From contig JBLDXI010000003.1 in the NCBI GenBank assembly GCA_047495785.1, positions 3,038,001 through 3,102,000 on the forward strand: DNA of 64,000 nt, written 5' to 3'. Under the pieces are notes generated by a model. That model was not told the origin of the DNA. It made no database searches and worked only from the letters and a program-made list of their open reading frames with translations. Position numbers and translations under genes: made by a program. This stretch comes from Lepidodermella squamata. Taxonomy: Eukaryota; Animalia; Gastrotricha. This document shows, one piece after another, positions 1-64,000 of this stretch; positions within the stretch are counted from its first letter, which is position 1; each line of letters opens with the position of its first letter.

Positions 1-1584
1 AGATTGATGACCCCGCCGCAAGTTAGGCCCTTCGAAGCGGCATTGATCGTGCAAAAATCACCGCCCCAGCCATTCGGGCAGCGGCATTTGACGCAATTTT
101 TAGGGTCTTGATAGCCGCCGTTTTGACAGGGCTGGGGGAGTCTTGTGCTGCTACAAGCAGACGCTGAAAATACGTGAGAGTCGATGATAAGAAGTTTCAG
201 AGGTTAGAAAATGAACACCCGAAAAAAATCAGAAAATTATAGAGAAAAAAATAACTGATCCGATTTCTTGCGATTTAATTTGCAAATTTAAAATCGCAAT
301 TTACAATTAAAAAATTAAAAAATTAAAAAAAATTAAATGGATTTAATAAAATTAATTAAAGTTAAAAATTGACTGTAATCAATTTAAATTTTTTTTTAAT
401 TTTCCGCATCACTTTCTACCTCGATGTCCATCGTAGAAATTTAGGATTGAGAAAAACGGCTAAAAATACATACCGATGCAGTTGTAGTGGTAATTGATGC
501 GTTTAACGTCATTGAATGATAGATAATTCCGATTGCCCAAAGACGTGAGAAATTTGACATCAAGAGGTTCGATGACGCGCTTCTTGCCCCAATAATCGAT
601 CGAGAAGCCGAGCGAATCGTAGTGCATGATTGACTCGAAATCGTACGGCGCGCCGTAGTTGTTCAACTCAGAGGCAGAAACTTTCGCGAAATTCGATTCA
701 TATCCACTAAAATTTATTTGATTTTTACCTGGCTCTAATAAACAAATTAGACTTACGCCATGCAGTTCGCAAGATTCACCCTGATCGCGCTGTCCCGATC
801 GTTGCGCATTTGTTCGTGGTACATACCCAAGGCATGGCCAACTTCGTGAGCAGCAATACCAGCCTATTTTCGATAAATAATTCAAAAATAAAAACGTATA
901 AAAATAAAAACTTACCACAACGCAACCACTTCCAAGAGATATCGTCTGCGTTCTCGAAGAAATTGTTCCTGATTTTTTGAAAATTTAGAATAAAATAAAT
1001 TCGATATCCATTAAAATCGCTAACCGATATATGACCAACATCCGGAGCCTTTATTGAAAGTTATGGAGGGTGTGTTGGCAATGTCGCTAGGTCGGCTGAA
1101 TTCTTGGAACGAAACGCAAGTTGACGAAGACCACATATCGAGGCCTCGGCGGATAATAGCTTTCTCAGCATCACCTGTAATAAATAATATCATAATTAAA
1201 ATAAATTAAATGAATTAAAATTAAAATACTGTGAGTTCCATCGAAAGCGTATTTAATAGGGAAAGGCCATTTTCCGGAAGTAGTTGAAACTCGTTTAGCG
1301 ATTCCGTTCTGAACGCCCATTTCCTCTTCAATTGTTTGCAGGATCATTTTCGCTTGGTCGACAGTGAGTCGCATATCGTCCTCGAACAGGTACTCAGGCG
1401 GCGTATTAACGGGGCCGACTGGGTCGAGAAACGGCCTGGTTATATTATGCTTCTGGAGCATCAGCTGCGAAACCTGGCGCATGATCATCAACGCGTTTAT
1501 TGAGTCTTCAAAGGGCAAATCGCCAACAACTGCAGCAAAAGCCGCATTGCTTGAAAAAGCGAGAAAAATAACCGCCAACAGCAT
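1..1584 (-). CDS. Astacin-family (M12A) zinc metalloprotease with signal peptide, pro-domain, EGF and start of CUB domain; multi-exon, 3' part runs off the window
   Basis: Spliced translation gives [17 protein letters not shown], pro-region [16 protein letters not shown], zinc motif [11 protein letters not shown] (starts 848), Met-turn SIMHY, then [26 protein letters not shown] (EGF) and TCGGVI (CUB start). GT-AG introns keep the frame. Confidence 0.95.
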
Positions 1585-2454
1585 TAAAAAGTAGGGTGAG
1601 ACCAAGTGAGTGTCTCAATTTGCTTGGACAGCTTTTTAAAGCGCAAAAAGGACGCTGCGCGAGAATTTATTACGAGTGCGCGCAGACAAAGGCGCGGCAG
1701 TGCGCGCGCGTGAGCGCTTGATCGCGCATTTTGATAATAACTTCAACAAAAGAGTGAGAAACTTGCCAGCGGCATGAAATTATTCAACGTATTTCCCGGT
1801 GATTACCGCTCGTTCTATCTTCGTGTCGCATCTTTCAGGTTAAACTGCAATTTCGACTCTAATTTTCAAACAAATATAAATGAAAAGGGTGTTTGCGACA
1901 TTTCAGCCCACGACAAATCAGCCAGGTTCTGATTTAATGATAGCGGCTATTATCGGTTACCGTATTTGCTCCTATTGCAGCACGGGCTGCTAAAACTTCA
2001 ACCTCGAAATTATCAAAAATTTAAAAATTAATTTGTGGTGAATCACTCATGTTTTTCGCGTTTTCGGACCGATTGTCCCCTCAAGCCTGGGCTACTATCA
2101 CAGCACCCCATGAGTTGCGCAACCATTTGGAATTTTAGAAAAAAAAGTTATGATTTTTAAATAATTTTTTTTAAATTAAGCCCACCGGGGGAATTTTCCA
2201 TCATTTATCCACGATTTTACCGAAAGAAGTTGAAAATTTACCGAGAAAACCCCGAAAACCCATATGGTAACTGGTTCGGTAATATTCGGTTTTTACCTGG
2301 TTGGATGAAATTAAATCGGATTTTTTAATGCTATCCACTAGAAACATACTTGACTACTATTATTATGGCGTATTAGATTTTTCTAAGATTTTTCTTGGCA
2401 CGAGATATGACTTCTCCTCTCATTTTAGAGTTTCTGACCGCTTTTCCGTGTATA

Positions 2455-2675
2455 CAGGGACCGGCAGAAGTTATTCTACAGACGCATTTGTTATAATCGT
2501 TATTGTCATCATTAGGAGTCATGTGACCGTCAATTTCTTCAACTTCTTCAATTTCATGCCGAAATTTCGCGTATGGGATTGAAGAAGTTGAAGAAATTGA
2601 CGGTCACATGACTCCTAATGATGACAATAACGATTAAAACAAATGCGTCTGTAGAATAACTTCTGCCGGTCCCTG
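2455..2675. mobile_element. Tc1/mariner-type MITE (near-perfect hairpin)
   Basis: ~97-bp inverted arms CAGGGACCGGCAGAAG.../...CTTCTGCCGGTCCCTG with a short spacer, flanked by TA on both sides. Confidence 0.85.
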
Positions 2676-3034
2676 TATTTCCTTTGTTTGCTTTACTTAT
2701 GGGACACGCTTTAGAGATAGGCGATTAAGGATCTAAACAATTGCGCCACCGATATTCCAGCCCTTGATTCAAACATTTCAGCACTCGAGAAATTTTACTT
2801 TTGCATGACAGCCGATATTTTGCATGAAAATTACCAACAACTCAACGCTTTTGGGTTTGAAACGCGCTTGTTCAATTTTATTGATAAATTTCATTTCGGA
2901 TAAAATACGACGTTAAACATGTTCATTGGAAATAAAATTTGAAAACAGAAATGCATGCGATAATAATAAAGATCATTATGAAATATTTAAAATTCGATGA
3001 CTTCGTCGATAAAATAATGAGATAAAAAACGAAA

Positions 3035-4981
3035 CTACGGCGTTAGCGTCGTTGTCGTCGATGTGGTCGCCGTCGTAGTAGTCGATGTGGTCGCCGTCGT
3101 TGTTGTCGATGTGGCCGCCGTCGTAGTAGTCGCGACATCAACCTGCGATTCGCATTCCTTCTTGCCCGCTTGTAGCAGCAGCTGTTTGATCAATTTCCGG
3201 TCAACCTTCGCCCTGATGGTCAAGCTGAGCGGAATAACGCTCAAATCACTGTCAGCATCAGCACGAGACACCGATGAATCACGGCGGCATTTGACCGGCT
3301 TGCGAGTTCGGAAAATGTGGCTTCGATCTTTCGGTTCATGTTTCGGCTTGTGAGTCGACGAGGCAACGGTCGTTTTGCCACCGCTATGACGAGGCTTATG
3401 GGTCTTCTTAACCCAGCCTTCAGGCTTGGCCCGGGTGACAGCATCGGAATCGCCGCTTGATAGTGCTTTTGGACGCTTCGATGATTTTCTGGTCGGATGA
3501 CTGGGCTGGGCGGTCACCTCACGCGGGCAGGTTGTTGTGACCTGATCGCTATCCGGCTTCGTCGGCTCCGCTTCGACCGGGGTCGTTCGCCTTCTGCTTG
3601 GACGCCTCGTGGTCGCGTGCTCACTTTCGACAGGTGCCGGAGTCGTTCGCTTTTTCCATTTCCTCGTCGTCGCCGGCTCGCTTTCGTGGGTCGGGACATG
3701 CTTCGTGGTCAGTTCCGGTTCAGGTAACACGACAGGAGTGGTCCGTTTCTTTGACCTTCTCGTCGGCTCAGCTTCGTGAGTAGGGCCATTTTTCTTAGTT
3801 GGTTCAGCCTTCGGAGTGGTCGCTTCAGGAATCTTCGGCGTTGTAGCAGCTTGAGTCGGTTCCGGTTCAGGAGGCACGTAAGGAGTGGTGCGTTTCTTCG
3901 ATCTCCTAGTCGTAACTGGCTCACTTTCGTGGGTCGGGACATGTTTCTTGGTCGTTTCCACGCACGCTGTGGTCGGTTCCGGCTCAGCTGGAACGTATGG
4001 CGTGGTCCGTTTCTTCGACCTTCTCGTCGTAACTGGTTCGCTTTCGGTCGTTTCAGGTTTGCTAGACACTTCAGGAACCTTTGGCGTAGTAGCAGCTTGA
4101 GTCGGTTCCGGTTCAAGTGGCACGTAAGGTGTGGTTCGTCTTTTCGATTTTCTCGCCGTAACCTGCTCAGTCTCATGGTTCGGATCATTTTGTAATATCG
4201 GTTCCGCCTTCGGTTCCGGTGTCCCTTCAGGAATCTTCGGTGTAGAAGCGGCTTGGGTCGGTTCCGGTTCAGCTGGCTCGTATGGCGTGGTGCGTTTCTT
4301 CGACCTCTTCGTATCAGTCTCAACCTCCGCAGCTGGGGTGGTAGGATCGGCAATGCATTTCGGCGGTTCCGGCCAAGTTCCGGTCGTAGTGTCGCATATG
4401 ATTACAGGGTCTTCGCTATCTGGGTGGAAACCCGGGTCGCATGAGTACGTTACTTTGTCGAACCAGTTGAAGCGGGTGGTGGTGAACGATCGAGTGGCCG
4501 CGTGACCGTTTTCGATATGGGGCGGCTCGCCGCATGATGCTCGGATTACTTTAGCAAAATCTAAATGGGGAATATATTGAAATAATAAATAAAATAATCG
4601 AATTGATTCATTCGTTTCCAGCACTTACGTAATTTACCTTAATCCAAAATATTATTGAAAAATCATTCAAAAAATTTATCAACTCAAAACTCAAATAAAA
4701 TAATACAATTTTAATAACAAATTTTTTAATTAAATATAAAAACTATTAATTATTAATTATTTTGAAAAAATTGGCAACAGTTTGTGTCCGGAAAACTGCG
4801 GTAATTGAAATGTATAAAAAATCGAAATCAAAATCAAACCTTTCGGATGAGGCAGTTTTTCGGGATCTTCGCCAGCTTTTACTTCAAGAAACGAAAATGT
4901 TTTAAAGGTACTTGAATTTTTTTTGTAATTTTGCCTACCTGCAGCTAAAATTGACACCAGAATGACAATGAGCCGGACCAT
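3035..4981 (-). CDS. Secreted single-Sushi protein with long Pro/Thr/Glu and basic tandem repeats and a Thr-rich tail
   Basis: Signal exon MVRLIVILVSILAA, short exon 2, then CGEPPHIENG...CDPGF...W...PPKC followed by repeats like RRSKKRTTPYVPxEPEPTQAATTPK; TAG at 3035. Confidence 0.85.
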
Positions 4982-5628
4982 TGTTTCTAGGGGAATCTTG
5001 AATTTGAAACAGATAAAGTGATTCAGAAAACAAATGTGAAATAATAGTGTAAATCGATGTTGAAAATGACTTCTGTTGGCGTCTGTTGCCTTTTGAAAGT
5101 AAGCGCGACCCTGCCAAAATTGCGTAATATTTTCGTCGCGCCGCACGCGCTCTAATACATGGCGCGTGTCGGAATATTTTTGTCTACCTTTTGGACAATT
5201 TTTCTCCGTTCTTGCTGCTGATATTATTCTTCGTAACACAATGGACATACCGGGATTTGTCACTACAGATCGCGTGGTGTTTTCGATTCTTCAACTCAGA
5301 AAAAGGACCATCAGTTGTTGTTGGCAAAATACGATAACTTAAACCTTCCTTAAAAATCGGTGAATTTTCCAGAAGAGATACATACATCAGATCAGTTGAG
5401 GTAAACCTTCCCAAAAAAATAAGTAAAATTCTGAAATCATCATACTCGACCTTGGCGCTATGAAAATTATCCCCACAAGAATAAATCTTAATTCAAACCA
5501 GGCAACTTTTATTTTTGCGATAACATAGACTTTTTACAATTTCAGCAAAGAAATCAAAGCATTTGATAGTCCCAGACCACAATGATAAGATCCGCAAAAT
5601 GATCCACTTGACCAGACTTGTAAAATGG

Positions 5629-5790
5629 CTATCGACACCTAGCTCGATCGCACGGCGGTCTCTGGCAAATTATGGGCATCGAATATCGTCGGTAGGTATT
5701 ATGTTGTTTCGACGATAGCTTTCGCGTCTTGTAGCGAACCGATAGCTCGATAACGTACTCGGCAAATTTCGGAAACCAGGGATTCGACAT
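5629..5790 (-). CDS. Uncharacterised 53-aa microprotein, copy 1 (MSNPWFPKFAEYVIELSVRYKTRKLSSKQHNTYRRYSMPIICQRPPCDRARCR)
   Basis: ATG-to-TAG ORF conserved in three copies with many synonymous changes; TATAAAA at 5837-5843; AATAAA about 5508-5513. Confidence 0.75.
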   Translation of the reverse strand: MSNPWFPKFAEYVIELSVRYKTRKLSSKQHNTYRRYSMPIICQRPPCDRARCR

Positions 5791-5836
5791 TGTTAGACAC
5801 GAAAATGCTTGTAGGGTGAAACGATTTTCTCAGGTC

Positions 5837-5843
5837 TTTTATA
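5837..5843 (-). promoter_or_regulatory. TATA box of microprotein copy 1 (equivalents at 8364-8370 and 10737-10743)
   Basis: TATAAAAG on the minus strand, with 46 nt between it and the ATG in all three copies. Confidence 0.7.
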
Positions 5844-7119
5844 TCGTATCCTGATTCTACCTAGATGTTATGTTGCCTATGAACCAGTGACAAAAGACAA
5901 ACGCGCAGACGGTCGATGTCTTTAATTGCAAGTAAATTTAATTTATTTAATCGAATTTAATTGCAGCGAACAGCTTTATGACAGATCGCTCGCTCTTTAG
6001 CTTCGTTTTAGCGCTGTCCTACATTTTTTTAATGACAGGTTCTCATAATCCGTAACAACGGAACGTCCACATAGTACGCGGTATAGTTGATATTCACTGA
6101 AACTTCAACTGGAAAATGGTCAATAGATAACTCAGGATATATTTTTTAGCGCCGTCACTTTTAATGACTGATCGCTTCGTTGCACAAGTTATACGGGCAT
6201 CAGACATTTTCGGACGTTTTCGCAAAAAAGTTGTCTTACGACTATCATTTATGGGGCGAAGTCACTCATGCGCCCGGTGACACAGGTTTGCAGTTCAATT
6301 GCAACCATGCGTCATGTGCGAATTTAATTAAGCTGGACAAGGAAATCTAAATACATGTACCCCTTGTCATTTTGCTGATTTTTTCCGATAGAATTCCCAC
6401 CTGTTACAAATGACACTGCGCTTATATTATGCAATATCGGCATGCGCGGGAAAAAGTGCTATTTCCACAACATGAAAACTTCCCGAGATGAATCATCGAA
6501 AAAACGTATTTTCCAAATTAGATGATTGCTCAATGTGGCTGCAGAAGGGCAATCGGCCCCGCTCTTTCGAATGACGATATCCATTTCTAGTTTTTGCACC
6601 CCGGGTGTGTTGGGCATAGCTTGCATTTTTTGCGAGAAGACATGGTTTGCGGACGGCTCCGGTTCGTCTCTTCGCGGCCGCCGCACTTTTGATGCTCGGA
6701 TTTTCAATTTTATTTTTATTTTATTATTTCAGTGAATCCATTTGCGAAGTTGGAGCTGGCAGCTCAACCTTGAACTGCCAAGGCCGTTTACGAATGGGTC
6801 AAATTTGACACATGAATGGTTATTGCAAAAAATTGTCGCCGCTAAGTTTAACGATGCGATGTATTCATTTTGCTGGGCTAGCATTCATTTTGTGCGTGAA
6901 TTCGGCTTCAAAAATATGAAGGAATGAGTGGGATAATTGGCACCCGTGTGCTAGACTAAGAACGAATAACTCTACACTTCGCTATTTTCTACCTGTTTAT
7001 GATTGATTTCGCTGGCAGTTCAATCCCGCTGGTTCACGCCGAAAACCAAATTTAGGGGAACCAAATTTCAAATCTTGGCACCAAACGCAAGCGTCTGAAA
7101 TTATGTTAACGCTGCCGGA

Positions 7120-7600
7120 TACCGACAATGCTCACACGCATATGGAAGCCTTGAAAACCCGTTTCCAAAACCGTTCTACGGCGAATCGACTGCTATTGCG
7201 TAATCAACTGCTAACAACGAAATGCCGAGAGGCCTAGGTATCCACATTCAAAATTGAAAGACGATTAGGGATCGGCTGAATGCTATCGAGTCGCATGTCG
7301 ATGAGAGCGACATGATCGTGGCTGTGTTGAATAGCCTACCCGCGAGTTTCAACACACTAATTCAGTCTATTCAAATGGTCAAGAATGTGACATTGGATGA
7401 CGTGGAAGCGGCGCTGGCGTCGACGACTGACGTTGAAGCAAGGCAAAGGGCGAGATGTGGCTTTGAAAGTTGGGCGATTCAAGCACTTCAATAAGGGTCC
7501 TAACACAACAATAATCGTTCTGGGAAGATTGGTCCATGTTACAACTGTGGTATGATGGGTCATCTTCAAGATAGTCGCCGAAAACCAAGGAAACAAAGAT
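7120..7600 (+). mobile_element. Degenerate Ty1/copia gag remnant (UBN2/Retrotran_gag_2-like plus decayed zinc knuckle)
   Basis: EALKTRFQNRSTANRLLLRNQLLTTK, IRDRLNAIESHVDESDMIVAVLNSLPASFNTLI, GPCYNCGMMGH; interrupted by stops and frameshifts; no pol found. Confidence 0.8.
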
Positions 7601-7842
7601 CGTCCGATCCACCAAAAAGTACAAGTAAACCAAAGGCGAAGAAAGAAGTTCAAGATCGAAGACTGAACCTTAATAAAATTCCTTTGTGCGAAACTTGCAA
7701 TTTTATCACCTTGGCGCGTTAGTGCGGGTGCAACGAATCAACTCGCCACACCCTATACAAAGGTTGAGGAATTTGTCACTAAAGATCGCGTAGTCATCAA
7801 CCAGCAAACTGAATCATTGAAGCGATTCTTTAATCGCAGAAT

Positions 7843-8995
7843 AAAGGACCATTAGTTGCTGTTGGCAAAAAACGATACCTTAAAAGTCGGTGACCTTTCC
7901 AGGTGAGATGTGAGATACATACCAAGTTGAGGTAAACTTTGCCAAAACATACATAAAAATAAGCAAATTCCGAAATAATCAGACTCGGCCTTGGCACTAT
8001 GGAAATTATCCCACAAGAATAAAACGCGACATCATAGTTCAAACCAGGCAAATTTTATTTTGCGATAAATAACTTTTTCGGTTTAAATAAAAGTATTTCA
8101 TAGTTCCAGACCACAATAATAAGATCCGTGCTTGACCAGATTTGTAAAATGGCTATCGACACCTAGCTGGATTGATCGGCGGTCTCTGGCAAATTATGGG
8201 CATTGAATACCGCCGGTAGATATTATTATGATGTTTCGACGACAGCTTGCGAGTCTTGTAGCGGACTGAAAGCTCGATAACGTACTCGGCAAATTTCGGA
8301 AACCAGGAATTCGACATGTTTAGAGGCGAAAATGACTGTTGAATGAAACGATTTTCACAGGTCTTTTATATCGTTTGTCAGGGATGTCCGGGATGTCCGG
8401 ATTCTGCCTAGATCTTATATCGCCATTAAACTAGTGACAAGAGACGCAGACGTTCGATGTAGAATTTAATTGCATCGCTCAGCTTCATGACAGATCGCTC
8501 TCTTTTTTGCTTTAGGGCGGAAACATACATTTTTTCAATGACAGGTCTTATGAGTTATGCATATAAGTAAAAACGAGAACGTGTACAATGACGCAGGTGT
8601 CGATATTTTCCGACAAATGAAGGGGTATGAGTGGTCAATTTTCTGAGAAATAGACCATTAACCGTAAAACCCCTTTTGCGACTCATTTACTAATTCAATG
8701 AGTTTTCTGCTGTCAATTGTGAGTGACTGATCGCACCATTGCACAAGTTGCCTGCATCAGACATTTTCTAGCGGACGACCTCAAATAAAGGCTGTCCTAT
8801 ATGACTAAACTATTTTTGCTGATGTCACTCATCACCTGATTCGCCAATGTACACTGTTTTGTATAAATGGTAAACATGCGTCATCTGTGAATTTAAGCAG
8901 GACAAGGAAATCAAGATACCTACGTCTCGAGTGACTTCCCGTCATGTTGTCCAACATTTTCCGATAGAATTTCCAGCCTTAACCAATGACACGGC
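7843..8995. repeat. Copy 2 of the ~1.1-kb direct duplication
   Basis: Colinear with 5300-6420. Confidence 0.85.
8153..8317 (-). CDS. Uncharacterised 54-aa microprotein, copy 2 (MSNSWFPKFAEYVIELSVRYKTRKLSSKHHNNIYRRYSMPIICQRPPINPARCR)
   Basis: Intact ORF; differs from copy 1 by synonymous changes (CTA/CTT, TCG/TCA, GTT/GTC, ACG/ACT, CGA/CGC) and one in-frame codon indel. Confidence 0.75.
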   Translation of the reverse strand: MSNSWFPKFAEYVIELSVRYKTRKLSSKHHNNIYRRYSMPIICQRPPINPARCR

Positions 8996-9394
8996 GCTTC
9001 TATGAAACACCCTACGTAGGACAATGGTGTCGGATAACTTTGATATATGCGGGGGATTTTTAGGTATTCATCTGAAATCTAAGGGGGAATCAACATCCCA
9101 CGGTTTATTCAAGCTGACTTTCCGGTGTTAAATATGGACAATTATGGGCAGAAAATAAACTTGAGAGCAAAATTTATATCTGAACTTTTGCTAGTAAATA
9201 AATTCTAGTGATATCTGGTTTATCGATTCCGTTAATTTTACCGATAATCGATCGATGTGGTTTTGACTCTTTTAAGGAAATCTACGTCAGCTGGAATTTA
9301 ATGCTGAACTATTAGTGACAAGAATTATTGTGCAAAAGCCCTTCTCATCCCTACTGTTCAAATATCGTTCCCAAAAATATAAAATATAGACTCA

Positions 9395-10135
9395 TTATTT
9401 GAGAGCAAAATTTATATCTGAATTTTTGCTAGCAAGTTTTCGAGTTACAGTATCTGAGCAAAATGTTTGGCACACCCATGAAATCGGTGTTTTTGACGTA
9501 TTTAGTCCAATTTTCGATCCCAATCAAAGATTTAATTCAATATTTAGCTCGAGCTCTCTCCGCCGAGTATTTCGATACCAAACATGCATGAAATTCAGTT
9601 GGTGTGAGCTCTTGGGAGATGATTAGCGATAATATGCTATGGCTTGATTTATTGATAAAACCAACCGATTTTTATCGATTTCCGTTAGGGATATCGATTA
9701 TTTTCAACAGACTAATCAACGATTTCACTTGATGCTAATTTTCAATCCTCCGCTTGGCCATGATTATCATTGCTGCAATTAAATATGCTAGAGACCGCAT
9801 AACCATGCCATAAACCATGTCGATATTTGACACAAATCACTTGCGATTCAGGCAATTATCGATAATATATGTCACGAGCTATGGTGGGCACCATAAGAAT
9901 GAACCATCATCTCATACGTCAAAATACTCACCGTAGCTTGCTCGAGCTTAATCTTCGAATAAAGATCTGTATAAGATGTAAATTTGGATTCTTTGGATTA
10001 ATACAATGAAAATACCGCATTTTAAAGGGTGTGCCAAACATTTTGCTCGAATACTGTATTTCTGGATTATCGATTCACAGTTTTATCGATATAGAATTCA
10101 GCAAAAATTCACATATAAATTTTGCTCTCAAATAA
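9395..10135. mobile_element. Small inverted-repeat element (outer), interrupted by a second MITE
   Basis: TTATTTGAGAGCAAAATTTATATCTGAATTTTTGCT at the left end and its near reverse complement ending 10135; a related uninterrupted left part lies at about 9161-9250. Confidence 0.65.
9448..10056. mobile_element. Tc1-like non-autonomous element (inner)
   Basis: TIRs CAGTATCTGAGCAAAATGTTTGGCACACCC / GGGTGTGCCAAACATTTTGCTCGAATACTG; TA on both flanks. Confidence 0.8.
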
Positions 10136-10516
10136 TTCGCAATCAACAACGGCCTAGATAAGTCTGTTCTGCTCCGCAGAATATTCGATATCACCATGAA
10201 ATTTGCCAATAATCGATCAATCGATAACCGATATCAGCATTAATCGATTTACGCGTCAACAAATTATAAAATTATACAAAATATATCACGATTTTGTTTA
10301 TCAATTTTATTAGCAATTTACAGAACAAAGGTGCATTTCGAATTTGTCAGACTTAGCTTTTGGCTTTATATCATAAGTTTATATAGATGGTTGATAACAT
10401 ACAGAGAAGTTTACACTTTTTACGAATTTTACAAAATTTGAAAGGAGTATTTTTTGTAGTTTCACACGACAATCCGGCAATATTTTACTATTAGGTATAT
10501 TTCACTTTTGAGACAG

Positions 10517-10690
10517 CTAGAGAACTCGGCACCTAGTTCGATCGCACCGCGTTCTCGAGCAAAGAGTAACGGGCATTAAATGCCGCCGGTAGATGTTAGT
10601 ATGGTGTTTTGAGGACAGCGTGCGCGTCTTGAAGCGAACCGAAAGCTCGATAAAGTACTCGGCAAATTTCGGAAACCAAGAATTCGACAT
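10517..10690 (-). CDS. Uncharacterised 57-aa microprotein, copy 3 (MSNSWFPKFAEYFIELSVRFKTRTLSSKHHTNIYRRHLMPVTLCSRTRCDRTRCRVL)
   Basis: Intact ORF; flanks are more diverged, but frame, ATG and TATA spacing are conserved. Confidence 0.75.
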   Translation of the reverse strand: MSNSWFPKFAEYFIELSVRFKTRTLSSKHHTNIYRRHLMPVTLCSRTRCDRTRCRVL

Positions 10691-12367
10691 ATTTACAGAC
10701 GAAAATGGGGCTAAAGTACATACAACGATTTCAGCCTTTTATAGTAGATTCTCAGAGAGATAATGTCCCGACAACCTACTTTATATTAGGTTACCAGGGA
10801 GTGTCTAGGGTCTAGGCCGCAAAAGGTCGAAGAATTATAACGGACCAATTGAAATCACGTGCAAAACGTTCTCTTTGGTATATAGTTCTATCCTTTTTCT
10901 AAATGGCTGATTCTAATAATCGTACGATTGGACATATCAATCAATCAACCAATCGAATGTGTCATATGTCTCGATATTTTTCAGGTGCTTTTCGCAAATG
11001 CAACCGTCATGGACTGATAACTGTTTCGCGATTCGTCTCTAAGTTTGAAAATTCAACGGTGTTTTCGTTATTGTGACTCTCATTTACTTGTGGGCGGTCT
11101 CTGATGCTATACACTATATCGGCGTTGAATAACTCGTCGAATTCAAGCTTGATAATTGCGATAGCTTCAAGGTGATAAGTGGCTTGAAAGATGTCGCGTG
11201 AATGAAGAGGCGTGTACATGTTATTTAAAATACCCACATTGCAAGTAACTGTGTTGGCGTCACTTACTTTATTCGATAATAAACGAGGGCTATTTCGATT
11301 ACAGAAAAAGTATTGCGCAGTTGTACGCTATCTCGAGTCCTGGACAAAGAATTGGAATCACCTGCCGAGCGACGTTTTGTTTCACCGATCACCGACGCGT
11401 AAACAACCCAATAAAATTTTAATTTTTTCGAACTTGGAAAAACAACTGACGGATTCGTCCTCAACATTCGACTAAACATTTTCGAGGATACCTTGGGGGC
11501 GGGTAATTTTGGACAAAATCATGGTGAGCCCCGATTAATTGGTAAAACTGTGTGATTTTTCGATTTTTACCTGACTTTTGGCTGAAGTTGGACCATTAGC
11601 GGGCTATTCGGACACCCTCATTGGCATTGTGAATTTTTTGTTTTTTTCCTGAACGTGAAGTCAAATTAGGAAAAACAATTATAAGCAGATGGCGCATCAT
11701 CTGGTTTCCGAAGAAATTGAGAAAAACACATTTTCGCCTGAACTTCAGGTGAATGCCCTGCAAAAACCAATCGTTGGATTATCATTTTTCTTTCGATAAA
11801 TGAGAGAACAGCGCTCTTAGGATACCCATGCCAATTTTCGTCTCAAAATGATCATTTTTTGGGATATGAGAGGGGGTCCCAAGTCGACATTTGAGTTACC
11901 TTGCTTGTAACATTTCTTAAAAATCAAGTATTGTTTCAATCACCTTGAGACTTGCGTCATTCGAAAGCTCAAGAGCTTTAGGAATCCCCTTGCCTGGATA
12001 TTTTTGTTTCAAATTTCAGAGTTGATTAAAGGTGATTTTTAACCTAAATGATTACGCTGATCGGGCTCAAAAATCAATCGATATGTGATGGACTGATGAG
12101 CCAAATTATTCAACAAGAAGCGCGAAAATCCACGATAGTCTGTAGTTTATTGAGAGATTGATACGCTTGAGTTGCACAATCTTAAACATGGTAATCTAGC
12201 AGCTATACCACGGTACAACATCAAGTAACAAGAAGACGCGATTGCCAAAAAAATATATCATCAAAATTATCATTTTCCTTGCATATTAATATCGTAAGAG
12301 TGAAGCAAGTCTTTTAGTGAAAAATATTTAAATTTCAAATTTTCCAGAATTTCCCGCCATTTTTGTT

Positions 12368-13955
12368 TTATTTCACGCATGACGGCATAGCAGTCCAGGT
12401 GAGCGTGTCTGGCCGGCAAACGATGACCTCGCGGCCTACCAGCGTGTAGCCGTCGAAGCACTGATAGAACACCTTATCAGCGATACTGCTCATCTGCGTG
12501 ATGTCGAAAGTTGAGTTTCGAATACGGCCCTGGCTCAACAGCGGCGCCATGCCGCACGTTGTCTGCTCAGTATCAGCCGTGTTATTGCCACTGCCCGGGA
12601 TGCATCGCGGTTCCGGCGTCCAGACGCCATCGAACAGGCAGACGATCGTCGCTTTGCCATCGGGGATGTAGTAACCCGATTGGCAGGCGAAGGCAACTCG
12701 ATCGCCGTCCATTGCTATTCGATTAGCTGGGAAGGTTTGGTTGAAAATGACCGCATTCGGCACAACAGGAATCGGTCCGCAATTGATGAGCTGGCATTTA
12801 GGGACTGACGACCATTTCAGGTCAGGATTGCAGCGAATCGTGCTGCTTTCGTTGACAATTCGATAGCCGCTTCGGCATCGATAGCGCACCGTTGAAAACG
12901 GCTGGCTTCGGGTTCCGACGAAAGTTTGGTCCTGGACAAAGCCGTTCTCGACAATAGGCGCCGGGCCGCAAGAAGCTGAGAAAAAATTCATTTTATTTAC
13001 GAAAAATTAAATATTATCAATTTTTTTAATTCGGAACGTAAAATCAATTTCCCCAAATTTTTCGAAATTTAATTTCAATTTTTTCGAATTATTTTCTAAT
13101 TTGACCTAGATTATGACAACTCTTACCATCTGGTACGCATTTTGGCGGAATCGGCCAGGTTCCATTCGGGTTGCACGTGATGGTCGGATCCGTCCATTCA
13201 GAATGGAAACCCAGGTCGCAAGCATAGGTCACCTTGTCGAACCAGGTATAACGGGTCGTAGTATAAGACCGAGTCGCCGGGTACCCGTTGTCGATTTGCG
13301 GCGGATCGCCACACGCCGTGATGATCAAACTTCCATATTCTGCGAGAAATTAACAACAAAATAAAAAATTCTGAATTGTTCAAGGCATCTTACGGCAGAC
13401 TGGTTTAGGATTAGACCAGGTCCCATTTGGTTGGCAGACAATTGTTTCGGTCGAAGTCGCCGTCAAGCCGATCGCACACGTGTAGATCACGGTCGATCCA
13501 ACCTGGCTTTGATCGAGCGGGAAATTAGTTTTTACCTGAGCGGTACGCACATCAGGCGCCGGGCCGCATGTGGTTACGCAAAGGGGCAAGGCAGTCCATT
13601 GCATTGTGTCCCCATCGCAAGTTATCGTAGGATCGCCTATAATGATGAAACCGTCGTAGCAAGCATAGGTCGACTGGTCACCCTCCACGCTTGATCGGTT
13701 GTTGAAAGTTGTTGTAACCACCCTGGCGTGTTGGATGTAAGGCGTTGCTCCACAAGTGATTGGAACTGTATTTTATTAAGGCGGATTATTTAATTATCTT
13801 TTGAAATTTCACAAAAAATTACGTCTCAAGCGGCGATCCGTGAACGGGTTCAAGGCGTAACGGCGAGGGCCTTGAGTCGAAGGGCGGCTTGTATAGAATT
13901 GCGCCTCAACAACGGCAACAGTTAAGACGGCTGCCAAAAGGCATGCGCGTAACAT
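12368..13955 (-). CDS. Secreted protein with 6 Sushi/CCP domains
   Basis: Signal MLRACLLAAVLTVAVVEA; four exons; six C-x-x-x-P...Y-x-C...G...C...W...P-x-C modules; TAA at 12368. Confidence 0.88.
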
Positions 13956-14663
13956 TTTTTGTAAAAAAAAATTGAAAAATTGCGCGCACTTGAAAATTTA
14001 TTGGTAGGCAATAATAATAATTGACTGCGCGCGCGCACGGCGTCGGAAGTCTCGATCAGTCACGCCTGTGGGTATATTTTTATTAGTGCACTGGCCACAA
14101 TGTTCAATCGCGATTAAAAATTAACGCGGTAAAATGTAGCGCTGTGGCAACGCCTTGTCAAAATAAATATACAAAACCCATCATGGTCAAGTCGCGTCCA
14201 TCGAAGGTGTGTCATATCGCCAATTTCGAGCCGTCACAGCCGCGGCCTCAGGTGAGTGTGACGACCCCTGGGTCCTCCTGGGATCACTTAAAAGCTGCGC
14301 CGCCTAAAAGCTGTTTTTCGTAATTTTTACACCATTTTATGCGAGTACTTGAATCGAGTGTGAAATTTTTCGGTGTGTTTATTTTAGGGCTAATTTCGCC
14401 GAAATTATTGCACTAAATGCCAGCAAAAAAATGAAGTCCCTGAAAATTATTAAGTAAAAAGATTTTATTATTTGCAAAGGGTATCATGCTCAACTCACAA
14501 TCATCGATGGCTATTATATTAGGTGTTCTTAATTATCTCAACTACGAGGGAGGGAAGGTTAAATAGACCGGGAGCAAAAAAATAAAACGCTACAAATCTC
14601 TCGCACTATAATAAAATGAGTCATAAAATTGTATGAAAAATTGGGGGTGAAAACGTCAAATAA

Positions 14664-17600
14664 TTATCTTCCACTCCTAGCTTGTCGGCATTCGAATTGA
14701 ACCGCCCAGGAGCCGTCCGCTAAACACGTGACTCTGTTCGATTTTCCGATCAAGTTCCAACCGTCTTCACACATGTAAGTGACAGAATCGCCCGTAACAC
14801 CAGTCTTGGACTGAAAAAAAATGATTATTTTTTCGAAATATTTCGGGCTGAAAAGGTATCCTAAACCTGTGGATTCGAAAACTGCCTCACGAGCTCCTTA
14901 GCATTAGCCAAGGCTGGCGGAACACCGCAACCTGGTGATGCATTTCCTATGGGAAAAAAATTAAATATCGAAAAAATTTCTCAATAAAAACTCAAAATTC
15001 GGGACGAAATTAGAAAAATTAGATTTTGGTTATTAAATTATAATTATATTATTTGTTACACGGCGACAAAAATAAAAGAATAAGCGAGTTATTGAAACTT
15101 ACTCTGACAGCTCGGAAGAGGGCTCCATTGAAGCGTGAGGCGGTCACACGTTATGGTCGCACTGCCCCTCAGGGTGAACCCGCTATTACAGGTAAAGGTC
15201 ACTGTGTCACCCGGGGTTGGGCGTTGACCTGACCCAACATCAAACGATGCCGTTTGAATATTCCCATTCGGTACCGTATTCGGGTTCGGGCAATAACTAG
15301 GCGCCGCTGGAGGGGGTGGTGGTTGAGTTGTTGCCCGGGTTGGAGGTGGGGGTGGAGGGGGTTGAGTCCTAACGGGGGCTGGGGTAGGGGCGACTGCTAC
15401 GGAATCAACATCAAGAGAATTAATTGCCAGATTATTAATATAGGTCCCCCTTAAAAAATCCGCCCCTTTTTTAACACTACTATCCCTGACCGCCCAAGTC
15501 TTACGAGGTTGCAGTCCAGTGCCCAAACAACGTGGCTCAGGGGTCCATTTGCCGTCGAACAGGCAAACAATAGTGAGCCGGCCGCCGGCTGGTGTGAAAC
15601 CAGAATTGCAGCGGTAAATAACGCGATCGCCATCGTACGGCGATGATTCAAAGCTTTTCGATTCGATTTCACCGTTTGAAATCTGAGGCGGGTTCGGGCA
15701 GGCCTTTTTCGAGCTATCGCGTTGTTGCCGCTCGCACGTTGGCATGGTTGACCATCGAGAATTCGCCTCGCAGGTAACAGTATCCGGGCCATTGAGTTTG
15801 AACCCACTAGCGCAGGCGTAGACAACTTTTGACTTCAACTTGCTGCCTGAGCCGGTGAAGTCTTGGGAACGGACGTAGCCGCCCGATAGCGTTTGAGGCG
15901 CCCCACAAGCGGCGACCGTGCTGGCTTCGACGCAAGTCGGTACCTCAGACCACTCGCCGGTATCTTGGCATCGAATCGTGGATGCTTGCTGATTTTGGAA
16001 GGTGAAGCCTTCGTAGCATTCGTAAGTTGCCGTATCACCGCTAGAATTTTAAAATATTTGAAAAAACGCTCAAAGGAGCCAAAATTAACGGAAAATTAGA
16101 AAAATTCAAAAAATTGCAAAAAAAATTGAAATAAATCTGGAACTTCTTTCCCAGCTATGAATCATATTTCAAATTATTTTGGGCAAATACTTTCATTTTA
16201 AAGTTTGAAAACAAAATTCAAAAAAATTTCAAAATTCGAGAAATTTAAATTCTTAAATTTTCAAAAATTACCAAAAAATTGAAAAAATTCGAAAATAATT
16301 TTTGTTAGCCCTGGTTATTCGGCTTACACTTTAGCATGGTCCCCGCTGAATGAAAATGTTGAAGCAGCCGCGTTCATAACATTCGGAACGTCATGACATA
16401 GAACTTCGCCGCCAGATGGTTGAGTCGGAGGTGGGCCATTCGCATCTGGCTTGCAGATAGGTTGAGCTGACCAATAGCCATTATCACAGCGAATCGTTGC
16501 ATCGTTCATCAAACGAGTGCCACTCATGCAGGAGTACGTTACTGAATCGCCAGATTTGCTTTGCTCCTCGACGAAGCTTTGGTATTGGACTTCGGCGTAG
16601 GCGACAGTCGGCGGGCCGCCGCACGATGCTTCGCAGCTCGGGTAGTGGGACCATTGCTGGGAGCCGAGGCAAACGATTGTGTGATCACCTACCATACTAT
16701 AGCCATTATTGCAGGAGTATCCGACCTAAAATAAAATAATATAAAAATTCCTAATTAAAAATGACCTAATTTAAAAATTATTAAGCTGGATTTTTTATTT
16801 TCCAAATAATTTTTTATATAATTTAATTACCTGATCGCCAACTTTGGAGTATTTTCGTTGCATTGTTGTAGTAACGATATAGGCGTATTCAAGGGTAGGC
16901 GCTTCCCCGCAAGTTTGGCCAACTTCAAAAATGTGAAAGAAATTCGCGGATAATTCTGAGATAAAACTAAAACGAGGAGAAATACCATCAATAGCCTGAG
17001 CTTCAGAGCTAGGCGGAGTTGACCGGTAGTATTGGGCCCAAACATCGACCGGCGTAGTTTTAGTCGACAGCTTCGATGGATCCTCTGATTTAATTAATTA
17101 ATTAATATTTATTATTTAGGTTGAAACTCACGGCAAATCGGTGATCCAGACCATCTGCCATCCATTTGACAAATAACACCTGGAAAATGCGGCTTTGTAT
17201 TATTTTCTAGTTCAAATTAGTTGTTAATTTCACCATCGCCAGTTATAAGCGTTTTGCCGTTGATGCAATTGTAACGAGCCATTGATCCAGGGATACTTCC
17301 CTCGCCAACAAAATCTCGGTCATACTCGACGGCGTTTTCAACCTCGGGCGGGTTGCCGCATGATCGCGTGCATATCGGGTGCTGTGACCACGCTTGCGTC
17401 TCCCACTCGCACGTTATGGTCGTTGATTGCTGGTTGGTGAAGGCGTAGCCGCGCTCGCACGCGTACACGGCTTGGTCGTCCGGGCCAGAGCCGACATCGT
17501 CGGCGTAGGTCTTCGAAATCACGCGGCCGTATGGAAACATTGGCGGCTCGCCACATGTGAAAGGTCGCGCTAATTATCAAGGTCAAACAAATAAAATTAC

Positions 17601-19567
17601 TCATTAGATAAATAATTAACAAAATTTGAAGTCAAATTAAAAATGCAAACGCTGTGGAAAATATTGGTACATAATAGAAAACAAATAACGAAATTCGCGG
17701 GTGTTAATTAAACGCGGAAAAAACACGCCGCAATATTATTTATATATACTATCTCAGCGCAGCGCAATGTAAGCTGCTCGAGTACTATCGTGTTCCACGT
17801 TATAATGCCGCGTTAAAATGCGCTATACTAAATAGCAGCAGCGTTAAGGCATAAGGTATACGCGTAATTTTTACGTGTTCCTTAGGCTAAAAGGAAAATA
17901 GCTGCCTTAATGTTAACCATGGTTCCATGGTGTAGCGGTTAGCACTCTGGACTCTGAATCCAGCGACTCGAGTTCGATTCTCGATGGGACCTTAATTTTT
18001 CAATTTCCCTTTTCCTTTTTTTGAATAATTTTTCGGATAATTAAATTATTTTTCGAAAATAAATTAATGGCAACATCAAGAAACAAGGCAGAACAAAACG
18101 AGCAATCGTCAACAAATTTAGCATTCGTAAATAAAACAAATTTAGCAAATATTATTAAGTGAGATATACAAGCTGAATTTCGTGTTGGCACCGGTGCTGA
18201 ACCTTAATGATGTTAATTAATCAGCTGTTAGGTCTATATGTTTTTTTGCACAAAATCAGACTTACGAGTTGTGGTCGTTGTTGTCGGGGCTAAAATGTTC
18301 AAAAATATAATTGACTAGCTACTCGGAACTGAGCTTACGAGGTTCGGTTGTAGTCGTTGTAGTAGTAGTGGGTCGGAAATATCTAGGCGGTGTATTCACT
18401 ATTCTGTTAGTGACAGAACCACCGGAGGACCTCTCGCAGGTAGGTACCGGTGACCAGCCGTGAATCGACTCATCACACCAAATGCGATCACTTGTCCCAG
18501 CAACCAGGGCGAAACCAGGTAAGCACTGATACTGGACAATATCGTTGAACTTGCTGTTCACCCCGCGGAACGACTGCATCGTGATATTGGCTCCAGCAAC
18601 GGTGGGAGGGGCGCCGCATGAGCCGACACAAGTTGGAACTGGCTGCCACGAAGAATCAGCTTGGCAAAACGAGGGTGCATCGGTTGATAAAATGTAGTGT
18701 TCGTAACACTGATAGGTCGCTTGATCACCACCGTAAAACAAATCAGGTGATCCCGAAGACGAATCGGCCTGGAAAAACATCCAATTTTTAATTTTTTTAA
18801 ATTTCAATTAAATTAATATTAATGTTAAATAAATTAAATGTAATTAAATTAATAAAAAATTCGGAAAAATTAAATTAAATCAATTCCAATTTTTTTCGAA
18901 TTTTTTATGTTACCGTATTGATGTAACCCATTTCGATTTGAGGAGGCGGGCCGCATTGAATGTTCGGATCCGAAGCCGGTTGAATCGAAACGACCAGAGC
19001 CGGGTTTCGAGCCGACGGTTTCAGGGCCAATTCACCGCCAACGCGCAGCTGGTTGACCTCCTTTAAATTGCTAATCGACATGAAGCCGACGTAGGTCTCA
19101 AACTTTTCAGCCGCTTTAACGTTATCGATGCCATACGGCACAACCAGCTGATTTTGCGGGACATCCCATCGATCGTAGAAAATTCCGATCACGTGACCTG
19201 CTGTGACCTTCAACCTCGTATCGCCGCTTAACTGCATCGTCGTCCAGCTGGTCTTCGATTGCGATTGCGCGACCTCAATCGTTATGTAATTAACTAATTG
19301 GTAGTAATTAGTCGAACCCTGTTGGAACGGGCGGAACGTGCCGAGGTAGAACTTGTGTTGCCCGGCCCCGGTCGCGAAATTGATGAAACTGATCGAGCCA
19401 ACCTGGCCCTCGCAACCTAGCTTCATCCATGAAAAAATTTGCAGAACCCCTGTCGCTAATTGATACGTTGAATTAGCCTCAGCGGCTGTTAAACCAACTC
19501 GACACCGTTCGACCGCATAGTTGGATTTAACAAAGCAAAAAACAATTAAAATTAACGATTTTAACAT
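14664..19567 (-). CDS. Secreted protein: unknown ~170-aa N-terminal domain plus about 11 Sushi domains with Thr/Pro linkers
   Basis: Signal MLKSLILIVFCFVKSNYA; N-domain WMKLGCEGQV...GIFYDRWD...TYVGF; Sushi exons down to ...GSWAVQFECRQARSGR*. Confidence 0.85.
17921..17992 (+). tRNA. tRNA-Gln(CTG), intronic
   Basis: Acceptor GGTTCCA/TGGGACC, anticodon arm CTGGA-CTCTGAA-TCCAG, T arm TCGAG-TTCGATT-CTCGA, downstream T run. Confidence 0.95.
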
Positions 19568-20090
19568 TTTCCTAATAAAATAATTGCAGAAAAATATTTG
19601 GCGATGAGATTTGATGAATGGATACAGTCGAGTGTTTTTCTTGTTTTCTGATAGGTACCATGGATCGGTGTGGTAGGCGGTTGGTTGGTTAGAGTGCGCG
19701 CCTATATGATCAATTGAATCGGTTTCGCGCGTTTGTGTGCGCTTAAGATTTTAGCGCATCAAATATTTAACATTTGCACGCGTAAATAAAGACAGTCACC
19801 CATGCATAGATGAATCGCGCCTAGTTACGCGCGCACCGATGAGCGCTGCTCCGGCTTAATAATCTCACTGCGACACCTTGAGACTCGACACGAAACGTGA
19901 CAAAAGACAAAATGATTTTGCATTTTCACTTCATTTATTATTATCATTTTTATGATTTTTAAGAAATTTGTTTACGCCATCGGGTGTATTCAAAAAATTT
20001 CACAGGTATTCTAACAAACAATTGGAGTGAGAGAGAGAGAGAGAAAATTAAAAATAAGAATATTTTGTCAATTAAAATTGTCGAGAATTT

Positions 20091-23000
20091 TTAAGCTGGC
20101 TCACACGTGAGTTGGATGCGCCACGAGCCGTCTAAACAGGTCACCTGGTTGCAAGGCGGGCTGCGGCATTCAGCGGCTTTATAGCCATCGAGACATTCGT
20201 AAATCGCGTAATCGTAGTCACGCGGCGTTGAGTTATCGGCAAATACTCGCAGGGTCTCGATGGCGTTGCGAATTGTAGGCGGCGGGAGGCAGCCGTCGGA
20301 TTCCACGGTTGTAGTCACTACAATGGGAGGAAGAGTGATTATTCGGGTGGTTGTAGTAGTCGATGATGTCGATGGAGATGTTCTTAACGTGGAAGTAGTA
20401 GCGACTGTAGATGTTCGAACGGTGCTCGCTGTTGTCGTAGTTGGCTCTGGAAATTGAGACAATAAATAATAATAATAAGAAAATTCTTAGACGAAAATTC
20501 ACTGTTAAAATTAAAAGGATCTAAAGGCATTGAATCTTTTGGCGGAACCAACATTTTGTATAGCAGAACAACATTTAAAAATTTTTACCAAAAACGAACC
20601 ATTCTGTATCTTTTCCGAATAAATTCATATTAATTTTTAATTTTTAAATTGACCACAAGAAAATAGGTTTCCTTCGACCCCATTTGACCCAAAAAGAACT
20701 AGGATTCTCGCGCCATTTTATTCGAATTTTTTTGCAGGCAAGAAATCGATCAATTTAAAACTTGGCGCATGGCGCGCGCAGGAAAATTCTACGTCACTTT
20801 GGTAGCATAAGACTTACGCGAAACGAATTCAAAATGATTTTATGTTTACAGAATTTTATATTATGGGACATATTCGTCAAAATGTTAAATGTTGATGAAA
20901 TTATCAATTTTTCAACGAGCGGGCTTCAAAACTACTCGCTGAATTCATTTTGGAGCCAGATTTTGAGGCATCTTTGTGCTGCAAGGTCAACGAGCGCTAC
21001 TTCAAGTTGAACTACATTTGGCCGCGGAACAAACCCAAATCTCGACTTATGATGTTTCAGAATTTTAGAATGAAAGTACTGGAAGTACTAAACAATTCTT
21101 CGCTATTTTCTGTTCAAGGCCTGACCATCGCTACGAAAAACGACGTAAATATGATTTGTTAATTTTTCTCAAAAAAACCATTTTATCTTGCGTTAAGTGC
21201 TATCTTTTAAAATTAGGTTCCACTAAACTCAATTCTGCAAGGTAAATTTACAATTACTACTAATAATGCTTCTGAAATATTGCGATTCCGTATTTTCTTT
21301 TAATTTCTAATTTTTTTATTACCTAGAGTGAGCCCGACTTCGTTATTGAAAGCTTGTTCGCATGTGAGTTGAACGCGCCAAGATCCATCGACGCACGTGG
21401 CTTGATTACACGGCTCAACGCGGCACTGAGCCGGCCGGAAGCCAGGGAAACAACTGTAAATTGCATAGTCGCCATCACGAGGGTAAACCCCACCATCAGC
21501 GTAGATTCGAGACGTTTCGACCGCATTTCTAATATTAGGCGGGTTCAATGGGCACCCATCAAAGGGTGACGTAGTCGGCAGGGCGGGTGTCGTCGCCTCT
21601 GGTGGTCGTCGATTTTCTATTTTAAGAAAAAAAAATGATTAATTATAGATTTTAAAATAAAATAACCTGTGCAAACTGGTGGATCGCTCCATTTTAGCGG
21701 TGTCCCGTAGCAAATAATTTTCAGAGCATTGAAAGTCGTGAAGCCAGGATTACACCTATAGGTGACTACGTCCAAAATCACCCCTCGACCACCAGTGACA
21801 GAAGTATCAACCACCTGAGCGTTAGGAACGTCAGGAATCGGCCCGCAAAAAGAGTTATCGTCCAGAATACAAGTCGGCCGATCAGTTATCGTCCATTGAG
21901 GTGGATTGCCGTTACAAGTCAAGTTTGAAACACTGTTATTTGCTAACATAAACCCCTCGCTGCAGCTATAGGACGCGACATCACCGGGTTGACTCTGCCG
22001 ACCCGAAAATGAGATTGATTTTACGAAACCATTAGCGATAGGAGGGGCGTTCCCACAAGTTGGATTATCTGAATAATAATAATATTCAAAAAAATCGAAA
22101 TTTTCAGGAAATATTTTACAAAATGAGCAAGTTGGAACGGGGCTGAACTTTCGCGTGAAGTTATTGCATGTAACGGTCGCTTCCCCGACCATTATGTAAC
22201 CAGGTTGGCAAGAGTACCGAATCCGATCGCCGACTGAAGGCTCCCCGTTAGGGTTAGCGTACTCTTTAACCGAAATGAAACCATTTGTCACGTTAGGAGG
22301 GGCTTGGCAAGGGCTGAAAATTCGCGAAACATTGTGAAATAATTCGAAATTTTTAAAATTATCTCACATTAGGGAGAGTAAACATTGCGGTGGCTGGGAC
22401 CATGTGCCGTCCGGCTGGCAAACGATGCGTGACGGTCCGTTCATAGTTAGTCCCTGACTACACCGGAAAATGATGTAGTCGCCAATTTGAACCGGCATTC
22501 CATCCGGGCCAGATCGACTGATCGGCGTGCCACCGGGTATTACCGGGGCAGCTCCACAGGTGTTGTCGCAAATTGGTAGCGTTGTCCAAACTCTGGTCGT
22601 AGAGCAGACGACTACGCTGTTCGAACCGGCTCGAAATTTGAAGCCGGCATTGCAGGCGTAACGGATGATTGAACCAGGTAGGCTGGCCTCTCTTGTGAAG
22701 TTTTGGAAGGTGACTACAGCGTTGGTTATATTCGGAGCTGGGCCGCAGCCGTTCGGTTGGCAAATCGGCATTGGGGTCCAGGATAAAGTTCGGCCATCGC
22801 ATTTTACGACGGAAGTGCCGACCATGAAGTAACTGGGATCGCAGGAATAGGAAATACTGTCGCCAGCTGAGCTTGGTCGATCGGAGAAATAACTTCTGCC
22901 GGCGATGTAGCCGTTAGATAGAGGTAGGGGTGAGCCGCAGCTATTACCATATCCAGCAGCAAAATTTATCCCTGAAAAAAGCCATCACTATAACTGAGAA

Positions 23001-24600
23001 CTGAGAATTGTGGTTCTACATTTTTCCTATTTCATGTTTCATGCACTTACTAAATTTCCTTAAACAAATGATGCATCCTATGAACCTGGGATTTTTTAAA
23101 TAAGCTACCTGTAACCCTCAGGAATTTAAGAAAATTACATTATAGTTCCTCAAATTTAAGGCTGCCCTGTGAACCGAGGAAGAGTTTTTCGGAGACTGGG
23201 GTCCAGTACATCGCATTATGGCTGAAATAATAAACTGAGTTGGGACAAATAAGGTCAATATCGTTAGCGGCGCGCCAAAACAACCACTTAGATGACTCAT
23301 TCGATAGTACTTTTGGTCGCCTAACGTAATAATGAAGTACGTTAGGCTTTTTGAGCACCGATTTTTCATCTATCGAACGTACTTTCTTTAAAAAATCTAT
23401 AAATAGTAAAGTGGTTGTTTTGGCGCGTCGCTAACGATATTAGTCCTAAGCACTCTCTAAGTCTCGGGCTTCGGATTCTCATCAGAGCCATTTTCTCTCT
23501 GATACCCAGGAAAGCCGATTTCAAATGCTACGAAATGATCATGTTCTCTGCTGTAACAAAAACTAGGTTTAGTATTACGTCCAAGTTCTAGTTCAAGAAG
23601 ATTTTAGCAAAAACAGAATAAAAAAGATTTACCAGAGGTGGGGTTCGAACCCACGCGGGATTACTCCCATCAGATCTTAAGTCTGACCTCTTAAACCACT
23701 CGAGCACTCTGGTCGGGTGAATACTAAGCCTTTCAGAAGTTTTTTCAATCTTCTCTCAGATGGAACCCATGAACTCTCACAAGCTATTTCAGCCTAATAG
23801 TCAGGAATCTAGTTCAGGCATCAATTAGGTTCAGAAAGGTCCATTCCAAGTTGAAAGATTAATAAAGAAATTTAACCTGATAAATCGGGGACACATTTCG
23901 GACTCTCCGACCAGTTGCCATCCGGTAGGCAGGTAATAGTATTCCGCCCAACTGTATTGAAGCCGCTCAAACATTCGTACCGAACCCGATTACCAGCTTG
24001 ACCCGTTGAAGTCGTAAAAGTTCGCGTGACCTCCCGAGCATTCAGTAATATTGGAGGCTCGCCGCAGGACGGCGAAGCAAGTTGACATTTAGGCATATCC
24101 GTCCACTTGCCATTACCTTAATCGATAGATATGAATTTAAATCGATAAATTTAGGAAATCACAAACAGACTTTGGCATCTGATCGAATTGCTTTTTCCGA
24201 CAAGAATGAACATGCTTTCGCAATTGAAGGTGATAACGTCCCCACTAGAAGCGCGATCTGCTTCGACATGGATGGTACTCGTAATGATGCGCCCATTTTG
24301 AAGGCCAGTAATTTTGGGACATTTCACGAATTGGCAATCGGGCAATTCTGACCAATCTCCCGTCGACTGGCAAGTTATGCTATCAGGGCTAGGCTGGTAC
24401 CCGTTTCTACACGCGTATTTAACAATGTTGCCGGGTTCACTCGACCGTGTCGATGTGTAATTCTGCCATACGATATCAGCGCCTTCGATGACCGGTGGCG
24501 AGCCGCAAGATGAGATAGGTAGGGCTGAAATCGCCGGTAGCCATAGCAACGCACCTGATAACAACAGCCAAATAGCCCGTGCTTGGTCAAGCGTATCCAT
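20091..24600 (-). CDS. Secreted protein with about 11 Sushi domains; the last two carry an extra Cys pair and are separated by a Thr-rich linker
   Basis: MDTLDQARAIWLLLSGALLWLPAISA signal; Sushi exons; terminal modules contain CRVEPC and CRSPPC; TAA at 20091. Confidence 0.85.
23253..23446. mobile_element. PIF/Harbinger (Tourist-like) MITE in intron
   Basis: GG...CC termini, ~38-bp TIR AATATCGTTAGCG(G/A)CGCGCCAAAACAACCACTT, TAA on both flanks. Confidence 0.7.
23630..23713 (-). tRNA. tRNA-Leu(TAA), intronic
   Basis: ACCAGAG/CTCTGGT acceptor, TCAGA-CTTAAGA-TCTGA anticodon arm, long variable arm, GTTCGAAC T loop. Confidence 0.93.
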
Positions 24601-24817
24601 TATTCGAGACAGCACTCGAGGTAATATCGACAGATGTTAAGTGCAAAGCTCTTGGCAGTGGGAAAAACCCGAAATCAATGCAAGAAACATTGGCAAAACA
24701 ATCTTAATTATTAAAACTTGATCGATCTCATTTGTTCTTTATTTTTTTGCTCTCGATTTTTTGTAATAAACTAAGAAGTATACAAGGGGGTTATAATATT
24801 TGTTGATTTTTCTCTCA

Positions 24818-27800
24818 TCAGACTTTGAATATGAAAGTTGTGTCCATTAGCTCCTTTTGATGTTCAAGACTTCTGCACTGCAGCCGGGAGTCCCAGGTTC
24901 CGTCCAGGGTGCATAGCACCCAGTCTCGGCCGGCGAGAAGGTAACCATCTTCACAGTCGTAGACGACGTAGTCGCCAGATTGTGGCCGGCCTTCGAACGA
25001 TCGAGAAGTCGGCCGCGCGTTTGCGATCTTCGGAGGCGGAATGTCACAGTACACCGGCGCAGGGTCAGCTTAAAAAAAATAAAAATTCAAATATAAAGCA
25101 AATATTCAAGAAAAATGTCAAGAAAAATCCAATCGATCAAGTTAATCGCATTTGATCCCAAAGATCAAATGAGCTCATTAGAAAAATAAAAAAAATTAAT
25201 TGGCAATAAAACTCTTCAGAGTCCCCTTAAATTAAAATTTAATTGGGTTTTTAATTGGACGATCATCGGTATATAAATCCGGTTTCAGCTTTAGTTTTTC
25301 ATCATCAGCTATCGATTTATTATCAATTTAATCGAATCTTCATCACTATCTAAAACATGCGCGCTTTTCTCGCTGTTGCTGTTGTCGTCCTGCTCGGACT
25401 TGGTAATCTATTTTCCGATCATTTTTGCCCTCTTTCTATACTTTATCATTTCAGCATACTCCGAGGCCAAGGTGTGGAATGTCGAATCGAAGGAGATGCA
25501 CCGCAACTACGAAAAGAAGGTGAGAGCAACGGTGAGCCGATCCTACGAGAACAACAGGGCTTTCAGCAAGAAGTTCGCCCCGAAGAAGGTCGGCCGTAAG
25601 ATGAACAAGCGCCGCGGATCCTTCTCCAAGTCGGTCTCCAAGTCTGTTTCCTACTCGCGGTCCGCCTCCTTCTCCGGCAACCGCAAGAACAAGCGATTCG
25701 GTGGTCGCAAGTTCGGCAAGCACGGCAAGAACTTCGGCTACGGCCGCAAGGGCGGCAAGTTCGGCCACGGCAAGTTCGGCGGCCGCAAGGCCAACAAGGG
25801 CTCGTACTCCTACAGCAAGTCCGTCAGCGTCTCCAACTAAATTAACCTCGAAAAAACTTTCCCACGATATGCTTTTGTAACGTGATCGGCTTAATGAAAT
25901 ATTTTGGTCGAAAATAAACAAGTCATAAATCAACCCTTAAAATCTCATTTGACAGCATTTTGTACCGGTAAAAAATAAGTTAAATGGCTATCTAAGCTTT
26001 CGATGGTTATCTCTCAGTCGCGTATGCCATCAAAACGCCAACTTCAGGCAATTAACATCGTTGCAAACAACACAGCACGCGTTGTTTTGTTTAGCTTAAA
26101 GTGTTTAAAGCCCCGCTTAATGAGATAATTTAAAATGCCAAGATTTTATATCTTTGGCTTAGATCTTAGATAATTTACCTTTGCACATGGGAAGAGTTGT
26201 GCGTTTTGAAAGTTTAATGCGTTGCAGCGGGAAGAAAACAGCCGTGCCCCATGAGCCATCCGTCAAGCATAGCACCTTATTGCGACCGGTTAACGAATGG
26301 CCGGCTGAACACGCGTATTGCACGTAATCGCCTACTCGAGAATCTTCCAGCTTTCGTTCCGGGTATGATCGCATCATAACATGCGCATTTTCGATTTTCG
26401 GCGGCGCCCCACAGGCCTGGTAATTTCGATCAACAGCTGTGAAACAAAAAAAAAAGAAAATAAAAATAATTTTGAATTTTGAAAACATTACTAGTAATGA
26501 AAAAAGGAAAAAATGATAAAGAAATATTTTAAAATTTTAAAATAAATTAAATAAAATTACAAATGCATCTTGGCATTTGAGTCCACTGAGCCAGTCCACT
26601 TTCCTTGTCGGGCTGGCAATAAACAGCTGCCGATCCATCCATGGCGAAATTTTCAAGGCACGAATATATCACAACGTCACCAATCTGGCTCAGTTCGAGA
26701 TTTTCAAAATCGAAAGTTGCCGAGAATATCTCGCCGTTAAGGAGGGTTGGTGGGAAATTGCACGAAGCGCTCTCTTTTGAAAGAATGTCCCGTTGCATCT
26801 CCGGGGTAGCTTCACTGGTCGGTTTTATCAAGTAACTGCCGATAGACATTGGTAAAATCTCATCTGAAAAAAATTAAAGTCAAAATTTTTCTCAAATTTA
26901 ATCAATTTTCTAACCATCTATACTAGGCGGTAAATCCGGATCTTCAGTTGGTCGAGGTGGTAATTCGTCGATAATTAACGGTGGTGGTAAATTAGGATCT
27001 TCAACCAAGCCATTCATTGCCAACCACGGATCGGGAACCGTCGATGTAGGGGTCGTCGTTAATTTCTCGGTCGAAGTGGTGAAAAACAGCGACATCGCCG
27101 GGGTTTTAGGCCGCCTAGAACCTGGTGGCAATGATGGGTGTTGGGTAGAACTCGGCTTCCAAGTGACTGTTTGACTAGTTGACGTTGTAGTAACAGGTGT
27201 TGTAGCTGTTTCTTCCGTCACCGTAGTTGTTACTAGATCGGTTTGAGTCGAAGGTTCCGTAGTTGTAGCAGTACTTGAGGTCCTGGTTGACAATATCGAA
27301 ATTTTCCGTTTAGCCTGGGTTGTGGTCACAGGGGTCGTAGAGGTTGTCGTAGATTCAGTAGTAGACGTGGTAGTTGGCGTAGTAACAGCAATTGTCGAGG
27401 GCTTCTGAGTTGTTAAGGTTGTAGTAGTAGCTTTTGTTGTAGTCGTTGTAGTATGGGGCTCCGTTGTCGTTAAGGCGGTCGTTGTGGAAGGGGTAGTGGA
27501 CGATGTGGTCGTAGTTAAAGTAGTAGTTGTAGTCGAAGTCGAAGTTGAGGTCGAGGTCGAGGTCGAGGTTGAGGTTGTAGTAGGGGTCGTTCGAGTCGAG
27601 GTCGTCGATGTCACAGGTAAAGTAGTCGTCACTGCCGAAGTTGGAATTGCTGTGGTTTTCTGGGTCGAAGTCGTAGTCGGGGCCACAGAGGTCACCGTTG
27701 AGGTCAAGGTCGTTGTGGGCGTTATAGACGTGGTCGATGATGAGGTCGAAGTCACTGGGGTCGAAGTCATCGTCGTCATAGAACTTGTCGTAGAACTCGT

Positions 27801-29718
27801 TGTTGAAGTTGTGGAAACCCTACGAGGTCTCGGAGTAATTTCCATAGTCATTTCCTCGGTAGCAAATGGCGCTACTGGCTTCGGCCTCGGCATCATAAAA
27901 GGCACTCGAATGAAATAAACCGAGCTCAATGGCTTCGGGAATGGAGGCATCTCCGGTTGTTCCGGGCTACTATTATTCAACGTAAAACTCGATGAAGTGA
28001 CCGTCGATGTTTCCAGGTTAGCAGTGGTCGTAACTTGCGTTATAGGAACAATAGGCGGCAGTGTGAACGGGGTAGCTTGCGAGAAAAATGACCAAGAGTA
28101 AATCGCTGGAACCTTTTTAGGAGGTTTCGCCGGTTCTGGCGATTTCCAAATTTTGTTATCGAAAATAAATCTCGCCATTGTTGCAGTTGTTGTATCGACC
28201 AATTTGGCTTCAGTCGTTTGCGTAGTACTTCCAGTTGTAGTTTCCAAGACCCTTCGATAATGAACCCAATCTTTCTGGCCGTTGATTTCTCGACATTTAT
28301 CACTGTCATGCAATATTTGGCACCACGTTTGAATTTGCGCCGAATTTTCTAATTTCGGCAAATTGAACCCAGTACATTCTTTGACGCGCCGACACGCTTC
28401 AACGCATCGGCATAATATATCGCAAGTTGAATCTTTATTCCGAATTTCGTATAAACGCATCGGGCCGGGTCGCGACGGGCTGCAGATAACATTTTCCAAC
28501 CTTTCGAAGCCCTCCTTTTCCGGCCAAGGTTTAACAGCTGCAAAATTTTATTTAAAATTAAAAAAGACAGAAAGTAGGTCAAACTCACGTTTTTGTACGC
28601 ATTTGAGTGAACTCGGCCAGGTTAAGGTAGTCTGGTCGCATAAAATAGTTTCATTTTCCAAGCCATCTGGCGTAACGAAACCGAAATGGCAGGCGTAAGT
28701 CGCTCGGTCAACATTTCGGTATAAAGTTCGCTGTACCAAAGCTCCGTTTTGTATATTCGGAGGATCCGGACACGGTTGGGGCGGCTGACCTTCGCCTTGA
28801 ACCTTCGAACTACTGCCCTGGCCTAGCTCAGCTATCGGTTTCGGAATGAGCGCCATGGGAATATCGGGATTTTCGGGATTTTTCGCGCTTTTCGGGACCA
28901 GCTTCATGGTGGCAATTGAAGGTAGGGCTAATTTGTTTTCGTAATAGACCCACGAATGGGTGGCAACTTTCTCGCAGGCGTCTTCGTAAAGGCTAGCGAA
29001 TTGGCGTGTTCTTTCGATTAAAACACACCAGCCTCGGGATGTTTCTTCCGAAGAGGATGGCAAGTTAAAGCCGACACAGGTCGCATCGGCGATGCAGGCA
29101 ACTGCACATACGCACATCAAGTTACAAGACCGAGGGTCGTGAGAATTCTAAAAAAGGAAGAAAATGCTTCAGAATTTAAAAAAAATCAAATTAAAATAAT
29201 TTTATACAGTAATTTGAAAAAAATTGAAATTTTTTAAAAAGGTGGGCAATTTTTCGAATTTTATATTAATTTTTATTAATTTTTCAGTAAGTAGGTCAAT
29301 TTGGGCCTAATTATGCGTGCGGTCATTTGCATAAAACAAAAATATGCACATTGACCTACTTAATGCGAAATTTGCCAAAAATGATGTAAATCGAAATTGC
29401 ACTGCAAAAATTGAAAAACCCGCCTTAAAAATGCACAATTATTAAAATTCGTCGAAAAATCGGGGAAAACACCGCGAAACATACGCTTCCAAGATTTCTT
29501 GACCGGAATCCGACGCAAGTTGTGTCGCTGTATCGGTTGAAATAGCCAACAAGTCTATCCCATTGGGGCGCAATAGATCGCGGCCCGCCGTCGAAGACCG
29601 TACTCGTGCCATTATTGTTATCATCTTCAACGTCCGGTTCTTGGATAACCGGCTCAGGATCGGGCCTGACTAGCCGCAGGGTGTTAAGCAGAGCAATTAA
29701 TAGAGCTAAATGGCGCAT
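24818..29718 (-). CDS. Secreted PAN-Sushi-PAN-mucin-Sushi x3 protein
   Basis: Signal MRHLALLIALLNTLRLV; two PAN/apple-like units (CAVACIADATCVGFN...WC; CVEACRRVKECTGFN...WC); long Thr/Ser tract; four Sushi modules; last exon 25068-24818. Confidence 0.82.
25357..25840 (+). CDS. Secreted cationic K/R/G/S/F-rich protein B1 (143 aa), nested antisense in last intron of the PAN-Sushi gene
   Basis: TATATAAA at about 25270; exon 1 25357-25402 (46 nt), intron 25403-25454, exon 2 to TAA; AATAAA about 25913; strong C/G-ending codon bias. Confidence 0.9.
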
Positions 29719-30398
29719 ATTTCATGAACTAGAATATAACGCTGCCTCACAGCAGTAATTTCATAGTCGACAAGTCTGGCAGCAGGCAAAAAAGCTTGTC
29801 TCTTCCGCGGCAGTTCTTTAAATACGTCTGATGGTTTAGCGGTGTGTTAACATTGAAAACAGCGTTTGCTTAGCTTAACGCGGCGGCGATTAGCCCTCAT
29901 CAAAATTTTTATACACCATAAATTAGACCGGGCACCACGAAAAATAATGCGCAAAAATACAGCCGTTTATTGTCTTGACATGTTTACACAATAGAGACGT
30001 TATAACGCGCGGTCTTTATCGGTTTTCTATACGGCTTATTCTTGCATTTCGCAGCGCGTCGACTTCTGCTTCAGAGCTCATCATTATCATCATCGTATTC
30101 AGGATGCATTGTCTATGAACAGAAAGTAAACTTGTTAATTACAAGAGTGGTAGAAAATGTCAGGCTATAACACTTTAAATCAGTAAATAAAGGTGAAAAA
30201 ACGTGAAGGAAGACTAAACGGCAACTTAGTGACTCGAGTTAAAAAATCAGTTCAGATGCATTGCGATCAATTTTATTAATCTTTTCTCGATGAGACTCAT
30301 CAATTATCACTCAAATAATACAACGCAGAGAAATAGGTCAAATAAATAATCTGTGCGACTTTTGCTGACATGCGTTATTTTGATGAGTGTAAAAGTTT

Positions 30399-31476
30399 CT
30401 AATAGTAGTAGCCTCCGTGGCGACCGCCATAGCGACCATCGCGATAGCTGCCAGAGACAGATCCGCGGAAGTCGCGGGTGCGGCGTTCAGCCGAGGCGTT
30501 GGCGCGCTTGCGGCCATACTTGGCTCCAGCTTTGCGGGTGTGGGCAGAGTCGGATTCGGCGGCCTTCTTGTTGCTGGTCTTGTAGTCGCGGGCGTTGCGG
30601 GAGTCACGGGCGGCAGAAGCAAAGGCGCGGCGCTTGTGGGCCTTGTTGCGCTTCGCCTTCTTCTCGGCAGCGGCAGCCGAGGCCTTCGAGTCGCGAGAGG
30701 CGTAGGCAGCAGAGTGAGCCTTGCGGGACTTCTTGCCATGGGCCTTCTTGGCGGTCTTTTTGCGGGTGGCAGTGGTGGCAGCACCATCGGAGTCGTAGGC
30801 ACCGAAGTTCTTGGCACCAGATTCGTAGCTGAACTTGTTGACCTTGTTGTGGCCCTTGTCTGCGAAGGTCTTCTTCTTGAACTCAATCTCTTCACCTTGC
30901 TTGTCGCGGGCCTGGTCCTGCTGGAAAGTAGCCTTGCGCTTGTGGTCGGCACGGCCCTGCTTCTTGTTGCGGCGGTGCTTCTGGGCAGCAGCAGCGGCGC
31001 CAGAGTCAGCGTAGGAGTTGGCGTGCTGGGCGAAGGCAGCCGAGTTGCTTTCGCGGTGCTTGCGATTGCGGCGCTTGCTGCCGGCCTTGGATTTCTTCTG
31101 GTCGTAGGCAGAGTCACGCTTGCCGGCCGAGGCATAGCTGGCCGAGGCGCGTTCGCGGCTAGCCGAGCGGTTCTTGATCAGCTTGCGCTTGTCGCTAGTC
31201 TTCTTGTTGTGGGAAGCATCGGCCGAGGCGTAGTCAGCGGCGCCGGATTCCTTCTCAGCGGAGGCGGACTTGCGGTCGTATGTGTCGCGTTCGGCTAACG
31301 AGGCGGAGAAAGAGGCCTTGCGACCACCTTTGCCTTTGCGACCACCATAGCCGCCAGCTGAGCTGAGCGCTAAGAAAAATAATGTTCGAAATTTGGACGA
31401 CTAGGATAACTTTGAACTTTGAAGACTTACCGATGCAGCCCAAAGCGATGATTGCCAAAACCAAGACAGTTCGCAT
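30399..31476 (-). CDS. Secreted cationic Ala/Lys/Arg/Ser-rich protein B2 (338 aa, ends GGYYY)
   Basis: Exon 1 31476-31431 (MRTVLVLAIIALGCI), exon 2 31369-30399 fully open. Missed by the ORF track because exon 2 has no start codon. Paralog of 58764-59871. Confidence 0.92.
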
Positions 31477-31625
31477 CGTAAATAAAACCGATAAAATTTC
31501 TAAAATTCAAGGAATAAATGTTGTTTAAACTCAATAATTTTCATTTTCTGCCCAATAAGGCTAAATAAATAAATATATTCATTTAATAGCGTAGGGCTCC
31601 TCTCAACCTTTCATCACAGATACGC

Positions 31626-32295
31626 TTAATGCCAGAACCAGCCATTGCGACGGCCGTAGAAGTCGCCGGACGAGGACGAGCCGCTGTAGAATCCACGGTG
31701 ACCGAAGCGACCGTAGCCGTAGCCATGGCGACCACGGCCGTAGAATCCACGACGACCGTGGCGACCGTATCCGAAACCGCGGCGACCGAAGCGACCACCA
31801 TGACGACGGCCATAGAAACCGCGTCCGTGGCGACGGCCGCGGAAGGAACCAGACAGGGACGAGCGGGAGCCACGGCGGCCGATGAAGTGGCCACGGCGAC
31901 CACGGTTGTCACCAGCGCTCGCCGAGGCGGAGTTCTTGTTGACGGAGGCCGAGGCGTAGTTGCCACCGCGACGGCGACCGAAGAAGCCGCGACGGCCACG
32001 GTTGTTGCCGGCAGAAGCCGAGGCGGAGCGGCGGTTGACCGAGGCAGAGGCGAAGTTGCCGCGACGACCCTTGTGGCGGAAGATGCCACGACGACGGTTG
32101 TCACCAGCTGATGCGGAGGCAGAGTTCTTGTTCACCGAGGCGGAAGCTTTGTTTTCATTTCCACGCTTGCCAAGGCCCTTGTTCGCCGAGGTGGCGGCTG
32201 GAAAACCAAAAATAAAATTCCCCAAAATGTAAAAAATCAAATGAATTACCGATGCACAAGAGGGCGACAACAGCTGCGAAGAGGATAACACGCAT
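31626..32295 (-). CDS. Secreted Arg/Gly/Ser/Phe/Tyr/His-rich protein B3 (205 aa)
   Basis: Exon 1 32295-32250 (MRVILFAAVVALLCI), exon 2 32197-31626; three ASASVNxxSASASAGxNR repeats, then a GRRHG/GFYG tail. Confidence 0.92.
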
Positions 32296-32682
32296 CTTCG
32301 AATAATACGAATCGATTTATTAAATGAAAAGCCGCGTTGAACTGATGAATTGAAAAGGTTCTCTACCACCTTAAATATCCGCTCATGGGATTGTTGAGCA
32401 ACCAATGCTGCGCCCGAACGCGAGCGTGATTTGCAACGGTGATCGCGCGCGTGGTTTTCCGTATTTTTCACCAATATTTCAACATTTTCATCAAAACATG
32501 CACGTGCCAAGCGGAAAAAAACAACAGCAAGAGCGATTGTTGTGAAAAATAATTTCACCATTTTTCTACGCCTCAGAGGATGATTTTATTTCTTCTGAAA
32601 GTTTCACGTTCACTACCTACACTTAAACAACATTTCATCCAATGTCCAAAAAATGTTCATCTAAGCGAGAAGGTCAATATTA

Positions 32683-34621
32683 TTATTTTCCATTCGGCAT
32701 CGTTCCAGCCCTCAGAAATTCTTGAAAATCGCTGTCCAGCATCAAGTTATCCATTTGGGCTAGGTCGGGCTCAAAAATGAACCTTCAAGTCCAAAAAATT
32801 AATTGAATAATTTGCTCATTTTTCAATAAATTACTTGAAAAAATTCTGTTGGCTAGCGATTCGCATCTTGAGAACAGTTTGCTGCCTCTGGCTGCCCATT
32901 TCATCGCCGAAACCGATGACAAAAATTTTGCCACCAGCTCGTTTTATCGCTTGGGCATCCGGGGCCGCATTGACTATTGCCAAGCCTCGTTTAGCTAAAT
33001 TTGAAAAAAAAACATGTATTAATTCGAAAGAAGGAGCGTTGAAGTACCATTCGTGACGTAAACTATGCGGGTAGATGCGAGGCTTAGTTGGCAATTTAAA
33101 TCATTCAAATTCATTGGCCCTAGCCCAGCCAAATTGGGCACAGCTTGTAACAGGTAGGATAGGTCATCGTCAAAGGCCTGGGAAAATTACACGAAAATTC
33201 GAAATCAACTATAAATATTTTTTCTCACATTTTTCATGAGAACAACGTTATTTTCCAGCCACTGGCTCCAGGCTGAAACTTGCCGGCCTGTGAGTTCTTG
33301 CGTCACCTGAAGCGTGGTCGTAACAGCCGGGCGCGATTTTTGGTTCGTATTCTCGAACAAGGCAACTGCTCCTAGAATGAACGAATTTCCACCGTTGAAA
33401 AATCCCATTCGCTGCCGGAAATTCAGCGTTTCAAGAAAATTGATAACCGCCCGTTGTTGCAAGTCGGCACTTTCAGCAATTAACAGGTCGAACAAGAAAA
33501 CCAAATGGGTTAGATAGGTCGATTTGCAGTTAGGATCCGGCGTTGTAGTAGGTTTAGGGATGGTTGGCCGAGTTGAGGGTTTCATGGCGCAGCTTGGAAT
33601 GCTAGACCATGACCCGTTGGACATACATTCGACCCGGGTTACAGTGCCTAGTTTGGGACACGAAACCATCGCAAAACTGGAAACACGGCTCATGGTTCCC
33701 GGAATCAGATTGCTTTCACCGATGAAAGCATCTTCGATGACAGGTAACAAACCGCAAGATTTTTCCTGAATTAATTAAATTTGAAATTAAATTAAATTAT
33801 TTTGAAAAATTAAATTAAAATTGAAATTTATGAAAATTTTTGAAATTTAAAAATTTAAATTTGAATTAATTCTTGAAATTTTTTGAAATTTCTCGAAATT
33901 TTCAAGTCACCTTGATGCAAACCGGGCGTTCCGACCACGATTTATCCGGCTGGCAGAAGACGTTAGCATCGCCCACCAAAACCAGTTCATTCGTACACTG
34001 GTATGTGACGAAAATACCCGGGTCACTGAACGAAACGATAGCATTTTCGACAATAGGCGGGTCGGCACAGCCACGCTTCTGAGTTGTAATGATGATCCGC
34101 CGTGTTGTAGTCGAGGTCGATGACGGGGCTGATGATGCAAGGTCTTTAGCTACGTCTTGTGGCTTGGTCGCGGCTGGGCTCAAAGTTGAAGGACCGGGTG
34201 TTGTAATCACCTGGCAATACGGCTTCTCCGACCAAAACCCGTCCTTACTGCATTCGATCGTCCGCGATCCGATGAGTTGGAAATTCGCTCGGCAACTGTA
34301 GACAACGATTCCAGTGTCTTTGAAAACAATGTCCCCATTCTGGACAATCGGAGCCTCTGGACACGTTGATTTAGATACAACAGTGGAACCCTGCTGTTGG
34401 GTGACGGCACCCGGTTGTAGGGTGGCTGAAGGTTTTAGCGTACTTTTCGTGGTCAAGGCCGCGAAATTAACCGGCCGAAAGGTGACGGCTTGGAACCTGC
34501 GTTGAGTCGACGACGCGTTGGTGTTAGCCGGTTTAGGCTGTAGCGTTGTACTAGGCAGCCATCTCGGCCCTTGGCCAGCTACCTCAGCGACAAAAATCAA
34601 CAAAATCCAGCCGCTGCGCAT
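32683..34621 (-). CDS. Secreted protein: Thr/Pro linkers, 3 Sushi domains, divergent C-terminal VWA
   Basis: Signal MRSGWILLIFVAEVAG; LVFLFD...KIFVIGFG VWA strands; last exon ...DFQEFLRAGTMPNGK*. Confidence 0.8.
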
Positions 34622-35236
34622 TTTATTTTTGTCAAGTATGCCGATGAAGGATTTTCGACCTAGTCGCTCTATCGATCAGTCGTCGCTAATTTTTTTGTTT
34701 TGTTTCAATTTGCTATGCACTAGATCGGAAGGGGCGGGGCTTTCAACGCCGAGGTGCGAGCCGCCGGGTGCCCAGTGGAAATTGAAAAAAACACATGATC
34801 GACGGCGGCGGCGAAAAGCGCAGTGGCTATTTTTCATGATTTATTTCACATTTTAAAACACTTTACAGAGCGATGTTTTAGTATAACAACACAACAGTAA
34901 TTATAAGGTGATCGATATTTTTCACCAAAAAGGGGCCCCTCTCTCAAAGGATTCAATAATCATTATTTTTTTTGTATAATCCGAAAATTGAATTTTTTCG
35001 TTCAGCCATCATCACGCCTGTTATAATAATAATTAGTGCACTAATCTCGATTGAATAAATAATAAATAGCCAGTACAAAAATAATGAGTGTGCGCCTCAG
35101 GGGGAAGGGGGAATAATAAAATAAATATAAATTATCGCGAAAAATTGATCAACAGTTAGGTTTTAGCTGCGTTTATAATTGAATATTAAATGATTCAAAA
35201 TTGAATGTCATCAATCAAGTCGGCCATGAAGAAGTT

Positions 35237-38200
35237 TCACACGCTGCACATGAAATCTTGGAATGACTTGTCGGTGGAAATTGTGTCCAGCCTCAACTGA
35301 CTCGCCGTGGAATAATACCTTGAAAAAATTTCAAAAAATTCCAAAAAATTCAGAATAAATTAGCGACTCACTTAAGGTAAGAAACATCGGTAGAAATTTC
35401 TTGACGAAGAGCAGATTGTTGGCTCCAGCTGCTGAGCTGGCTTCCCAAGGCAATGACGAAAATTCGCGACCTAGCCGCCACGTTTCCAACCGATTTGCGA
35501 GCGGCAATTAGCGAGGCGCCACGTTTAGCTGTCGTTAGATAGACAGTCCTATAGCCACCTGCCCCAGAAGCCGAAGCTGGCAGATTTTTGTTGATAGTAT
35601 CGAAAAGTTGAACCAGATCGTCATTCAAGGCCTGAAAAAATAATTTGAAATTTGAAATTTTGAGATTTTTTGATATTTTGCAAATCAAAATTTAGATTTT
35701 TAGAATTTATTAAATAATATAAAATTAACAAATTTTAAATTTTAAATTTTAAAAAGTTATTTCAAATTAATTAATTTTTTGAAAATTTATTGCATTTTTT
35801 ACAGTTGTTAAAAATGTACATTTGTGAAGAGAAGGACGTTGGTCTCAACATAAGTGCTCCAGCTCGCAATCGCCTGGTCATTAGCGGTGTTATCAGAGAC
35901 AGTATTCGACTGATAGGTGTAGTTCCTCGAACCAACCGCAACACCGCCGATTTCAAACGAAGCCGTATCAGCCCGGCCGCCTGGTCTCAGGTTCGGATCG
36001 GTCAACTGGTGGAAATTGCCGGGGATAGATTTCAGGAAATTATTGACCTGAACCAACTCAGGCCGGCGGAAGCCTTCGATCTCTTGCAGGTCAATCGCAA
36101 AGTTCATTGTGACCTTGGCCGGGCACTGGCGCTTCGGAACTAGGTCACACGTCGGCGATGCGGACCACTGACCCGGCGCCGAGCATTGAATAGCCGGGTA
36201 TTTATTAGGCTGATAGCCGTCATTGCAAGAATACAGTGCCATGTCGCCGACAATGCTGAAGTTAGTCTCGATAGGCACTGTGCTGTAGACGACAATAGCG
36301 TTGGCGACGGTGGGGACTGGCCCGCAAGTTGACCCAGTGCTCGGGCGGGGTTCGCAACGGGGTGGCGTAGTCCATGACCCGGTTTCGGTGCATTCGACCC
36401 GGGAAAGGCCTCGCAGGATGAAATTCGGCCGGCAGTTGTAGATGCCATAGCTCGATACGTCACTTCGATCTTCGTTGAAATTCGCCTCGGCAATGACAGC
36501 ATTAGCAACCTGAGGTAGGGCTCCACAAGTCATCTCTAAAATAAAAAAAAAGTATTAAAAATTTGTAGATTTAATAAATTTCTAAAAAATATTCTTAATA
36601 AATCTGATTTATTAAGAATATTTTTTAGAAATTATTGAAATTTTTTGATTAATTAAAAAAATTAAAGCCTTACTTGTGCAAGTTGGAACAAGTTGCCAGG
36701 TCAAAGATCGGTCGTCACACGTGACTACAGCGCTGCCGTAGAGCCTGTAACCCGGGTTGCAAATGTAGGTCAGGGTATCGCCAGGCGAGCTGGAAACATC
36801 GTTCGCGAATGATCGACCCTGAATGCGGCCGTTATCAATTTGCCTCGGCTCGCCACAACTTCTCGAACCTTTTTATCAATAAAATAGTGTTTTCGTATAA
36901 AATGCCAATTATTTTCTTACCTCTGTTAACTGCCGGTCTGCAAACAGGTTGTTCAGTCCAGGTAGCGTCGTACGAACAGCTGATCACGTTTTTACCCATC
37001 ATGACATAACCACTGAAATTAAAAAAATCGTAAAAATCCGCCTTAATAAAAATTGAATTTATCTCACATATTGCAGGCGTATTCAATTCGGTCACCCACT
37101 GTGGCTTGATTGCCTTCGAAGGTGCGTGTGACCTCTTGCCCGAATGAAATAACAGAGGGCGGGGTGCACTTGCCAGATGGCGCCAGGGTGAAGACAGGCT
37201 GTCGTGGGACAGCAGGGCCCAAAGTAGGCGGCAAGAGAGATCGAACTAAAATTTTAAAATTTTAAACAAATTTCAATAAAATTTCGATTTTTTTTACGTA
37301 TGCAGTTAGGTGTTGGGGACCAGTTTAAGGTAGCGCGATCGCAATAGACCGGATTTGTGCCAACATTAGGTTCGATGGCATAGCCCTCGTTGCAGTAGTA
37401 CAGGACGCGGTCTCCTGGCCTGCTCTCGATCGTCCGATATTGAAACGAAGCGAACTCGATATTGCCGTTATCGATAAGCTTCGGAGCGCCGCAAGTTTGC
37501 GGAACCGTGACGTCGGGCGATAGGGTGTAGGCATAGGTCGTAGTTTCCGGTTCAGTGATCGGAACTTCATCGCCCGGAATGCAGGTCGGCTCCAGGGTCC
37601 AACGGCCGTCGAACAGGCACACCATAGTCGCTTTCCGGTTCAACGGCCTGTAACCCGGGTTGCACAGGTAAGACACGCGGTCGCCATCGCGGGCCGGGCG
37701 GTCGGCGGCGAAAGTTTGATTGAAAATAACCGCGTTTTCGATTTGAGGCGGCGGCGGGCAAGAGTTGACCTCGCAAGTTGGGACAAGCGACCATTGCTGA
37801 TCTTCGTTGCAGATAATAATTTCAGGGCCCTGCAGCGTGAATCCAGACCGGCATTTGTAACGAACAATTGACCTGATTTCACTTCGCTCATTCGTGAAAT
37901 TTGTATAGATTACAATGCCGTTTAAAACGATAGGAGCGCCGCCGCAACTCGCTGAAATTTTCAAAAAAATGATTTTTCTCAATTTTATTAAGGTGGACTA
38001 ACGATTCGGGTCGCAATACGGGGCAGGTGTCCAGGTGCCATTTGTTTGACAGGTTATTGAGTCGTATGACGAGCCCATATGAAACCCAATATCGCACTCA
38101 TAGGTGACTAGATCGGTCCATTTAAGGCGGCTGGTTACGTAAGACCGGCTGGCTATAGTTCCGTTCGAAATTACAGGCGGTTCGCCGCAGGCTGAAGCGA

Positions 38201-38799
38201 GAACGCCCTTATGATCTAAATTTTAAGAAAATTTAAAGAAAATTCACTGACATTTTTGGTGATTTTACCGCATGAGGGGAGGCCTGACCAAATGCCATCG
38301 CCAAGACAGGTAATAATGTCACTATTGCGTAGGGTGAGTCCAACTTTACACGCGTATTTGACCGTGGAACCGGTGAGGCTCTGGTCACCATAGAAGTCCT
38401 GTGAAATGATAACCGAACCCTCGACCATCGGCGCACTGCCGCATGTCATGAGGCAGACAGGCAAATGCGTCCACTGTTCGATATCCGGGTCGCACGTGAT
38501 CGTCGGATCGCCAATCATCAAATAGTTCATTATGCACGCATAGGTCACCGTGTCGCCCTGGACACTCTGCGTGCGATTGCGCAACGAATTAGCCGAAACA
38601 TAGGCGTAATCGACCTCTGGAATTTCGCCGCATGTCATCGGAACTAATTAGGTCGAAAAAATGCGATACAATTTTTTTTTGTTAATTAAGGCGGCTCACT
38701 TCTTATTGCAGCATTGACCTGCCGTTTATCCCGAACAGCGACACCCAGGGTGACGGGTAACAGTAGTAACAGGACACCAGCGAGCCGGTGCAGTTTCAT
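35237..38799 (-). CDS. Secreted protein: about 10 Sushi domains plus divergent C-terminal VWA
   Basis: Signal MKLHRLAGVLLLLLPVTLG; first six Sushi modules colinear with gene 12368-13955; MNFAID...RTVYLT...RIFVIALG; ends FQDFMCSV*. Confidence 0.87.
36577..36633. repeat. Perfect AT-rich palindrome (28-bp arms, 1-nt spacer) in an intron
   Basis: AATTTCTAAAAAATATTCTTAATAAATC-T-GATTTATTAAGAATATTTTTTAGAAATT. Confidence 0.9.
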
Positions 38800-39455
38800 G
38801 TCAAGGTTTGGTGCAAAGCGAATAAAAAATGGAATTCCCACAAAAGGGGTGAAAAAAACCAGCGTTTTTAGCGACAACGGGTTAGCCTCGAGGGCTTTTT
38901 AATGCGCGGCGGATGAAAACAATAGTGACCAAGTACTCTCGGCTGATTGCACCGGGGCAAGATGATGCGCGGTGGTCACTTGGGGCGCAACACTTGGCGG
39001 TTGGTTTTCGGCGCGCGGGGTGATTAAAAATTAACACGTCGGCGATTGCTCGGAAACAAAGCCAGGTCGCCAGGTGATGTTTTGTTAATTTATTTTATCC
39101 TCGCTACTTGTGCGCATGTCATCATTATTTGTACACACCCTGTGTGTTGTTTTGCAACGCGCACAGCACGTCGCGCGGCCATGGCAGCGGCGCTTCTTCG
39201 CCGGCAAGATGACCACTCGCCCGTCTTACTTGCAATAATAACACCAAAACCGATAAATCCGCACGCAACGGCAAAACATCGCCTGGTCCCAATTGACATT
39301 TTATTTTTCTAATATAATTGCGATAGACATGAAAGTAAAAACGGATAAGATAAAAAGAACAAGGTAGACAGAGCGCGGGAGGAAAGTTGTGATCACATCT
39401 ACAATATATTCGACATAATATTTTGATTTTTTGGAAATTTTTATAGAAGCCTATA

Positions 39456-39836
39456 CCGTAACGCGGGGTAACCTTTGCAACGATAAAATTCTCCGTCTTA
39501 CCAGCTTTCGAATGAATTGAAGCTCAACGTAATCGGAGCTATGAACGATTTTTGAAAGAATTATATTAATCGGAAAAAATCGAATTGACCTAAAGTAGCG
39601 AAATCGAACAATTTGGACAATAAAAACATTAAAAAAACAGGTCACAACTTTTTTGAAAATTGCTTCCGAAGAGTCGTAAGACAGTTTGTCGAATTTCCGA
39701 AAAATTGTCAAAAATCAGATAAAATCATAAAATTACCAAAATTAGCAAACCAATCAGAAATGTTTCCCACATTGGTCCAAAATATCCAATTTTTCAAGAA
39801 AATCCTGTTTTCGTCCAAAGTTACCCAACGTTACGG
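39456..39836. mobile_element. pogo/Tc2-like MITE
   Basis: TIRs CCGTAACGCGGGGTAAC / GTTACCCAACGTTACGG; TA on both flanks. Confidence 0.7.
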
Positions 39837-39944
39837 TATATTATCATTTGCTTCGGATTTCAACTGAAAAATGTGTTGAACATAACAAAAAATATCACAT
39901 TTTTTTTCTAACCGAGATTGATCTAGTCACTAATTGCTAATCAT

Positions 39945-42900
39945 CTATTTAGGTCCACAGAAATAGTTCTGAAACGCGGCGTCTGATGAAAGAGCGTCGA
40001 CGGTCATTTGCTTCGCCGTTGGAAAATAGCGGAAATATGATATATCCGATGCCACCTGTTGCCTGAGCGCGGTTTGTTGTGTTGTTGCGGCTATTGCGTC
40101 TCCGACTGCGAACACGAATATCCGGCCGCCCATAAGCTGTAATGCTGTAGCTTCGCCCTGGGCCTCGACTAGGGACGTGCCGCGACGTGTGTTGGTTAGA
40201 TAGACAATTCTGAGGCTGGTGTTGTAGTCTTTAGCTTCGATTGGCAGAACTGGGACGACATTAGTTCGAATGGTCTGGAGCAATTTTGCCAAATCGTCAT
40301 TCAAAGCCTTTAAAAAAACAGGCAATAAATTAAGCAATTTTTCTATAAAATTCTGACCGGAATTGAAATAGAAAATGAACAAAATTACCTTTCATTAATT
40401 CCTAAACCAGTTTTATAAGACCTTATAGATTTTATAAGGTCCATTTTTTCAAGGTGATCTCAGGTGAACCTAATTTTTATAATTTTTCGCTCAAAATTTA
40501 AAATTGAATTTCCCAGTCTCAAATTTTTTCGAAATTTAGCGAGAATGCCGAATATTGAGGCATTGTTTTTTTCCGATTTTCTTTCAAAAAATGATCAAAA
40601 ATTTTTACGTTTTTGAATTCAGCAACATTTGTATCCATCCAGTCATTCCATTCTGAAAGCGGGCCAACATTGCTGTTGCTTTGATCAGTAACAGTCACGG
40701 CTTTCGAAACGTAAGTCCGAGACGCTACCATGCCAGCCAGAGTGACTGCACCCGCCGAAAACGACGTTGTATCCGGCGTTGCAGCTCCCTTCGCATCGGT
40801 CAATTTTCGGTAGTTGGCCGGGACTGATTTCAAGAAATTCAACACGCTTTGCATCTCGGCTCTCGTAAAACCATCCGACTCTTGTAGATCAAGGGCGAAA
40901 ATCAAACTCATGGTTGGCGAACATCGGAAACGCTCTGAAAAAATATGTTAAGACACCAATTTGAGAGGAAACAAAACTTATTACTGATAGGACTGCACAA
41001 CGGCTGGCCAGACCAGCCTTTCGCGAAGCACTGAATAGCCGGGTAGCTGGTCAGCTGATAGCCCTCCAAGCACTGGTACCAAACAAGATCGCCGGGTATG
41101 CTGAAGTTTGAATTAGTCGGGACTGTATTGACAACAGCAACGGCGTTAGCTACGACAGGGACGGGTCCACATGTCGGGCCCGTGGTAGGCCGGGCTTCGC
41201 AACGCGGGGGAGCTGTCCAGCCGCCGGACCCCAGGCACTCAATGCGAGTGGTTCCTTTCAGGACGAAACCGCTGTTACAGGCGTAGATAACGTAACTCGT
41301 CACGTCGCTAGCATTTCCGACAAAATTTGACTCGATCGCCTTGCCGTTTTCAACATCAGGAACGGCGCCACATGACACCTCTAAAATCATTAAAAAAAAT
41401 ATAAAAAATAATGCGCGAAAGTCGAAATTGAATTTACGAGAGGAGATTGATTCGCATCTCGGTAATGAAGACCATTTTCCATTCTCCAAGCACGTGACTT
41501 GAGGGTTGCCTAGCAATTTGAACCCGGTTGAACATGCGTAGGTCACTTGGCTGCCGGCAACACTAGGGCCCCGATACGGCTGACTGATGAAGCCTTTGTT
41601 CACAGGAGGAGGCGCACCACACGTATCGGCTGAAAAAATTGAAAAACATTTAAAAATTCTCATTTTAATAATTATGGCAATAAGTAATTATGGCTAATTT
41701 AATAGTGAAATTCAATAAAATTAATTTTTAACGTATTTCTTGAATTTTTAAATTATTTAAATATTTAAAATATGAAACTTAAAATTTATTTTCAATTTTT
41801 TGAATTTTTGAATTTTGAATTTTTAGCCTCACTTACTCAATGTGTATTTGCATCTCGGCGCCGGAGTCCAACTTCCCGTTGCTAAGCAACGAACCGCATT
41901 CGAGCCTTCGATATCAAACCCGTTGAGACACTCGTACCATACAATGTCATTCGTTAGCGCCTGCGAATTGCCTAAAATTGTCGTGAATGTCACTCGCGAA
42001 TTTTCAACTTTCGGCGCCAGCCCGCAACCGGTCACAGTTCCGGTCGCGCGGCACTGCGGTGCCGGGGTCCAAGTGCCGGATGCCGTGCATGTTGAATCAT
42101 CCGTTGCCGTGGTCGCCGAGAACCCGGTATTGCATCGGTATCGCACAAAATCGCCAGCGACGGGCTTAGCATTGTCCTGATACGATTTCGAGTAAATCAC
42201 GGCATTATCAACGTCAGCGGGCGGGTTGCAGCTCGCGCCTGATGCTGATGCAAAAATATTAAGGTGGCTAAAAATTGCTGCGAAAAATGTGGCATTACCT
42301 GGTACGCAACTAGGCATTGGTGACCAGGAGGAATTCGATTGGCAGGTCACGACTTCTCGGCCCTGAACTTGGTAGCCGGCCAGGCAACTCAGCCAAACGA
42401 CGTCACCTTCTAAAGCATTCGCGTCTCGCTGACTCTTGAAAACAACTCGGGCGTTTTCGACGGTGGGTAAATCGCCACAAGAGGCAGCTTTGATAAGAAA
42501 AGAACAATCAAAACGTTTTGCGTATTTCGAATATTTTTAAAAATTATTTTGAATTTTTAGAAAATTCTACAGTTTTTGAAAATCTCATTAATCTTCAAAG
42601 ATTTTAGATGTGAACAATTTTGAAAAAATAAAAATCTGAAATATTACAGAAAAAATCATAATATTATAACCAAGTCTTACATTGTTTGACACATGCTGGC
42701 AAAGGCGACCAGTTAGATCCGTCGCATTTGATGAAAGAAATGCCATTTGCTAGGGTGAAGCCGCTGTCGCAGGTGTAGAACACGCGGTCGTCCAATGTGC
42801 CGGTATCAGCGGAAAAGGTCTTGCCGCTGACTTTGCCGTTAGGAATTGTGGGAACGGCGCCACAAGACTTGCGAACTTCGCACTTGGGAGGATCTGTCCA

Positions 42901-45900
42901 CGTTCCATCAGCCGCACACTATAAGAAAAAATGAACAATATTTGATTTTTGTTAGCCAATCCATTGAAACGATTTTCAGAGTCTGAATTAAGGCAGCATA
43001 TTATTTTCAATTTTCAATTATTTTGTTATTGAGAGGCGATGTCTGTCCATTCAGTTAAACATGTCTCAAACAATAATAATTCAAACAAATTATGTGGCTC
43101 GAGAAATTCCTGCAAATTCACTAATTTTTAATTTTAAATGATTGTAGGAAGACATTTCTTGAGAATGATAACTGCGAAAGAATGGCTTTACGTTAGGAAG
43201 TAACCTCTCTTATCGCAATGGTGGGAGAACAAGTCAGGATGGCCGAGCGGTCTAAGGCGCCAGACTCAAGATCTGGTCCTCGAAAGAGGGCGTGGGTTCG
43301 AACCCCACTTCTGACATGATTTTTTATTTTTCCTTTTTTTATTTTTATTTTTATTTCAAATTTCAAATACAACTCAAATGCGATTTCTCATATACACCGG
43401 GTCATAGACAGGTCATAGGAAAATCGCGCACATAAAATCAAAACGTCGCGCAAAACAGAAAGGAGTACCCTAATTAAACAATGCGCGACGCTTTTAATTA
43501 TTATCTTTCAACTCTTATTTCAAATTTTGAGCGTAAGAATCAATTAATAAATAATAAATTACTCAATTTTGATTAAAATTAACTTCGTTTATGGCAATGC
43601 ATACCATGCATACCAAACTACTGCCAATGATGAAAAATTCCACTAACCTGAACGTAGTTATTTCGCGTCGTCAACAAGTAGCCTTCCAAGCATTCATACA
43701 TGACCAAACTGCCGCCAACCGGTGTTGTATCGTAACTTTTGTAAATAACAGCCGAATTCGCAACAGACGGCGGTGCCAAGCACAGAGTCTGCGGAATATC
43801 CGACGCTTTCAAACACCTCGGCAAAGTCGACCAGCGGCCCGTGTCCTGGCAAACCGCCGTCGAAGGCACGGTATTCACGACAAAGCCTTCATTACACCGG
43901 AAGAAAACTCGCGAACCAACAACCGACTTGGCATTCGAAAAATCAGAATAAAGCGCCTGGCCGTTGTCGATTTGAGGCGCGGCGCCACATGTCGACACGC
44001 TTGACCGCACACAGCGCGGGGCTAGCGACCAGCCAGACGCGCCGCACGTCACAACGGGCGATCCTTCAATCCGCCACGATTCGGCGCATTGAAACGTGAT
44101 TGTATCACCCAATTTCGGCACGGAATTCATCGCGGTTTGCGTTGAGATGAACCCGTTAGTTACCACGGGTAGTACCGAGCATGACGACGACCGGGTACAA
44201 GTAGGAATCGCCGACCATTTCAACGGGCTGGACGAGCAAACAACCTGCCGATCGCCGTTCATTTGATAACCGTCGTTACACATGAAAAACACGGTATCGC
44301 CCAAACCGCCGTTTGACGGCGTCCCGGTGATGTATTGGGTGTAGATAACCCGGCCGTTGTCGATGGTCGGCGTCGCCCCGCATGAATCTACCTTATTCGA
44401 GCCGATACCGCCAGCGGCTGAGGCTTGAATCCCGTCTAGCGGCTCGCAGTTCGCGGTTTGCGACCAACTGCCGTTAGCCTGGCAAGTTATGACAACATAA
44501 GCCGCGTCCTGGACTTGGAAACCCGGTTCGCACTGGTAAAAGGCCTTATCATCGGGGATACTGGTCGCGTCAAACGTTTTCACGGTTAATTTCGCGTTTC
44601 TCAAGTTAGGCGCAGCGCCACATCCCGCCGGGATACAAGTCGGGGCTAAAGTCCAAGTTCCGGCTGGTTTTTGGCAGGTAACGGCGTTGATTCTCGGATC
44701 AGCCAACGCGAAGCCTAATTTGCATAGGTAAATGACTGACGTCGCGTTGACCGAGGCGATGAAGCCGTTTTCGATACTCGGCGGGGGTCGGCATGGGGCG
44801 AAGTTAATGGCTTGGATCGATCTGGCGCAAATCGGTAATTTCGACCAGCCATCCGGGGTGCAAATTACCGTATCAATCGAGGTGACATCGAATTGATACC
44901 CGGAGTTGCATTGGTACTGCAAAATAGTTCCGATCGGGTATTTTTCGAGACTCGACGAAATTTGGGTGACTAGCAAGGCGTTAGCAACGGGCTGAATCGG
45001 GCCGCAAGATGAGTCTTGGTCTAGATTCAGCTGTTCAATCGGGGCTGCGAGTGGCAGCTCGCGTAGAGGCTGGTTTATAACTTTTTGGGTTGTGGCCGGG
45101 GTGGTTTTCGGTGTGGTTGAGGTTGGCTTGACGACTATTACTGGCTGGGCGTCGATGTTCATCCGATTTCCGACGTCGTTGTTGTCATTTGCGGCGTTGT
45201 TTGTGCTTCGGGAGCAACTCGGCATCACGCTCCAAGTACGGGATGTTTCGTCACCTGAGCATGTCACAGTCTCAGGGCCAACCAAAGCGTAACCCGTATC
45301 ACAAGAATCTGCAATAAAAGTTGAATAAATCTGGGAAATTTTGTGAAATTTCAAAAACAGTTATTAAAAAAGCTTTTTGGGTGTACCAATTCTAGACCCT
45401 AAATTTAGGGACTCTCATTTTAAAGTTTCTGATCCTGTTTCCAGGTGTTTTCTTTGTTTGCGCGACTTTGGGGCACGCTTTATCAAGAAACTGGATGAAT
45501 TTAGAGCAAGAACACCGGAACCTCAATTTTAACGCAAGTGATGTTAAGTACCGGATGCAGAGCTATTGATCTACATAATAATTTTCTCGCGCCGTCGAAC
45601 CATTTTTTGCAAATGCTAAATATAGTAACAAAATCTTCGATGTATAGTGATTTGCTGTAAATCTAAAGCTAAAAATAGAACATGTTGCTATTTTTGGCAC
45701 TGCAAAAAATGGTTCGACGGTGCGAGAAAATTATTATGTAGATCAATAGCTCTGCATCCGGTACTTAACATCCCTTGTTTTAACGATGACGATTTTCCTT
45801 CACTTTGAAATTTTCTTAAAATCAAATTTGAACTTCAAACTTACAATAAAGAGTATCTCCTGGTCCTCCGAAGCGTGAATTTCCGCTCTTGAAAACAGAC

Positions 45901-48900
45901 GATACCATTCGCCCATTTGCTATAGCTGGGGCTGGTCCGCAAGTTTTATCCGAGCATTTTGGAACATTTCTCCAAGCTACTGGAGGTCCAGCTGAACACT
46001 CAGCCACGCCATTATTATCAGTATCAACCATGACATAACCATCCAAGCATTGATAGTAAACCTTATCACCAGGCATAGCCATGTTCACGCCGAGGTCGCT
46101 GTTTTTGAACTCGGATCTGACTTTGTTGCTGTAGGAGACATCTGGAGGTTTCCCGCAGTACCCACTTGGGACGGTATCGGGGGAGTTAGGCTTAGCACGG
46201 CAAGTTGGCGGGGAGGTCCAAGCTACAGCATCAACGCTACCCTCACACCAGACCCTGCCAGCTCCAACGAGCTCATAGCCAGAATTGCAGGCGTAAATCA
46301 CGTAATCGCCAAGTTCGAACTGACCTGACGTGCCGAGGTTAGTTTGATCGATACGGCCGAATCGAATCGTAGGCGGGAATTCGCACATGACAGGCACGTC
46401 ACTCCTTTGATCGGGTATGCAAGTCGGTAAAGCAGACCAATCGCCGGTGCTGGAACATGTCACTCGAGTTGGGCCTGATAACACGTAGCCTCGATTGCAT
46501 TTGTAGGTCAACACACTGTCATTAGTCGCGACCGACTCAAAGTTCTGACTCAACAAATGGCCATTGCTTATTGCGATAGTCGGGCTAGGGCAAAATGGTG
46601 ACTTGGTCGTGGTTCGACCTGGCACGTTCAATGCAACACATTGAGGCGGAGATGACCATTGGTTGTTGTTTTGGCAGAAGATTATATTCAGTCCCAACAT
46701 TCGGTAATTAGCGTTACAGGCGTATTCAGTTGAGTCCAAGAAGATTGTCATGTTATTTGATAAGGTTTGCCGGGTGATCGAGCCGTTATCGATTCGAGGA
46801 GCTGGGCCGCACTTCGATCGTTGATTTATAGGGACTGCGACAGTCGTGGTTGTAGCGACAACGGGCGGAGCGATGCAAAGCGGAAGTTGGGTCCATCGCC
46901 AAGAGTTCAGACAGGTGATAACGGGTTTGCTATCTGAGCTCATCATATAACCGGACATGCAAGTATATTCTACGGTATCTCCAACAACCGCGTAGTTTTT
47001 GAAGGATCGCTTGGTAACAACAGCATTCGGTACTCCAGGACCATTCGAGCCACAAGAAGCTGAAAATCATTAAACTTTCAAACTTTCTGAAACTTTTGAA
47101 CACAAAACCAGTGGATGAAGACGGATTCTCAAGGTGGGGGAGTACGGGTGGGTATTTTCAGCCCCTTATTTATCTGAATCTGACCAAATGGTCCCTCTGT
47201 GGTTTTTTTGCCTGGACCTCTTGAGGTTACCCCCTCATATTAACCCCCTTTCTCCCCCTCTCTCCCACTACCCCCATTCTTCCCCGTCCTGTGCTTCGCA
47301 CGCTGCAAATACATACCTATGCACGTTGGTTGGGCCGTCCATTTGCTATTTTTGCATTCGACCAGGTCTTTCCCGTTGAGAACAAAGCCAGCGTTACAGC
47401 TGTAGAAGATGAAATCGTCTCCGTTCGATAGACCCCCAGTTGGGACCGATGAAGCGGCTACAAATCCATTCTGAACGGTAGGCACAGGTCCGCAAGATCT
47501 GATATCGCCATCGCAAGTCGGAGCGACGGACCACTGAAGCCTTTCGAAGTCGCAAGAAACACTGGCATTGCCCTTCAAGACAAAGTAGCCAAGATCTGTG
47601 CGACAACTGTAGATTACTCGATCATTCGGGCCGCCGTTAGTTCCACTAAATGATTTTGAAAGAATGACGCCGTTGGCAACATTCGGCGGGGGTCCGCATG
47701 AGTTGGGGCTGCAAGTCGGAGCAACAGACCATTTACCATCGCTTCCGCAAATCACAGTGTCTGTTCCTCGGATTTGCTGGCCCAACTGACAAGCGTAACG
47801 AGCAGTTGATCCCGGAACACTGGCGTCAGCTTTGAAAGTTTGAAAATCCACCCGAGCATTCGATACAACTGGAGGCAAGCCGCAGGTCACTGAATACAAC
47901 TTATTTTAAGAAAGACAACAACTTAATCAGATGATAACGTACCACAGCTCGGGGAGTTCGACCATTTGCCGTCATCTCCACAAACAATCGAATCTGAACC
48001 TGGAATTGGTTGGCCGCTATCACAAGCATAGCGAACAACGCTGGATGGTTGGCTGAATGTGTTGTTGAAGCTCTTCCACGTAACTCGGGCGTTCGAAACA
48101 GTTGGAGCAGGCCCGCAAGATCTGATGCATTCTGGAATCGGGGACCACGAGTAGTCACTTTGACAAGCCGTTGTGTCGAAGTCTTTGATAACATAGCCAT
48201 CAACGCATTGGTAGCGCACAGCATTTTGGAATCGCTGGGCGACAAACGCATTCGCAATTGACGGAGACTGGCCGCATGGAGATGGAACATTCGCGGGTGT
48301 CACAGATGGTTGAGTGGGCCGAGATGGCTGAGTGTTGGACACACAGACTGGCAGCGGTGTGGACCATCGCATAGACGGCAGGCACTGAACAGCCGTAGAG
48401 CTCCCAGGCGCGAATGAGAATCCGGTGATGCATCGGTAAGAAACGGAGTCGCCAGGGTTCGCTAGGGTGGTGAATGTTCGGGTCACAATAGCAGCATTCG
48501 CAATTACAGGCCCAGTACTACCGCAAGAAGCTAAAACATACAACAATAGAATCGAAACGTCGGAAGAATGTTTAAAGACTTACCGACGCAAGACGGGGGA
48601 GTAGACCATTTGTTATCCACGCAGGAAACGTAGTTGTTCCCTTGCAGTGTGTATCCTTCGTCACACTGATAAAACACGAAATCTCCGTTAGTTGAGCGTG
48701 TAACAATCGAGGATGTTGTCATAGCTCCATTTCTGACACCGGGAGGTAACCCGCAAGAATTAGCAGGCGCGGTGCCACCGCACGTCGGGGGAGCAGTCCA
48801 CCTTAAAGACTGAGCGTCACAGGTTATGGTGTTAGAGCCACTCATCGTGAAGCCATTGAGGCAGCTGTAGGTCACTGTTGCTCCTGCGACACTGTTGATG

Positions 48901-51414
48901 CCTGAGAAGGTTTGAGATTCAACTCGAGCGTTGACAACCTGGGGCGGTTGGCCACAAGTTTGGTAGTTGCATGATGGAACTGAGGTCCAAGAACCGGTCT
49001 GCCCATTGCAAACAGCGGTGTCAGAATTTCCGATTGAGTAAGAACCCAAGCAGCGATATTGAACAGTCGAACCACCTCTGCTGTTTGTACCATTGAAATC
49101 TTGATAGACAACCTCTGCGTTCAAGATGAAGAGAGCAGGGCCACATGAAAGGGGCGGCGAGCACTTTGGAATTTGAGTCCATCCTAAAGGTTGTGTCTGG
49201 CATGTGACTGTCTCCATTCCGTTCATTATGAAGTTGTTCTCGCATGCAAAAGTTGCGACTTCACCGCCTTGCTGGTTAGGAGTTGTATCTCTGAACGAGA
49301 CCATCTTCGCAAAACGAACCGTTGGCAGTTGTCCGCAAATCGTATCTGTAGTAAGATAAACGAAAGGTTTGAACTAAAGCTCAGGGATGGGGCTTACTTA
49401 TTATTGCTGCATCAGTGCTGGTTGCGCCGCCCGATGGCTGTCTTCCACTGATGGTGGTAGTGGCTGTGAGAAGTCTGCAAGCCGGGACTGCTGACCACCT
49501 GCCTCCGTTACAGGTCACAACGTCCTCGCCAACGATTTCGTACCGATCATAGCAACCATAGATAGCCTGAGTTTGATCATCGCTGATTCGCAGCACTCGT
49601 CCGTTGTCGATAGCAGGCAGAACACCGCATCTCGGCGTGCTCTGAGTTGTTGCTCCAGTGTTCGAAATGCATCGAGGGATGACTGACCAAGTTCCATCGG
49701 CCAAACACGATACAAAACCACTGGCACTCAACGAGTAACCATTGTTGCAGGCGTAGGTGATGTTTTGGCCTGGACGAGCCGACTGGGCTAGGGGGTAAGT
49801 TGCCGAAACAATCTCGCCGTTAGCTATCGCAATAGGGTCAGGGCATACTACGTCTCCAGTGGGGTCAGCTGTAGGGATTCGCGATTTAAGAACTGAGAAT
49901 CAGAAATTAAGGCAGGTACTTACTAGCAATCGGAACGCTGGTCTTAGCGACTAGTGAAGAGAAGAAGAAAACTTAGTTATAGATAGAAACTAGAGTCGAA
50001 GTGATTTACCGCAAATAGGCAGAGTTCCCCAGAATCCATCGTACCCGCAAATGACCAAACTAGTTCCAGAGCTGAATTCGTAACCATCCTGGCATTGGTA
50101 CCGAACTTCGCTCAACGGGACTGATTTCGAATCGGAAAAGGTTCGACTGGTAACTGTTGCAAGCTCAATCTTAGGAGCTGGTCCACAGGTAACAGTTGGG
50201 GCTGCTGTTGTAGTCGAGGCGATTGTCGTAGTTTCCGGGGTGTCGGAAACACAGAGCGGAACAAGACTCCATCTTGAAGATTCCTGGCATGTAATCCGCT
50301 TGTTGCTGCCCTGTGAAATCTGGTAGCCTGTTTGGCATTGATAGTCGACAGTATCGCCAACTCGGCTGATCTTCTCGAAGGACTTGTAAGTGATGACAGC
50401 ATTAGGAATCTGCGGATCACCCCCACATGAGGCTAGTAAAGATTCAAGCGTAAGTAATTAGAGAAATTTGAATTCCAAGGTGGACTCACCCATACAAACT
50501 GGTAATGTCGACCAAGTTCCGTCATCTTGGCAGGTCGAATAGAAGTTTCCTTGAAGAGCGAAACCTTCATTACAAGCGTAGTTGACGTAATCCCCGGCCA
50601 TGTAGACTCCATTCGAAGTTCGAGCTACGATGTACCCATTAGGAATGGGAAGAGAATCTCCACATCTTGCCAGATCATTTCCTAAGGGAAACCTTTAATT
50701 GAGCTGAATAAATTTCAGTGAAAATTACGATTTTTGATCATTGTGATGCTTAGAGCCACAATTCGACCAGTTGGGTTCGGTTGTAGTTCCCCGGGAGCTT
50801 TGAGTTCCTTGACATCTTTCAATTCTTGAAGCGATTGGAAACCAACATAAGTTTGATACATGTTAGTCTCAGCATCACTGGCGCCGAGTTTGTAGGGCAA
50901 AATCAAAGAAGACTGAGCCGGCAAGTCCCAGCGGTCGTAAAAGTAACCGAAATACTGACCAGTCTGGACTTTCAACTGCCTGCTAAGAGGCAGGGCGACA
51001 GTTTGCCAGCCAACATCAAGAGACTGAAGGTCGATCGCTACGAAATTTACGAGCTTGAACGATCCTGTTCGAAGTGGGATCGCCTCGAAAGTTGCCAGGT
51101 AAAATCGAGTTGTCGACGTAACTGTCTGCCGGTTGATGAAAGAAACTTGCGAGACAACTCCATCACACTCAGCTTTCATCCACAGTAAAATGTGGAGTAG
51201 CCCACTGGCTAAAGGGTAGGAATTAGGGGCACTGACATTTGCAGGAATACCGGCAGAGCATGCTAGAAATAAAATGTGAAAAATTCCACCTTAATAAATG
51301 AAAATTCAGACTTTCAACAAGTTGGCGTCTTCCGACTTGAATTCCAGCTCCAGAGGCCAACGCCACGCAAATCGCCAGGCCTATAAGGCATATTACCAAA
51401 TCTCGCCCTGTCAT
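39945..51414 (-). CDS. Giant secreted protein: unknown N-terminal domain, about 35 Sushi domains, divergent VWA
   Basis: Signal MTGRDLVICLIGLAICVALASG; N-domain WMKAECDGVV...GYFYDRWD...TYVGF; contiguous Sushi exons; LIFALD...RIVYLT...RIFVFAVG; ends FQNYFCGPK*. Confidence 0.83.
43233..43316 (+). tRNA. tRNA-Leu(CAA), intronless, located in a host intron
   Basis: GTCAGGA/TTCTGAC acceptor, CCAGA-CTCAAGA-TCTGG anticodon arm, long variable arm, GTTCGAAC, downstream T run. Confidence 0.95.
45535..45777. mobile_element. MITE with 8-bp target-site duplication (P/hAT-type)
   Basis: ~90-bp TIRs CAAG(T/G)GATGTTAAGTACCGGATGCAG...; TTTTAACG duplicated at 45527-45534 and 45778-45785. Confidence 0.88.
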
Positions 51415-51851
51415 TCAGTGTTAATCATTTAAATTCTAGTTATAGGCAAGAAATCAAGGTTATTATTCTAAAAGTTGAGCCATTTGTTCGTGCACTCTTG
51501 TTAATTCATAGTTTTTAGGCGACGTGCTCTTCTGCCTGCAGCAGCAGGGTGCACCAAGCAACGACAATGCCGCTCGTATAAACAGCGCATCGCAAATCGA
51601 TAGGCGCCCAGCCTAAAAAATGAAGGTGTGATACGCCTGGTGCTCGTATAAATGTGTATGGTGACTCAGCGATAAATAATTCAACAGTGCGCCATTTATT
51701 CAAGGGGATGATGTTGGCAAAAACAACACATCTAAAGCTCATCGTTGGTGAAAGGCTATCGATCATCAGGTTCCAATCATGATCGGAATCAGCTAAAAAT
51801 CCAGAACAATCACGAAAAATACTCAAATTTTATTCCGAAAATTGGTAACTA

Positions 51852-52407
51852 AATAAATCGTGGTCAGACTTTTTAGCAGTGACACTTCAGCAAATGAGGG
51901 TCAAATCAGCAGTGACACCTTTTCAGTAAAAATTCCATAAAAATCAAATTTTTGTATTAATTTAAATAATTCTTGTAGACAAGTGAGCAGTGACATTTCA
52001 GCAGAGACAAAATATCAGTGACTATTGAGCAGTGACTTTTCATCAGTGACAAATGAACAAGTGATTCATCAATTTTTATTCATTTATAACGGGCATTGAA
52101 CTTGCACTTTTTGAGCTCAACTTCAATGCAGCGAATAGTCCCCCCGCTGAATACGGCTGAAATTCTGTTGATGAAATGTCCCCGCTGAAATGTCACTGCG
52201 CAAATGTCACCGAGATAAAGATAATAAATTTGGAAAAATTTAGGATAAATTATCAAAAATCACTGCTGACTTGTCACTGATGATTTGTCACAGCGCAAAT
52301 GTCGCAGCTCAACTGTCACTGCTCATTTGTCACTGATGAAAAGTCACTGCTCATTTGACCCGTATTTGCTGAAGTGTCACTGCTGAAAAGTCTGACCACG
52401 ATTTATT
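51852..52407. mobile_element. Foldback-like element with reiterated CAGTGAC/GTCACTG subterminal motifs
   Basis: TIR AATAAATCGTGGTCAGACTTTT.AGCAGTGACACTTCAGCAAAT; motif orientation flips at the centre; TSD not resolved. Confidence 0.8.
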
Positions 52408-52559
52408 CAAGGCCGTTTATTTTCGGCAAAAAAACATTAATTCGTTGATGATTATCGCAATTGGCAAAAAATCCAGAAAAATTGTGAAAAAACTCTAATT
52501 TTATTCCTCTAATCACACAGCAACAAAATAATTTCGTGCAAAATTATCACATAAAATCA

Positions 52560-55500
52560 TTAAATTCTATAAGCCATCGATGGCGATTTGGCTGTGCACA
52601 AAAAGTTGAGAAAATTTGTTTCCGACAACAAATTAGAACTGAGCAAGGAACTCGACGCCAGGACGCGAACGAAATTCGGGTCGGAGGCGATTGATTTTTT
52701 GTACGCACCCTGCAAATCGGCATCAGTTAATGCCGATCCAACGCCAATTACGTAAGTCCTCATGGCGCCGCGTAAATTACGAATTGACGCCAATTCCGTC
52801 GCGGCGTTATCGACACTTGAAACCGGCCGGCGGGTTGAAGTTATCAGTACAAGTCGAGTTTCATATTGCAACGGCAAGACTGGTAGAATTCGAGTCCTGA
52901 CTATGCTCAATAGTCGCTGCAAATCTGTCGGGAAGATTACAACAGGAATAGGTTTAACACTTGAATCAAGCCAGCCATTCCATCGAGCGAAATCGGTTGG
53001 ATTAACCGATGTATCCAGGGTAACAATTTGCTCGGTTGTATCGAGCCCTCTTGCCTGGAAATTCGCCCCGCCGTAGCCGATCTTGACCGAATTTTCGACA
53101 AGGCTGCGAATGGCAGGTGGGACAGATTTCATGAAGGAAATCAGCTCATTCGCGTTATCGTTGTTAATACTGGCAGATTCAGCGAAATCGAGGATGAAAA
53201 TAACATTCAGACCCCCTGCTGGGCAGTTTATTGCTGAATTTGAACCCTTGGGTTGAAGAGGCTGGGCAGGCTGAAGCGCCGGCTGGCCATTTGCGGTTTC
53301 AGGCCCGACGCAAACTGGTAAAATCGACCAAACTCCACTAGGTTGGCAGGTTACGACCTGATTTTGCGTATTAGCCGGGGCAGCGCGGCATTTGTAAGTG
53401 ACTTTATCGCCGACGATGCTTCGAGTTTCGCCAACTGGGATTGTTGTATCGACTACGTCAGCGTTTGCTACGAATGGCCGGATGCCGCATGTTACGGCGT
53501 CGGTTGAGCGGATGGTGCAGGTTGGTAGGGGTGACCACAGGCCAGTCTCGCGGCAGCGGACCCGCGCTTCGCCGCTGATGACGAGAGGCGCTTTGCAGGC
53601 GTATTGAACAAAGCTGTTCACGGTACTGGCTGAGCCTTCGAAGTTCCGATCGGTTTCAAGTGCGTTCGGCACGATGGGAGCAACTCCACAGGTGGCTTCT
53701 ACGGGTAAAGAAAGAAGTTGAAAGTAGATGAAGATAATCAAGCTTCAAAAAATGTATAAAAATTAATTTTAATGAAATTAAAAAAAAAATTAAAAAAAAG
53801 TTTGAAATTGAATTTTAAATTTTAAAATACATTATTAAATTAAATTTCAAAATTTATTAGGCCTAAAAATTGAACTTACGATTGGTTACAGCGCTGACAC
53901 AAGTTGGCGATGAGCTCCATTTCCCACCCGCTTGGCAAGATACCGTTCGCGAGCCGATAAGGTTAAAACCAGCCCGGCACTGGTAAGTCACAAGGGTTCC
54001 GGTTTTGCTTTCTTGGTCGACAAAATTGCCGCTGATTATGCCGTTTTCAACATCTGGAGGCTTGCCACATGTATCCACTGCAAAAATTGCAAAAAATTAG
54101 AATGACAAATCTTATTACGAACTTTAAAAATATTCAAATTTAAAAGAAATAATTTTCAATTTTAAAAATATTTTTAGTAAATATTTTAAAATTTTAATCT
54201 AATTAATTTTTTAAAATTGCGGAATTGTCTTACGTTTCTTTGGTCGACAAAAGGGCTGAGCTGTCCATAGGCGAGTGGCTTGGCAGCGAATAGCGGCACT
54301 GCCGACGATTTCCAGCGAATCAGGCCGGCATTCGTACCAAGCTACGTCACCCTCAACGCTTGCGGAACCTTTCACCGTTGAAAACGTTACTACAGCATTT
54401 TGAACTGTTGGAATCGCGCCACATCCGCTAGCTACAATTAAATTACGAAATTCGATGAATTTTCTCGGAAAAATTATGCAAACCTTGGCTACGGCATTGC
54501 GGCGGATCGCTCCAGTTTCCGTCCTGGAGACATACAACCTGAGCGCTATTTCGGTCGATCACAAAGCCCGGGTTGCATTTGTAGGTGATGTAGTCACCCT
54601 GTTTCGAGGCTGATGTTTCGCTGAAAGATCGCAATTCTATAACTGCATTAGCAACAAGAGGAGCTGTGCCACATAAACCAGGGTCTGAAAATCGAATTTC
54701 AAATAAAGAAATTCGAAATAATTAATTCAGAATTCATACTTAATTTGCATTCGGGCGGAGATGATGACCAACGACCATTAGGTTCGCATGTCAAGACTTG
54801 CAACCCAGTCATAGTGAAGCCGGGCGTACAGCCGAAAACATAAACTCGGCCATCAGCACTGCTGTGAATTATGCGCGAATTGGGAACACCCGGTAAAGTG
54901 GGACATTTGAGGGCGACCGATTGACAAACGGGAAGTGAGCTCCAAACACCAGTCGAAGTGCATTGAACAACGGATTTAGCAGGGTCTACGAATTCGTAGC
55001 CAGGATTGCAAGTGAAAGTTATCTAAAAACAGAAAAAATGAAATGAAATGATTAAATTAAATTATATTCAAATTAATTTAAAAAAATGTACGAAATTAAT
55101 AAATAACATAAATTCAAATTGTAATAATAGATAAATGAGTTAAACATTAATTAAAAAATTACCTTATCGCCATCAGTTGCAACCAATCCTTGAAATGTTT
55201 TTTCGCTAATTCGACCGAATTCGACTTGCGGCAGTGTTTTACAACTAGTAGCCGGTACGCACTCAACCGGCTCCGTCCACGTGCCATCAGCGCCGCAAAT
55301 GACGTAATTATTGACCCTGTCGCCAACTTTTTGCCTGAATTGATAACCCTCCGCGCATTCGAACACGATAACTGAACCTGTTGGGGCGTTGAAAAGATTT
55401 CCAGCCGGAATGTTGGAGAACACGCTAACTGCATTGCGGATTTCAGGCCGTGGTCCGCAGGGCTTGGAAGTCGGCAGCTGGTTCTGCTGTTGGCACCTTG

Positions 55501-58500
55501 GCGGTTGGCTCCAGGTTCCGTTTCGAGTGCAGACGGTGTTATCTTTACTGCCGGATGTCAGAATGTTAGGTTCGACGCAACGATACTGCACTTTACTGCC
55601 TGTTGAGCTTGAACTGCCTTCGAAGTCTTTGAAAATCGTCACGCTATTGTCAACTCTCGGCGGGGCATTACATGTTGAAACCGCTGGCACAAAAAATAAT
55701 AATAAAATGTAAATAATCGCAAAGCTGTTTGCATAAAAATAAAGACTTGGAGCAATAATCACAGTTTTAAATTTTAAATTTTAAAATTTTTATCAAAATT
55801 GAGTAAGGGAAAATTTGTAACCAGTAAATTTGTAACAAAATTTGTTTCCAGCTTTTTTTGCGTTTTTTGCAATTTTGAATTTTATTACGGATCAATAATT
55901 AGCCAAAAATGACCCTGAGACCTTTGGATTTTTATTTTAGATACCTGGTACCCTTTGCCATTTTAAGGTAGACCGTCAAAGCAGCAAATAGCCAAAACAG
56001 CAAATGCGACAAAACAGCAAATTTTTAAACTTTCGAGATAACAGCAGAAACACGGTGCATCTTTTCCATAGAAGGCTTTTGCTGTTTAGTCGCGAAATAA
56101 AAAAAATTCTGTTTCGTCGCATTCGCTGTTCTGCGAAGTTGCTTTTTTGTCGCCGTACTCATTTTAAATGTTTGCTTTCAAGGCTACTGAAACCGAAAAA
56201 ATCACTGATTAATGAAATCGATGTCGGTTTTGTGGTCTTTAATCACGCGTCACAGTGGAATCTATCGGTTAGGTACGATAATAAAAAAAGATTCAAAGGA
56301 GAATTTGAAACCCGAAATACTATGATGTGTTGGCGCTGGAACCTTAGTTTTGGAACTGGAACCCTCAATTTCGAGTGCACGCTTGACGTATCGAAAATTG
56401 AATAATATAAATTTGTAAATTCCCTAAATTTCTGATTTAATTTAAAAAATTCCGAAATTCGAAACTCGAGCTCACTTTGGTCTCTGATGCAAGTTGGCAG
56501 TGGATTCCACTGATTGTTCGAACACGTTGAGACAGGGTCACCCGAAATAATGTAGCCCTTATCGCAGGCGTAAATGACCTTGCTCGACGAGGTTTTCTCG
56601 AGCACATAGCCGTTCGCGACATTCGGCGGGTTGTTGCAACCAGGAGCGGCTAAAATATGTTATAAAAAGTAACGATAATTAGCTTGATCTAAGTCAAAAC
56701 CTCTAAGAAGGCAAAGAGGCGGGGTAGACCACGCTTTATCAATGCAATAAATGCGTTCGAAGCCAGTTAAAACGTAATCGGTATTGCATTCGTATTCCAA
56801 CCAATCAAGCCCGCCGTTGGCAGTTGCATTACTACGTCTAGTCACCCTGCCGTTTTGAACAACAGGCTCCGCCGGGCAGGGAACTGGGCGCGTCGAAATA
56901 GGCGGCGGTAGGTCACGCTGGTCAGAAACTTCGATGCAGATTGGGACATTCGACCATTTGCCATTGGCGAGGCAAGTCGCTTGATCACGTTCGACAGTTT
57001 TGAAGCCGCTATTGCAGCGGTAAGTGGCTACGTCACCTTCTCTAGCGGTACCCGTGCCGTAGGTGGTGCGAGTTACAACTCCATTGCGAATTTCAGGCGC
57101 GCGACCGCACTCGGATCTAACGCAGCGCAATTGCGAGGGTGACCACTGTTTGTTAGCCCGACATGTGATTAGGATATTCGAGGCGTCTCCAGCGATTTCG
57201 GTGCCAGGATCGCATGAATACTCTACTTCGTTTTCGTTGGTCATTTTCACGGGCAGAGCGCGTTCGACGCTCGGCGGCCGTCCGCAAGGCGACGTTTGAG
57301 CAAGACCTTGACGAAAAATTGAAACAATTAATTTTCCAAAATTCAGAGATTTATTATTTTAGATTTATTTCTCATTCATCTTAGGGAAATATTTTCGAAT
57401 GAATAATTTCGAAAATTCTCAGACACATTGAACTGAAAAACAAACCAGCGTGGCGCGACAGTGGCGTGTCAAACACGCGCCCAAGTTGTTTTTTATGACA
57501 TGTTAAAACGATCGATTAAGGTGGGTGCAGGGTTTCAAGGTTAAACCGACTGGTTGGAAAGTGGAACAAAACAAGCTCGCGATTTCGGTATTAGGACGAG
57601 CACGTGGAAATTAATTGGAGTTGCATAACAACCCTACCTATCGGCCTATATAAACTTCGGTCGGCAAATCAATTTTCATCAAGCGTCTTCTCTTGTATTC
57701 TCAATTTATCAAGTGAATATATTTTTCCGAAACTTAGTGAACATGCGCGCTATTTTGGTTGTGGCTGTTGTCGCCCTCTTCTGCATCGGTAATATCCTGA
57801 AATGCGAATCCACATATGAAAAGTTGCATTTTTCAATAATTTTTAGTCGCCACCTCGGCGAACCTTGGGGTGTGTTTTTTTATTCACCCCGAATTTTCGG
57901 GTCGCCCACTTCTGAAGCTCACCTTGAAATGAAACTTTGGAGCTGTGCAGAAGACTTCATTGCCCGAAAACCTCTGGTGTTTACATCGAAAAATTTGTCA
58001 TCCGGCGCCTACACCTGAGCTTCCCGAAATTCCGGGTAGAATAAAAAAACACACCCTTGGCAAGCGTGGACGTGGCAACAATGTTTCCGCCTCGGTGAAC
58101 AAGCGCTCTGCCTCCGCCTCGGCCGGTGACAACCGTCGCGGTGGTCGCTTCTTCGGCCACAAGGGTCGTCGCGGCAACTTCGCCTCTGCCTCCGTCAACC
58201 GCCGCTCCGCCTCGGCTGCTGCCGGCAACAACCGTGGCCGTCGCGGCTTCTTCGGTCGCCGCCGCGGTGGCAACTACGCCTCGGCCTCCGTCAACAAGAA
58301 CTCCGCCTCGGCGAGTGCTGGTGACAACCGTGGTCGCCGTAGCCACTTCTTCGGCCGCCGTGGCTCCCGCTCGTCCCTGTCTGGTTCCTTCTCCGGCCGT
58401 CGCCACGGACGCGGTTTCTATGGCCGTCGTCATGGTGGTCGCTTCGGTCGCCGCGGTTTCGGATACGGCCGTCACGGTCGTAGTGGATTCTACGGCCGTG

Positions 58501-61500
58501 GTCGCCATGGCTACGGCTACGGTCGCTTCGGCCACCGTGGCTACTACGGCAGCAGCTCGTCCTCGGCCGGCGACTTCTACGGCCGTCGCAATGGCTGGTA
58601 CTGGCATTAAGCGTATTCGCGGAAGAACTTTTTTGCTCAAGAGTCGATTTTACGTCGAAATGCTAAATTTATTTATCCATACGGTTGCAAATAAGAGCAA
58701 GATTATAAGAGCGAATAAGATGACAATTTTTCTTTCCTATTAGATAATTTTTAATCGAAAATAATGCGAACTATCTTGGTTTTGGCTATTATCGCTTTGG
58801 GCTGTATCGGTAAGGGCTTAAGGTCTTCATCAGCCATTTAATCTTTGCTGTACCTTTTTAATAGCTCTCAGCTCTGCCACCTTCAACCAGAAGGAGGGCG
58901 GCCACAAGGGTGGTTACGGCAAGGGTCATGGCAAGGGTGGTCGCCGTGCCTCTTTCTCCGCCTCGGTCGACCAACGCGACACCTACGACCGCAAGTCCGC
59001 CTCTGCTGAGCAAGAAAACGGTGCCGTCGACTACGCCTCGGCTGATGCTTCCCACAACAAGAAGACCAGCGACAAGCGCAAGCTGATCAAGACCCGATCG
59101 GCCAGCGCAGAACGCGCCTCGGCAAACTACGAATCTGCTGGCAAGCGCGACTCCGCCTACGACCAGAAGAAGTCCAAGGCCGGCAGCAAGCGCCGTGGTC
59201 GCAAGATCCGTGAAAGCGCCTCGGCCGCTCAAGCCCAGCACGCCAACGCCTACGCCGACTCTGGCGCCGCTGCTGCTGCCCAGAAGCACCGCCGCAACAA
59301 GAAGCACGGCCGTGCTGACCACAAGCGCAAGGCTGCTTTCCACAAGGACCAGGCCCGCGACAAGAAGGGCGAGGTGATCGAGTTCAAGAAGAAGACCTTC
59401 GCCGACAAGGGCCACAACAAGGTCAACAAGTTCAGCTACGAATCTGGTGCCAAGAACTTCGGTGCCTACGACTCCGATGGTGCTGCCACCACTGCCACCC
59501 GCAAAAAGACCGCCAAGAAGGCCCATGGCAAGAAGGCTCGCCAGGCCCACTCTGCTGCCTACGCTTCCCGCGACTCGAAGGCCTCGGCCGCCGCTGCCTC
59601 GAAGAAGGCGAAGCGCAACAAGGCCCACCACCGCCGCGCCTCAGTCTCCGTCGCCCGTGACTCGCGCAACTCCCGCAAGTACAAGGCCAGCAGCAAGAAG
59701 ACCTCCGTCTCCGACTCTGCCCACGCCCGCAAGGCTGGAGCCAAGCACAGCCGCAAACGCGCCTCCGCCTCGGCTGAACGCCGTACCCACGACTTCCGTG
59801 GCTCATTCTCTGCCGGCGCTCGTGACTACGGCCGCGGCAAGAAGGGTGGCAAGCATGGCTACTACTACTAAAAACTTGATTCAAGCTGCCTTGTGAGATC
59901 AAATTATTCTTCGGTCTGAAGTGATGTTAAATTATTTATTAAGGAATCACCGAAATGTCCATGAAAATAAAGAGAGCATCAAGTTTTCATTCGCAACTTT
60001 TTTCGATTTTGCCAATTTTTTCGCTTTTGCATGAAATCAACAGAAAAGACTGTTTCTTGCCGAAATTAAGATGTAAGGAACTTACGATCAGATATGTTGA
60101 AGCATTTCGGGAAAGGCGTAGACCAGCCATCGAATCGGCATATAATCTCCGGCTTCGAGTTGACCTCCAGCTGGGCGCCTCGAATGCACGCATACTTGAC
60201 CACAACACCCACCCGACTTTCACGGGTCTGCATCACCTTGTCGTAGTCGAATCGATCAGATACAACGGCGTTCTCAATTGTTGGAACACGAGAGCAGTTC
60301 AAATCGCGCCGACATTCAGGCACATTCGTACTCCAGCGCCCATCAGCCATGCACGTGACCTCAGGCGCGCCTCGCAAAATTAGGTCAAATTCGCCAGATA
60401 CGCACTTGTAACGCACGTAGTCACCCAATTTACTCGTTGGCCCAGTTATAGACGATGTCTCAATAACTCCATTCGTTATATTAGGAGCAGGGCCACATGT
60501 CTCTAAATTCACAAAAAAAAAATTCAAAAAAATTCAAAAATAAATATTGAAAGCTAACGAATGCATGGTGAGATGTCAGTCCATTTCCCGATTTGGCAAA
60601 TTGACGTAGATTCCCGGCCATTTAAAATGAAGCCGGAGATGCATTCGAATGTAACGCTATCCCCAGTGAAACTGTCAGTTCCGGTCATATTTGACCTTAT
60701 TTCACGAGCGTTCGAAAAAGTTGGCTTAGGTCCGCATGTCCCTTTATAACAGAAAATGGGTTATTTTCAATTTTTTTGAAATTTTTCCTCGCTAACGTTC
60801 ACAGTGCGGCTTTTCGCTCCACGCGCTCCCACGACACGTAATTTGCGTAGGAAATGACTTAACAAACGCATAGCCGCTATTGCATTGATAAATGACGACA
60901 TCGCCATCTTGAGGTCGTGATTCATCCTTCAATAACCGGCGGTTGATTGAGGCGAAGTCAACGTCGGGAATTCGGCCGCAAGTTGGAATTTCAGCCACAC
61001 ATCTTGGGATATTTAGCCATTGCCCGTTCGAATAGCAAAGCGTGTCTTCGCCGATTTTCGGCTGCTTTTCGAAGCCGCGATTGCATCGATAGCGGACCCA
61101 AGACCCAGCTAAACTGCGGTCGTTCAAAAAATTGCTGTCGTCAATGGTTCCATTTGCGACTACTGGCGGAGATCCACAAGTTCCTTAATAATTCGACAAA
61201 AATTGAATATTATTAAAAAAATTAAAATGAAAAGAATGAATAATAAAAAAAATTAAATTGAATTTTTTTTAATTTCCTAAAATTTTAGAAAATAGGTAAT
61301 TTTTTTAATTTACTCAAATGTGTTCGATTCAGATTTTCAATTTTCAATTCTTAAGAATGATTAACATTATTATTATTTTTAGATTTTTCAATGTCTTAAA
61401 TTTCTAAAAAAATTCTTCATTACTTACTGATGCATTCGATGGTTGGCGACCATCTCTGAGTTCGCGGGTCACATTCTGCTGTATCGTCGCGGCCTCGCAA

Positions 61501-61736
61501 AATAAAGCCAGACGCACAGGTCACTACTACAACGTTGTCCCGAACTGTTCTGACCGAAGAAGCGTTTGCAATCTCCGGAGCTTTGCAGACCGGTTTTTGT
61601 TCTGAAAAACAGATAAAAATTTCGTATTAATATTTTTTTCAGCTGGAGCTAATTAATTCATACCCCTTGGACTTTCATTATAATCAAGTGCCAATAAAAT
61701 AGGAAATAGCGAAATAGCTACTACAACCGACTTCAT
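52560..61736 (-). CDS. Secreted protein: about 19 Sushi domains plus divergent VWA; hosts B4/B5 in a 2.8-kb intron
   Basis: Signal MKSVVVAISLFPILLA; phase-1 donor GTAAGT at 60085 joins in frame to the exon starting 57306; VIFILD...RLVLIT...RTYVIGVG. Continuity across the large intron is inferred. Confidence 0.75.
55968..56158. repeat. Degenerate inverted repeat (old MITE) in intron
   Basis: AACAGCAAATGCGACAAAACAG versus CTGTTTCGTCGCATTCGCTGTT arms. Confidence 0.55.
57743..58610 (+). CDS. Secreted Arg/Gly-rich protein B4 (paralog of B3), exon 2 interrupted by a MITE; pseudogene unless the insert is spliced out
   Basis: TATATAAA about 57647; exon 1 57743-57788; exon 2 from 57847; 192-nt insertion with in-frame TGA at about 57930; downstream sequence intact. 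Confidence 0.75.
57869..58055. mobile_element. MITE inserted in B4 coding exon
   Basis: TIR GGTGTGTTTTTTTATTC...CGGG / CCCG...GAATAAAAAAACACACC; CTTGG duplicated (alternative parse: GGG..CCC ends with TTG duplication); absent from paralog B3. Confidence 0.9.
58764..59871 (+). CDS. Secreted cationic Ala/Lys/Arg/Ser-rich protein B5 (350 aa, ends HGYYY); paralog of B2
   Basis: Exon 1 58764-58809 (MRTILVLAIIALGCI), intron 58810-58864, exon 2 open to TAA. Confidence 0.92.
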
Positions 61737-61899
61737 GATCTTAAGTTAAAATTAAAATAAACCTTTCGGTAAACATAAAGGTCCAGACTCTATTCATAGG
61801 AATTTCTCAATAAGGGTTATTTTTCGCACTTCAACTATGAAAAGTACTGAAAAACGTCATCAATTCAGGTATTTGTTTATAGGGTATAATGACGGGTTT

Positions 61900-64000
61900 T
61901 TAAAGAAAAGCACCTGAGATAAACTCGGCTTCCTTTAATTCGGCTTGCACTTGCGAATTCAGCGCTCCACCGAGTACTAAGATAACGAAAAATTCTCCGC
62001 CTAAAAAAATGTAGCAAGAAATAACTCACCGCAAACCGGTGTTGGAACCGACCACCTGCCATCATCCCGGCAAGTTACCGTCGCCATATTATCGACCAAG
62101 TTGTAACCCGAATCACAGGCGTAGACCAGGGCGTCACCGGCAGTTGGCCGGGCGCCAAGATAGCGCCGTTGCGAAACAAAGCCGTTTCGAACAACCGGCT
62201 CAGAGTCGCAATATTTGACTGTTGCGATGCATTCGGGCAATCTAGACCAGGTCCCATCTGATTGGCAAACTGCGGTTGATAGTTCGCGGTATAATTCGTA
62301 ACCAGCGTTACAGGTAAATGTCGCGACTGCGCCAACTTCCGGCCTCGATCCCGACCATTGCCGTCGGGTTAGTAACCCGTTCCGGATCATTGGATCCGGG
62401 TCGCAATATTTTGGTAGGGAGATGCATTCGGGTAAACTCGACCATTTCCCATCTGATTGGCAGGTAGCAGTTGCCCGGTCTTGGTATAACTGGAAGCCGG
62501 GGTTGCAATTGAAGGTCGCAATCGCCCCCACCCCAGGCTGTGAGCCAGTCCATTGACGTGTGACGAGTTTCCCGTTACCAATCCAAGGTTCCGGGTCGCA
62601 GTATTTCGGGGCGATCGCGACACATTCGGGCAAAACTGACCAAGTTCCATCTGACTGGCAAGTTGCAGTTGATTCTCCTCGGTAGAGTTCGAACCCAGAG
62701 TTACATCTGAACCTGGCTACGTCACCTGGGCCAGTTTGGGACCCAGACCATTGCCTGGTTTCTATTATTCCGTTTCGAATCACGGGGTCGGGTTGACACA
62801 ATTTCCGACTTGGGACACATTCAGGCAAAACAGACCAAGTTCCATCCGATTGGCACGTCGCTGTTGATTCGCCTCGGTATAGCTCGAAGCCAGGGTCACA
62901 TTTGAACCTAGCTACGTCACCTGGACCAGGTTGAGATCCGGACCATCGCCTAGTTTCTATGATCCCGTTTCGAATCACAGGTTCGGGTTGGCATGACTTC
63001 CGACTTGGGACGCATTCAGGCGATCTCGACCATTTGCCATCGGGCTGGCAAGTCGCCGTTGAAATGCCGTCTCGAAATTCGAAACCAGGCGCACAGGAGT
63101 AGTTCGCAACTGCGCCGATTTCCGGTAAAGTCCAGGACCAACGCCGTGAGCATAAAATTCCGTTCGGTATTTCTGGCTCCGGCCCGCATGACGGTGTGAC
63201 TTTCACGCATCTTGGAACCGGGGTTGACCATTGGCCATTACTACGGCAGTTAATTCGACCGGCTTTTGGGTTTTCGAGTTCGTAACCCGGGTTACACGTG
63301 TAGGTGGCAGAGTCGCCGATTTCGGGATCGTCTTCTCCACTCGATAACCGATATCGGCTATTTGGTACTGAGGGAAGTTGGGCGCATGTCGTTTTCGGAG
63401 GCTGAGGCTTTACTGCTGGCTGAGGTTTCGGCGGTGGAGCTGGATCTCCGGCAGCTATGAAATTTGCAAGCAAAATTTTAGGAAAATTAAACAAGAAATG
63501 ACATACGGATGCAAACTGGTAGAGCGCTCCAGATGGCATCAGGCTGGCAAACGATGAACATATTTTCCACCATGTTGTAGCCGGAATCGCATTCATAAAC
63601 TAATTAATGATAATGTACACAAAAATCGTGAAAATTAAAATTAAAATTATTTTACCAATAAAATCGCCTGCCGTGTTCCGGTCGACTGCCGATCCTGTGA
63701 CGGCTCGAGCATTCCTCACTTTAGGAGGTGCGCCACAAGACAAAGACCGATCAACTACAATTTAAAAAATTAGCAAAATATTACTAAGAAAATTCAAGAA
63801 AATTAAAATTATAAATTATCCAAATTGAAAATTATTTAAATTTTAAAATTTAATATAAATTCTAGCTCATTTGTTTTACCTTCAGGTGAAACTTTGGCGA
63901 TAAGAGCCGGAATTCTAGATTGAACCGTAACACCCAGTTCGATCGCATAGCGGAGCTCCTGAACTTGGCGAATATCAGGCAGCGATAGGAAACCAACATA
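61900..64000 (-). CDS. Sushi-array protein, 5' partial: end of the unknown N-domain plus about 8 Sushi domains
   Basis: 64000-63880 reads YVGFLSLPDIRQVQELRYAIELGVTVQSRIPALIAKV; large exon with tandem near-identical Sushi units; probable last exon ...EAEFISGAFL*. Confidence 0.8.

What the first reader, a model, noticed from the sequence alone, without database searches (positions are those of the whole stretch)
3035..64000. Candidate secreted-biomaterial locus: Sushi-array scaffolds interleaved with cationic low-complexity proteins
Seen: ten co-oriented Sushi genes with no transmembrane anchor or protease domain (signal peptides in the nine whose 5' ends are in the window), physically interleaved at three sites with five signal-peptide, K/R-rich genes with Cys-free mature regions and strong codon bias. 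Known: invertebrate glues, egg capsules and cocoons often combine large modular VWA/mucin proteins with cationic Gly/Tyr/His-rich proteins. Inference: a two-component, co-secreted structural system (adhesive, eggshell or coat) rather than a complement-regulator cluster. I do not recognise it as described.
Basis: partly seen in the sequence, partly recalled or inferred. Interest (0 to 1): 0.85.

Follow-up and report, generated by a model that had tools for sequence, protein, structure and literature searches.

The report
Sushi gene array hosting cationic-gene insertions
In a tiny animal (probably a gastrotrich), ten old genes for long secreted scaffold proteins share 61 kb with five young, apparently highly expressed genes for positively charged secreted proteins, but the latter look like later insertions rather than the second half of one glue or eggshell.

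Summary
The anatomy is confirmed. Ten minus-strand secreted Sushi genes (108 domains, no membrane span or protease) and five Cys-free K/R-rich genes lie at three sites. The two-component reading is not supported.

Two of the three cationic sites most likely lie antisense inside Sushi introns. The cationic pair is a recent inverted duplicate (1.8 kb, 83% identical) with no Sushi DNA attached, whereas Sushi domains of different genes are mostly 35-65% identical. Codon bias separates the classes completely (0.85-0.98 vs 0.45-0.54). TATA boxes precede 3/3 lead cationic genes but only 1/9 Sushi genes. The Sushi proteins are near neutral, so they are not polyanionic partners.

Metagenome contigs of an unidentified animal hold a domain-for-domain orthologue of the largest gene (54%) and a complete paralogue, with other neighbours and no cationic genes (flanks of 2-3 kb only). 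The scan had already noted such cationic genes on other DNA of this scaffold, about 70 in 1.1 Mb (unchecked), so five here is expected.

What remains is an apparently undescribed, conserved secreted layout: a lectin-like jelly-roll, up to 35 Sushi domains and a degenerate VWA.

The parts
61900..64000 (-). S1, partial secreted Sushi gene (8 domains in window; 5' end beyond window; recent 195-nt internal repeats)
52560..61736 (-). S2, signal peptide + 19 Sushi + VWA-like domain, 1517 aa; intron 57307-60085 holds C2b and C3b antisense
   Evidence: splice across the 2779-nt intron is inferred, not shown by RNA
52563..53225 (-). divergent VWA-like domain of S2 (paralogues end S3, S4, S5); no canonical DxSxS MIDAS
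   Evidence: no Pfam VWA hit
39945..51414 (-). S3, signal peptide + unnamed jelly-roll domain + 35 Sushi + VWA-like, 2886 aa; has a collinear orthologue in L005
50730..51260 (-). unnamed ~175-aa beta-sandwich N-terminal domain of S3 (paralogue in S8 at 18959-19504), galactose-binding/lectin-like fold
35237..38799 (-). S4, signal peptide + 10 Sushi + VWA-like, 946 aa
32683..34621 (-). S5, signal peptide + T/P linkers + 3 Sushi + VWA-like, 545 aa, no protease
31626..32295 (-). C2a, cationic G/R/S protein, 205 aa, own TATA box; first gene of the pair
30399..31476 (-). C3a, cationic A/K/S/R protein, 338 aa, 149 nt after C2a, no TATA
24818..29718 (-). S6, signal peptide + two Cys-rich PAN-like segments (by eye) + Thr-rich mucin-like block + 4 Sushi, 1075 aa; last intron 25069-26178 holds C1 antisense
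25357..25840 (+). C1, cationic K/S/G/R protein with long (Ser-X)n runs, 143 aa, own TATA box, nested in S6
20091..24600 (-). S7, signal peptide + 11 Sushi, 839 aa; a tRNA-Leu lies in one intron
14664..19567 (-). S8, signal peptide + jelly-roll domain + 11 Sushi, 1054 aa; a tRNA-Gln lies in one intron
12368..13955 (-). S9, signal peptide + 6 Sushi, 441 aa
3035..4981 (-). S10, signal peptide + 1 Sushi + T/P/E/K/R-rich repeat tail, 518 aa (the only mildly basic Sushi protein)
57743..58610 (+). C2b, inverted duplicate of C2a (89% aa), nested in S2; exon 2 interrupted by an insertion
57868..58056 (.). 189-nt element with 34-nt terminal inverted repeats and TTG on both sides, inside C2b; removable as a GT-AG intron in frame (unproven)
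58764..59871 (+). C3b, inverted duplicate of C3a (85% aa), 350 aa, nested in S2

Best explanation
Two independent secreted systems share one stretch of chromosome.

(1) An old tandem array of extracellular-matrix or surface-coat scaffold genes. Each makes a near-neutral, probably glycosylated rod of Sushi modules. The largest have a lectin-like jelly-roll domain at one end and a degenerate VWA domain at the other. I infer that they act as moderate-abundance tethers or spacers between a glycan surface and another matrix protein.

(2) A fast-moving family of short, TATA-driven, probably very highly expressed cationic genes that is spread over this scaffold. Copies landed here by local duplication, twice backwards into Sushi introns and once between genes. 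They most likely form a bulk material (egg shell, cuticle or glue) and probably do not need the Sushi proteins as counter-ions. Their (Ser-X)n runs alternate with Gly/Arg/Lys blocks and could supply internal negative charge if phosphorylated (inferred by analogy with caddisfly silk).

Shown: gene anatomy, duplication pattern, codon bias, charge, orthology. Inferred: splicing across the nested genes, expression levels, all functions.
For: Nesting: a consensus phase-1 donor ends S2 exon 5 and a phase-1 acceptor opens the next Sushi exon, with no start codon or signal exon between them. The last intact Sushi exon of S6 lies beyond C1. Six of the eight Sushi introns over 500 nt carry a passenger: cationic genes twice, tRNAs three times, an inverted-repeat element once. 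The duplicated block (30393-32175 vs 58055-59877) is 1843 nt at 83% and covers only the cationic pair; dS 0.13 and 0.35. Sushi domains of different genes are mostly 35-65% identical. Preferred-codon fraction is 0.85-0.98 vs 0.45-0.54, with no overlap (p=0.0007). A TATA box lies at -82 to -96 in 3/3 lead cationic genes vs 1/9 Sushi genes (p=0.018), and no 6-8-mer is shared beyond multiple testing. Sushi proteins carry -1.5 to +1.3 net charge per 100 aa (S10 +3.8) and have no acidic block. The S3 orthologue in L005 is followed by a tetraspanin-like gene; the paralogue in L009/L007 lies between a possible glycosyltransferase-like ORF and an ion-channel gene; no cationic ORF was found in L001-L007 by scan or among the ORFs listed for L009. 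Nested genes often arise by relocation into introns (PMC13343718).
Against: No expression data. Flanks around relatives are short (about 2-3 kb; 18 kb for the more distant L003), and the cationic genes evolve fast, so their absence there is weak evidence. No relative of S5, S6 or the S2 intron region was found. A minor organiser protein need not share codon bias or promoter type with the bulk protein it organises. Negative charge could be added to the Sushi proteins by glycans (Thr-rich blocks; up to 15 N-glycosylation sequons). The density of cationic genes on the scaffold comes from unchecked AI notes. Some antisense nested genes induce their hosts (title of PMC12274878; not read).
Confidence: 0.6

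Rival explanations
1. Loosely coupled two-component material. The cationic proteins are the bulk phase, the Sushi proteins are low-abundance organisers or anchors made by the same secretory cells, and the cationic genes were retained here because the region is active in those cells.
For: All 14 complete genes have signal peptides. There are three separate cationic sites in one array. Flatworm glues combine a modular vWD/EGF protein with a separate GRKHS-rich protein, and a multi-Kringle protein is proposed to bind its lysines (PMC9229212). Sushi+VWA proteins occur in mollusc shell matrix (PMC11291548). S10 has a mixed-charge K/R-containing tail.
Against: No shared promoter word, opposite codon bias, no charge complementarity, recent independent movement of the cationic pair, and no cationic neighbours around relatives. 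Another note reports similar genes nested in an unrelated astacin-MAM gene (s1-398126, unchecked).
Confidence: 0.22
2. Defence or recognition locus: the Sushi proteins are secreted pattern-binding or complement-like scaffolds and the cationic proteins are antimicrobial polypeptides.
For: The best solved-structure relatives by sequence are factor H and CR1. S5 has the three-Sushi + VWA layout of the factor B N-terminal part (own knowledge). The N-terminal domain has a lectin-like fold. Gly/Arg/His-rich cationic proteins can be antimicrobial (own knowledge).
Against: These matches are generic Sushi matches; database hits were all 30% identity or less. There is no protease and no canonical MIDAS. 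S3 is conserved domain for domain at 54% in another species, unlike a fast-diversifying receptor. The cationic proteins are long, have (Ser-X)n and repeat blocks typical of structural proteins, and have few processing sites.
Confidence: 0.1
3. The Sushi genes are secreted synaptic or neural matrix organisers like C. elegans LEV-9 or Drosophila Hig/Hasp, unrelated to the cationic genes.
For: LEV-9 is secreted, has eight CCP domains and clusters acetylcholine receptors; Hig and Hasp do similar work (PMC9083331). Low codon bias fits a low-abundance protein. One relative lies next to a ligand-gated channel gene.
Against: No WAP or Ig domain in the Pfam scans or models. Mucin-like linkers and VWA ends fit a coat or matrix better. 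The channel neighbour is a single case.
Confidence: 0.08

Closest known systems
Flatworm adhesive proteins ap1/ap2/ap3 (Macrostomum, Minona, Theama; PMC9229212)
   Same: A separate secreted low-complexity G/R/K/H/S protein (ap3) works beside a modular Cys-rich protein; flatworms are the likely sister group if the animal is a gastrotrich.
   Different: ap3 is 3700 aa, C1-C3 are 143-350 aa. ap1 uses C-lectin/vWD/C8/TIL/EGF, and the paper never mentions Sushi. No sequence relative of C3 was found.
Caddisfly H-fibroin (PMC10387566)
   Same: (Ser-X)n runs alternate with Gly-rich charged blocks; the runs are significant in C1, C2a and C2b (p=0.0005).
   Different: No (SX)nE consensus, far smaller proteins, no fibroin termini; phosphorylation untested. 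Analogy only.
PifCCP and other Sushi/VWA shell-matrix proteins of molluscs (PMC11291548)
   Same: Secreted matrix proteins joining VWA with many Sushi repeats.
   Different: There VWA is N-terminal, with chitin-binding and laminin-G domains. Here the VWA-like domain is C-terminal, too divergent for Pfam, and neither other domain was seen.
SVEP1/polydom and CSMD-like multi-Sushi proteins
   Same: Very long secreted Sushi arrays; these names label many of the database hits.
   Different: Hits are 23-30% identical; no pentraxin, EGF, HYR or CUB seen; different domain order.
Complement regulators (factor H, CR1) and factor B/C2
   Same: Tandem Sushi-only secreted chains in a gene cluster; S5 has three Sushi + VWA.
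   Different: Generic similarity only; no serine protease; MIDAS not canonical; no evidence on C3 binding.
LEV-9, Hig and Hasp (PMC9083331)
   Same: Secreted invertebrate multi-CCP scaffolds outside complement.
   Different: No WAP or Ig domain; ten tandem paralogues with jelly-roll, PAN-like, mucin and VWA-like additions.

Membership tests
Two-component co-secreted biomaterial | both classes secreted | tested here: met
   hydrophobic N-termini in all 14 complete genes, no membrane span; hydropathy only
Two-component co-secreted biomaterial | expressed in the same cell and stage | not testable with these tools
Two-component co-secreted biomaterial | shared control or similar expression signature | tested here: not met
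   codon bias disjoint; TATA 3/3 vs 1/9; no shared word; small samples
Two-component co-secreted biomaterial | charge-complementary partner | tested here: not met
   Sushi proteins near neutral, no acidic block; glycan or phosphate charge untested
Two-component co-secreted biomaterial | linkage kept in evolution or duplicated as a unit | tested here: inconclusive
   the cationic pair duplicated without Sushi DNA; relatives lack cationic neighbours but flanks are short
Factor B/C2 | Sushi-VWA followed by a serine protease | tested here: not met
   all four VWA-like domains end the protein
Factor B/C2 | canonical DxSxS MIDAS | tested here: not met
   Asp is followed by a spaced, variable motif in all six domains
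Regulators of complement activation | binding or decay of C3b/C4b | not testable with these tools
   only generic sequence similarity
VWA superfamily (C-terminal domain) | VWA fold | tested here: met
   Atlas features 0.93 to VWA clusters, 10/10 agree; VWA domains fill the top ranks, Z 10.6, rmsd 4.2, 166 aligned, though the model is weak (pLDDT 48); Pfam cut-off not met
Carbohydrate-binding jelly-roll (N-terminal domain) | galactose-binding-like beta-sandwich fold | tested here: met
   model pLDDT 76; Z 10.3 to a Bxb1 tail-tip domain, 8.6 to the Cwp84 lectin-like domain, about 5.5 to CBM6/32/35
Carbohydrate-binding jelly-roll (N-terminal domain) | sugar binding | not testable with these tools
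   a shared fold shows no function; nearest Atlas clusters are unnamed
Flatworm ap3 / GRK-repeat adhesive protein | sequence homology or kilo-residue GRKHS repeats | tested here: not met
   no homologue of C3 at E<=1 within the length window searched; 143-350 aa; G+R+K+H+S is about 60-65% in C1/C2 vs 88% in Tmed-ap3
PifCCP | VWA + chitin-binding + laminin-G domains | tested here: not met
   domain maps show neither domain
Lepidodermella squamata genome (identity of the organism) | direct sequence match | tested here: inconclusive
   122 Mb, 157 contigs, 43% GC in PMC11660948 vs 1991 windows on 147 pieces and 44% GC; consistent, but no direct match was possible

The most novel reading that the evidence does not exclude
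The locus is part of the parts list of a gastrotrich body or egg covering, in which lectin-like/Sushi/VWA-like rods of graded length (1-35 modules) act as rulers or anchors that template a self-assembling polycationic, possibly phosphoserine-rich phase. It would be the first molecular account of a gastrotrich material, and a design not described from other animal glues.
Probability: 0.2. Interest if true: 0.75.

Novelty: new variant of a known kind. Interest (0 to 1): 0.3.

Why it matters
My literature searches found no molecular description of gastrotrich glue, cuticle or egg shell. The conserved S3-type scaffold (unnamed jelly-roll, many Sushi, degenerate VWA) and the orphan cationic genes are both concrete probe targets. 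But the special claim here, that their interleaving reveals one system, is probably a by-product of a dispersed, mobile cationic family. The cationic family itself has already been reported several times by this scan on neighbouring DNA.

Tried and rejected
- Spliced models were searched exon by exon, by reference.
- Homologue searches for C3 found nothing (blind to much longer or shorter kin). C1 and C2 were scanned only against Pfam (no meaningful hit).
- The S6 PAN-like region gave no hit.
- The metagenome scan with the S3 VWA half returned one bacterial false positive, L008. P0055 is a generic Sushi protein.
- My first guess of a nematode, from the astacin gene, was dropped for lack of support; the genome statistics fit the gastrotrich lead.
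- A first promoter scan was confounded by coding sequence and redone masked. The CGG+TATA pattern was read off the same three promoters, so its exclusivity is circular and only the TATA count is used.
- Reading S2 as two or three genes was rejected because no start or signal exon exists for the downstream parts. An early stop of S2 at about 60066 cannot be excluded without RNA.
- Acceptor-like sites before start codons are not clearly enriched overall (36% vs 23% in random DNA).
Full report
Observation. The window is animal DNA with small introns (median 57 nt), 44% GC and no CpG depletion. A profile built from the window's own Sushi domains finds them only on the minus strand, and Pfam confirms Sushi. 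A simple gene finder, corrected by eye, gave ten genes with GT-AG introns and open frames, S1 (partial) to S10, with 8, 19, 35, 10, 3, 4, 11, 11, 6 and 1 Sushi domains, 108 in all. Nine have signal-like N-termini, and none has a membrane span or protease. The five cationic genes are real: 143-350 aa, 22-29% K+R, no mature Cys.

Organism. Other notes of the scan suggest the gastrotrich Lepidodermella squamata. Its published assembly (122 Mb, 157 contigs, 43% GC; PMC11660948) fits 1991 windows on 147 pieces, but I could not match sequence directly.

The Sushi genes. Four end in a domain that Pfam misses but that the Atlas and a structure search both place with VWA (weak model); its MIDAS is not canonical. 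S3 and S8 begin with an unnamed 175-aa domain that folds as a galactose-binding-like beta-sandwich (pLDDT 76; best Z 10.3). Its nearest Atlas clusters are unnamed sponge and bacterial proteins. The array is old: domains of different genes are mostly 35-65% identical. It is also conserved. Metagenome contig L005 holds an orthologue of S3 at 54% over 1609 aligned residues, matching domains 17-35 in order, with the VWA-like end at 64%. L009/L007 holds a complete paralogue: signal, jelly-roll, 18 Sushi, VWA-like. L001-L004 hold a more distant gene or genes mixing many jelly-roll copies, PAN, MAM and Sushi. The source animal of these contigs is unidentified. I found no description of this layout; the nearest are PifCCP, SVEP1-like proteins and LEV-9/Hasp.

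The cationic genes. There are three types. C1 and C2 are weakly alike (z 4.3) and C3 is not clearly related to either. C2a-C3a and C2b-C3b are one inverted duplication of 1843 nt at 83% identity, with dS 0.13 and 0.35 and dN/dS 0.53 and 0.29; no Sushi DNA was copied with it. C2b carries a 189-nt inverted-repeat insertion that can be spliced out in frame on paper. C3 has no relative in the searches run. C1 and C2 have significant (Ser-X)n runs between Gly/Arg/Lys blocks. This recalls the phosphoserine beta-motifs of caddisfly silk (PMC10387566), and the composition recalls flatworm ap3 (PMC9229212). Both are analogies, not homologies.

Are they one system? Six indirect tests bear on this.

(1) Position. 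C1 lies antisense in the last intron of S6, and C2b-C3b lie antisense in a 2779-nt intron of S2 (inferred from splice signals and the lack of another start). Six of the eight introns over 500 nt carry some passenger, including three tRNA genes, and nested genes commonly arise by relocation.

(2) History. The cationic pair moved recently and alone, inside an ancient array.

(3) Expression signature. The preferred-codon fraction is 0.85-0.98 against 0.45-0.54, with no overlap.

(4) Promoters. A TATA box precedes all three lead cationic genes but one of nine Sushi genes, and no word is shared beyond chance.

(5) Chemistry. The Sushi proteins are near neutral and have no acidic block.

(6) Relatives. 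Their neighbours are different and non-cationic, within short flanks.

Unchecked scan notes list about 73 similar cationic genes in eight clusters within 1.1 Mb around this window. That predicts about four per 61 kb, so five is unremarkable (P 0.35; rough, because the genes are clustered). Those notes also report such genes nested in an unrelated protease gene, and many Sushi-ankyrin arrays elsewhere.

Mechanism. Best reading (0.6): an old array of moderate-abundance extracellular tethers or spacers, and a separately controlled, mobile family of bulk polycationic material proteins that landed in it. Defence (0.1) and synaptic-matrix (0.08) roles are less likely.

Limits. Signal peptides and membrane spans were judged by hydropathy only. 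Spliced models were searched exon by exon, by reference; the joined search was left out, and joined models were used only in local scripts. No step needed referral.

Verdict. The conserved jelly-roll/Sushi/VWA-like scaffold is a new variant of a known kind of secreted multi-Sushi protein. Interest 0.3.

Noticed in passing
window 31477-31625 (-) and 58611-58763 (+): C3a and C3b start only 149 and 153 nt after the C2 stop, lack a TATA box, and both keep a strong unpaired splice acceptor 20-23 nt before the ATG although the spacers have diverged. This suggests a two-gene operon resolved by trans-splicing; note s1-374017 reports a similar case.
   Followed up: partly
window 57868-58056: Inverted-repeat element (34-nt arms, TTG on both sides) inside C2b exon 2 that could be removed as a new in-frame intron: a possible intron gain from a transposon. 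Single copy in the window.
   Followed up: partly
window 17921-17992, 23630-23713, 43233-43316: Three tRNA genes (Gln, Leu, Leu), each inside a long intron of a Sushi gene.
   Followed up: yes
window about 45540-45790: Element with long terminal inverted repeats in a 536-nt intron of S3, seen by eye.
   Followed up: no
window 5401-6100, 7952-8546, 10526-10707: Three diverged copies (74-80%) of a repeat, each with a 53-57-codon ORF on the minus strand; already noted as s1-398179. A decayed copia-type gag with a zinc knuckle lies between them at about 7258-7719.
   Followed up: partly
window 1-1600 (-): Astacin metalloprotease gene with a signal peptide and an EGF-like segment, co-oriented with the array and running off the window.
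   Followed up: no
window 51978-52357: 14-nt satellite between S2 and S3.
   Followed up: no
window upstream of S5 (about 35040) and S9 (about 14090): Both upstream regions carry AGTGCACTAA followed about 14 nt later by CAGGCGTGA, seen by eye: a possible Sushi-gene control element, absent from the cationic promoters. Not tested statistically; the S5 copy lies outside the 350 nt scanned.
   Followed up: no
window 39230-39300 (-): A short ATG-led, partly hydrophobic exon-like stretch with a GTAAG donor upstream of S4: a possible alternative first exon or remnant.
   Followed up: no
C3a and C3b proteins: Modest mirror symmetry of the sequence (self versus reverse, z 2.6-3.4), but C1 and C2a score similarly (2.3, 2.8), so it is not special to C3.
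   Followed up: partly
L003:2391-17888 and L002:13605-15285: An unidentified metagenome animal has a giant gene or gene row with at least ten copies of the unnamed jelly-roll domain mixed with MAM, PAN and Sushi. The domain has no Pfam family.
   Followed up: partly

Follow-up and report, generated by a model that had tools for sequence, protein, structure and literature searches.

The 64-kb window (the whole 64 000-nt stretch of DNA analysed here) contained three intact minus-strand ORFs encoding microproteins of 53, 54 and 57 amino acids, with putative promoter and polyadenylation signals on either side. These genes, their flanking signals and the duplicated blocks around copies 1 and 2 are as follows:

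5629..5790, minus strand, microprotein gene copy 1, coding sequence (53 aa plus stop)
5836..5843, minus strand, TATAAAAG, putative TATA box of copy 1 (46–53 nt upstream of the ATG)
5508..5513, minus strand, AATAAA, putative poly(A) signal of copy 1 (115 nt past the stop)
5375..6427, no strand assigned, duplicated block of unit 1 (partner 7912–9003; blastn, 74% and 67% identity)
8153..8317, minus strand, microprotein gene copy 2, coding sequence (54 aa plus stop)
8363..8370, minus strand, TATAAAAG, putative TATA box of copy 2 (ends 46 nt before the ATG)
8054..8059, minus strand, AATAAA, putative poly(A) signal of copy 2 (93 nt past the stop)
7912..9003, no strand assigned, duplicated block of unit 2 (blastn partner of 5375..6427)
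10517..10690, minus strand, microprotein gene copy 3, coding sequence (57 aa plus stop)
10736..10743, minus strand, TATAAAAG, putative TATA box of copy 3 (ends 46 nt before the ATG)
10306..10311, minus strand, AATAAA, putative poly(A) signal of copy 3 (205 nt past the stop; a weaker candidate because of this distance)

Translation of the three ORFs returned peptides of the lengths given in the original prediction, all carrying the common motif that it had quoted. That prediction also placed TATAAAAG 46 nt before each ATG, which was true of all three copies, and the element occurs only three times in the whole window on both strands, i.e. once per microprotein ORF and at an identical offset. 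The three copies are spaced at 2.4–2.5 kb, with the gene layout repeated in each, and the indels among them (3, 3 and 6 nt) are whole codons, as had been claimed. The further statement that differences in the conserved core are largely synonymous third-position changes applied well to copies 1 and 2 (3/3/10 differences at the first, second and third codon positions) and was clearly weaker against copy 3 (7/8/12 and 8/9/10). Over the first 25 codons, pairwise ratios of synonymous to non-synonymous changes among the three copies were 6:1, 4:3 and 4:4.

Copies 1 and 2, which are 89% identical at the amino acid level, share a duplicated block that takes in the ORF together with some 250 nt of downstream and some 640 nt of upstream sequence. 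Copy 3 could be aligned to them only over the ORF and 17 nt upstream, with 83–84% identity in the ORF and 52–56% in the flanks.

The family extends well beyond the window. We detected exactly 10 intact members on three contigs of the 121-Mb genome (four on C3, two on C31 and four on C17), with ORFs of 47–66 codons. In a scan with a profile of the core head alone, members scored 59–70 bits and the next match fell to 17 bits, so that no members beyond these ten were recovered. The three copies originally described are thus real, while the 'three-copy family' was an undercount that had captured three of the ten. All ten members display the motif M-x(1-4)-WFxK[FL][AV][ED]xx[IM]E[LI][SE]VR[FY]K[TN]R followed by a variable basic tail, the start ATG lying one to four codons ahead of WF in every case. 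At the DNA level, an 801-nt query gave just four matches in the 121 Mb, all of them in the C3 clade, and with a copy number of four the microprotein unit is therefore not a transposon; a high-copy transposon fragment, named at the outset as the finding that would overturn the case, does not apply. One further copy has decayed: it has no TATA box, its 5' half is scrambled, and it lies at a distance of 7 kb from the fourth member on C3, suggesting birth-and-death dynamics of the kind that mark real genes.

Gene-like signals recur across the family. The motif TATA[AT]A lies 43–62 nt upstream of the ORF in seven of the ten members, TATAAA being shared by more lineages (5/6) than any other upstream 6-mer. 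AATAAA follows the stop codon in 8/10 members, and an A occupies position -3 in the same proportion (8/10). Downstream of these TATA boxes, motifs resembling an Inr varied from one member to the next, and no initiator is claimed. Each member would constitute its own small RNA polymerase II unit, in which the leader is very short, the TATA box lying some 50 nt ahead of the ATG, and the stop codon is followed by AATAAA within about 35–200 nt.

The N-terminal part of the proteins (hereafter the head) is predicted to fold as an amphipathic alpha-helix some 20 residues long, WFxKΦΦExxΦEΦxVRΦKTR. AlphaFold2, run on the 10-sequence alignment, placed a helix at residues 5–37 and left the tail disordered, with block-mean pLDDT values of 81 (residues 1–10), 91 (residues 11–20) and 50–61 beyond. 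A charged stripe formed by K8, E11, E15 and R19, together with the flanking W5, I14, L16 and V18, is invariant or nearly so (E15 is invariant and E11 is present in 9/10 members). The helix is of low mean hydrophobicity (-0.03 to 0.16), charged residues breaking every hydrophobic run. The N-termini (MSNSWFPKFAEY and similar) have K8 and E11 within their first 11 residues and, on reading, contain no hydrophobic signal-like stretch, in line with the predicted lack of a signal peptide and arguing against secreted peptides. WFPKFAEYVIELSVR is an example of a head peptide of this family. A homodimer prediction for residues 1–40 scored 0.02 (mark, 0.32), a value that speaks neither for nor against self-association. 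Counted from W5, the helix shows 1-5-10 and 1-8-14 spacing, but the conserved acidic residues E15 and E11 within it led us to set aside a calmodulin-binding reading.

A codon analysis had been proposed as a check, with dN/dS expected well below 1, and this is what the conserved head displayed: pN/pS was 0.19 over the first 25 codons (Fisher P = 1e-4) across three phylogenetically independent pairs. Over these same three pairs, the whole ORF gave 0.44 (P = 3e-4) and the tail 0.67 (P = 0.08), the latter not distinguishable from neutral. Between contigs dS is saturated, yet amino acid identity in the head is still 56–62%. The helix-bearing head is, on these comparisons, under purifying selection, and the tail sequence appears to drift almost neutrally while an open frame, basic charge and low acidic content persist. 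This split between the N-terminal helix and the tail had gone unseen in the original prediction.

The peptides had been described as basic, and copies 1–3 indeed have a pI of 10.2–10.9 and a net charge of +9, the pI ranging from 9.9 to 11.7 over the ten members. Lysine and arginine account for 24% of tail residues (77/318) vs. 15% in the background (P = 9e-6), and aspartate and glutamate for 3% vs. 6.5%. The tails are also rich in Ser, Thr and Pro and contain no uncharged hydrophobic run of transmembrane length. A match to R[RK]x[ST] was present in seven members representing 5/6 lineages, and the RRx(S/T) site usually lies about 10 residues past the helix (aligned sites RRYS, RRHS, RRSS, RRTT and RRCT), which weakly points to a candidate kinase site in the Arg/Ser-rich tail. 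A Cys is found within the last four residues of 7/10 members, although these represent only 3/6 lineages, and a CaaX-like C-terminal end occurs only in copy 3 (CRVL); lipidation of the C-terminal Cys was judged too weak to claim.

No relative was found in any of the collections searched, in agreement with the original remark that the peptides match no recognised family. Pfam returned no families at E ≤ 0.01 for two members, and for all ten the best E values were 0.1–0.16, with a different DUF each time and in a single member each. A 10-sequence profile gave no matches at E ≤ 10 among PDB sequences. There was likewise no relative in a word-indexed search of 5.8 billion proteins, in the ESM Atlas, in JGI metagenome contigs or IMG/VR, or in a full-text paper search for the peptide motifs. 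A HMMER profile run against 1.84 billion representatives matched only P0001, a spurious hit to a low-complexity protein made of SWFVGFAQSLIHVSVR repeats. None of the ten sequences turned up on exact look-up in a collection of 15 billion proteins, which perhaps does not include records from this genome, and Rfam detected three tRNAs only in the 64-kb window, with nothing at the microprotein ORFs. Starting from FAM98A, a gene close to C31a, we reached two ENA metagenome contigs from a distant relative (FAM98A identity, 55%) on which FAM98A is followed by TFIIE-beta, InaF and PLAT, as in this genome; no family member was present at the corresponding spot of these two contigs (one syntenic locus). 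A search with the 785-aa ANF-receptor ORF next to the fourth copy on C3 gave no match at E ≤ 1e-30, a cut-off that was too strict. Judging from these sequences, we take the family to be real and undescribed, and it is probably restricted to one lineage. With other organisms yielding no relative, conservation rests on paralogs within one genome.

Could the ORFs instead be leader pieces of large neighbour genes, as alternative first exons or upstream ORFs? A Sushi/Pro-Thr-repeat gene, with its signal-peptide exon starting at 4981, does lie downstream of the window copies in the same orientation, and C31a ends about 60 nt ahead of a same-strand PLAT-domain ORF. Such an arrangement seems quite unlikely for a family in which all ten members are closed by a stop codon, mostly with the AATAAA (8/10) and TATA[AT]A (7/10) signals described above, and in which the three tandem copies repeat their layout every 2.4–2.5 kb. 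Moreover, C31b is antisense between PLAT exons, the neighbours are mutually unrelated (Sushi, PLAT, Na/Ca exchanger and ANF-receptor), and no plausible conserved splice donor was seen within the ORFs on reading the alignment. Conserved non-coding DNA or RNA, or chance ORFs riding a recent segmental duplication, would be in keeping with the short length of the ORFs and with the location of copies 1 and 2 within a roughly 1-kb duplicated block. We regard this as very unlikely given the bias of changes in the head towards synonymous sites (P = 1e-4), the whole-codon indels and the lack of an Rfam match; distant paralogs saturated at synonymous sites have kept their peptides, start position and open frames, and where flanking identity is down to 52–56% that of the ORF is still 83–84%.

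An origin in a transposon or virus, with the ORFs as fragments of it or as accessory reading frames, would account for the dispersal of copies over three contigs, some of them within or beside large genes, and for the existence of one decayed copy. It is nevertheless highly improbable, as the DNA-level matches were confined to those four in the C3 clade, no flanks in common were found among distant members, no terminal repeats were seen, IMG/VR gave no match, and Pfam detected no transposase or RT in the ten members. The genes may also be real and their products sperm or chromatin basic proteins, with a protamine-like tail as the effector and a self-associating helix. Protamines and other sperm nuclear basic proteins are very high in Arg (or Lys) throughout. 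Tails rich in Arg, Ser and Cys whose charge is kept while the sequence is not, tandem duplication, and TATA promoters with short leaders are all consistent with this; we consider it unlikely, however, since the K+R content of the tails (about 24%) is far under the protamine level, the head is amphipathic rather than basic and it is on this non-basic helix that the strongest constraint falls, and Pfam showed no similarity to H1, HMG or protamine families.

The reading that we favour, and hold to be probable, is that copies 1–3 are tandem members of a ten-gene, intronless and lineage-restricted microprotein family organized in gene-like units, each encoding a helix and a basic tail. The ten ORFs bear the marks of real genes, namely purifying selection on a structural element, gene-like anatomy and birth-and-death, and the finding, as it now stands, is well founded without being surprising. 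Gastrotrichs are almost unexplored molecularly, and ORFs this small are discarded by standard annotation. The family offers a clean, experimentally tractable example of lineage-restricted small proteins, in which the contrast between a helix under constraint and a tail constrained in composition guides the choice of the first residues to mutate; if expressed, it would serve to study the origin of new small proteins and how they acquire partners.

The product would consist of a constrained N-terminal amphipathic helix and a disordered, polybasic, Ser/Thr/Pro-rich tail. The helix would dock onto a conserved partner protein, and the tail would bind a polyanion electrostatically (nucleic acid, acidic lipid or an acidic protein surface) in a manner switchable by a basophilic kinase. 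Provided that the genes are expressed, we tentatively consider this combination of docking helix and kinase-switchable polyanion-binding tail possible, in which case the product would be a small phospho-regulated adaptor or regulator and not an enzyme, a membrane-spanning protein or a secreted peptide. More speculatively, and with little likelihood, these might be gastrotrich-specific phospho-switchable docking microproteins in which the charged stripe binds one conserved partner and RRx(S/T) is a substrate of that partner's pathway. A regulatory or docking domain of a kinase is one example of what the helix partner might be; the differing tails of the ten paralogs would direct this one partner to different polyanionic sites on membrane, RNA or chromatin, and the family would represent a new class of mini-anchoring proteins.

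Several known systems share parts of this layout. AKAP helices that bind RII follow the pattern [AVLISE]xx[AVLIF][AVLI]xx[AVLI][AVLIF]xx[AVLISE], and FA-xx-VI-xx-SV in the microproteins recalls its paired-hydrophobic spacing; by sequence, however, the microprotein helix does not qualify as this type, since S/E17 and K21 interrupt the strict pattern whichever register is chosen. PKI is likewise small, with an N-terminal amphipathic helix, a linker and an Arg-Arg-x-x site, and its pseudosubstrate is of the RRNAI type with Ala at the phospho-acceptor position. The microproteins resemble PKI (PF02827) in size and in the order of helix and Arg-Arg-x-x site, but have Ser/Thr (i.e. a substrate) in place of the pseudosubstrate Ala, a longer helix-to-RR spacing and a strongly basic rather than acidic composition, and none of the ten matched PF02827 in Pfam at E up to 5. 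Phospholamban, of about 50 aa, has a cytoplasmic N-terminal amphipathic helix with an RRAS(T) kinase site after it; the microproteins differ from the phospholamban, sarcolipin and sarcolamban type in having no C-terminal transmembrane helix, and are alike in their length of about 50 aa and N-terminal amphipathic helix, with RRx(S/T) shared with phospholamban. Although no sequence relation was found to smORF-encoded microprotein families, the likeness to animal micropeptides (smORF genes, < 100 aa) includes a lone small ORF served by a promoter of its own (here a putative one), a predicted helix combined with a disordered region, a tendency to be overlooked by standard annotation and expansion via tandem duplication.

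Translation of the window returned the three minus-strand ORFs of the original prediction, 53, 54 and 57 residues long and sharing the motif MSN(S/P)WFPKFAEY(V/F)IELSVR(Y/F)KTR...YRR...MP...RCR. The element TATAAAAG does end 46 nt before each ATG, as had been proposed, and a search of both strands of the 64-kb window gave only these three occurrences, always on the minus strand:

5629-5790, minus strand, copy 1, with TATAAAAG at 5836-5843
8153-8317, minus strand, copy 2, with TATAAAAG at 8363-8370
10517-10690, minus strand, copy 3, with TATAAAAG at 10736-10743

When the loci were aligned as DNA with 250-300 nt of flank, copies 1 and 2 showed 90% ORF identity and 80-85% flank identity. Copy 3 matched them at 83-84% across the ORF, rising to 89-91% over the leading 75 nt, but its flanks at only 52-56%; gaps within the ORFs measured 3, 3 and 6 nt. 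By blastn between the ~2.5-kb units, units 1 and 2 have about 1 kb in common (5375-6427 versus 7912-9003), and unit 3 shares with them only the ORF plus 17 nt. Copies 1 and 2, but not copy 3, also have a second conserved block (67% identity, 6151-6427 versus 8709-9003) 360-690 nt upstream. No convincing ORF common to both versions of this block was seen; it may have a regulatory role or be left over from the duplication.

Six-frame searches of the eukaryotic assembly (121.2 Mb, 151 contigs), with one peptide first and profiles afterwards, retrieved ten intact members, so that the proposed three copies are real but are not the whole family. Contig C3 carries the three of the window plus a fourth at a distance of 246 kb, C31 carries two and C17 carries four. 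In every member the ATG precedes an invariant Trp-Phe by 1-4 codons, the second residue is small (S, G, A, T or P) and the stop comes after 47-66 codons. A profile restricted to the leading 27 columns scores the ten at 59-70 bits against no more than 17 bits for everything else in the assembly. A further copy (G000:C3:3287679-3287738, minus strand; positions 2820-3140 of the extracted locus L021), located 7 kb from the fourth member on C3, still begins ATG-TCG-AAT and retains an intact 3′ half (MPVILCLITPCDRDTWCRY) with the first part of the 3′UTR; with an insertion scrambling the 5′ half and no TATA box, it is a decayed paralog. About 25 nt directly 3′ of the stop (GCCATTTTACAAGTCTGGTCAA; 5604-5628 and 8128-8152, minus strand) are kept in copies 1 and 2, the fourth C3 copy (after the stop in locus L011) and this relic, though not in copy 3, and may be a 3′UTR element.

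Selection was assessed by Nei-Gojobori counts from a protein-guided codon alignment, with totals taken over three close pairs that are phylogenetically independent (copies 1 and 2, copy 3 and the fourth C3 member, and the C17 members C17b and C17d). The ratio had been expected to fall well below 1, and in the head (the first 25 codons) pN/pS is 0.19 (Fisher p = 1e-4), compared with 0.67 (p = 0.08) in the basic tail and 0.44 (p = 3e-4) over the whole ORF. Between members on different contigs synonymous sites are saturated and the heads still share 56-62% amino-acid identity, with W5, F6, K8, E15, V18, R19, K21 and R23 invariant. The tails are unalignable between clades, yet their frame stays open. 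K+R makes up 24% of their residues and D+E 3%, against 15% (p = 9e-6) and 6.5% in comparable random open frames; this is a constraint on composition, not on position. The ten-member family is very probably a real protein-coding one.

In seven of the ten members a TATA[AT]A box precedes the ATG by 43-62 nt, and in nine one lies within 95 nt of it. Of all 6-mers in the 200 nt upstream, TATAAA is the one present in the largest number of lineages (5/6). An A occupies position -3 in 8/10 members, and AATAAA follows the stop by 35-205 nt in eight (+115, +93 and +205 nt for copies 1, 2 and 3). Despite the decay of other flanking DNA, the C3 clade keeps the block TATAAAAG-N(4-7)-GAAATCGTT and, about 14-20 nt before the ATG, CATTTTCG. 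Neither a consistent initiator motif nor a consistent splice acceptor was found across members. The genes look like independent, TATA-driven mini-genes.

Other readings were weighed. A repeat element, feared originally as a high-copy transposon fragment, is ruled out because an 801-nt DNA query matches only the four C3 copies in the assembly. The members might also be exons of their neighbours: those in the window are flanked on either side by a Sushi-repeat gene of the same strand. The genes that other members adjoin or sit inside are Na/Ca exchangers, an ANF-receptor ORF and a PLAT-repeat gene, between whose exons one member lies antisense, and the unrelatedness of these genes argues against exons.

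AlphaFold2, given the ten-sequence alignment, predicted a single helix starting at residue 5 (block-mean pLDDT 81 for residues 1-10, 91 for 11-20 and 50-61 beyond). The helix is amphipathic: on a helical wheel, invariant or near-invariant residues lie on one side (K8, E11, E15 and R19 at i+3/i+4 spacing, plus T22, I14, V18, W5 and L16), and the opposite sector is purely hydrophobic with conservative variation (F/L9, A/V10, V/F/L/C13, Y/F20). With a hydrophobic moment of 0.34-0.44 and a mean hydrophobicity of -0.03 to 0.16, it qualifies neither as transmembrane nor as strongly membrane-seeking. Members have a pI of 9.9-11.7 and a net charge of +6 to +11, and R[RK]x[ST], surrounding R36, the sole invariant tail residue, recurs about 10 residues past the helix (7/10 members, 5/6 lineages). 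The helix is maintained by selection and the disordered tail for its charge. Given a real protein-coding family, we tentatively propose a docking adaptor: conservation of the charged face suggests that the helix would recognise a particular protein surface and not just rest on membrane, the tail would supply non-specific polyanion binding, and the recurrent RRx(S/T) site could let a basophilic kinase switch the protein. In layout the protein resembles both PKI and phospholamban's cytoplasmic half, but the features that define those two were absent when sought in the family.

No relatives were found in Pfam, PDB sequences, a word-indexed search of 5.8 billion proteins (alignment query), the ESM Atlas, JGI metagenome contigs, IMG/VR or full-text papers, and exact look-ups of all ten sequences gave no match. 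Nor did a full HMMER profile search of 1.84 billion representatives yield a genuine relative, its single match being a repeat artefact. The reading as an undescribed microprotein family is supported. The family is new in that it falls into no described family, but it is a further instance of the known phenomenon of lineage-restricted microprotein genes. The collections searched may lack records of this genome or its near relatives, and small ORFs are seldom called in annotation, so absence elsewhere is only moderate evidence for such restriction. FAM98A, near the C31 member C31a, is 55% identical in two ENA metagenome contigs of a distant relative (ERZ27332993 k141_413825 and ERZ23486764 scaffold_10772); NCBI relatives are all at or below 46% among the matches listed, which fits a poorly sampled phylum. 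Both contigs, very gene-dense, keep the C31 order (FAM98A, TFIIE-beta, InaF-motif protein, PLAT-repeat gene), and in this sole positional test carry no family member; they could serve for genome comparison at further loci.

The window also contains the following features:

460-918, minus strand, astacin exon
3035-4981, minus strand, predicted two-exon gene directly downstream of the microprotein array
12368, minus strand, stop of the upstream Sushi ORF
17921-17992, plus strand, tRNA Gln-CTG
23630-23713, minus strand, tRNA Leu-TAA
43233-43316, plus strand, tRNA Leu-CAA

The two-exon model has its ATG at 4981, a donor after 4939, a 378-nt intron, an in-frame join at 4560 and its end at 3035. Its first exon (4939-4981, minus strand) is signal-peptide-like (MVRLIVILVSILAA), and the second encodes one Sushi domain, about eight Pro/Thr-rich repeats of 41-43 aa, each bearing the dibasic, furin-like motif RRSKKRTTPY(V)P, and a closing poly-Thr/Ala/Ser tail; the product may be a mucin-like or repeated pro-peptide-like protein. 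A long series of Sushi/CCP-repeat exons with very short gaps and cEGF and HRM hints (12368-63596, minus strand) constitutes one or more giant complement-control-type genes, and the three tRNA genes lie amid these exons, apparently within or between Sushi genes.

Follow-up and report, generated by a model that had tools for sequence, protein, structure and literature searches.

The five genes B1–B5 of the window (the whole stretch of 64,000 nucleotides analysed here) belong to a lineage-restricted superfamily, and we consider it probable that its products are very highly expressed parts of one secreted bulk material, i.e., the cuticle or scales, the eggshell, or an adhesive. The design of B1–B5 is genome-wide rather than local, and the superfamily comprises >110 two-exon genes.

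In each of B1–B5, a 46-nt exon 1 (MR and a hydrophobic signal) is followed by a phase-1 intron of 52–61 nt and a large exon 2, which was read directly from the sequence as a single, low-complexity, cationic exon. The donors are of the G|GTAA type, the acceptors are YAG, and the introns are in phase 1 in 5/5 genes; each split codon reads G|CN or G|TC, which puts Ala or Val at -1 of the predicted signal-peptidase site. The original prediction of an identical exon-1 design (46 coding nt and a phase-1 intron) was thus borne out in 5/5, and the design was found family-wide in 116 modelled paralogues. The three mature types also have the compositions described earlier, i.e., K/G/F-rich (B1), A/K/R/S-rich with a terminal YYY (B2 and B5), and R/G/F/Y/H-rich (B3 and B4). 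The features, all read from the sequence, are as follows.

25270..25277, plus strand: TATA-like box of B1, TATATAAA, ~85 nt 5' of the ATG, a putative promoter element
25357..25402, plus strand: B1 exon 1 coding part, 46 nt; MR, 13 hydrophobic residues, and base 1 of the split Ala codon
25403..25454, plus strand: B1 intron, 52 nt, phase 1; GTAATC...TTTCAG
25455..25840, plus strand: B1 exon 2 including the stop; 127-residue K/S/G/R/F-rich mature part, pI ~11, three (SX)n stripes
30399..31369, minus strand: B2 exon 2 including the stop; 322-residue A/K/S/R-rich mature part, C-terminal YYY
31370..31430, minus strand: B2 intron, 61 nt, phase 1
31431..31476, minus strand: B2 exon 1 coding part, 46 nt
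31477..31625, minus strand: B3-to-B2 spacer, 149 nt (150 nt counting the last base of the stop codon)
31626..32197, minus strand: B3 exon 2 including the stop; 189-residue G/R/S/A/F/Y/H-rich mature part
32198..32249, minus strand: B3 intron, 52 nt, phase 1
32250..32295, minus strand: B3 exon 1 coding part, 46 nt
57743..57788, plus strand: B4 exon 1 coding part, 46 nt
57789..57846, plus strand: B4 intron, 58 nt, phase 1
57847..58613, plus strand: B4 exon 2; B3-type mature part split by a MITE
57869..58055, plus strand: MITE-like insertion in B4, 187 nt; perfect 17-nt terminal inverted repeat, CTTGG target duplication
58614..58763, plus strand: B4-to-B5 spacer, 150 nt; pyrimidine tract, then TTAG|A ending 20 nt 5' of the B5 ATG
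58764..58809, plus strand: B5 exon 1 coding part, 46 nt
58810..58864, plus strand: B5 intron, 55 nt, phase 1
58865..59871, plus strand: B5 exon 2 including the stop; 334-residue B2-type mature part, C-terminal YYY

The 46-nt exon-1 design exceeds chance in the window. When both strands were scanned de novo for any hydrophobic ATG exon of 28–79 nt with an intron of 40–110 nt and an ORF of >=70 codons, the design was recovered only for B1, B2, B3, and B5, together with three spurious models. Because the MITE-like insertion, which has at least 40 dispersed copies in the genome (79–98% identity), brings an in-frame TGA into exon 2 of B4, the simple two-exon model of this gene is broken; 3' of the insertion, B4 is 90% identical to B3 across residues 7–189.

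A degenerate pattern built on bases 1–35 of exon 1 matched 99 genomic sites, while the reversed pattern used as a control matched 0. The newly retrieved matches were cationic stripe proteins of identical design in 40/40 cases, and they revealed a fourth type, B6 (~40 copies, ~35 of which are nearly identical at the protein level), and a fifth, B7 (one locus). There are at least 38 copies of the B1 type, at least 27 of the B2 type, and 13 of the B3 type plus at least 11 long relatives. Exon 1 has 46 nt in 106/116 modelled paralogues and 49 nt in the other 10/116, all in one B2 subgroup; the intron is in phase 1 in 116/116 and is mostly 49–63 nt long. Exon 1 thus forms a signal-peptide module of its own, ending with the base that opens the codon of a small residue at the predicted cleavage site, and exon 2 encodes the entire mature protein.

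The genes also occur in conserved, many times amplified linked units in the order B3 (or long B3), B2, B1, with 113–198 nt between B3 and B2 (19 paralogous pairs) and 452–829 nt between B2 and B1. The B3-to-B2 spacer of the window (31477..31625) has no TATA box; it has a pyrimidine tract followed by TTTTAG|A ending 23 nt 5' of the B2 ATG, and this arrangement recurs in the 19 paralogous pairs. A TATA-like box lies 30–140 nt upstream in 30/34 B1-type paralogues (median 91 nt). The B3-to-B2 pairs, ~150 nt apart, raise the question of whether gastrotrichs have operons or trans-splicing, as their flatworm relatives do.

The median dN/dS was 0.35 for B1, 0.19 for B6, and 0.38 for both B2 and B3, with third-position changes in excess. 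In the paralogue comparison, identity was 0.70–0.94 in exon 2 versus ~0.62–0.66 in introns and flanks, and the inverted repeat of the window is restricted to exon 2. The conserved core of B2 (~290 residues) has >100 invariant columns in 17 paralogues. AAG has a share of 86–93% in B1 and B3, the two types tabulated, as against 83% in RPL3 and 28% in the sushi genes nearby. The RSCU correlation of the superfamily types was 0.59–0.80 with RPL3 and 0.28–0.44 with the neighbouring genes. Judging from the dN/dS (0.19–0.38), the conservation of exon 2, and a codon usage resembling that of ribosomal protein L3, the superfamily genes are real. The codon bias relative to a single reference gene pair (RPL3) further suggests that their products are very highly expressed.

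The mature proteins contain 0–0.05% Cys, have a pI of 10.4–12.0 and a net charge of +0.15 to +0.25 per residue, and range from 119 to 438 residues (13–45 kDa). In their grammar, (Ser-X)n stripes, in which every second residue is serine, alternate with K/R/G/F/Y/H blocks. (SX)n runs with n>=3 account for 10.6–46 residues per protein versus 1.7–2.8 in shuffles, a 4- to 24-fold enrichment; runs followed by E or D are enriched only in B1 (3.0 vs 0.08) and B2 (3.85 vs 0.53), and B6 has none. The mature proteins are predicted to be disordered, AF2 giving disordered or low-confidence models (pLDDT 51 for B6 and 45 for B5). By eye, the N-termini of all copies have R2, a hydrophobic core of 12–13 residues, and G/C-x-A at the exon junction, and secretion is plausible from this canonical-looking putative signal.

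If the proteins do form one bulk material, the serine stripes may act as beta-forming zippers in its assembly. A Golgi Fam20C-type kinase may phosphorylate these stripes and make them anionic, a step that we purely infer; the genome has three Fam20C-like kinase loci. The anionic stripes would then pair with polycationic blocks, either of the same protein or of a partner, leading to condensation driven by charge and, after that, to solidification; we identified no acidic partner protein. Of the properties for which the original prediction held the compositions to be suited, coacervation, like a phosphoserine chemistry, is compatible with the stripe enrichment and the Fam20C-like loci, while Tyr/DOPA cross-linking finds little support, as Tyr makes up only 2–5% of the mature proteins and a search for tyrosinase domains gave none at E <= 1e-5.

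Homologues of the superfamily were absent from Pfam (no family for any type at E <= 0.01–0.1), 1.84 billion representatives, 5.8 billion clusters, and the JGI metagenomes, so that the superfamily stands without cross-species support. Within it, B1, B6, and B7 are related, B1 and B6 being matched by hhalign with 97% probability (E 1e-11; 49% in the reversed control). For the mature parts of B1/B6, B2, and B3, homology could not be demonstrated, none of their pairings in hhalign (B1/B6 with B2, B1/B6 with B3, and B2 with B3) rising above reversed-sequence controls. The earlier proposal of one diverged family therefore stands where B1 and its sisters B6 and B7 are concerned, and went no further for the mature parts. 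Cross-type nucleotide identity in exon 1 was 0.54–0.67, a modest excess over the codon-permuted null (median 0.48, 95th percentile 0.59). Common descent of the three types therefore rests on gene architecture, (Ser-X)n stripes, composition, and tight conserved linkage.

It is rather unlikely, in our judgement, that the three types are unrelated low-complexity genes that share the signal exon through exon shuffling, gene conversion, or convergence on a phase-1 intron at the cleavage site. Phase-1 introns near signal cleavage sites are generally common, and the hhalign results, the B2 subgroup with 49 nt instead of 46 nt, and the fact that most cross-type exon-1 identities (0.54–0.59) lie in the upper half of the codon-permuted null would suit such an origin. 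The length of 46 nt is, however, identical over four types and 106 genes, and signal intermediates form a chain from B6 through B1, a long B1 variant (ending ...ALICIG), and B3 to B2. The grammar of (SX)n plus basic blocks is common to all types, [RK][RK]-x-SFS-x-S occurs near the first stripe in B1, B2/B5, and B6, and the linkage of B3, B2, and B1 is tight and conserved, all of which argues for relatedness. That the superfamily is repetitive low-complexity DNA with chance open frames, or a product of MDA artefacts in the assembly, is extremely improbable and already largely refuted. The third-position excess is frame-specific with dN/dS < 0.4, the codon usage is optimal, the TATA-like boxes of B1, B3, and B6 lie at a constant distance of ~88–91 nt, and the ATG, donor, acceptor, and phase are kept in 116 copies despite diverging introns, although every frame is open in these GC-rich stretches, the assembly was made from MDA-amplified DNA (PMC11660948), and one gene triplet has an exact duplicate in mirror image (L022 and L023). 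Because the copies differ by 5–50%, they are not assembly duplicates.

The membrane activity suggested earlier amounts to a minority alternative, and an improbable one, in which the superfamily encodes secreted antimicrobial peptide precursors whose cleavage at dibasic sites would release short peptides active on membranes. The strong positive charge, the G/R/F/Y/H composition, and the clustered, multi-copy genes fit this idea, on which the products would resemble the glycine-rich antimicrobial peptides known from arthropods and the nematode NLP/CNC peptides, which are rich in Gly and Tyr. Gly precedes 10/11 RR sites in B3, as in precursors of amidated peptides, but G-RR is often expected by chance at 20% Gly and 17% Arg. 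In place of the short (< ~100 residues), rapidly evolving mature peptides of the glycine-rich and NLP/CNC kind, we found mature parts of 119–438 residues (13–45 kDa), with a conserved core of ~290 residues in B2, under purifying rather than diversifying selection (dN/dS 0.19–0.38). The ~35 near-identical B6 proteins fit dosage, not diversity, the codon bias is at the level of ribosomal proteins, and (SX)n stripes are not a known feature of antimicrobial peptides.

Returning to the proposed bulk secreted material, one likeness is to the H-fibroin of caddisflies and the cement of sandcastle worms, in which (SX)n blocks, some ending in Glu, likewise stand among Gly/basic-rich spacers. Sandcastle-worm cement combines a polycation with phosphoserine. 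These products are secreted under water, as those of the superfamily would be in a tiny freshwater animal. H-fibroin has [(SX)nE]m blocks with G-rich spacers and Ca2+-bridged phosphoserine beta-domains (PMC13267644, PMC4929942); all superfamily types have (SX)n blocks with G/K/R spacers, with (SX)n-E/D enriched in B1 and B2 and absent from B6. Protein searches gave no matches of any kind; H-fibroin is one giant repetitive gene, whereas the superfamily consists of >110 two-exon genes for proteins of 120–440 residues (13–45 kDa), and Lys is as prominent as Arg in the superfamily, unlike in H-fibroin and the worm cement. As a tentative extension, which we regard as possible rather than probable, the superfamily would have arisen from a single ancestor (one signal exon, one coding exon) and would be the protein basis of gastrotrich cuticle, scales, eggshell, or glue. 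It would form a multi-component, self-condensing underwater material in which (Ser-X)n stripes phosphorylated in the Golgi and polycationic Gly/Lys/Arg blocks coacervate and solidify through beta-sheets, a small-protein, high-gene-dosage solution convergent with caddisfly silk and sandcastle-worm cement. The superfamily would be a separate instance in nature of the design, (SX)n plus polycation, that underwater silks and cements use, and would offer it in small, recombinant-friendly proteins.

The silkmoth chorion and the low-complexity cuticular families of insects are also large clusters of small, secreted, low-complexity structural proteins. Chorion genes have a tiny signal exon and one large second exon, and the chorion and cuticular families resemble the superfamily in this structure as well as in their amplified, partly homogenised tandem or paired units. 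Chorion proteins are Cys/Gly/Tyr-rich and non-polycationic, whereas the superfamily is Cys-free and polycationic; the gene pairs here are head-to-tail with ~150 nt spacers, whereas chorion pairs are divergent. Pfam scans of the superfamily types gave neither a cuticle nor a chorion domain. Gene conversion and abundance have been described for cuticular protein arrays (PMC2793513). The eggshell (vitelline) precursors of trematodes, in the sister phylum, are Cys-free, contain Gly/Lys/His/Tyr, and are secreted in bulk and hardened extracellularly; they carry a TES domain and 12–15% Tyr that is converted to DOPA (PMC11727788), whereas the superfamily has low Tyr and no TES domain or any other Pfam match, and the tyrosinase search was negative. 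The arthropod DUF4779 family (PF16009, 'histidine-rich glycoprotein-like'), also low-complexity and secreted, was the sole language-model lead for B5 (Atlas score 0.84–0.86, threshold 0.9; 149–156/256 features shared), and was set aside as a compositional look-alike, the Pfam scan of B5 giving 0 families.

Our literature search turned up nothing about which proteins make up the cuticle, scales, or eggshell of gastrotrichs, nor about their adhesive proteins. A codon-optimised orphan superfamily of >110 genes stands out as the obvious candidate for one such material, and its genes would give concrete targets in the understudied phylum Gastrotricha. In the peptide superfamilies of frog skin and the conotoxins, a conserved signal exon is likewise joined to very different mature regions in clustered genes. 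Those are short processed peptides under diversifying selection, whereas the superfamily has long mature regions under purifying selection and is highly amplified; it would show clearly how a conserved signal-peptide exon can stand with mature domains diverged beyond recognition.

Direct reading of the DNA, with exon 2 translated, showed that B1-B5, the five genes for cationic, predicted secreted proteins in the window, all start with ATG-CGN (Met-Arg) followed by 13 hydrophobic codons. Exon 1 has exactly 46 coding bases in each of them and ends at the donor G|GTAA, and a phase-1 intron of 52-61 nt with YAG at its 3' end is followed by one long exon. The original prediction of a 46-nt exon 1 and a short phase-1 intron in all five genes was borne out by these readings, and its three mature compositions (K/G/F-rich in B1, A/K/R/S-rich in B2 and B5, and R/G/F/Y/H-rich in B3 and B4) were found as described, with YYY seen in translation at both the B2 and B5 C-termini. 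The codon split at the exon junction encodes Ala in B1, B2, B3, and B5 and Val in B4; with G or C at -3, a signal peptidase cut would be expected at this codon, and exon 1 would in effect be a signal-peptide module. A de novo search covered the window on both strands and accepted any hydrophobic exon of 28-79 nt starting with ATG whose intron was 40-110 nt long and whose downstream open frame had 70 codons or more; it returned the 46-nt design only for B1, B2, B3, and B5, besides three spurious models. In 2-kb blocks, the GC content of the window ranges over ~0.38-0.58, with most blocks near 0.43.

The predicted model of B4 stood in its exon 1 and intron but not in its exon 2, which is broken by the following element:

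57869-58055 (187 nt), in the forward-strand gene B4: MITE-like insertion in exon 2, 22 nt past the acceptor, with a perfect 17-nt terminal inverted repeat

The insertion has a 5-nt target duplication (CTTGG) and brings an in-frame TGA. Because at least 40 dispersed copies of the element were found in the genome at 79-98% identity (the closest at 98%), it is a MITE, and B4 has probably been disabled recently. Splicing could rescue B4 in frame in one way only, with the donor of exon 1 used together with a weak GGAG acceptor that lies within the MITE, and this was not accepted as a confident model.

The 121.2-Mb assembly in 151 contigs was searched for further copies (the published Lepidodermella squamata assembly, of MDA/HiFi origin, has 122 Mb in 157 contigs and 43% GC; PMC11660948). 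Searches with the three exon-2 types found at least 38 copies of the B1 type, at least 27 of the B2 type (B2 and B5), and 13 of the B3 type (B3 and B4) together with at least 11 longer relatives, mostly at 1.09-3.62 Mb of the contig that holds the window (C3), with some on C1, C9, C12, and C29. About 80 loci were taken for gene modeling with the exon length left free. In almost all genes of the B1 and B3 types, and in those B2-type genes whose partner is a short B3 gene, the top-ranked model gave exon 1 a length of 46 nt; in the B2 subgroup whose partners are long B3 genes, exon 1 was 49 nt long, also in phase 1. A degenerate exon-1 pattern covering bases 1-35 (35 positions), which does not presuppose the exon length because the donor was left out, gave 99 genomic matches vs. 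none for the reversed control. Forty matches outside the known families were examined; all but one turned out to be further genes of this kind, again with 46 nt in exon 1, and two of the 40 were long B3-type genes. One pattern match is a B1-type gene (exon-1 ATG at C3:1573562) whose B1-like exon 2 lies ~1 kb downstream (C3:1574585-1574953) and therefore does not fit the short-intron model. The modeled genes of the whole genome came to 116, of which 106 have a 46-nt exon 1 and 10 a 49-nt one.

It was only through the exon-1 pattern that a fourth type, B6, came to light. This type, which is related to B1, has ~35-40 near-identical copies with a mature part of ~160 residues, one just past the window end (L050, C3:3108760-3111760) and the others at loci L051-L085 on C12, C29, C32, and C33. 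The B6 proteins are 92-96% identical to the reference copy (12 aligned), whereas the identity of introns and flanks is only ~0.64. A fifth type, B7, was found at a single locus (L049, C3:2537900-2540930, reverse strand), where exon 1 is 46 nt long, the intron takes up ~51 nt, and ~100 residues form the mature part; both of its termini resemble those of B6, and its C-terminal end is a perfect (SX)4E stripe, that is, a run of alternating serines. Long B3, B2, and B1 genes form a triplet that is present in two copies, apparently exact mirror images ~10 kb apart (L022, C3:3262200-3266800; L023, C3:3276300-3280800); this may be either a genuine palindrome or an inverted chimera of the MDA-based assembly. 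The inverted repeat of B2/B3 with B5/B4 in the window is limited to exon 2 (88% and 94%) and is not an assembly palindrome.

Because the GC-rich stretches of the B genes are open in several frames, the coding frame needed proof. Comparisons of paralogues in the predicted frame gave median dN/dS values of 0.35 (B1), 0.19 (B6), 0.38 (B2), and 0.38 (B3), with third-position differences in clear excess, and the identity of exon 2 is 0.70-0.94 vs. ~0.62-0.66 for introns and 100-nt flanks. A TATA-like box stands ~88-91 nt before the ATG, a constant spacing, in 30/34 B1-, 32/35 B6-, and 21/28 B3-type genes, and polyadenylation signals are present 3' of the stop codon. The codon usage of the B genes is like that of two RPL3 genes and unlike that of the neighboring Sushi-domain genes: the share of AAG is 86-93% in B1 and B3 (the two types tabulated) and 83% in RPL3 vs. 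28% in the Sushi genes, and the RSCU correlation is 0.59-0.80 with RPL3 vs. 0.28-0.44 with the Sushi genes. TTC reaches 92-98% in the B genes, and AGA, AGG, and GGG are avoided. Judging from the RPL3 pair as the single reference, such codon usage would be a sign of very high expression.

The proteins of all types are Cys-free and nearly devoid of Pro and Trp, with a median pI of 10.4-12.0 and a net charge of +0.15 to +0.25 per residue. The feature that unites all types is alternating serine.

Residues per protein covered by (SX)n runs with n of at least 3 (composition-matched shuffles, 1.7-2.8)
B1: 40
B6: 46
B3: 25
B2: 10.6

A stripe followed directly by Glu or Asp is enriched in B1 (3.0 vs. 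0.08) and B2 (3.85 vs. 0.53). The stripes are separated by K/G/F/H blocks in B1 and B6, by R/G/F/Y/H blocks in B3, and by A/K/R-rich segments in B2. The core of B2 (~290 residues) holds more than 100 positions that are invariant across 17 paralogues, indicating that B2 is more than low complexity. AlphaFold2 with paralogue alignments found no confident fold for B6 (pLDDT 51, no secondary structure) or B5 (pLDDT 45, long low-confidence helices).

The original prediction that these genes belong to one diverged family was substantiated in part. B1 and B6 proved homologous in profile-profile comparison (97% probability, E 1e-11, vs. 49% for the reversed-alignment control), but no other pair of types rose convincingly above its reversed control; B2 vs. 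B3 reached 30% (E 5e-4) in an alignment of 37 columns of biased composition. Cross-type nucleotide identity in exon 1 is 0.54-0.67, against a codon-permuted null with a median of 0.48 and a 95th percentile of 0.59. Given the profile comparisons and this modest identity, the common descent of all types is not demonstrable from sequence. It is suggested by the equal length and phase of exon 1, by signal sequences that form a chain of intermediates between the types, by the shared grammar of stripes and blocks, by the motif [RK][RK]-x-SFS-x-S with which the first stripe starts in B1, B6, and B2, and by linkage: in 19 pairs a B3 or long B3 gene is followed by a B2 gene on the same strand at 113-198 nt from stop to ATG, and B1 is often next after B2, at 452-829 nt.

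Homology searches outside this genome used exon 2, the mature part, as the query. Pfam gave no family for eleven proteins (the five window genes and six further paralogues). Word-indexed searches of 5.8 billion clusters found no homologue of B3 exon 2 among 8000 low-complexity candidates scored and 29 candidates for B6 exon 2, none of which was significant, and a full phmmer search of 1.84 billion representatives with B5 exon 2 gave 0 matches. Scans of JGI metagenomes with the B6 and B2 alignments gave 239 and 258 pattern stretches, none confirmed. In the ESM Atlas, B3 had no match, and arthropod DUF4779 was rejected for B5, with look-alikes below threshold only. By these searches, the superfamily is an orphan one of amplified, predicted secreted serine-stripe polycations.

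The extreme dosage of the genes, their near-identical protein copies, RPL3-like codon bias, predicted secretory signal, absence of Cys, disorder, and co-amplified linked types point to the B proteins as components of a bulk extracellular material, not signaling or defense peptides. That they encode precursors of antimicrobial peptides, for which the Gly before 10 of 11 RR sites in B3 could speak, is quite improbable in view of the protein size, conservation, and gene dosage. Cross-linking through Tyr/DOPA, for which the compositions had been thought suited, is less likely: Tyr makes up only 2-5%, and the TES domain of trematode eggshell proteins (PMC11727788) is absent from the B proteins by Pfam. 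No tyrosinase domain was found in the genome either, which is weak evidence, as the control genomes also lacked one and exon splitting or the ~81% BUSCO completeness (PMC11660948) could hide it.

In a gastrotrich, such a material could be the cuticle and its scales, the thick eggshell, or the adhesive of the duo-glands; for none of the three did our literature search find work on the proteins. The stripe-and-block grammar of the B proteins recalls the H-fibroin of caddisflies, which is described as [(SX)nE]m blocks and G-rich spacers and whose phosphoserines form Ca2+-bridged beta-domains (PMC13267644, PMC4929942). Three loci for Fam20C-type secretory kinases are present in the genome. We infer that the (SX)n stripes may act as beta-forming zippers, possibly phosphorylated and anionic, which would pair with the polycationic blocks so that the secretion condenses and solidifies.

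The linked B3-type and B2-type genes are separated by short spacers:

31477-31625, reverse strand: spacer from B3 to B2
58614-58763, forward strand: spacer from B4 to B5
17 paralogous spacers elsewhere in the genome (e.g., at L009, L012, and L022)

The TATA box is almost absent from B2-type genes (2/18), and a pyrimidine tract followed by TTAG|A is found 11-25 nt before the ATG in 16/18 of them, compared with 2/34 B1- and 1/35 B6-type genes. These upstream features and the ~150-nt spacing could reflect a B3-B2 operon resolved by trans-splicing, or a compact TATA-less promoter with a pyrimidine initiator. A literature search found no link between spliced leaders and Gastrotricha.

The window also holds other sequences between the B genes. 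The interval from B1 to the B2/B3 pair contains an open frame of 529 residues with long Thr/Ser-rich, mucin-like runs (26910-28499, reverse strand), for which Pfam gave no match. Two short inverted-repeat pairs (45529-45611/45701-45783, 83 nt, 95%; 51852-51932/52327-52407, 81 nt, 86%) may be further MITE-like elements. A dense array of Sushi/CCP-rich multi-exon genes (33200-57300, reverse strand) occupies the interval between the two B gene pairs, with Pfam matches to Sushi at ORF 43618-45354 (E 4e-53) and at 52560-53741 (1.5e-8); some of its genes have VWA-like C-terminal parts, and their codon usage is ordinary.
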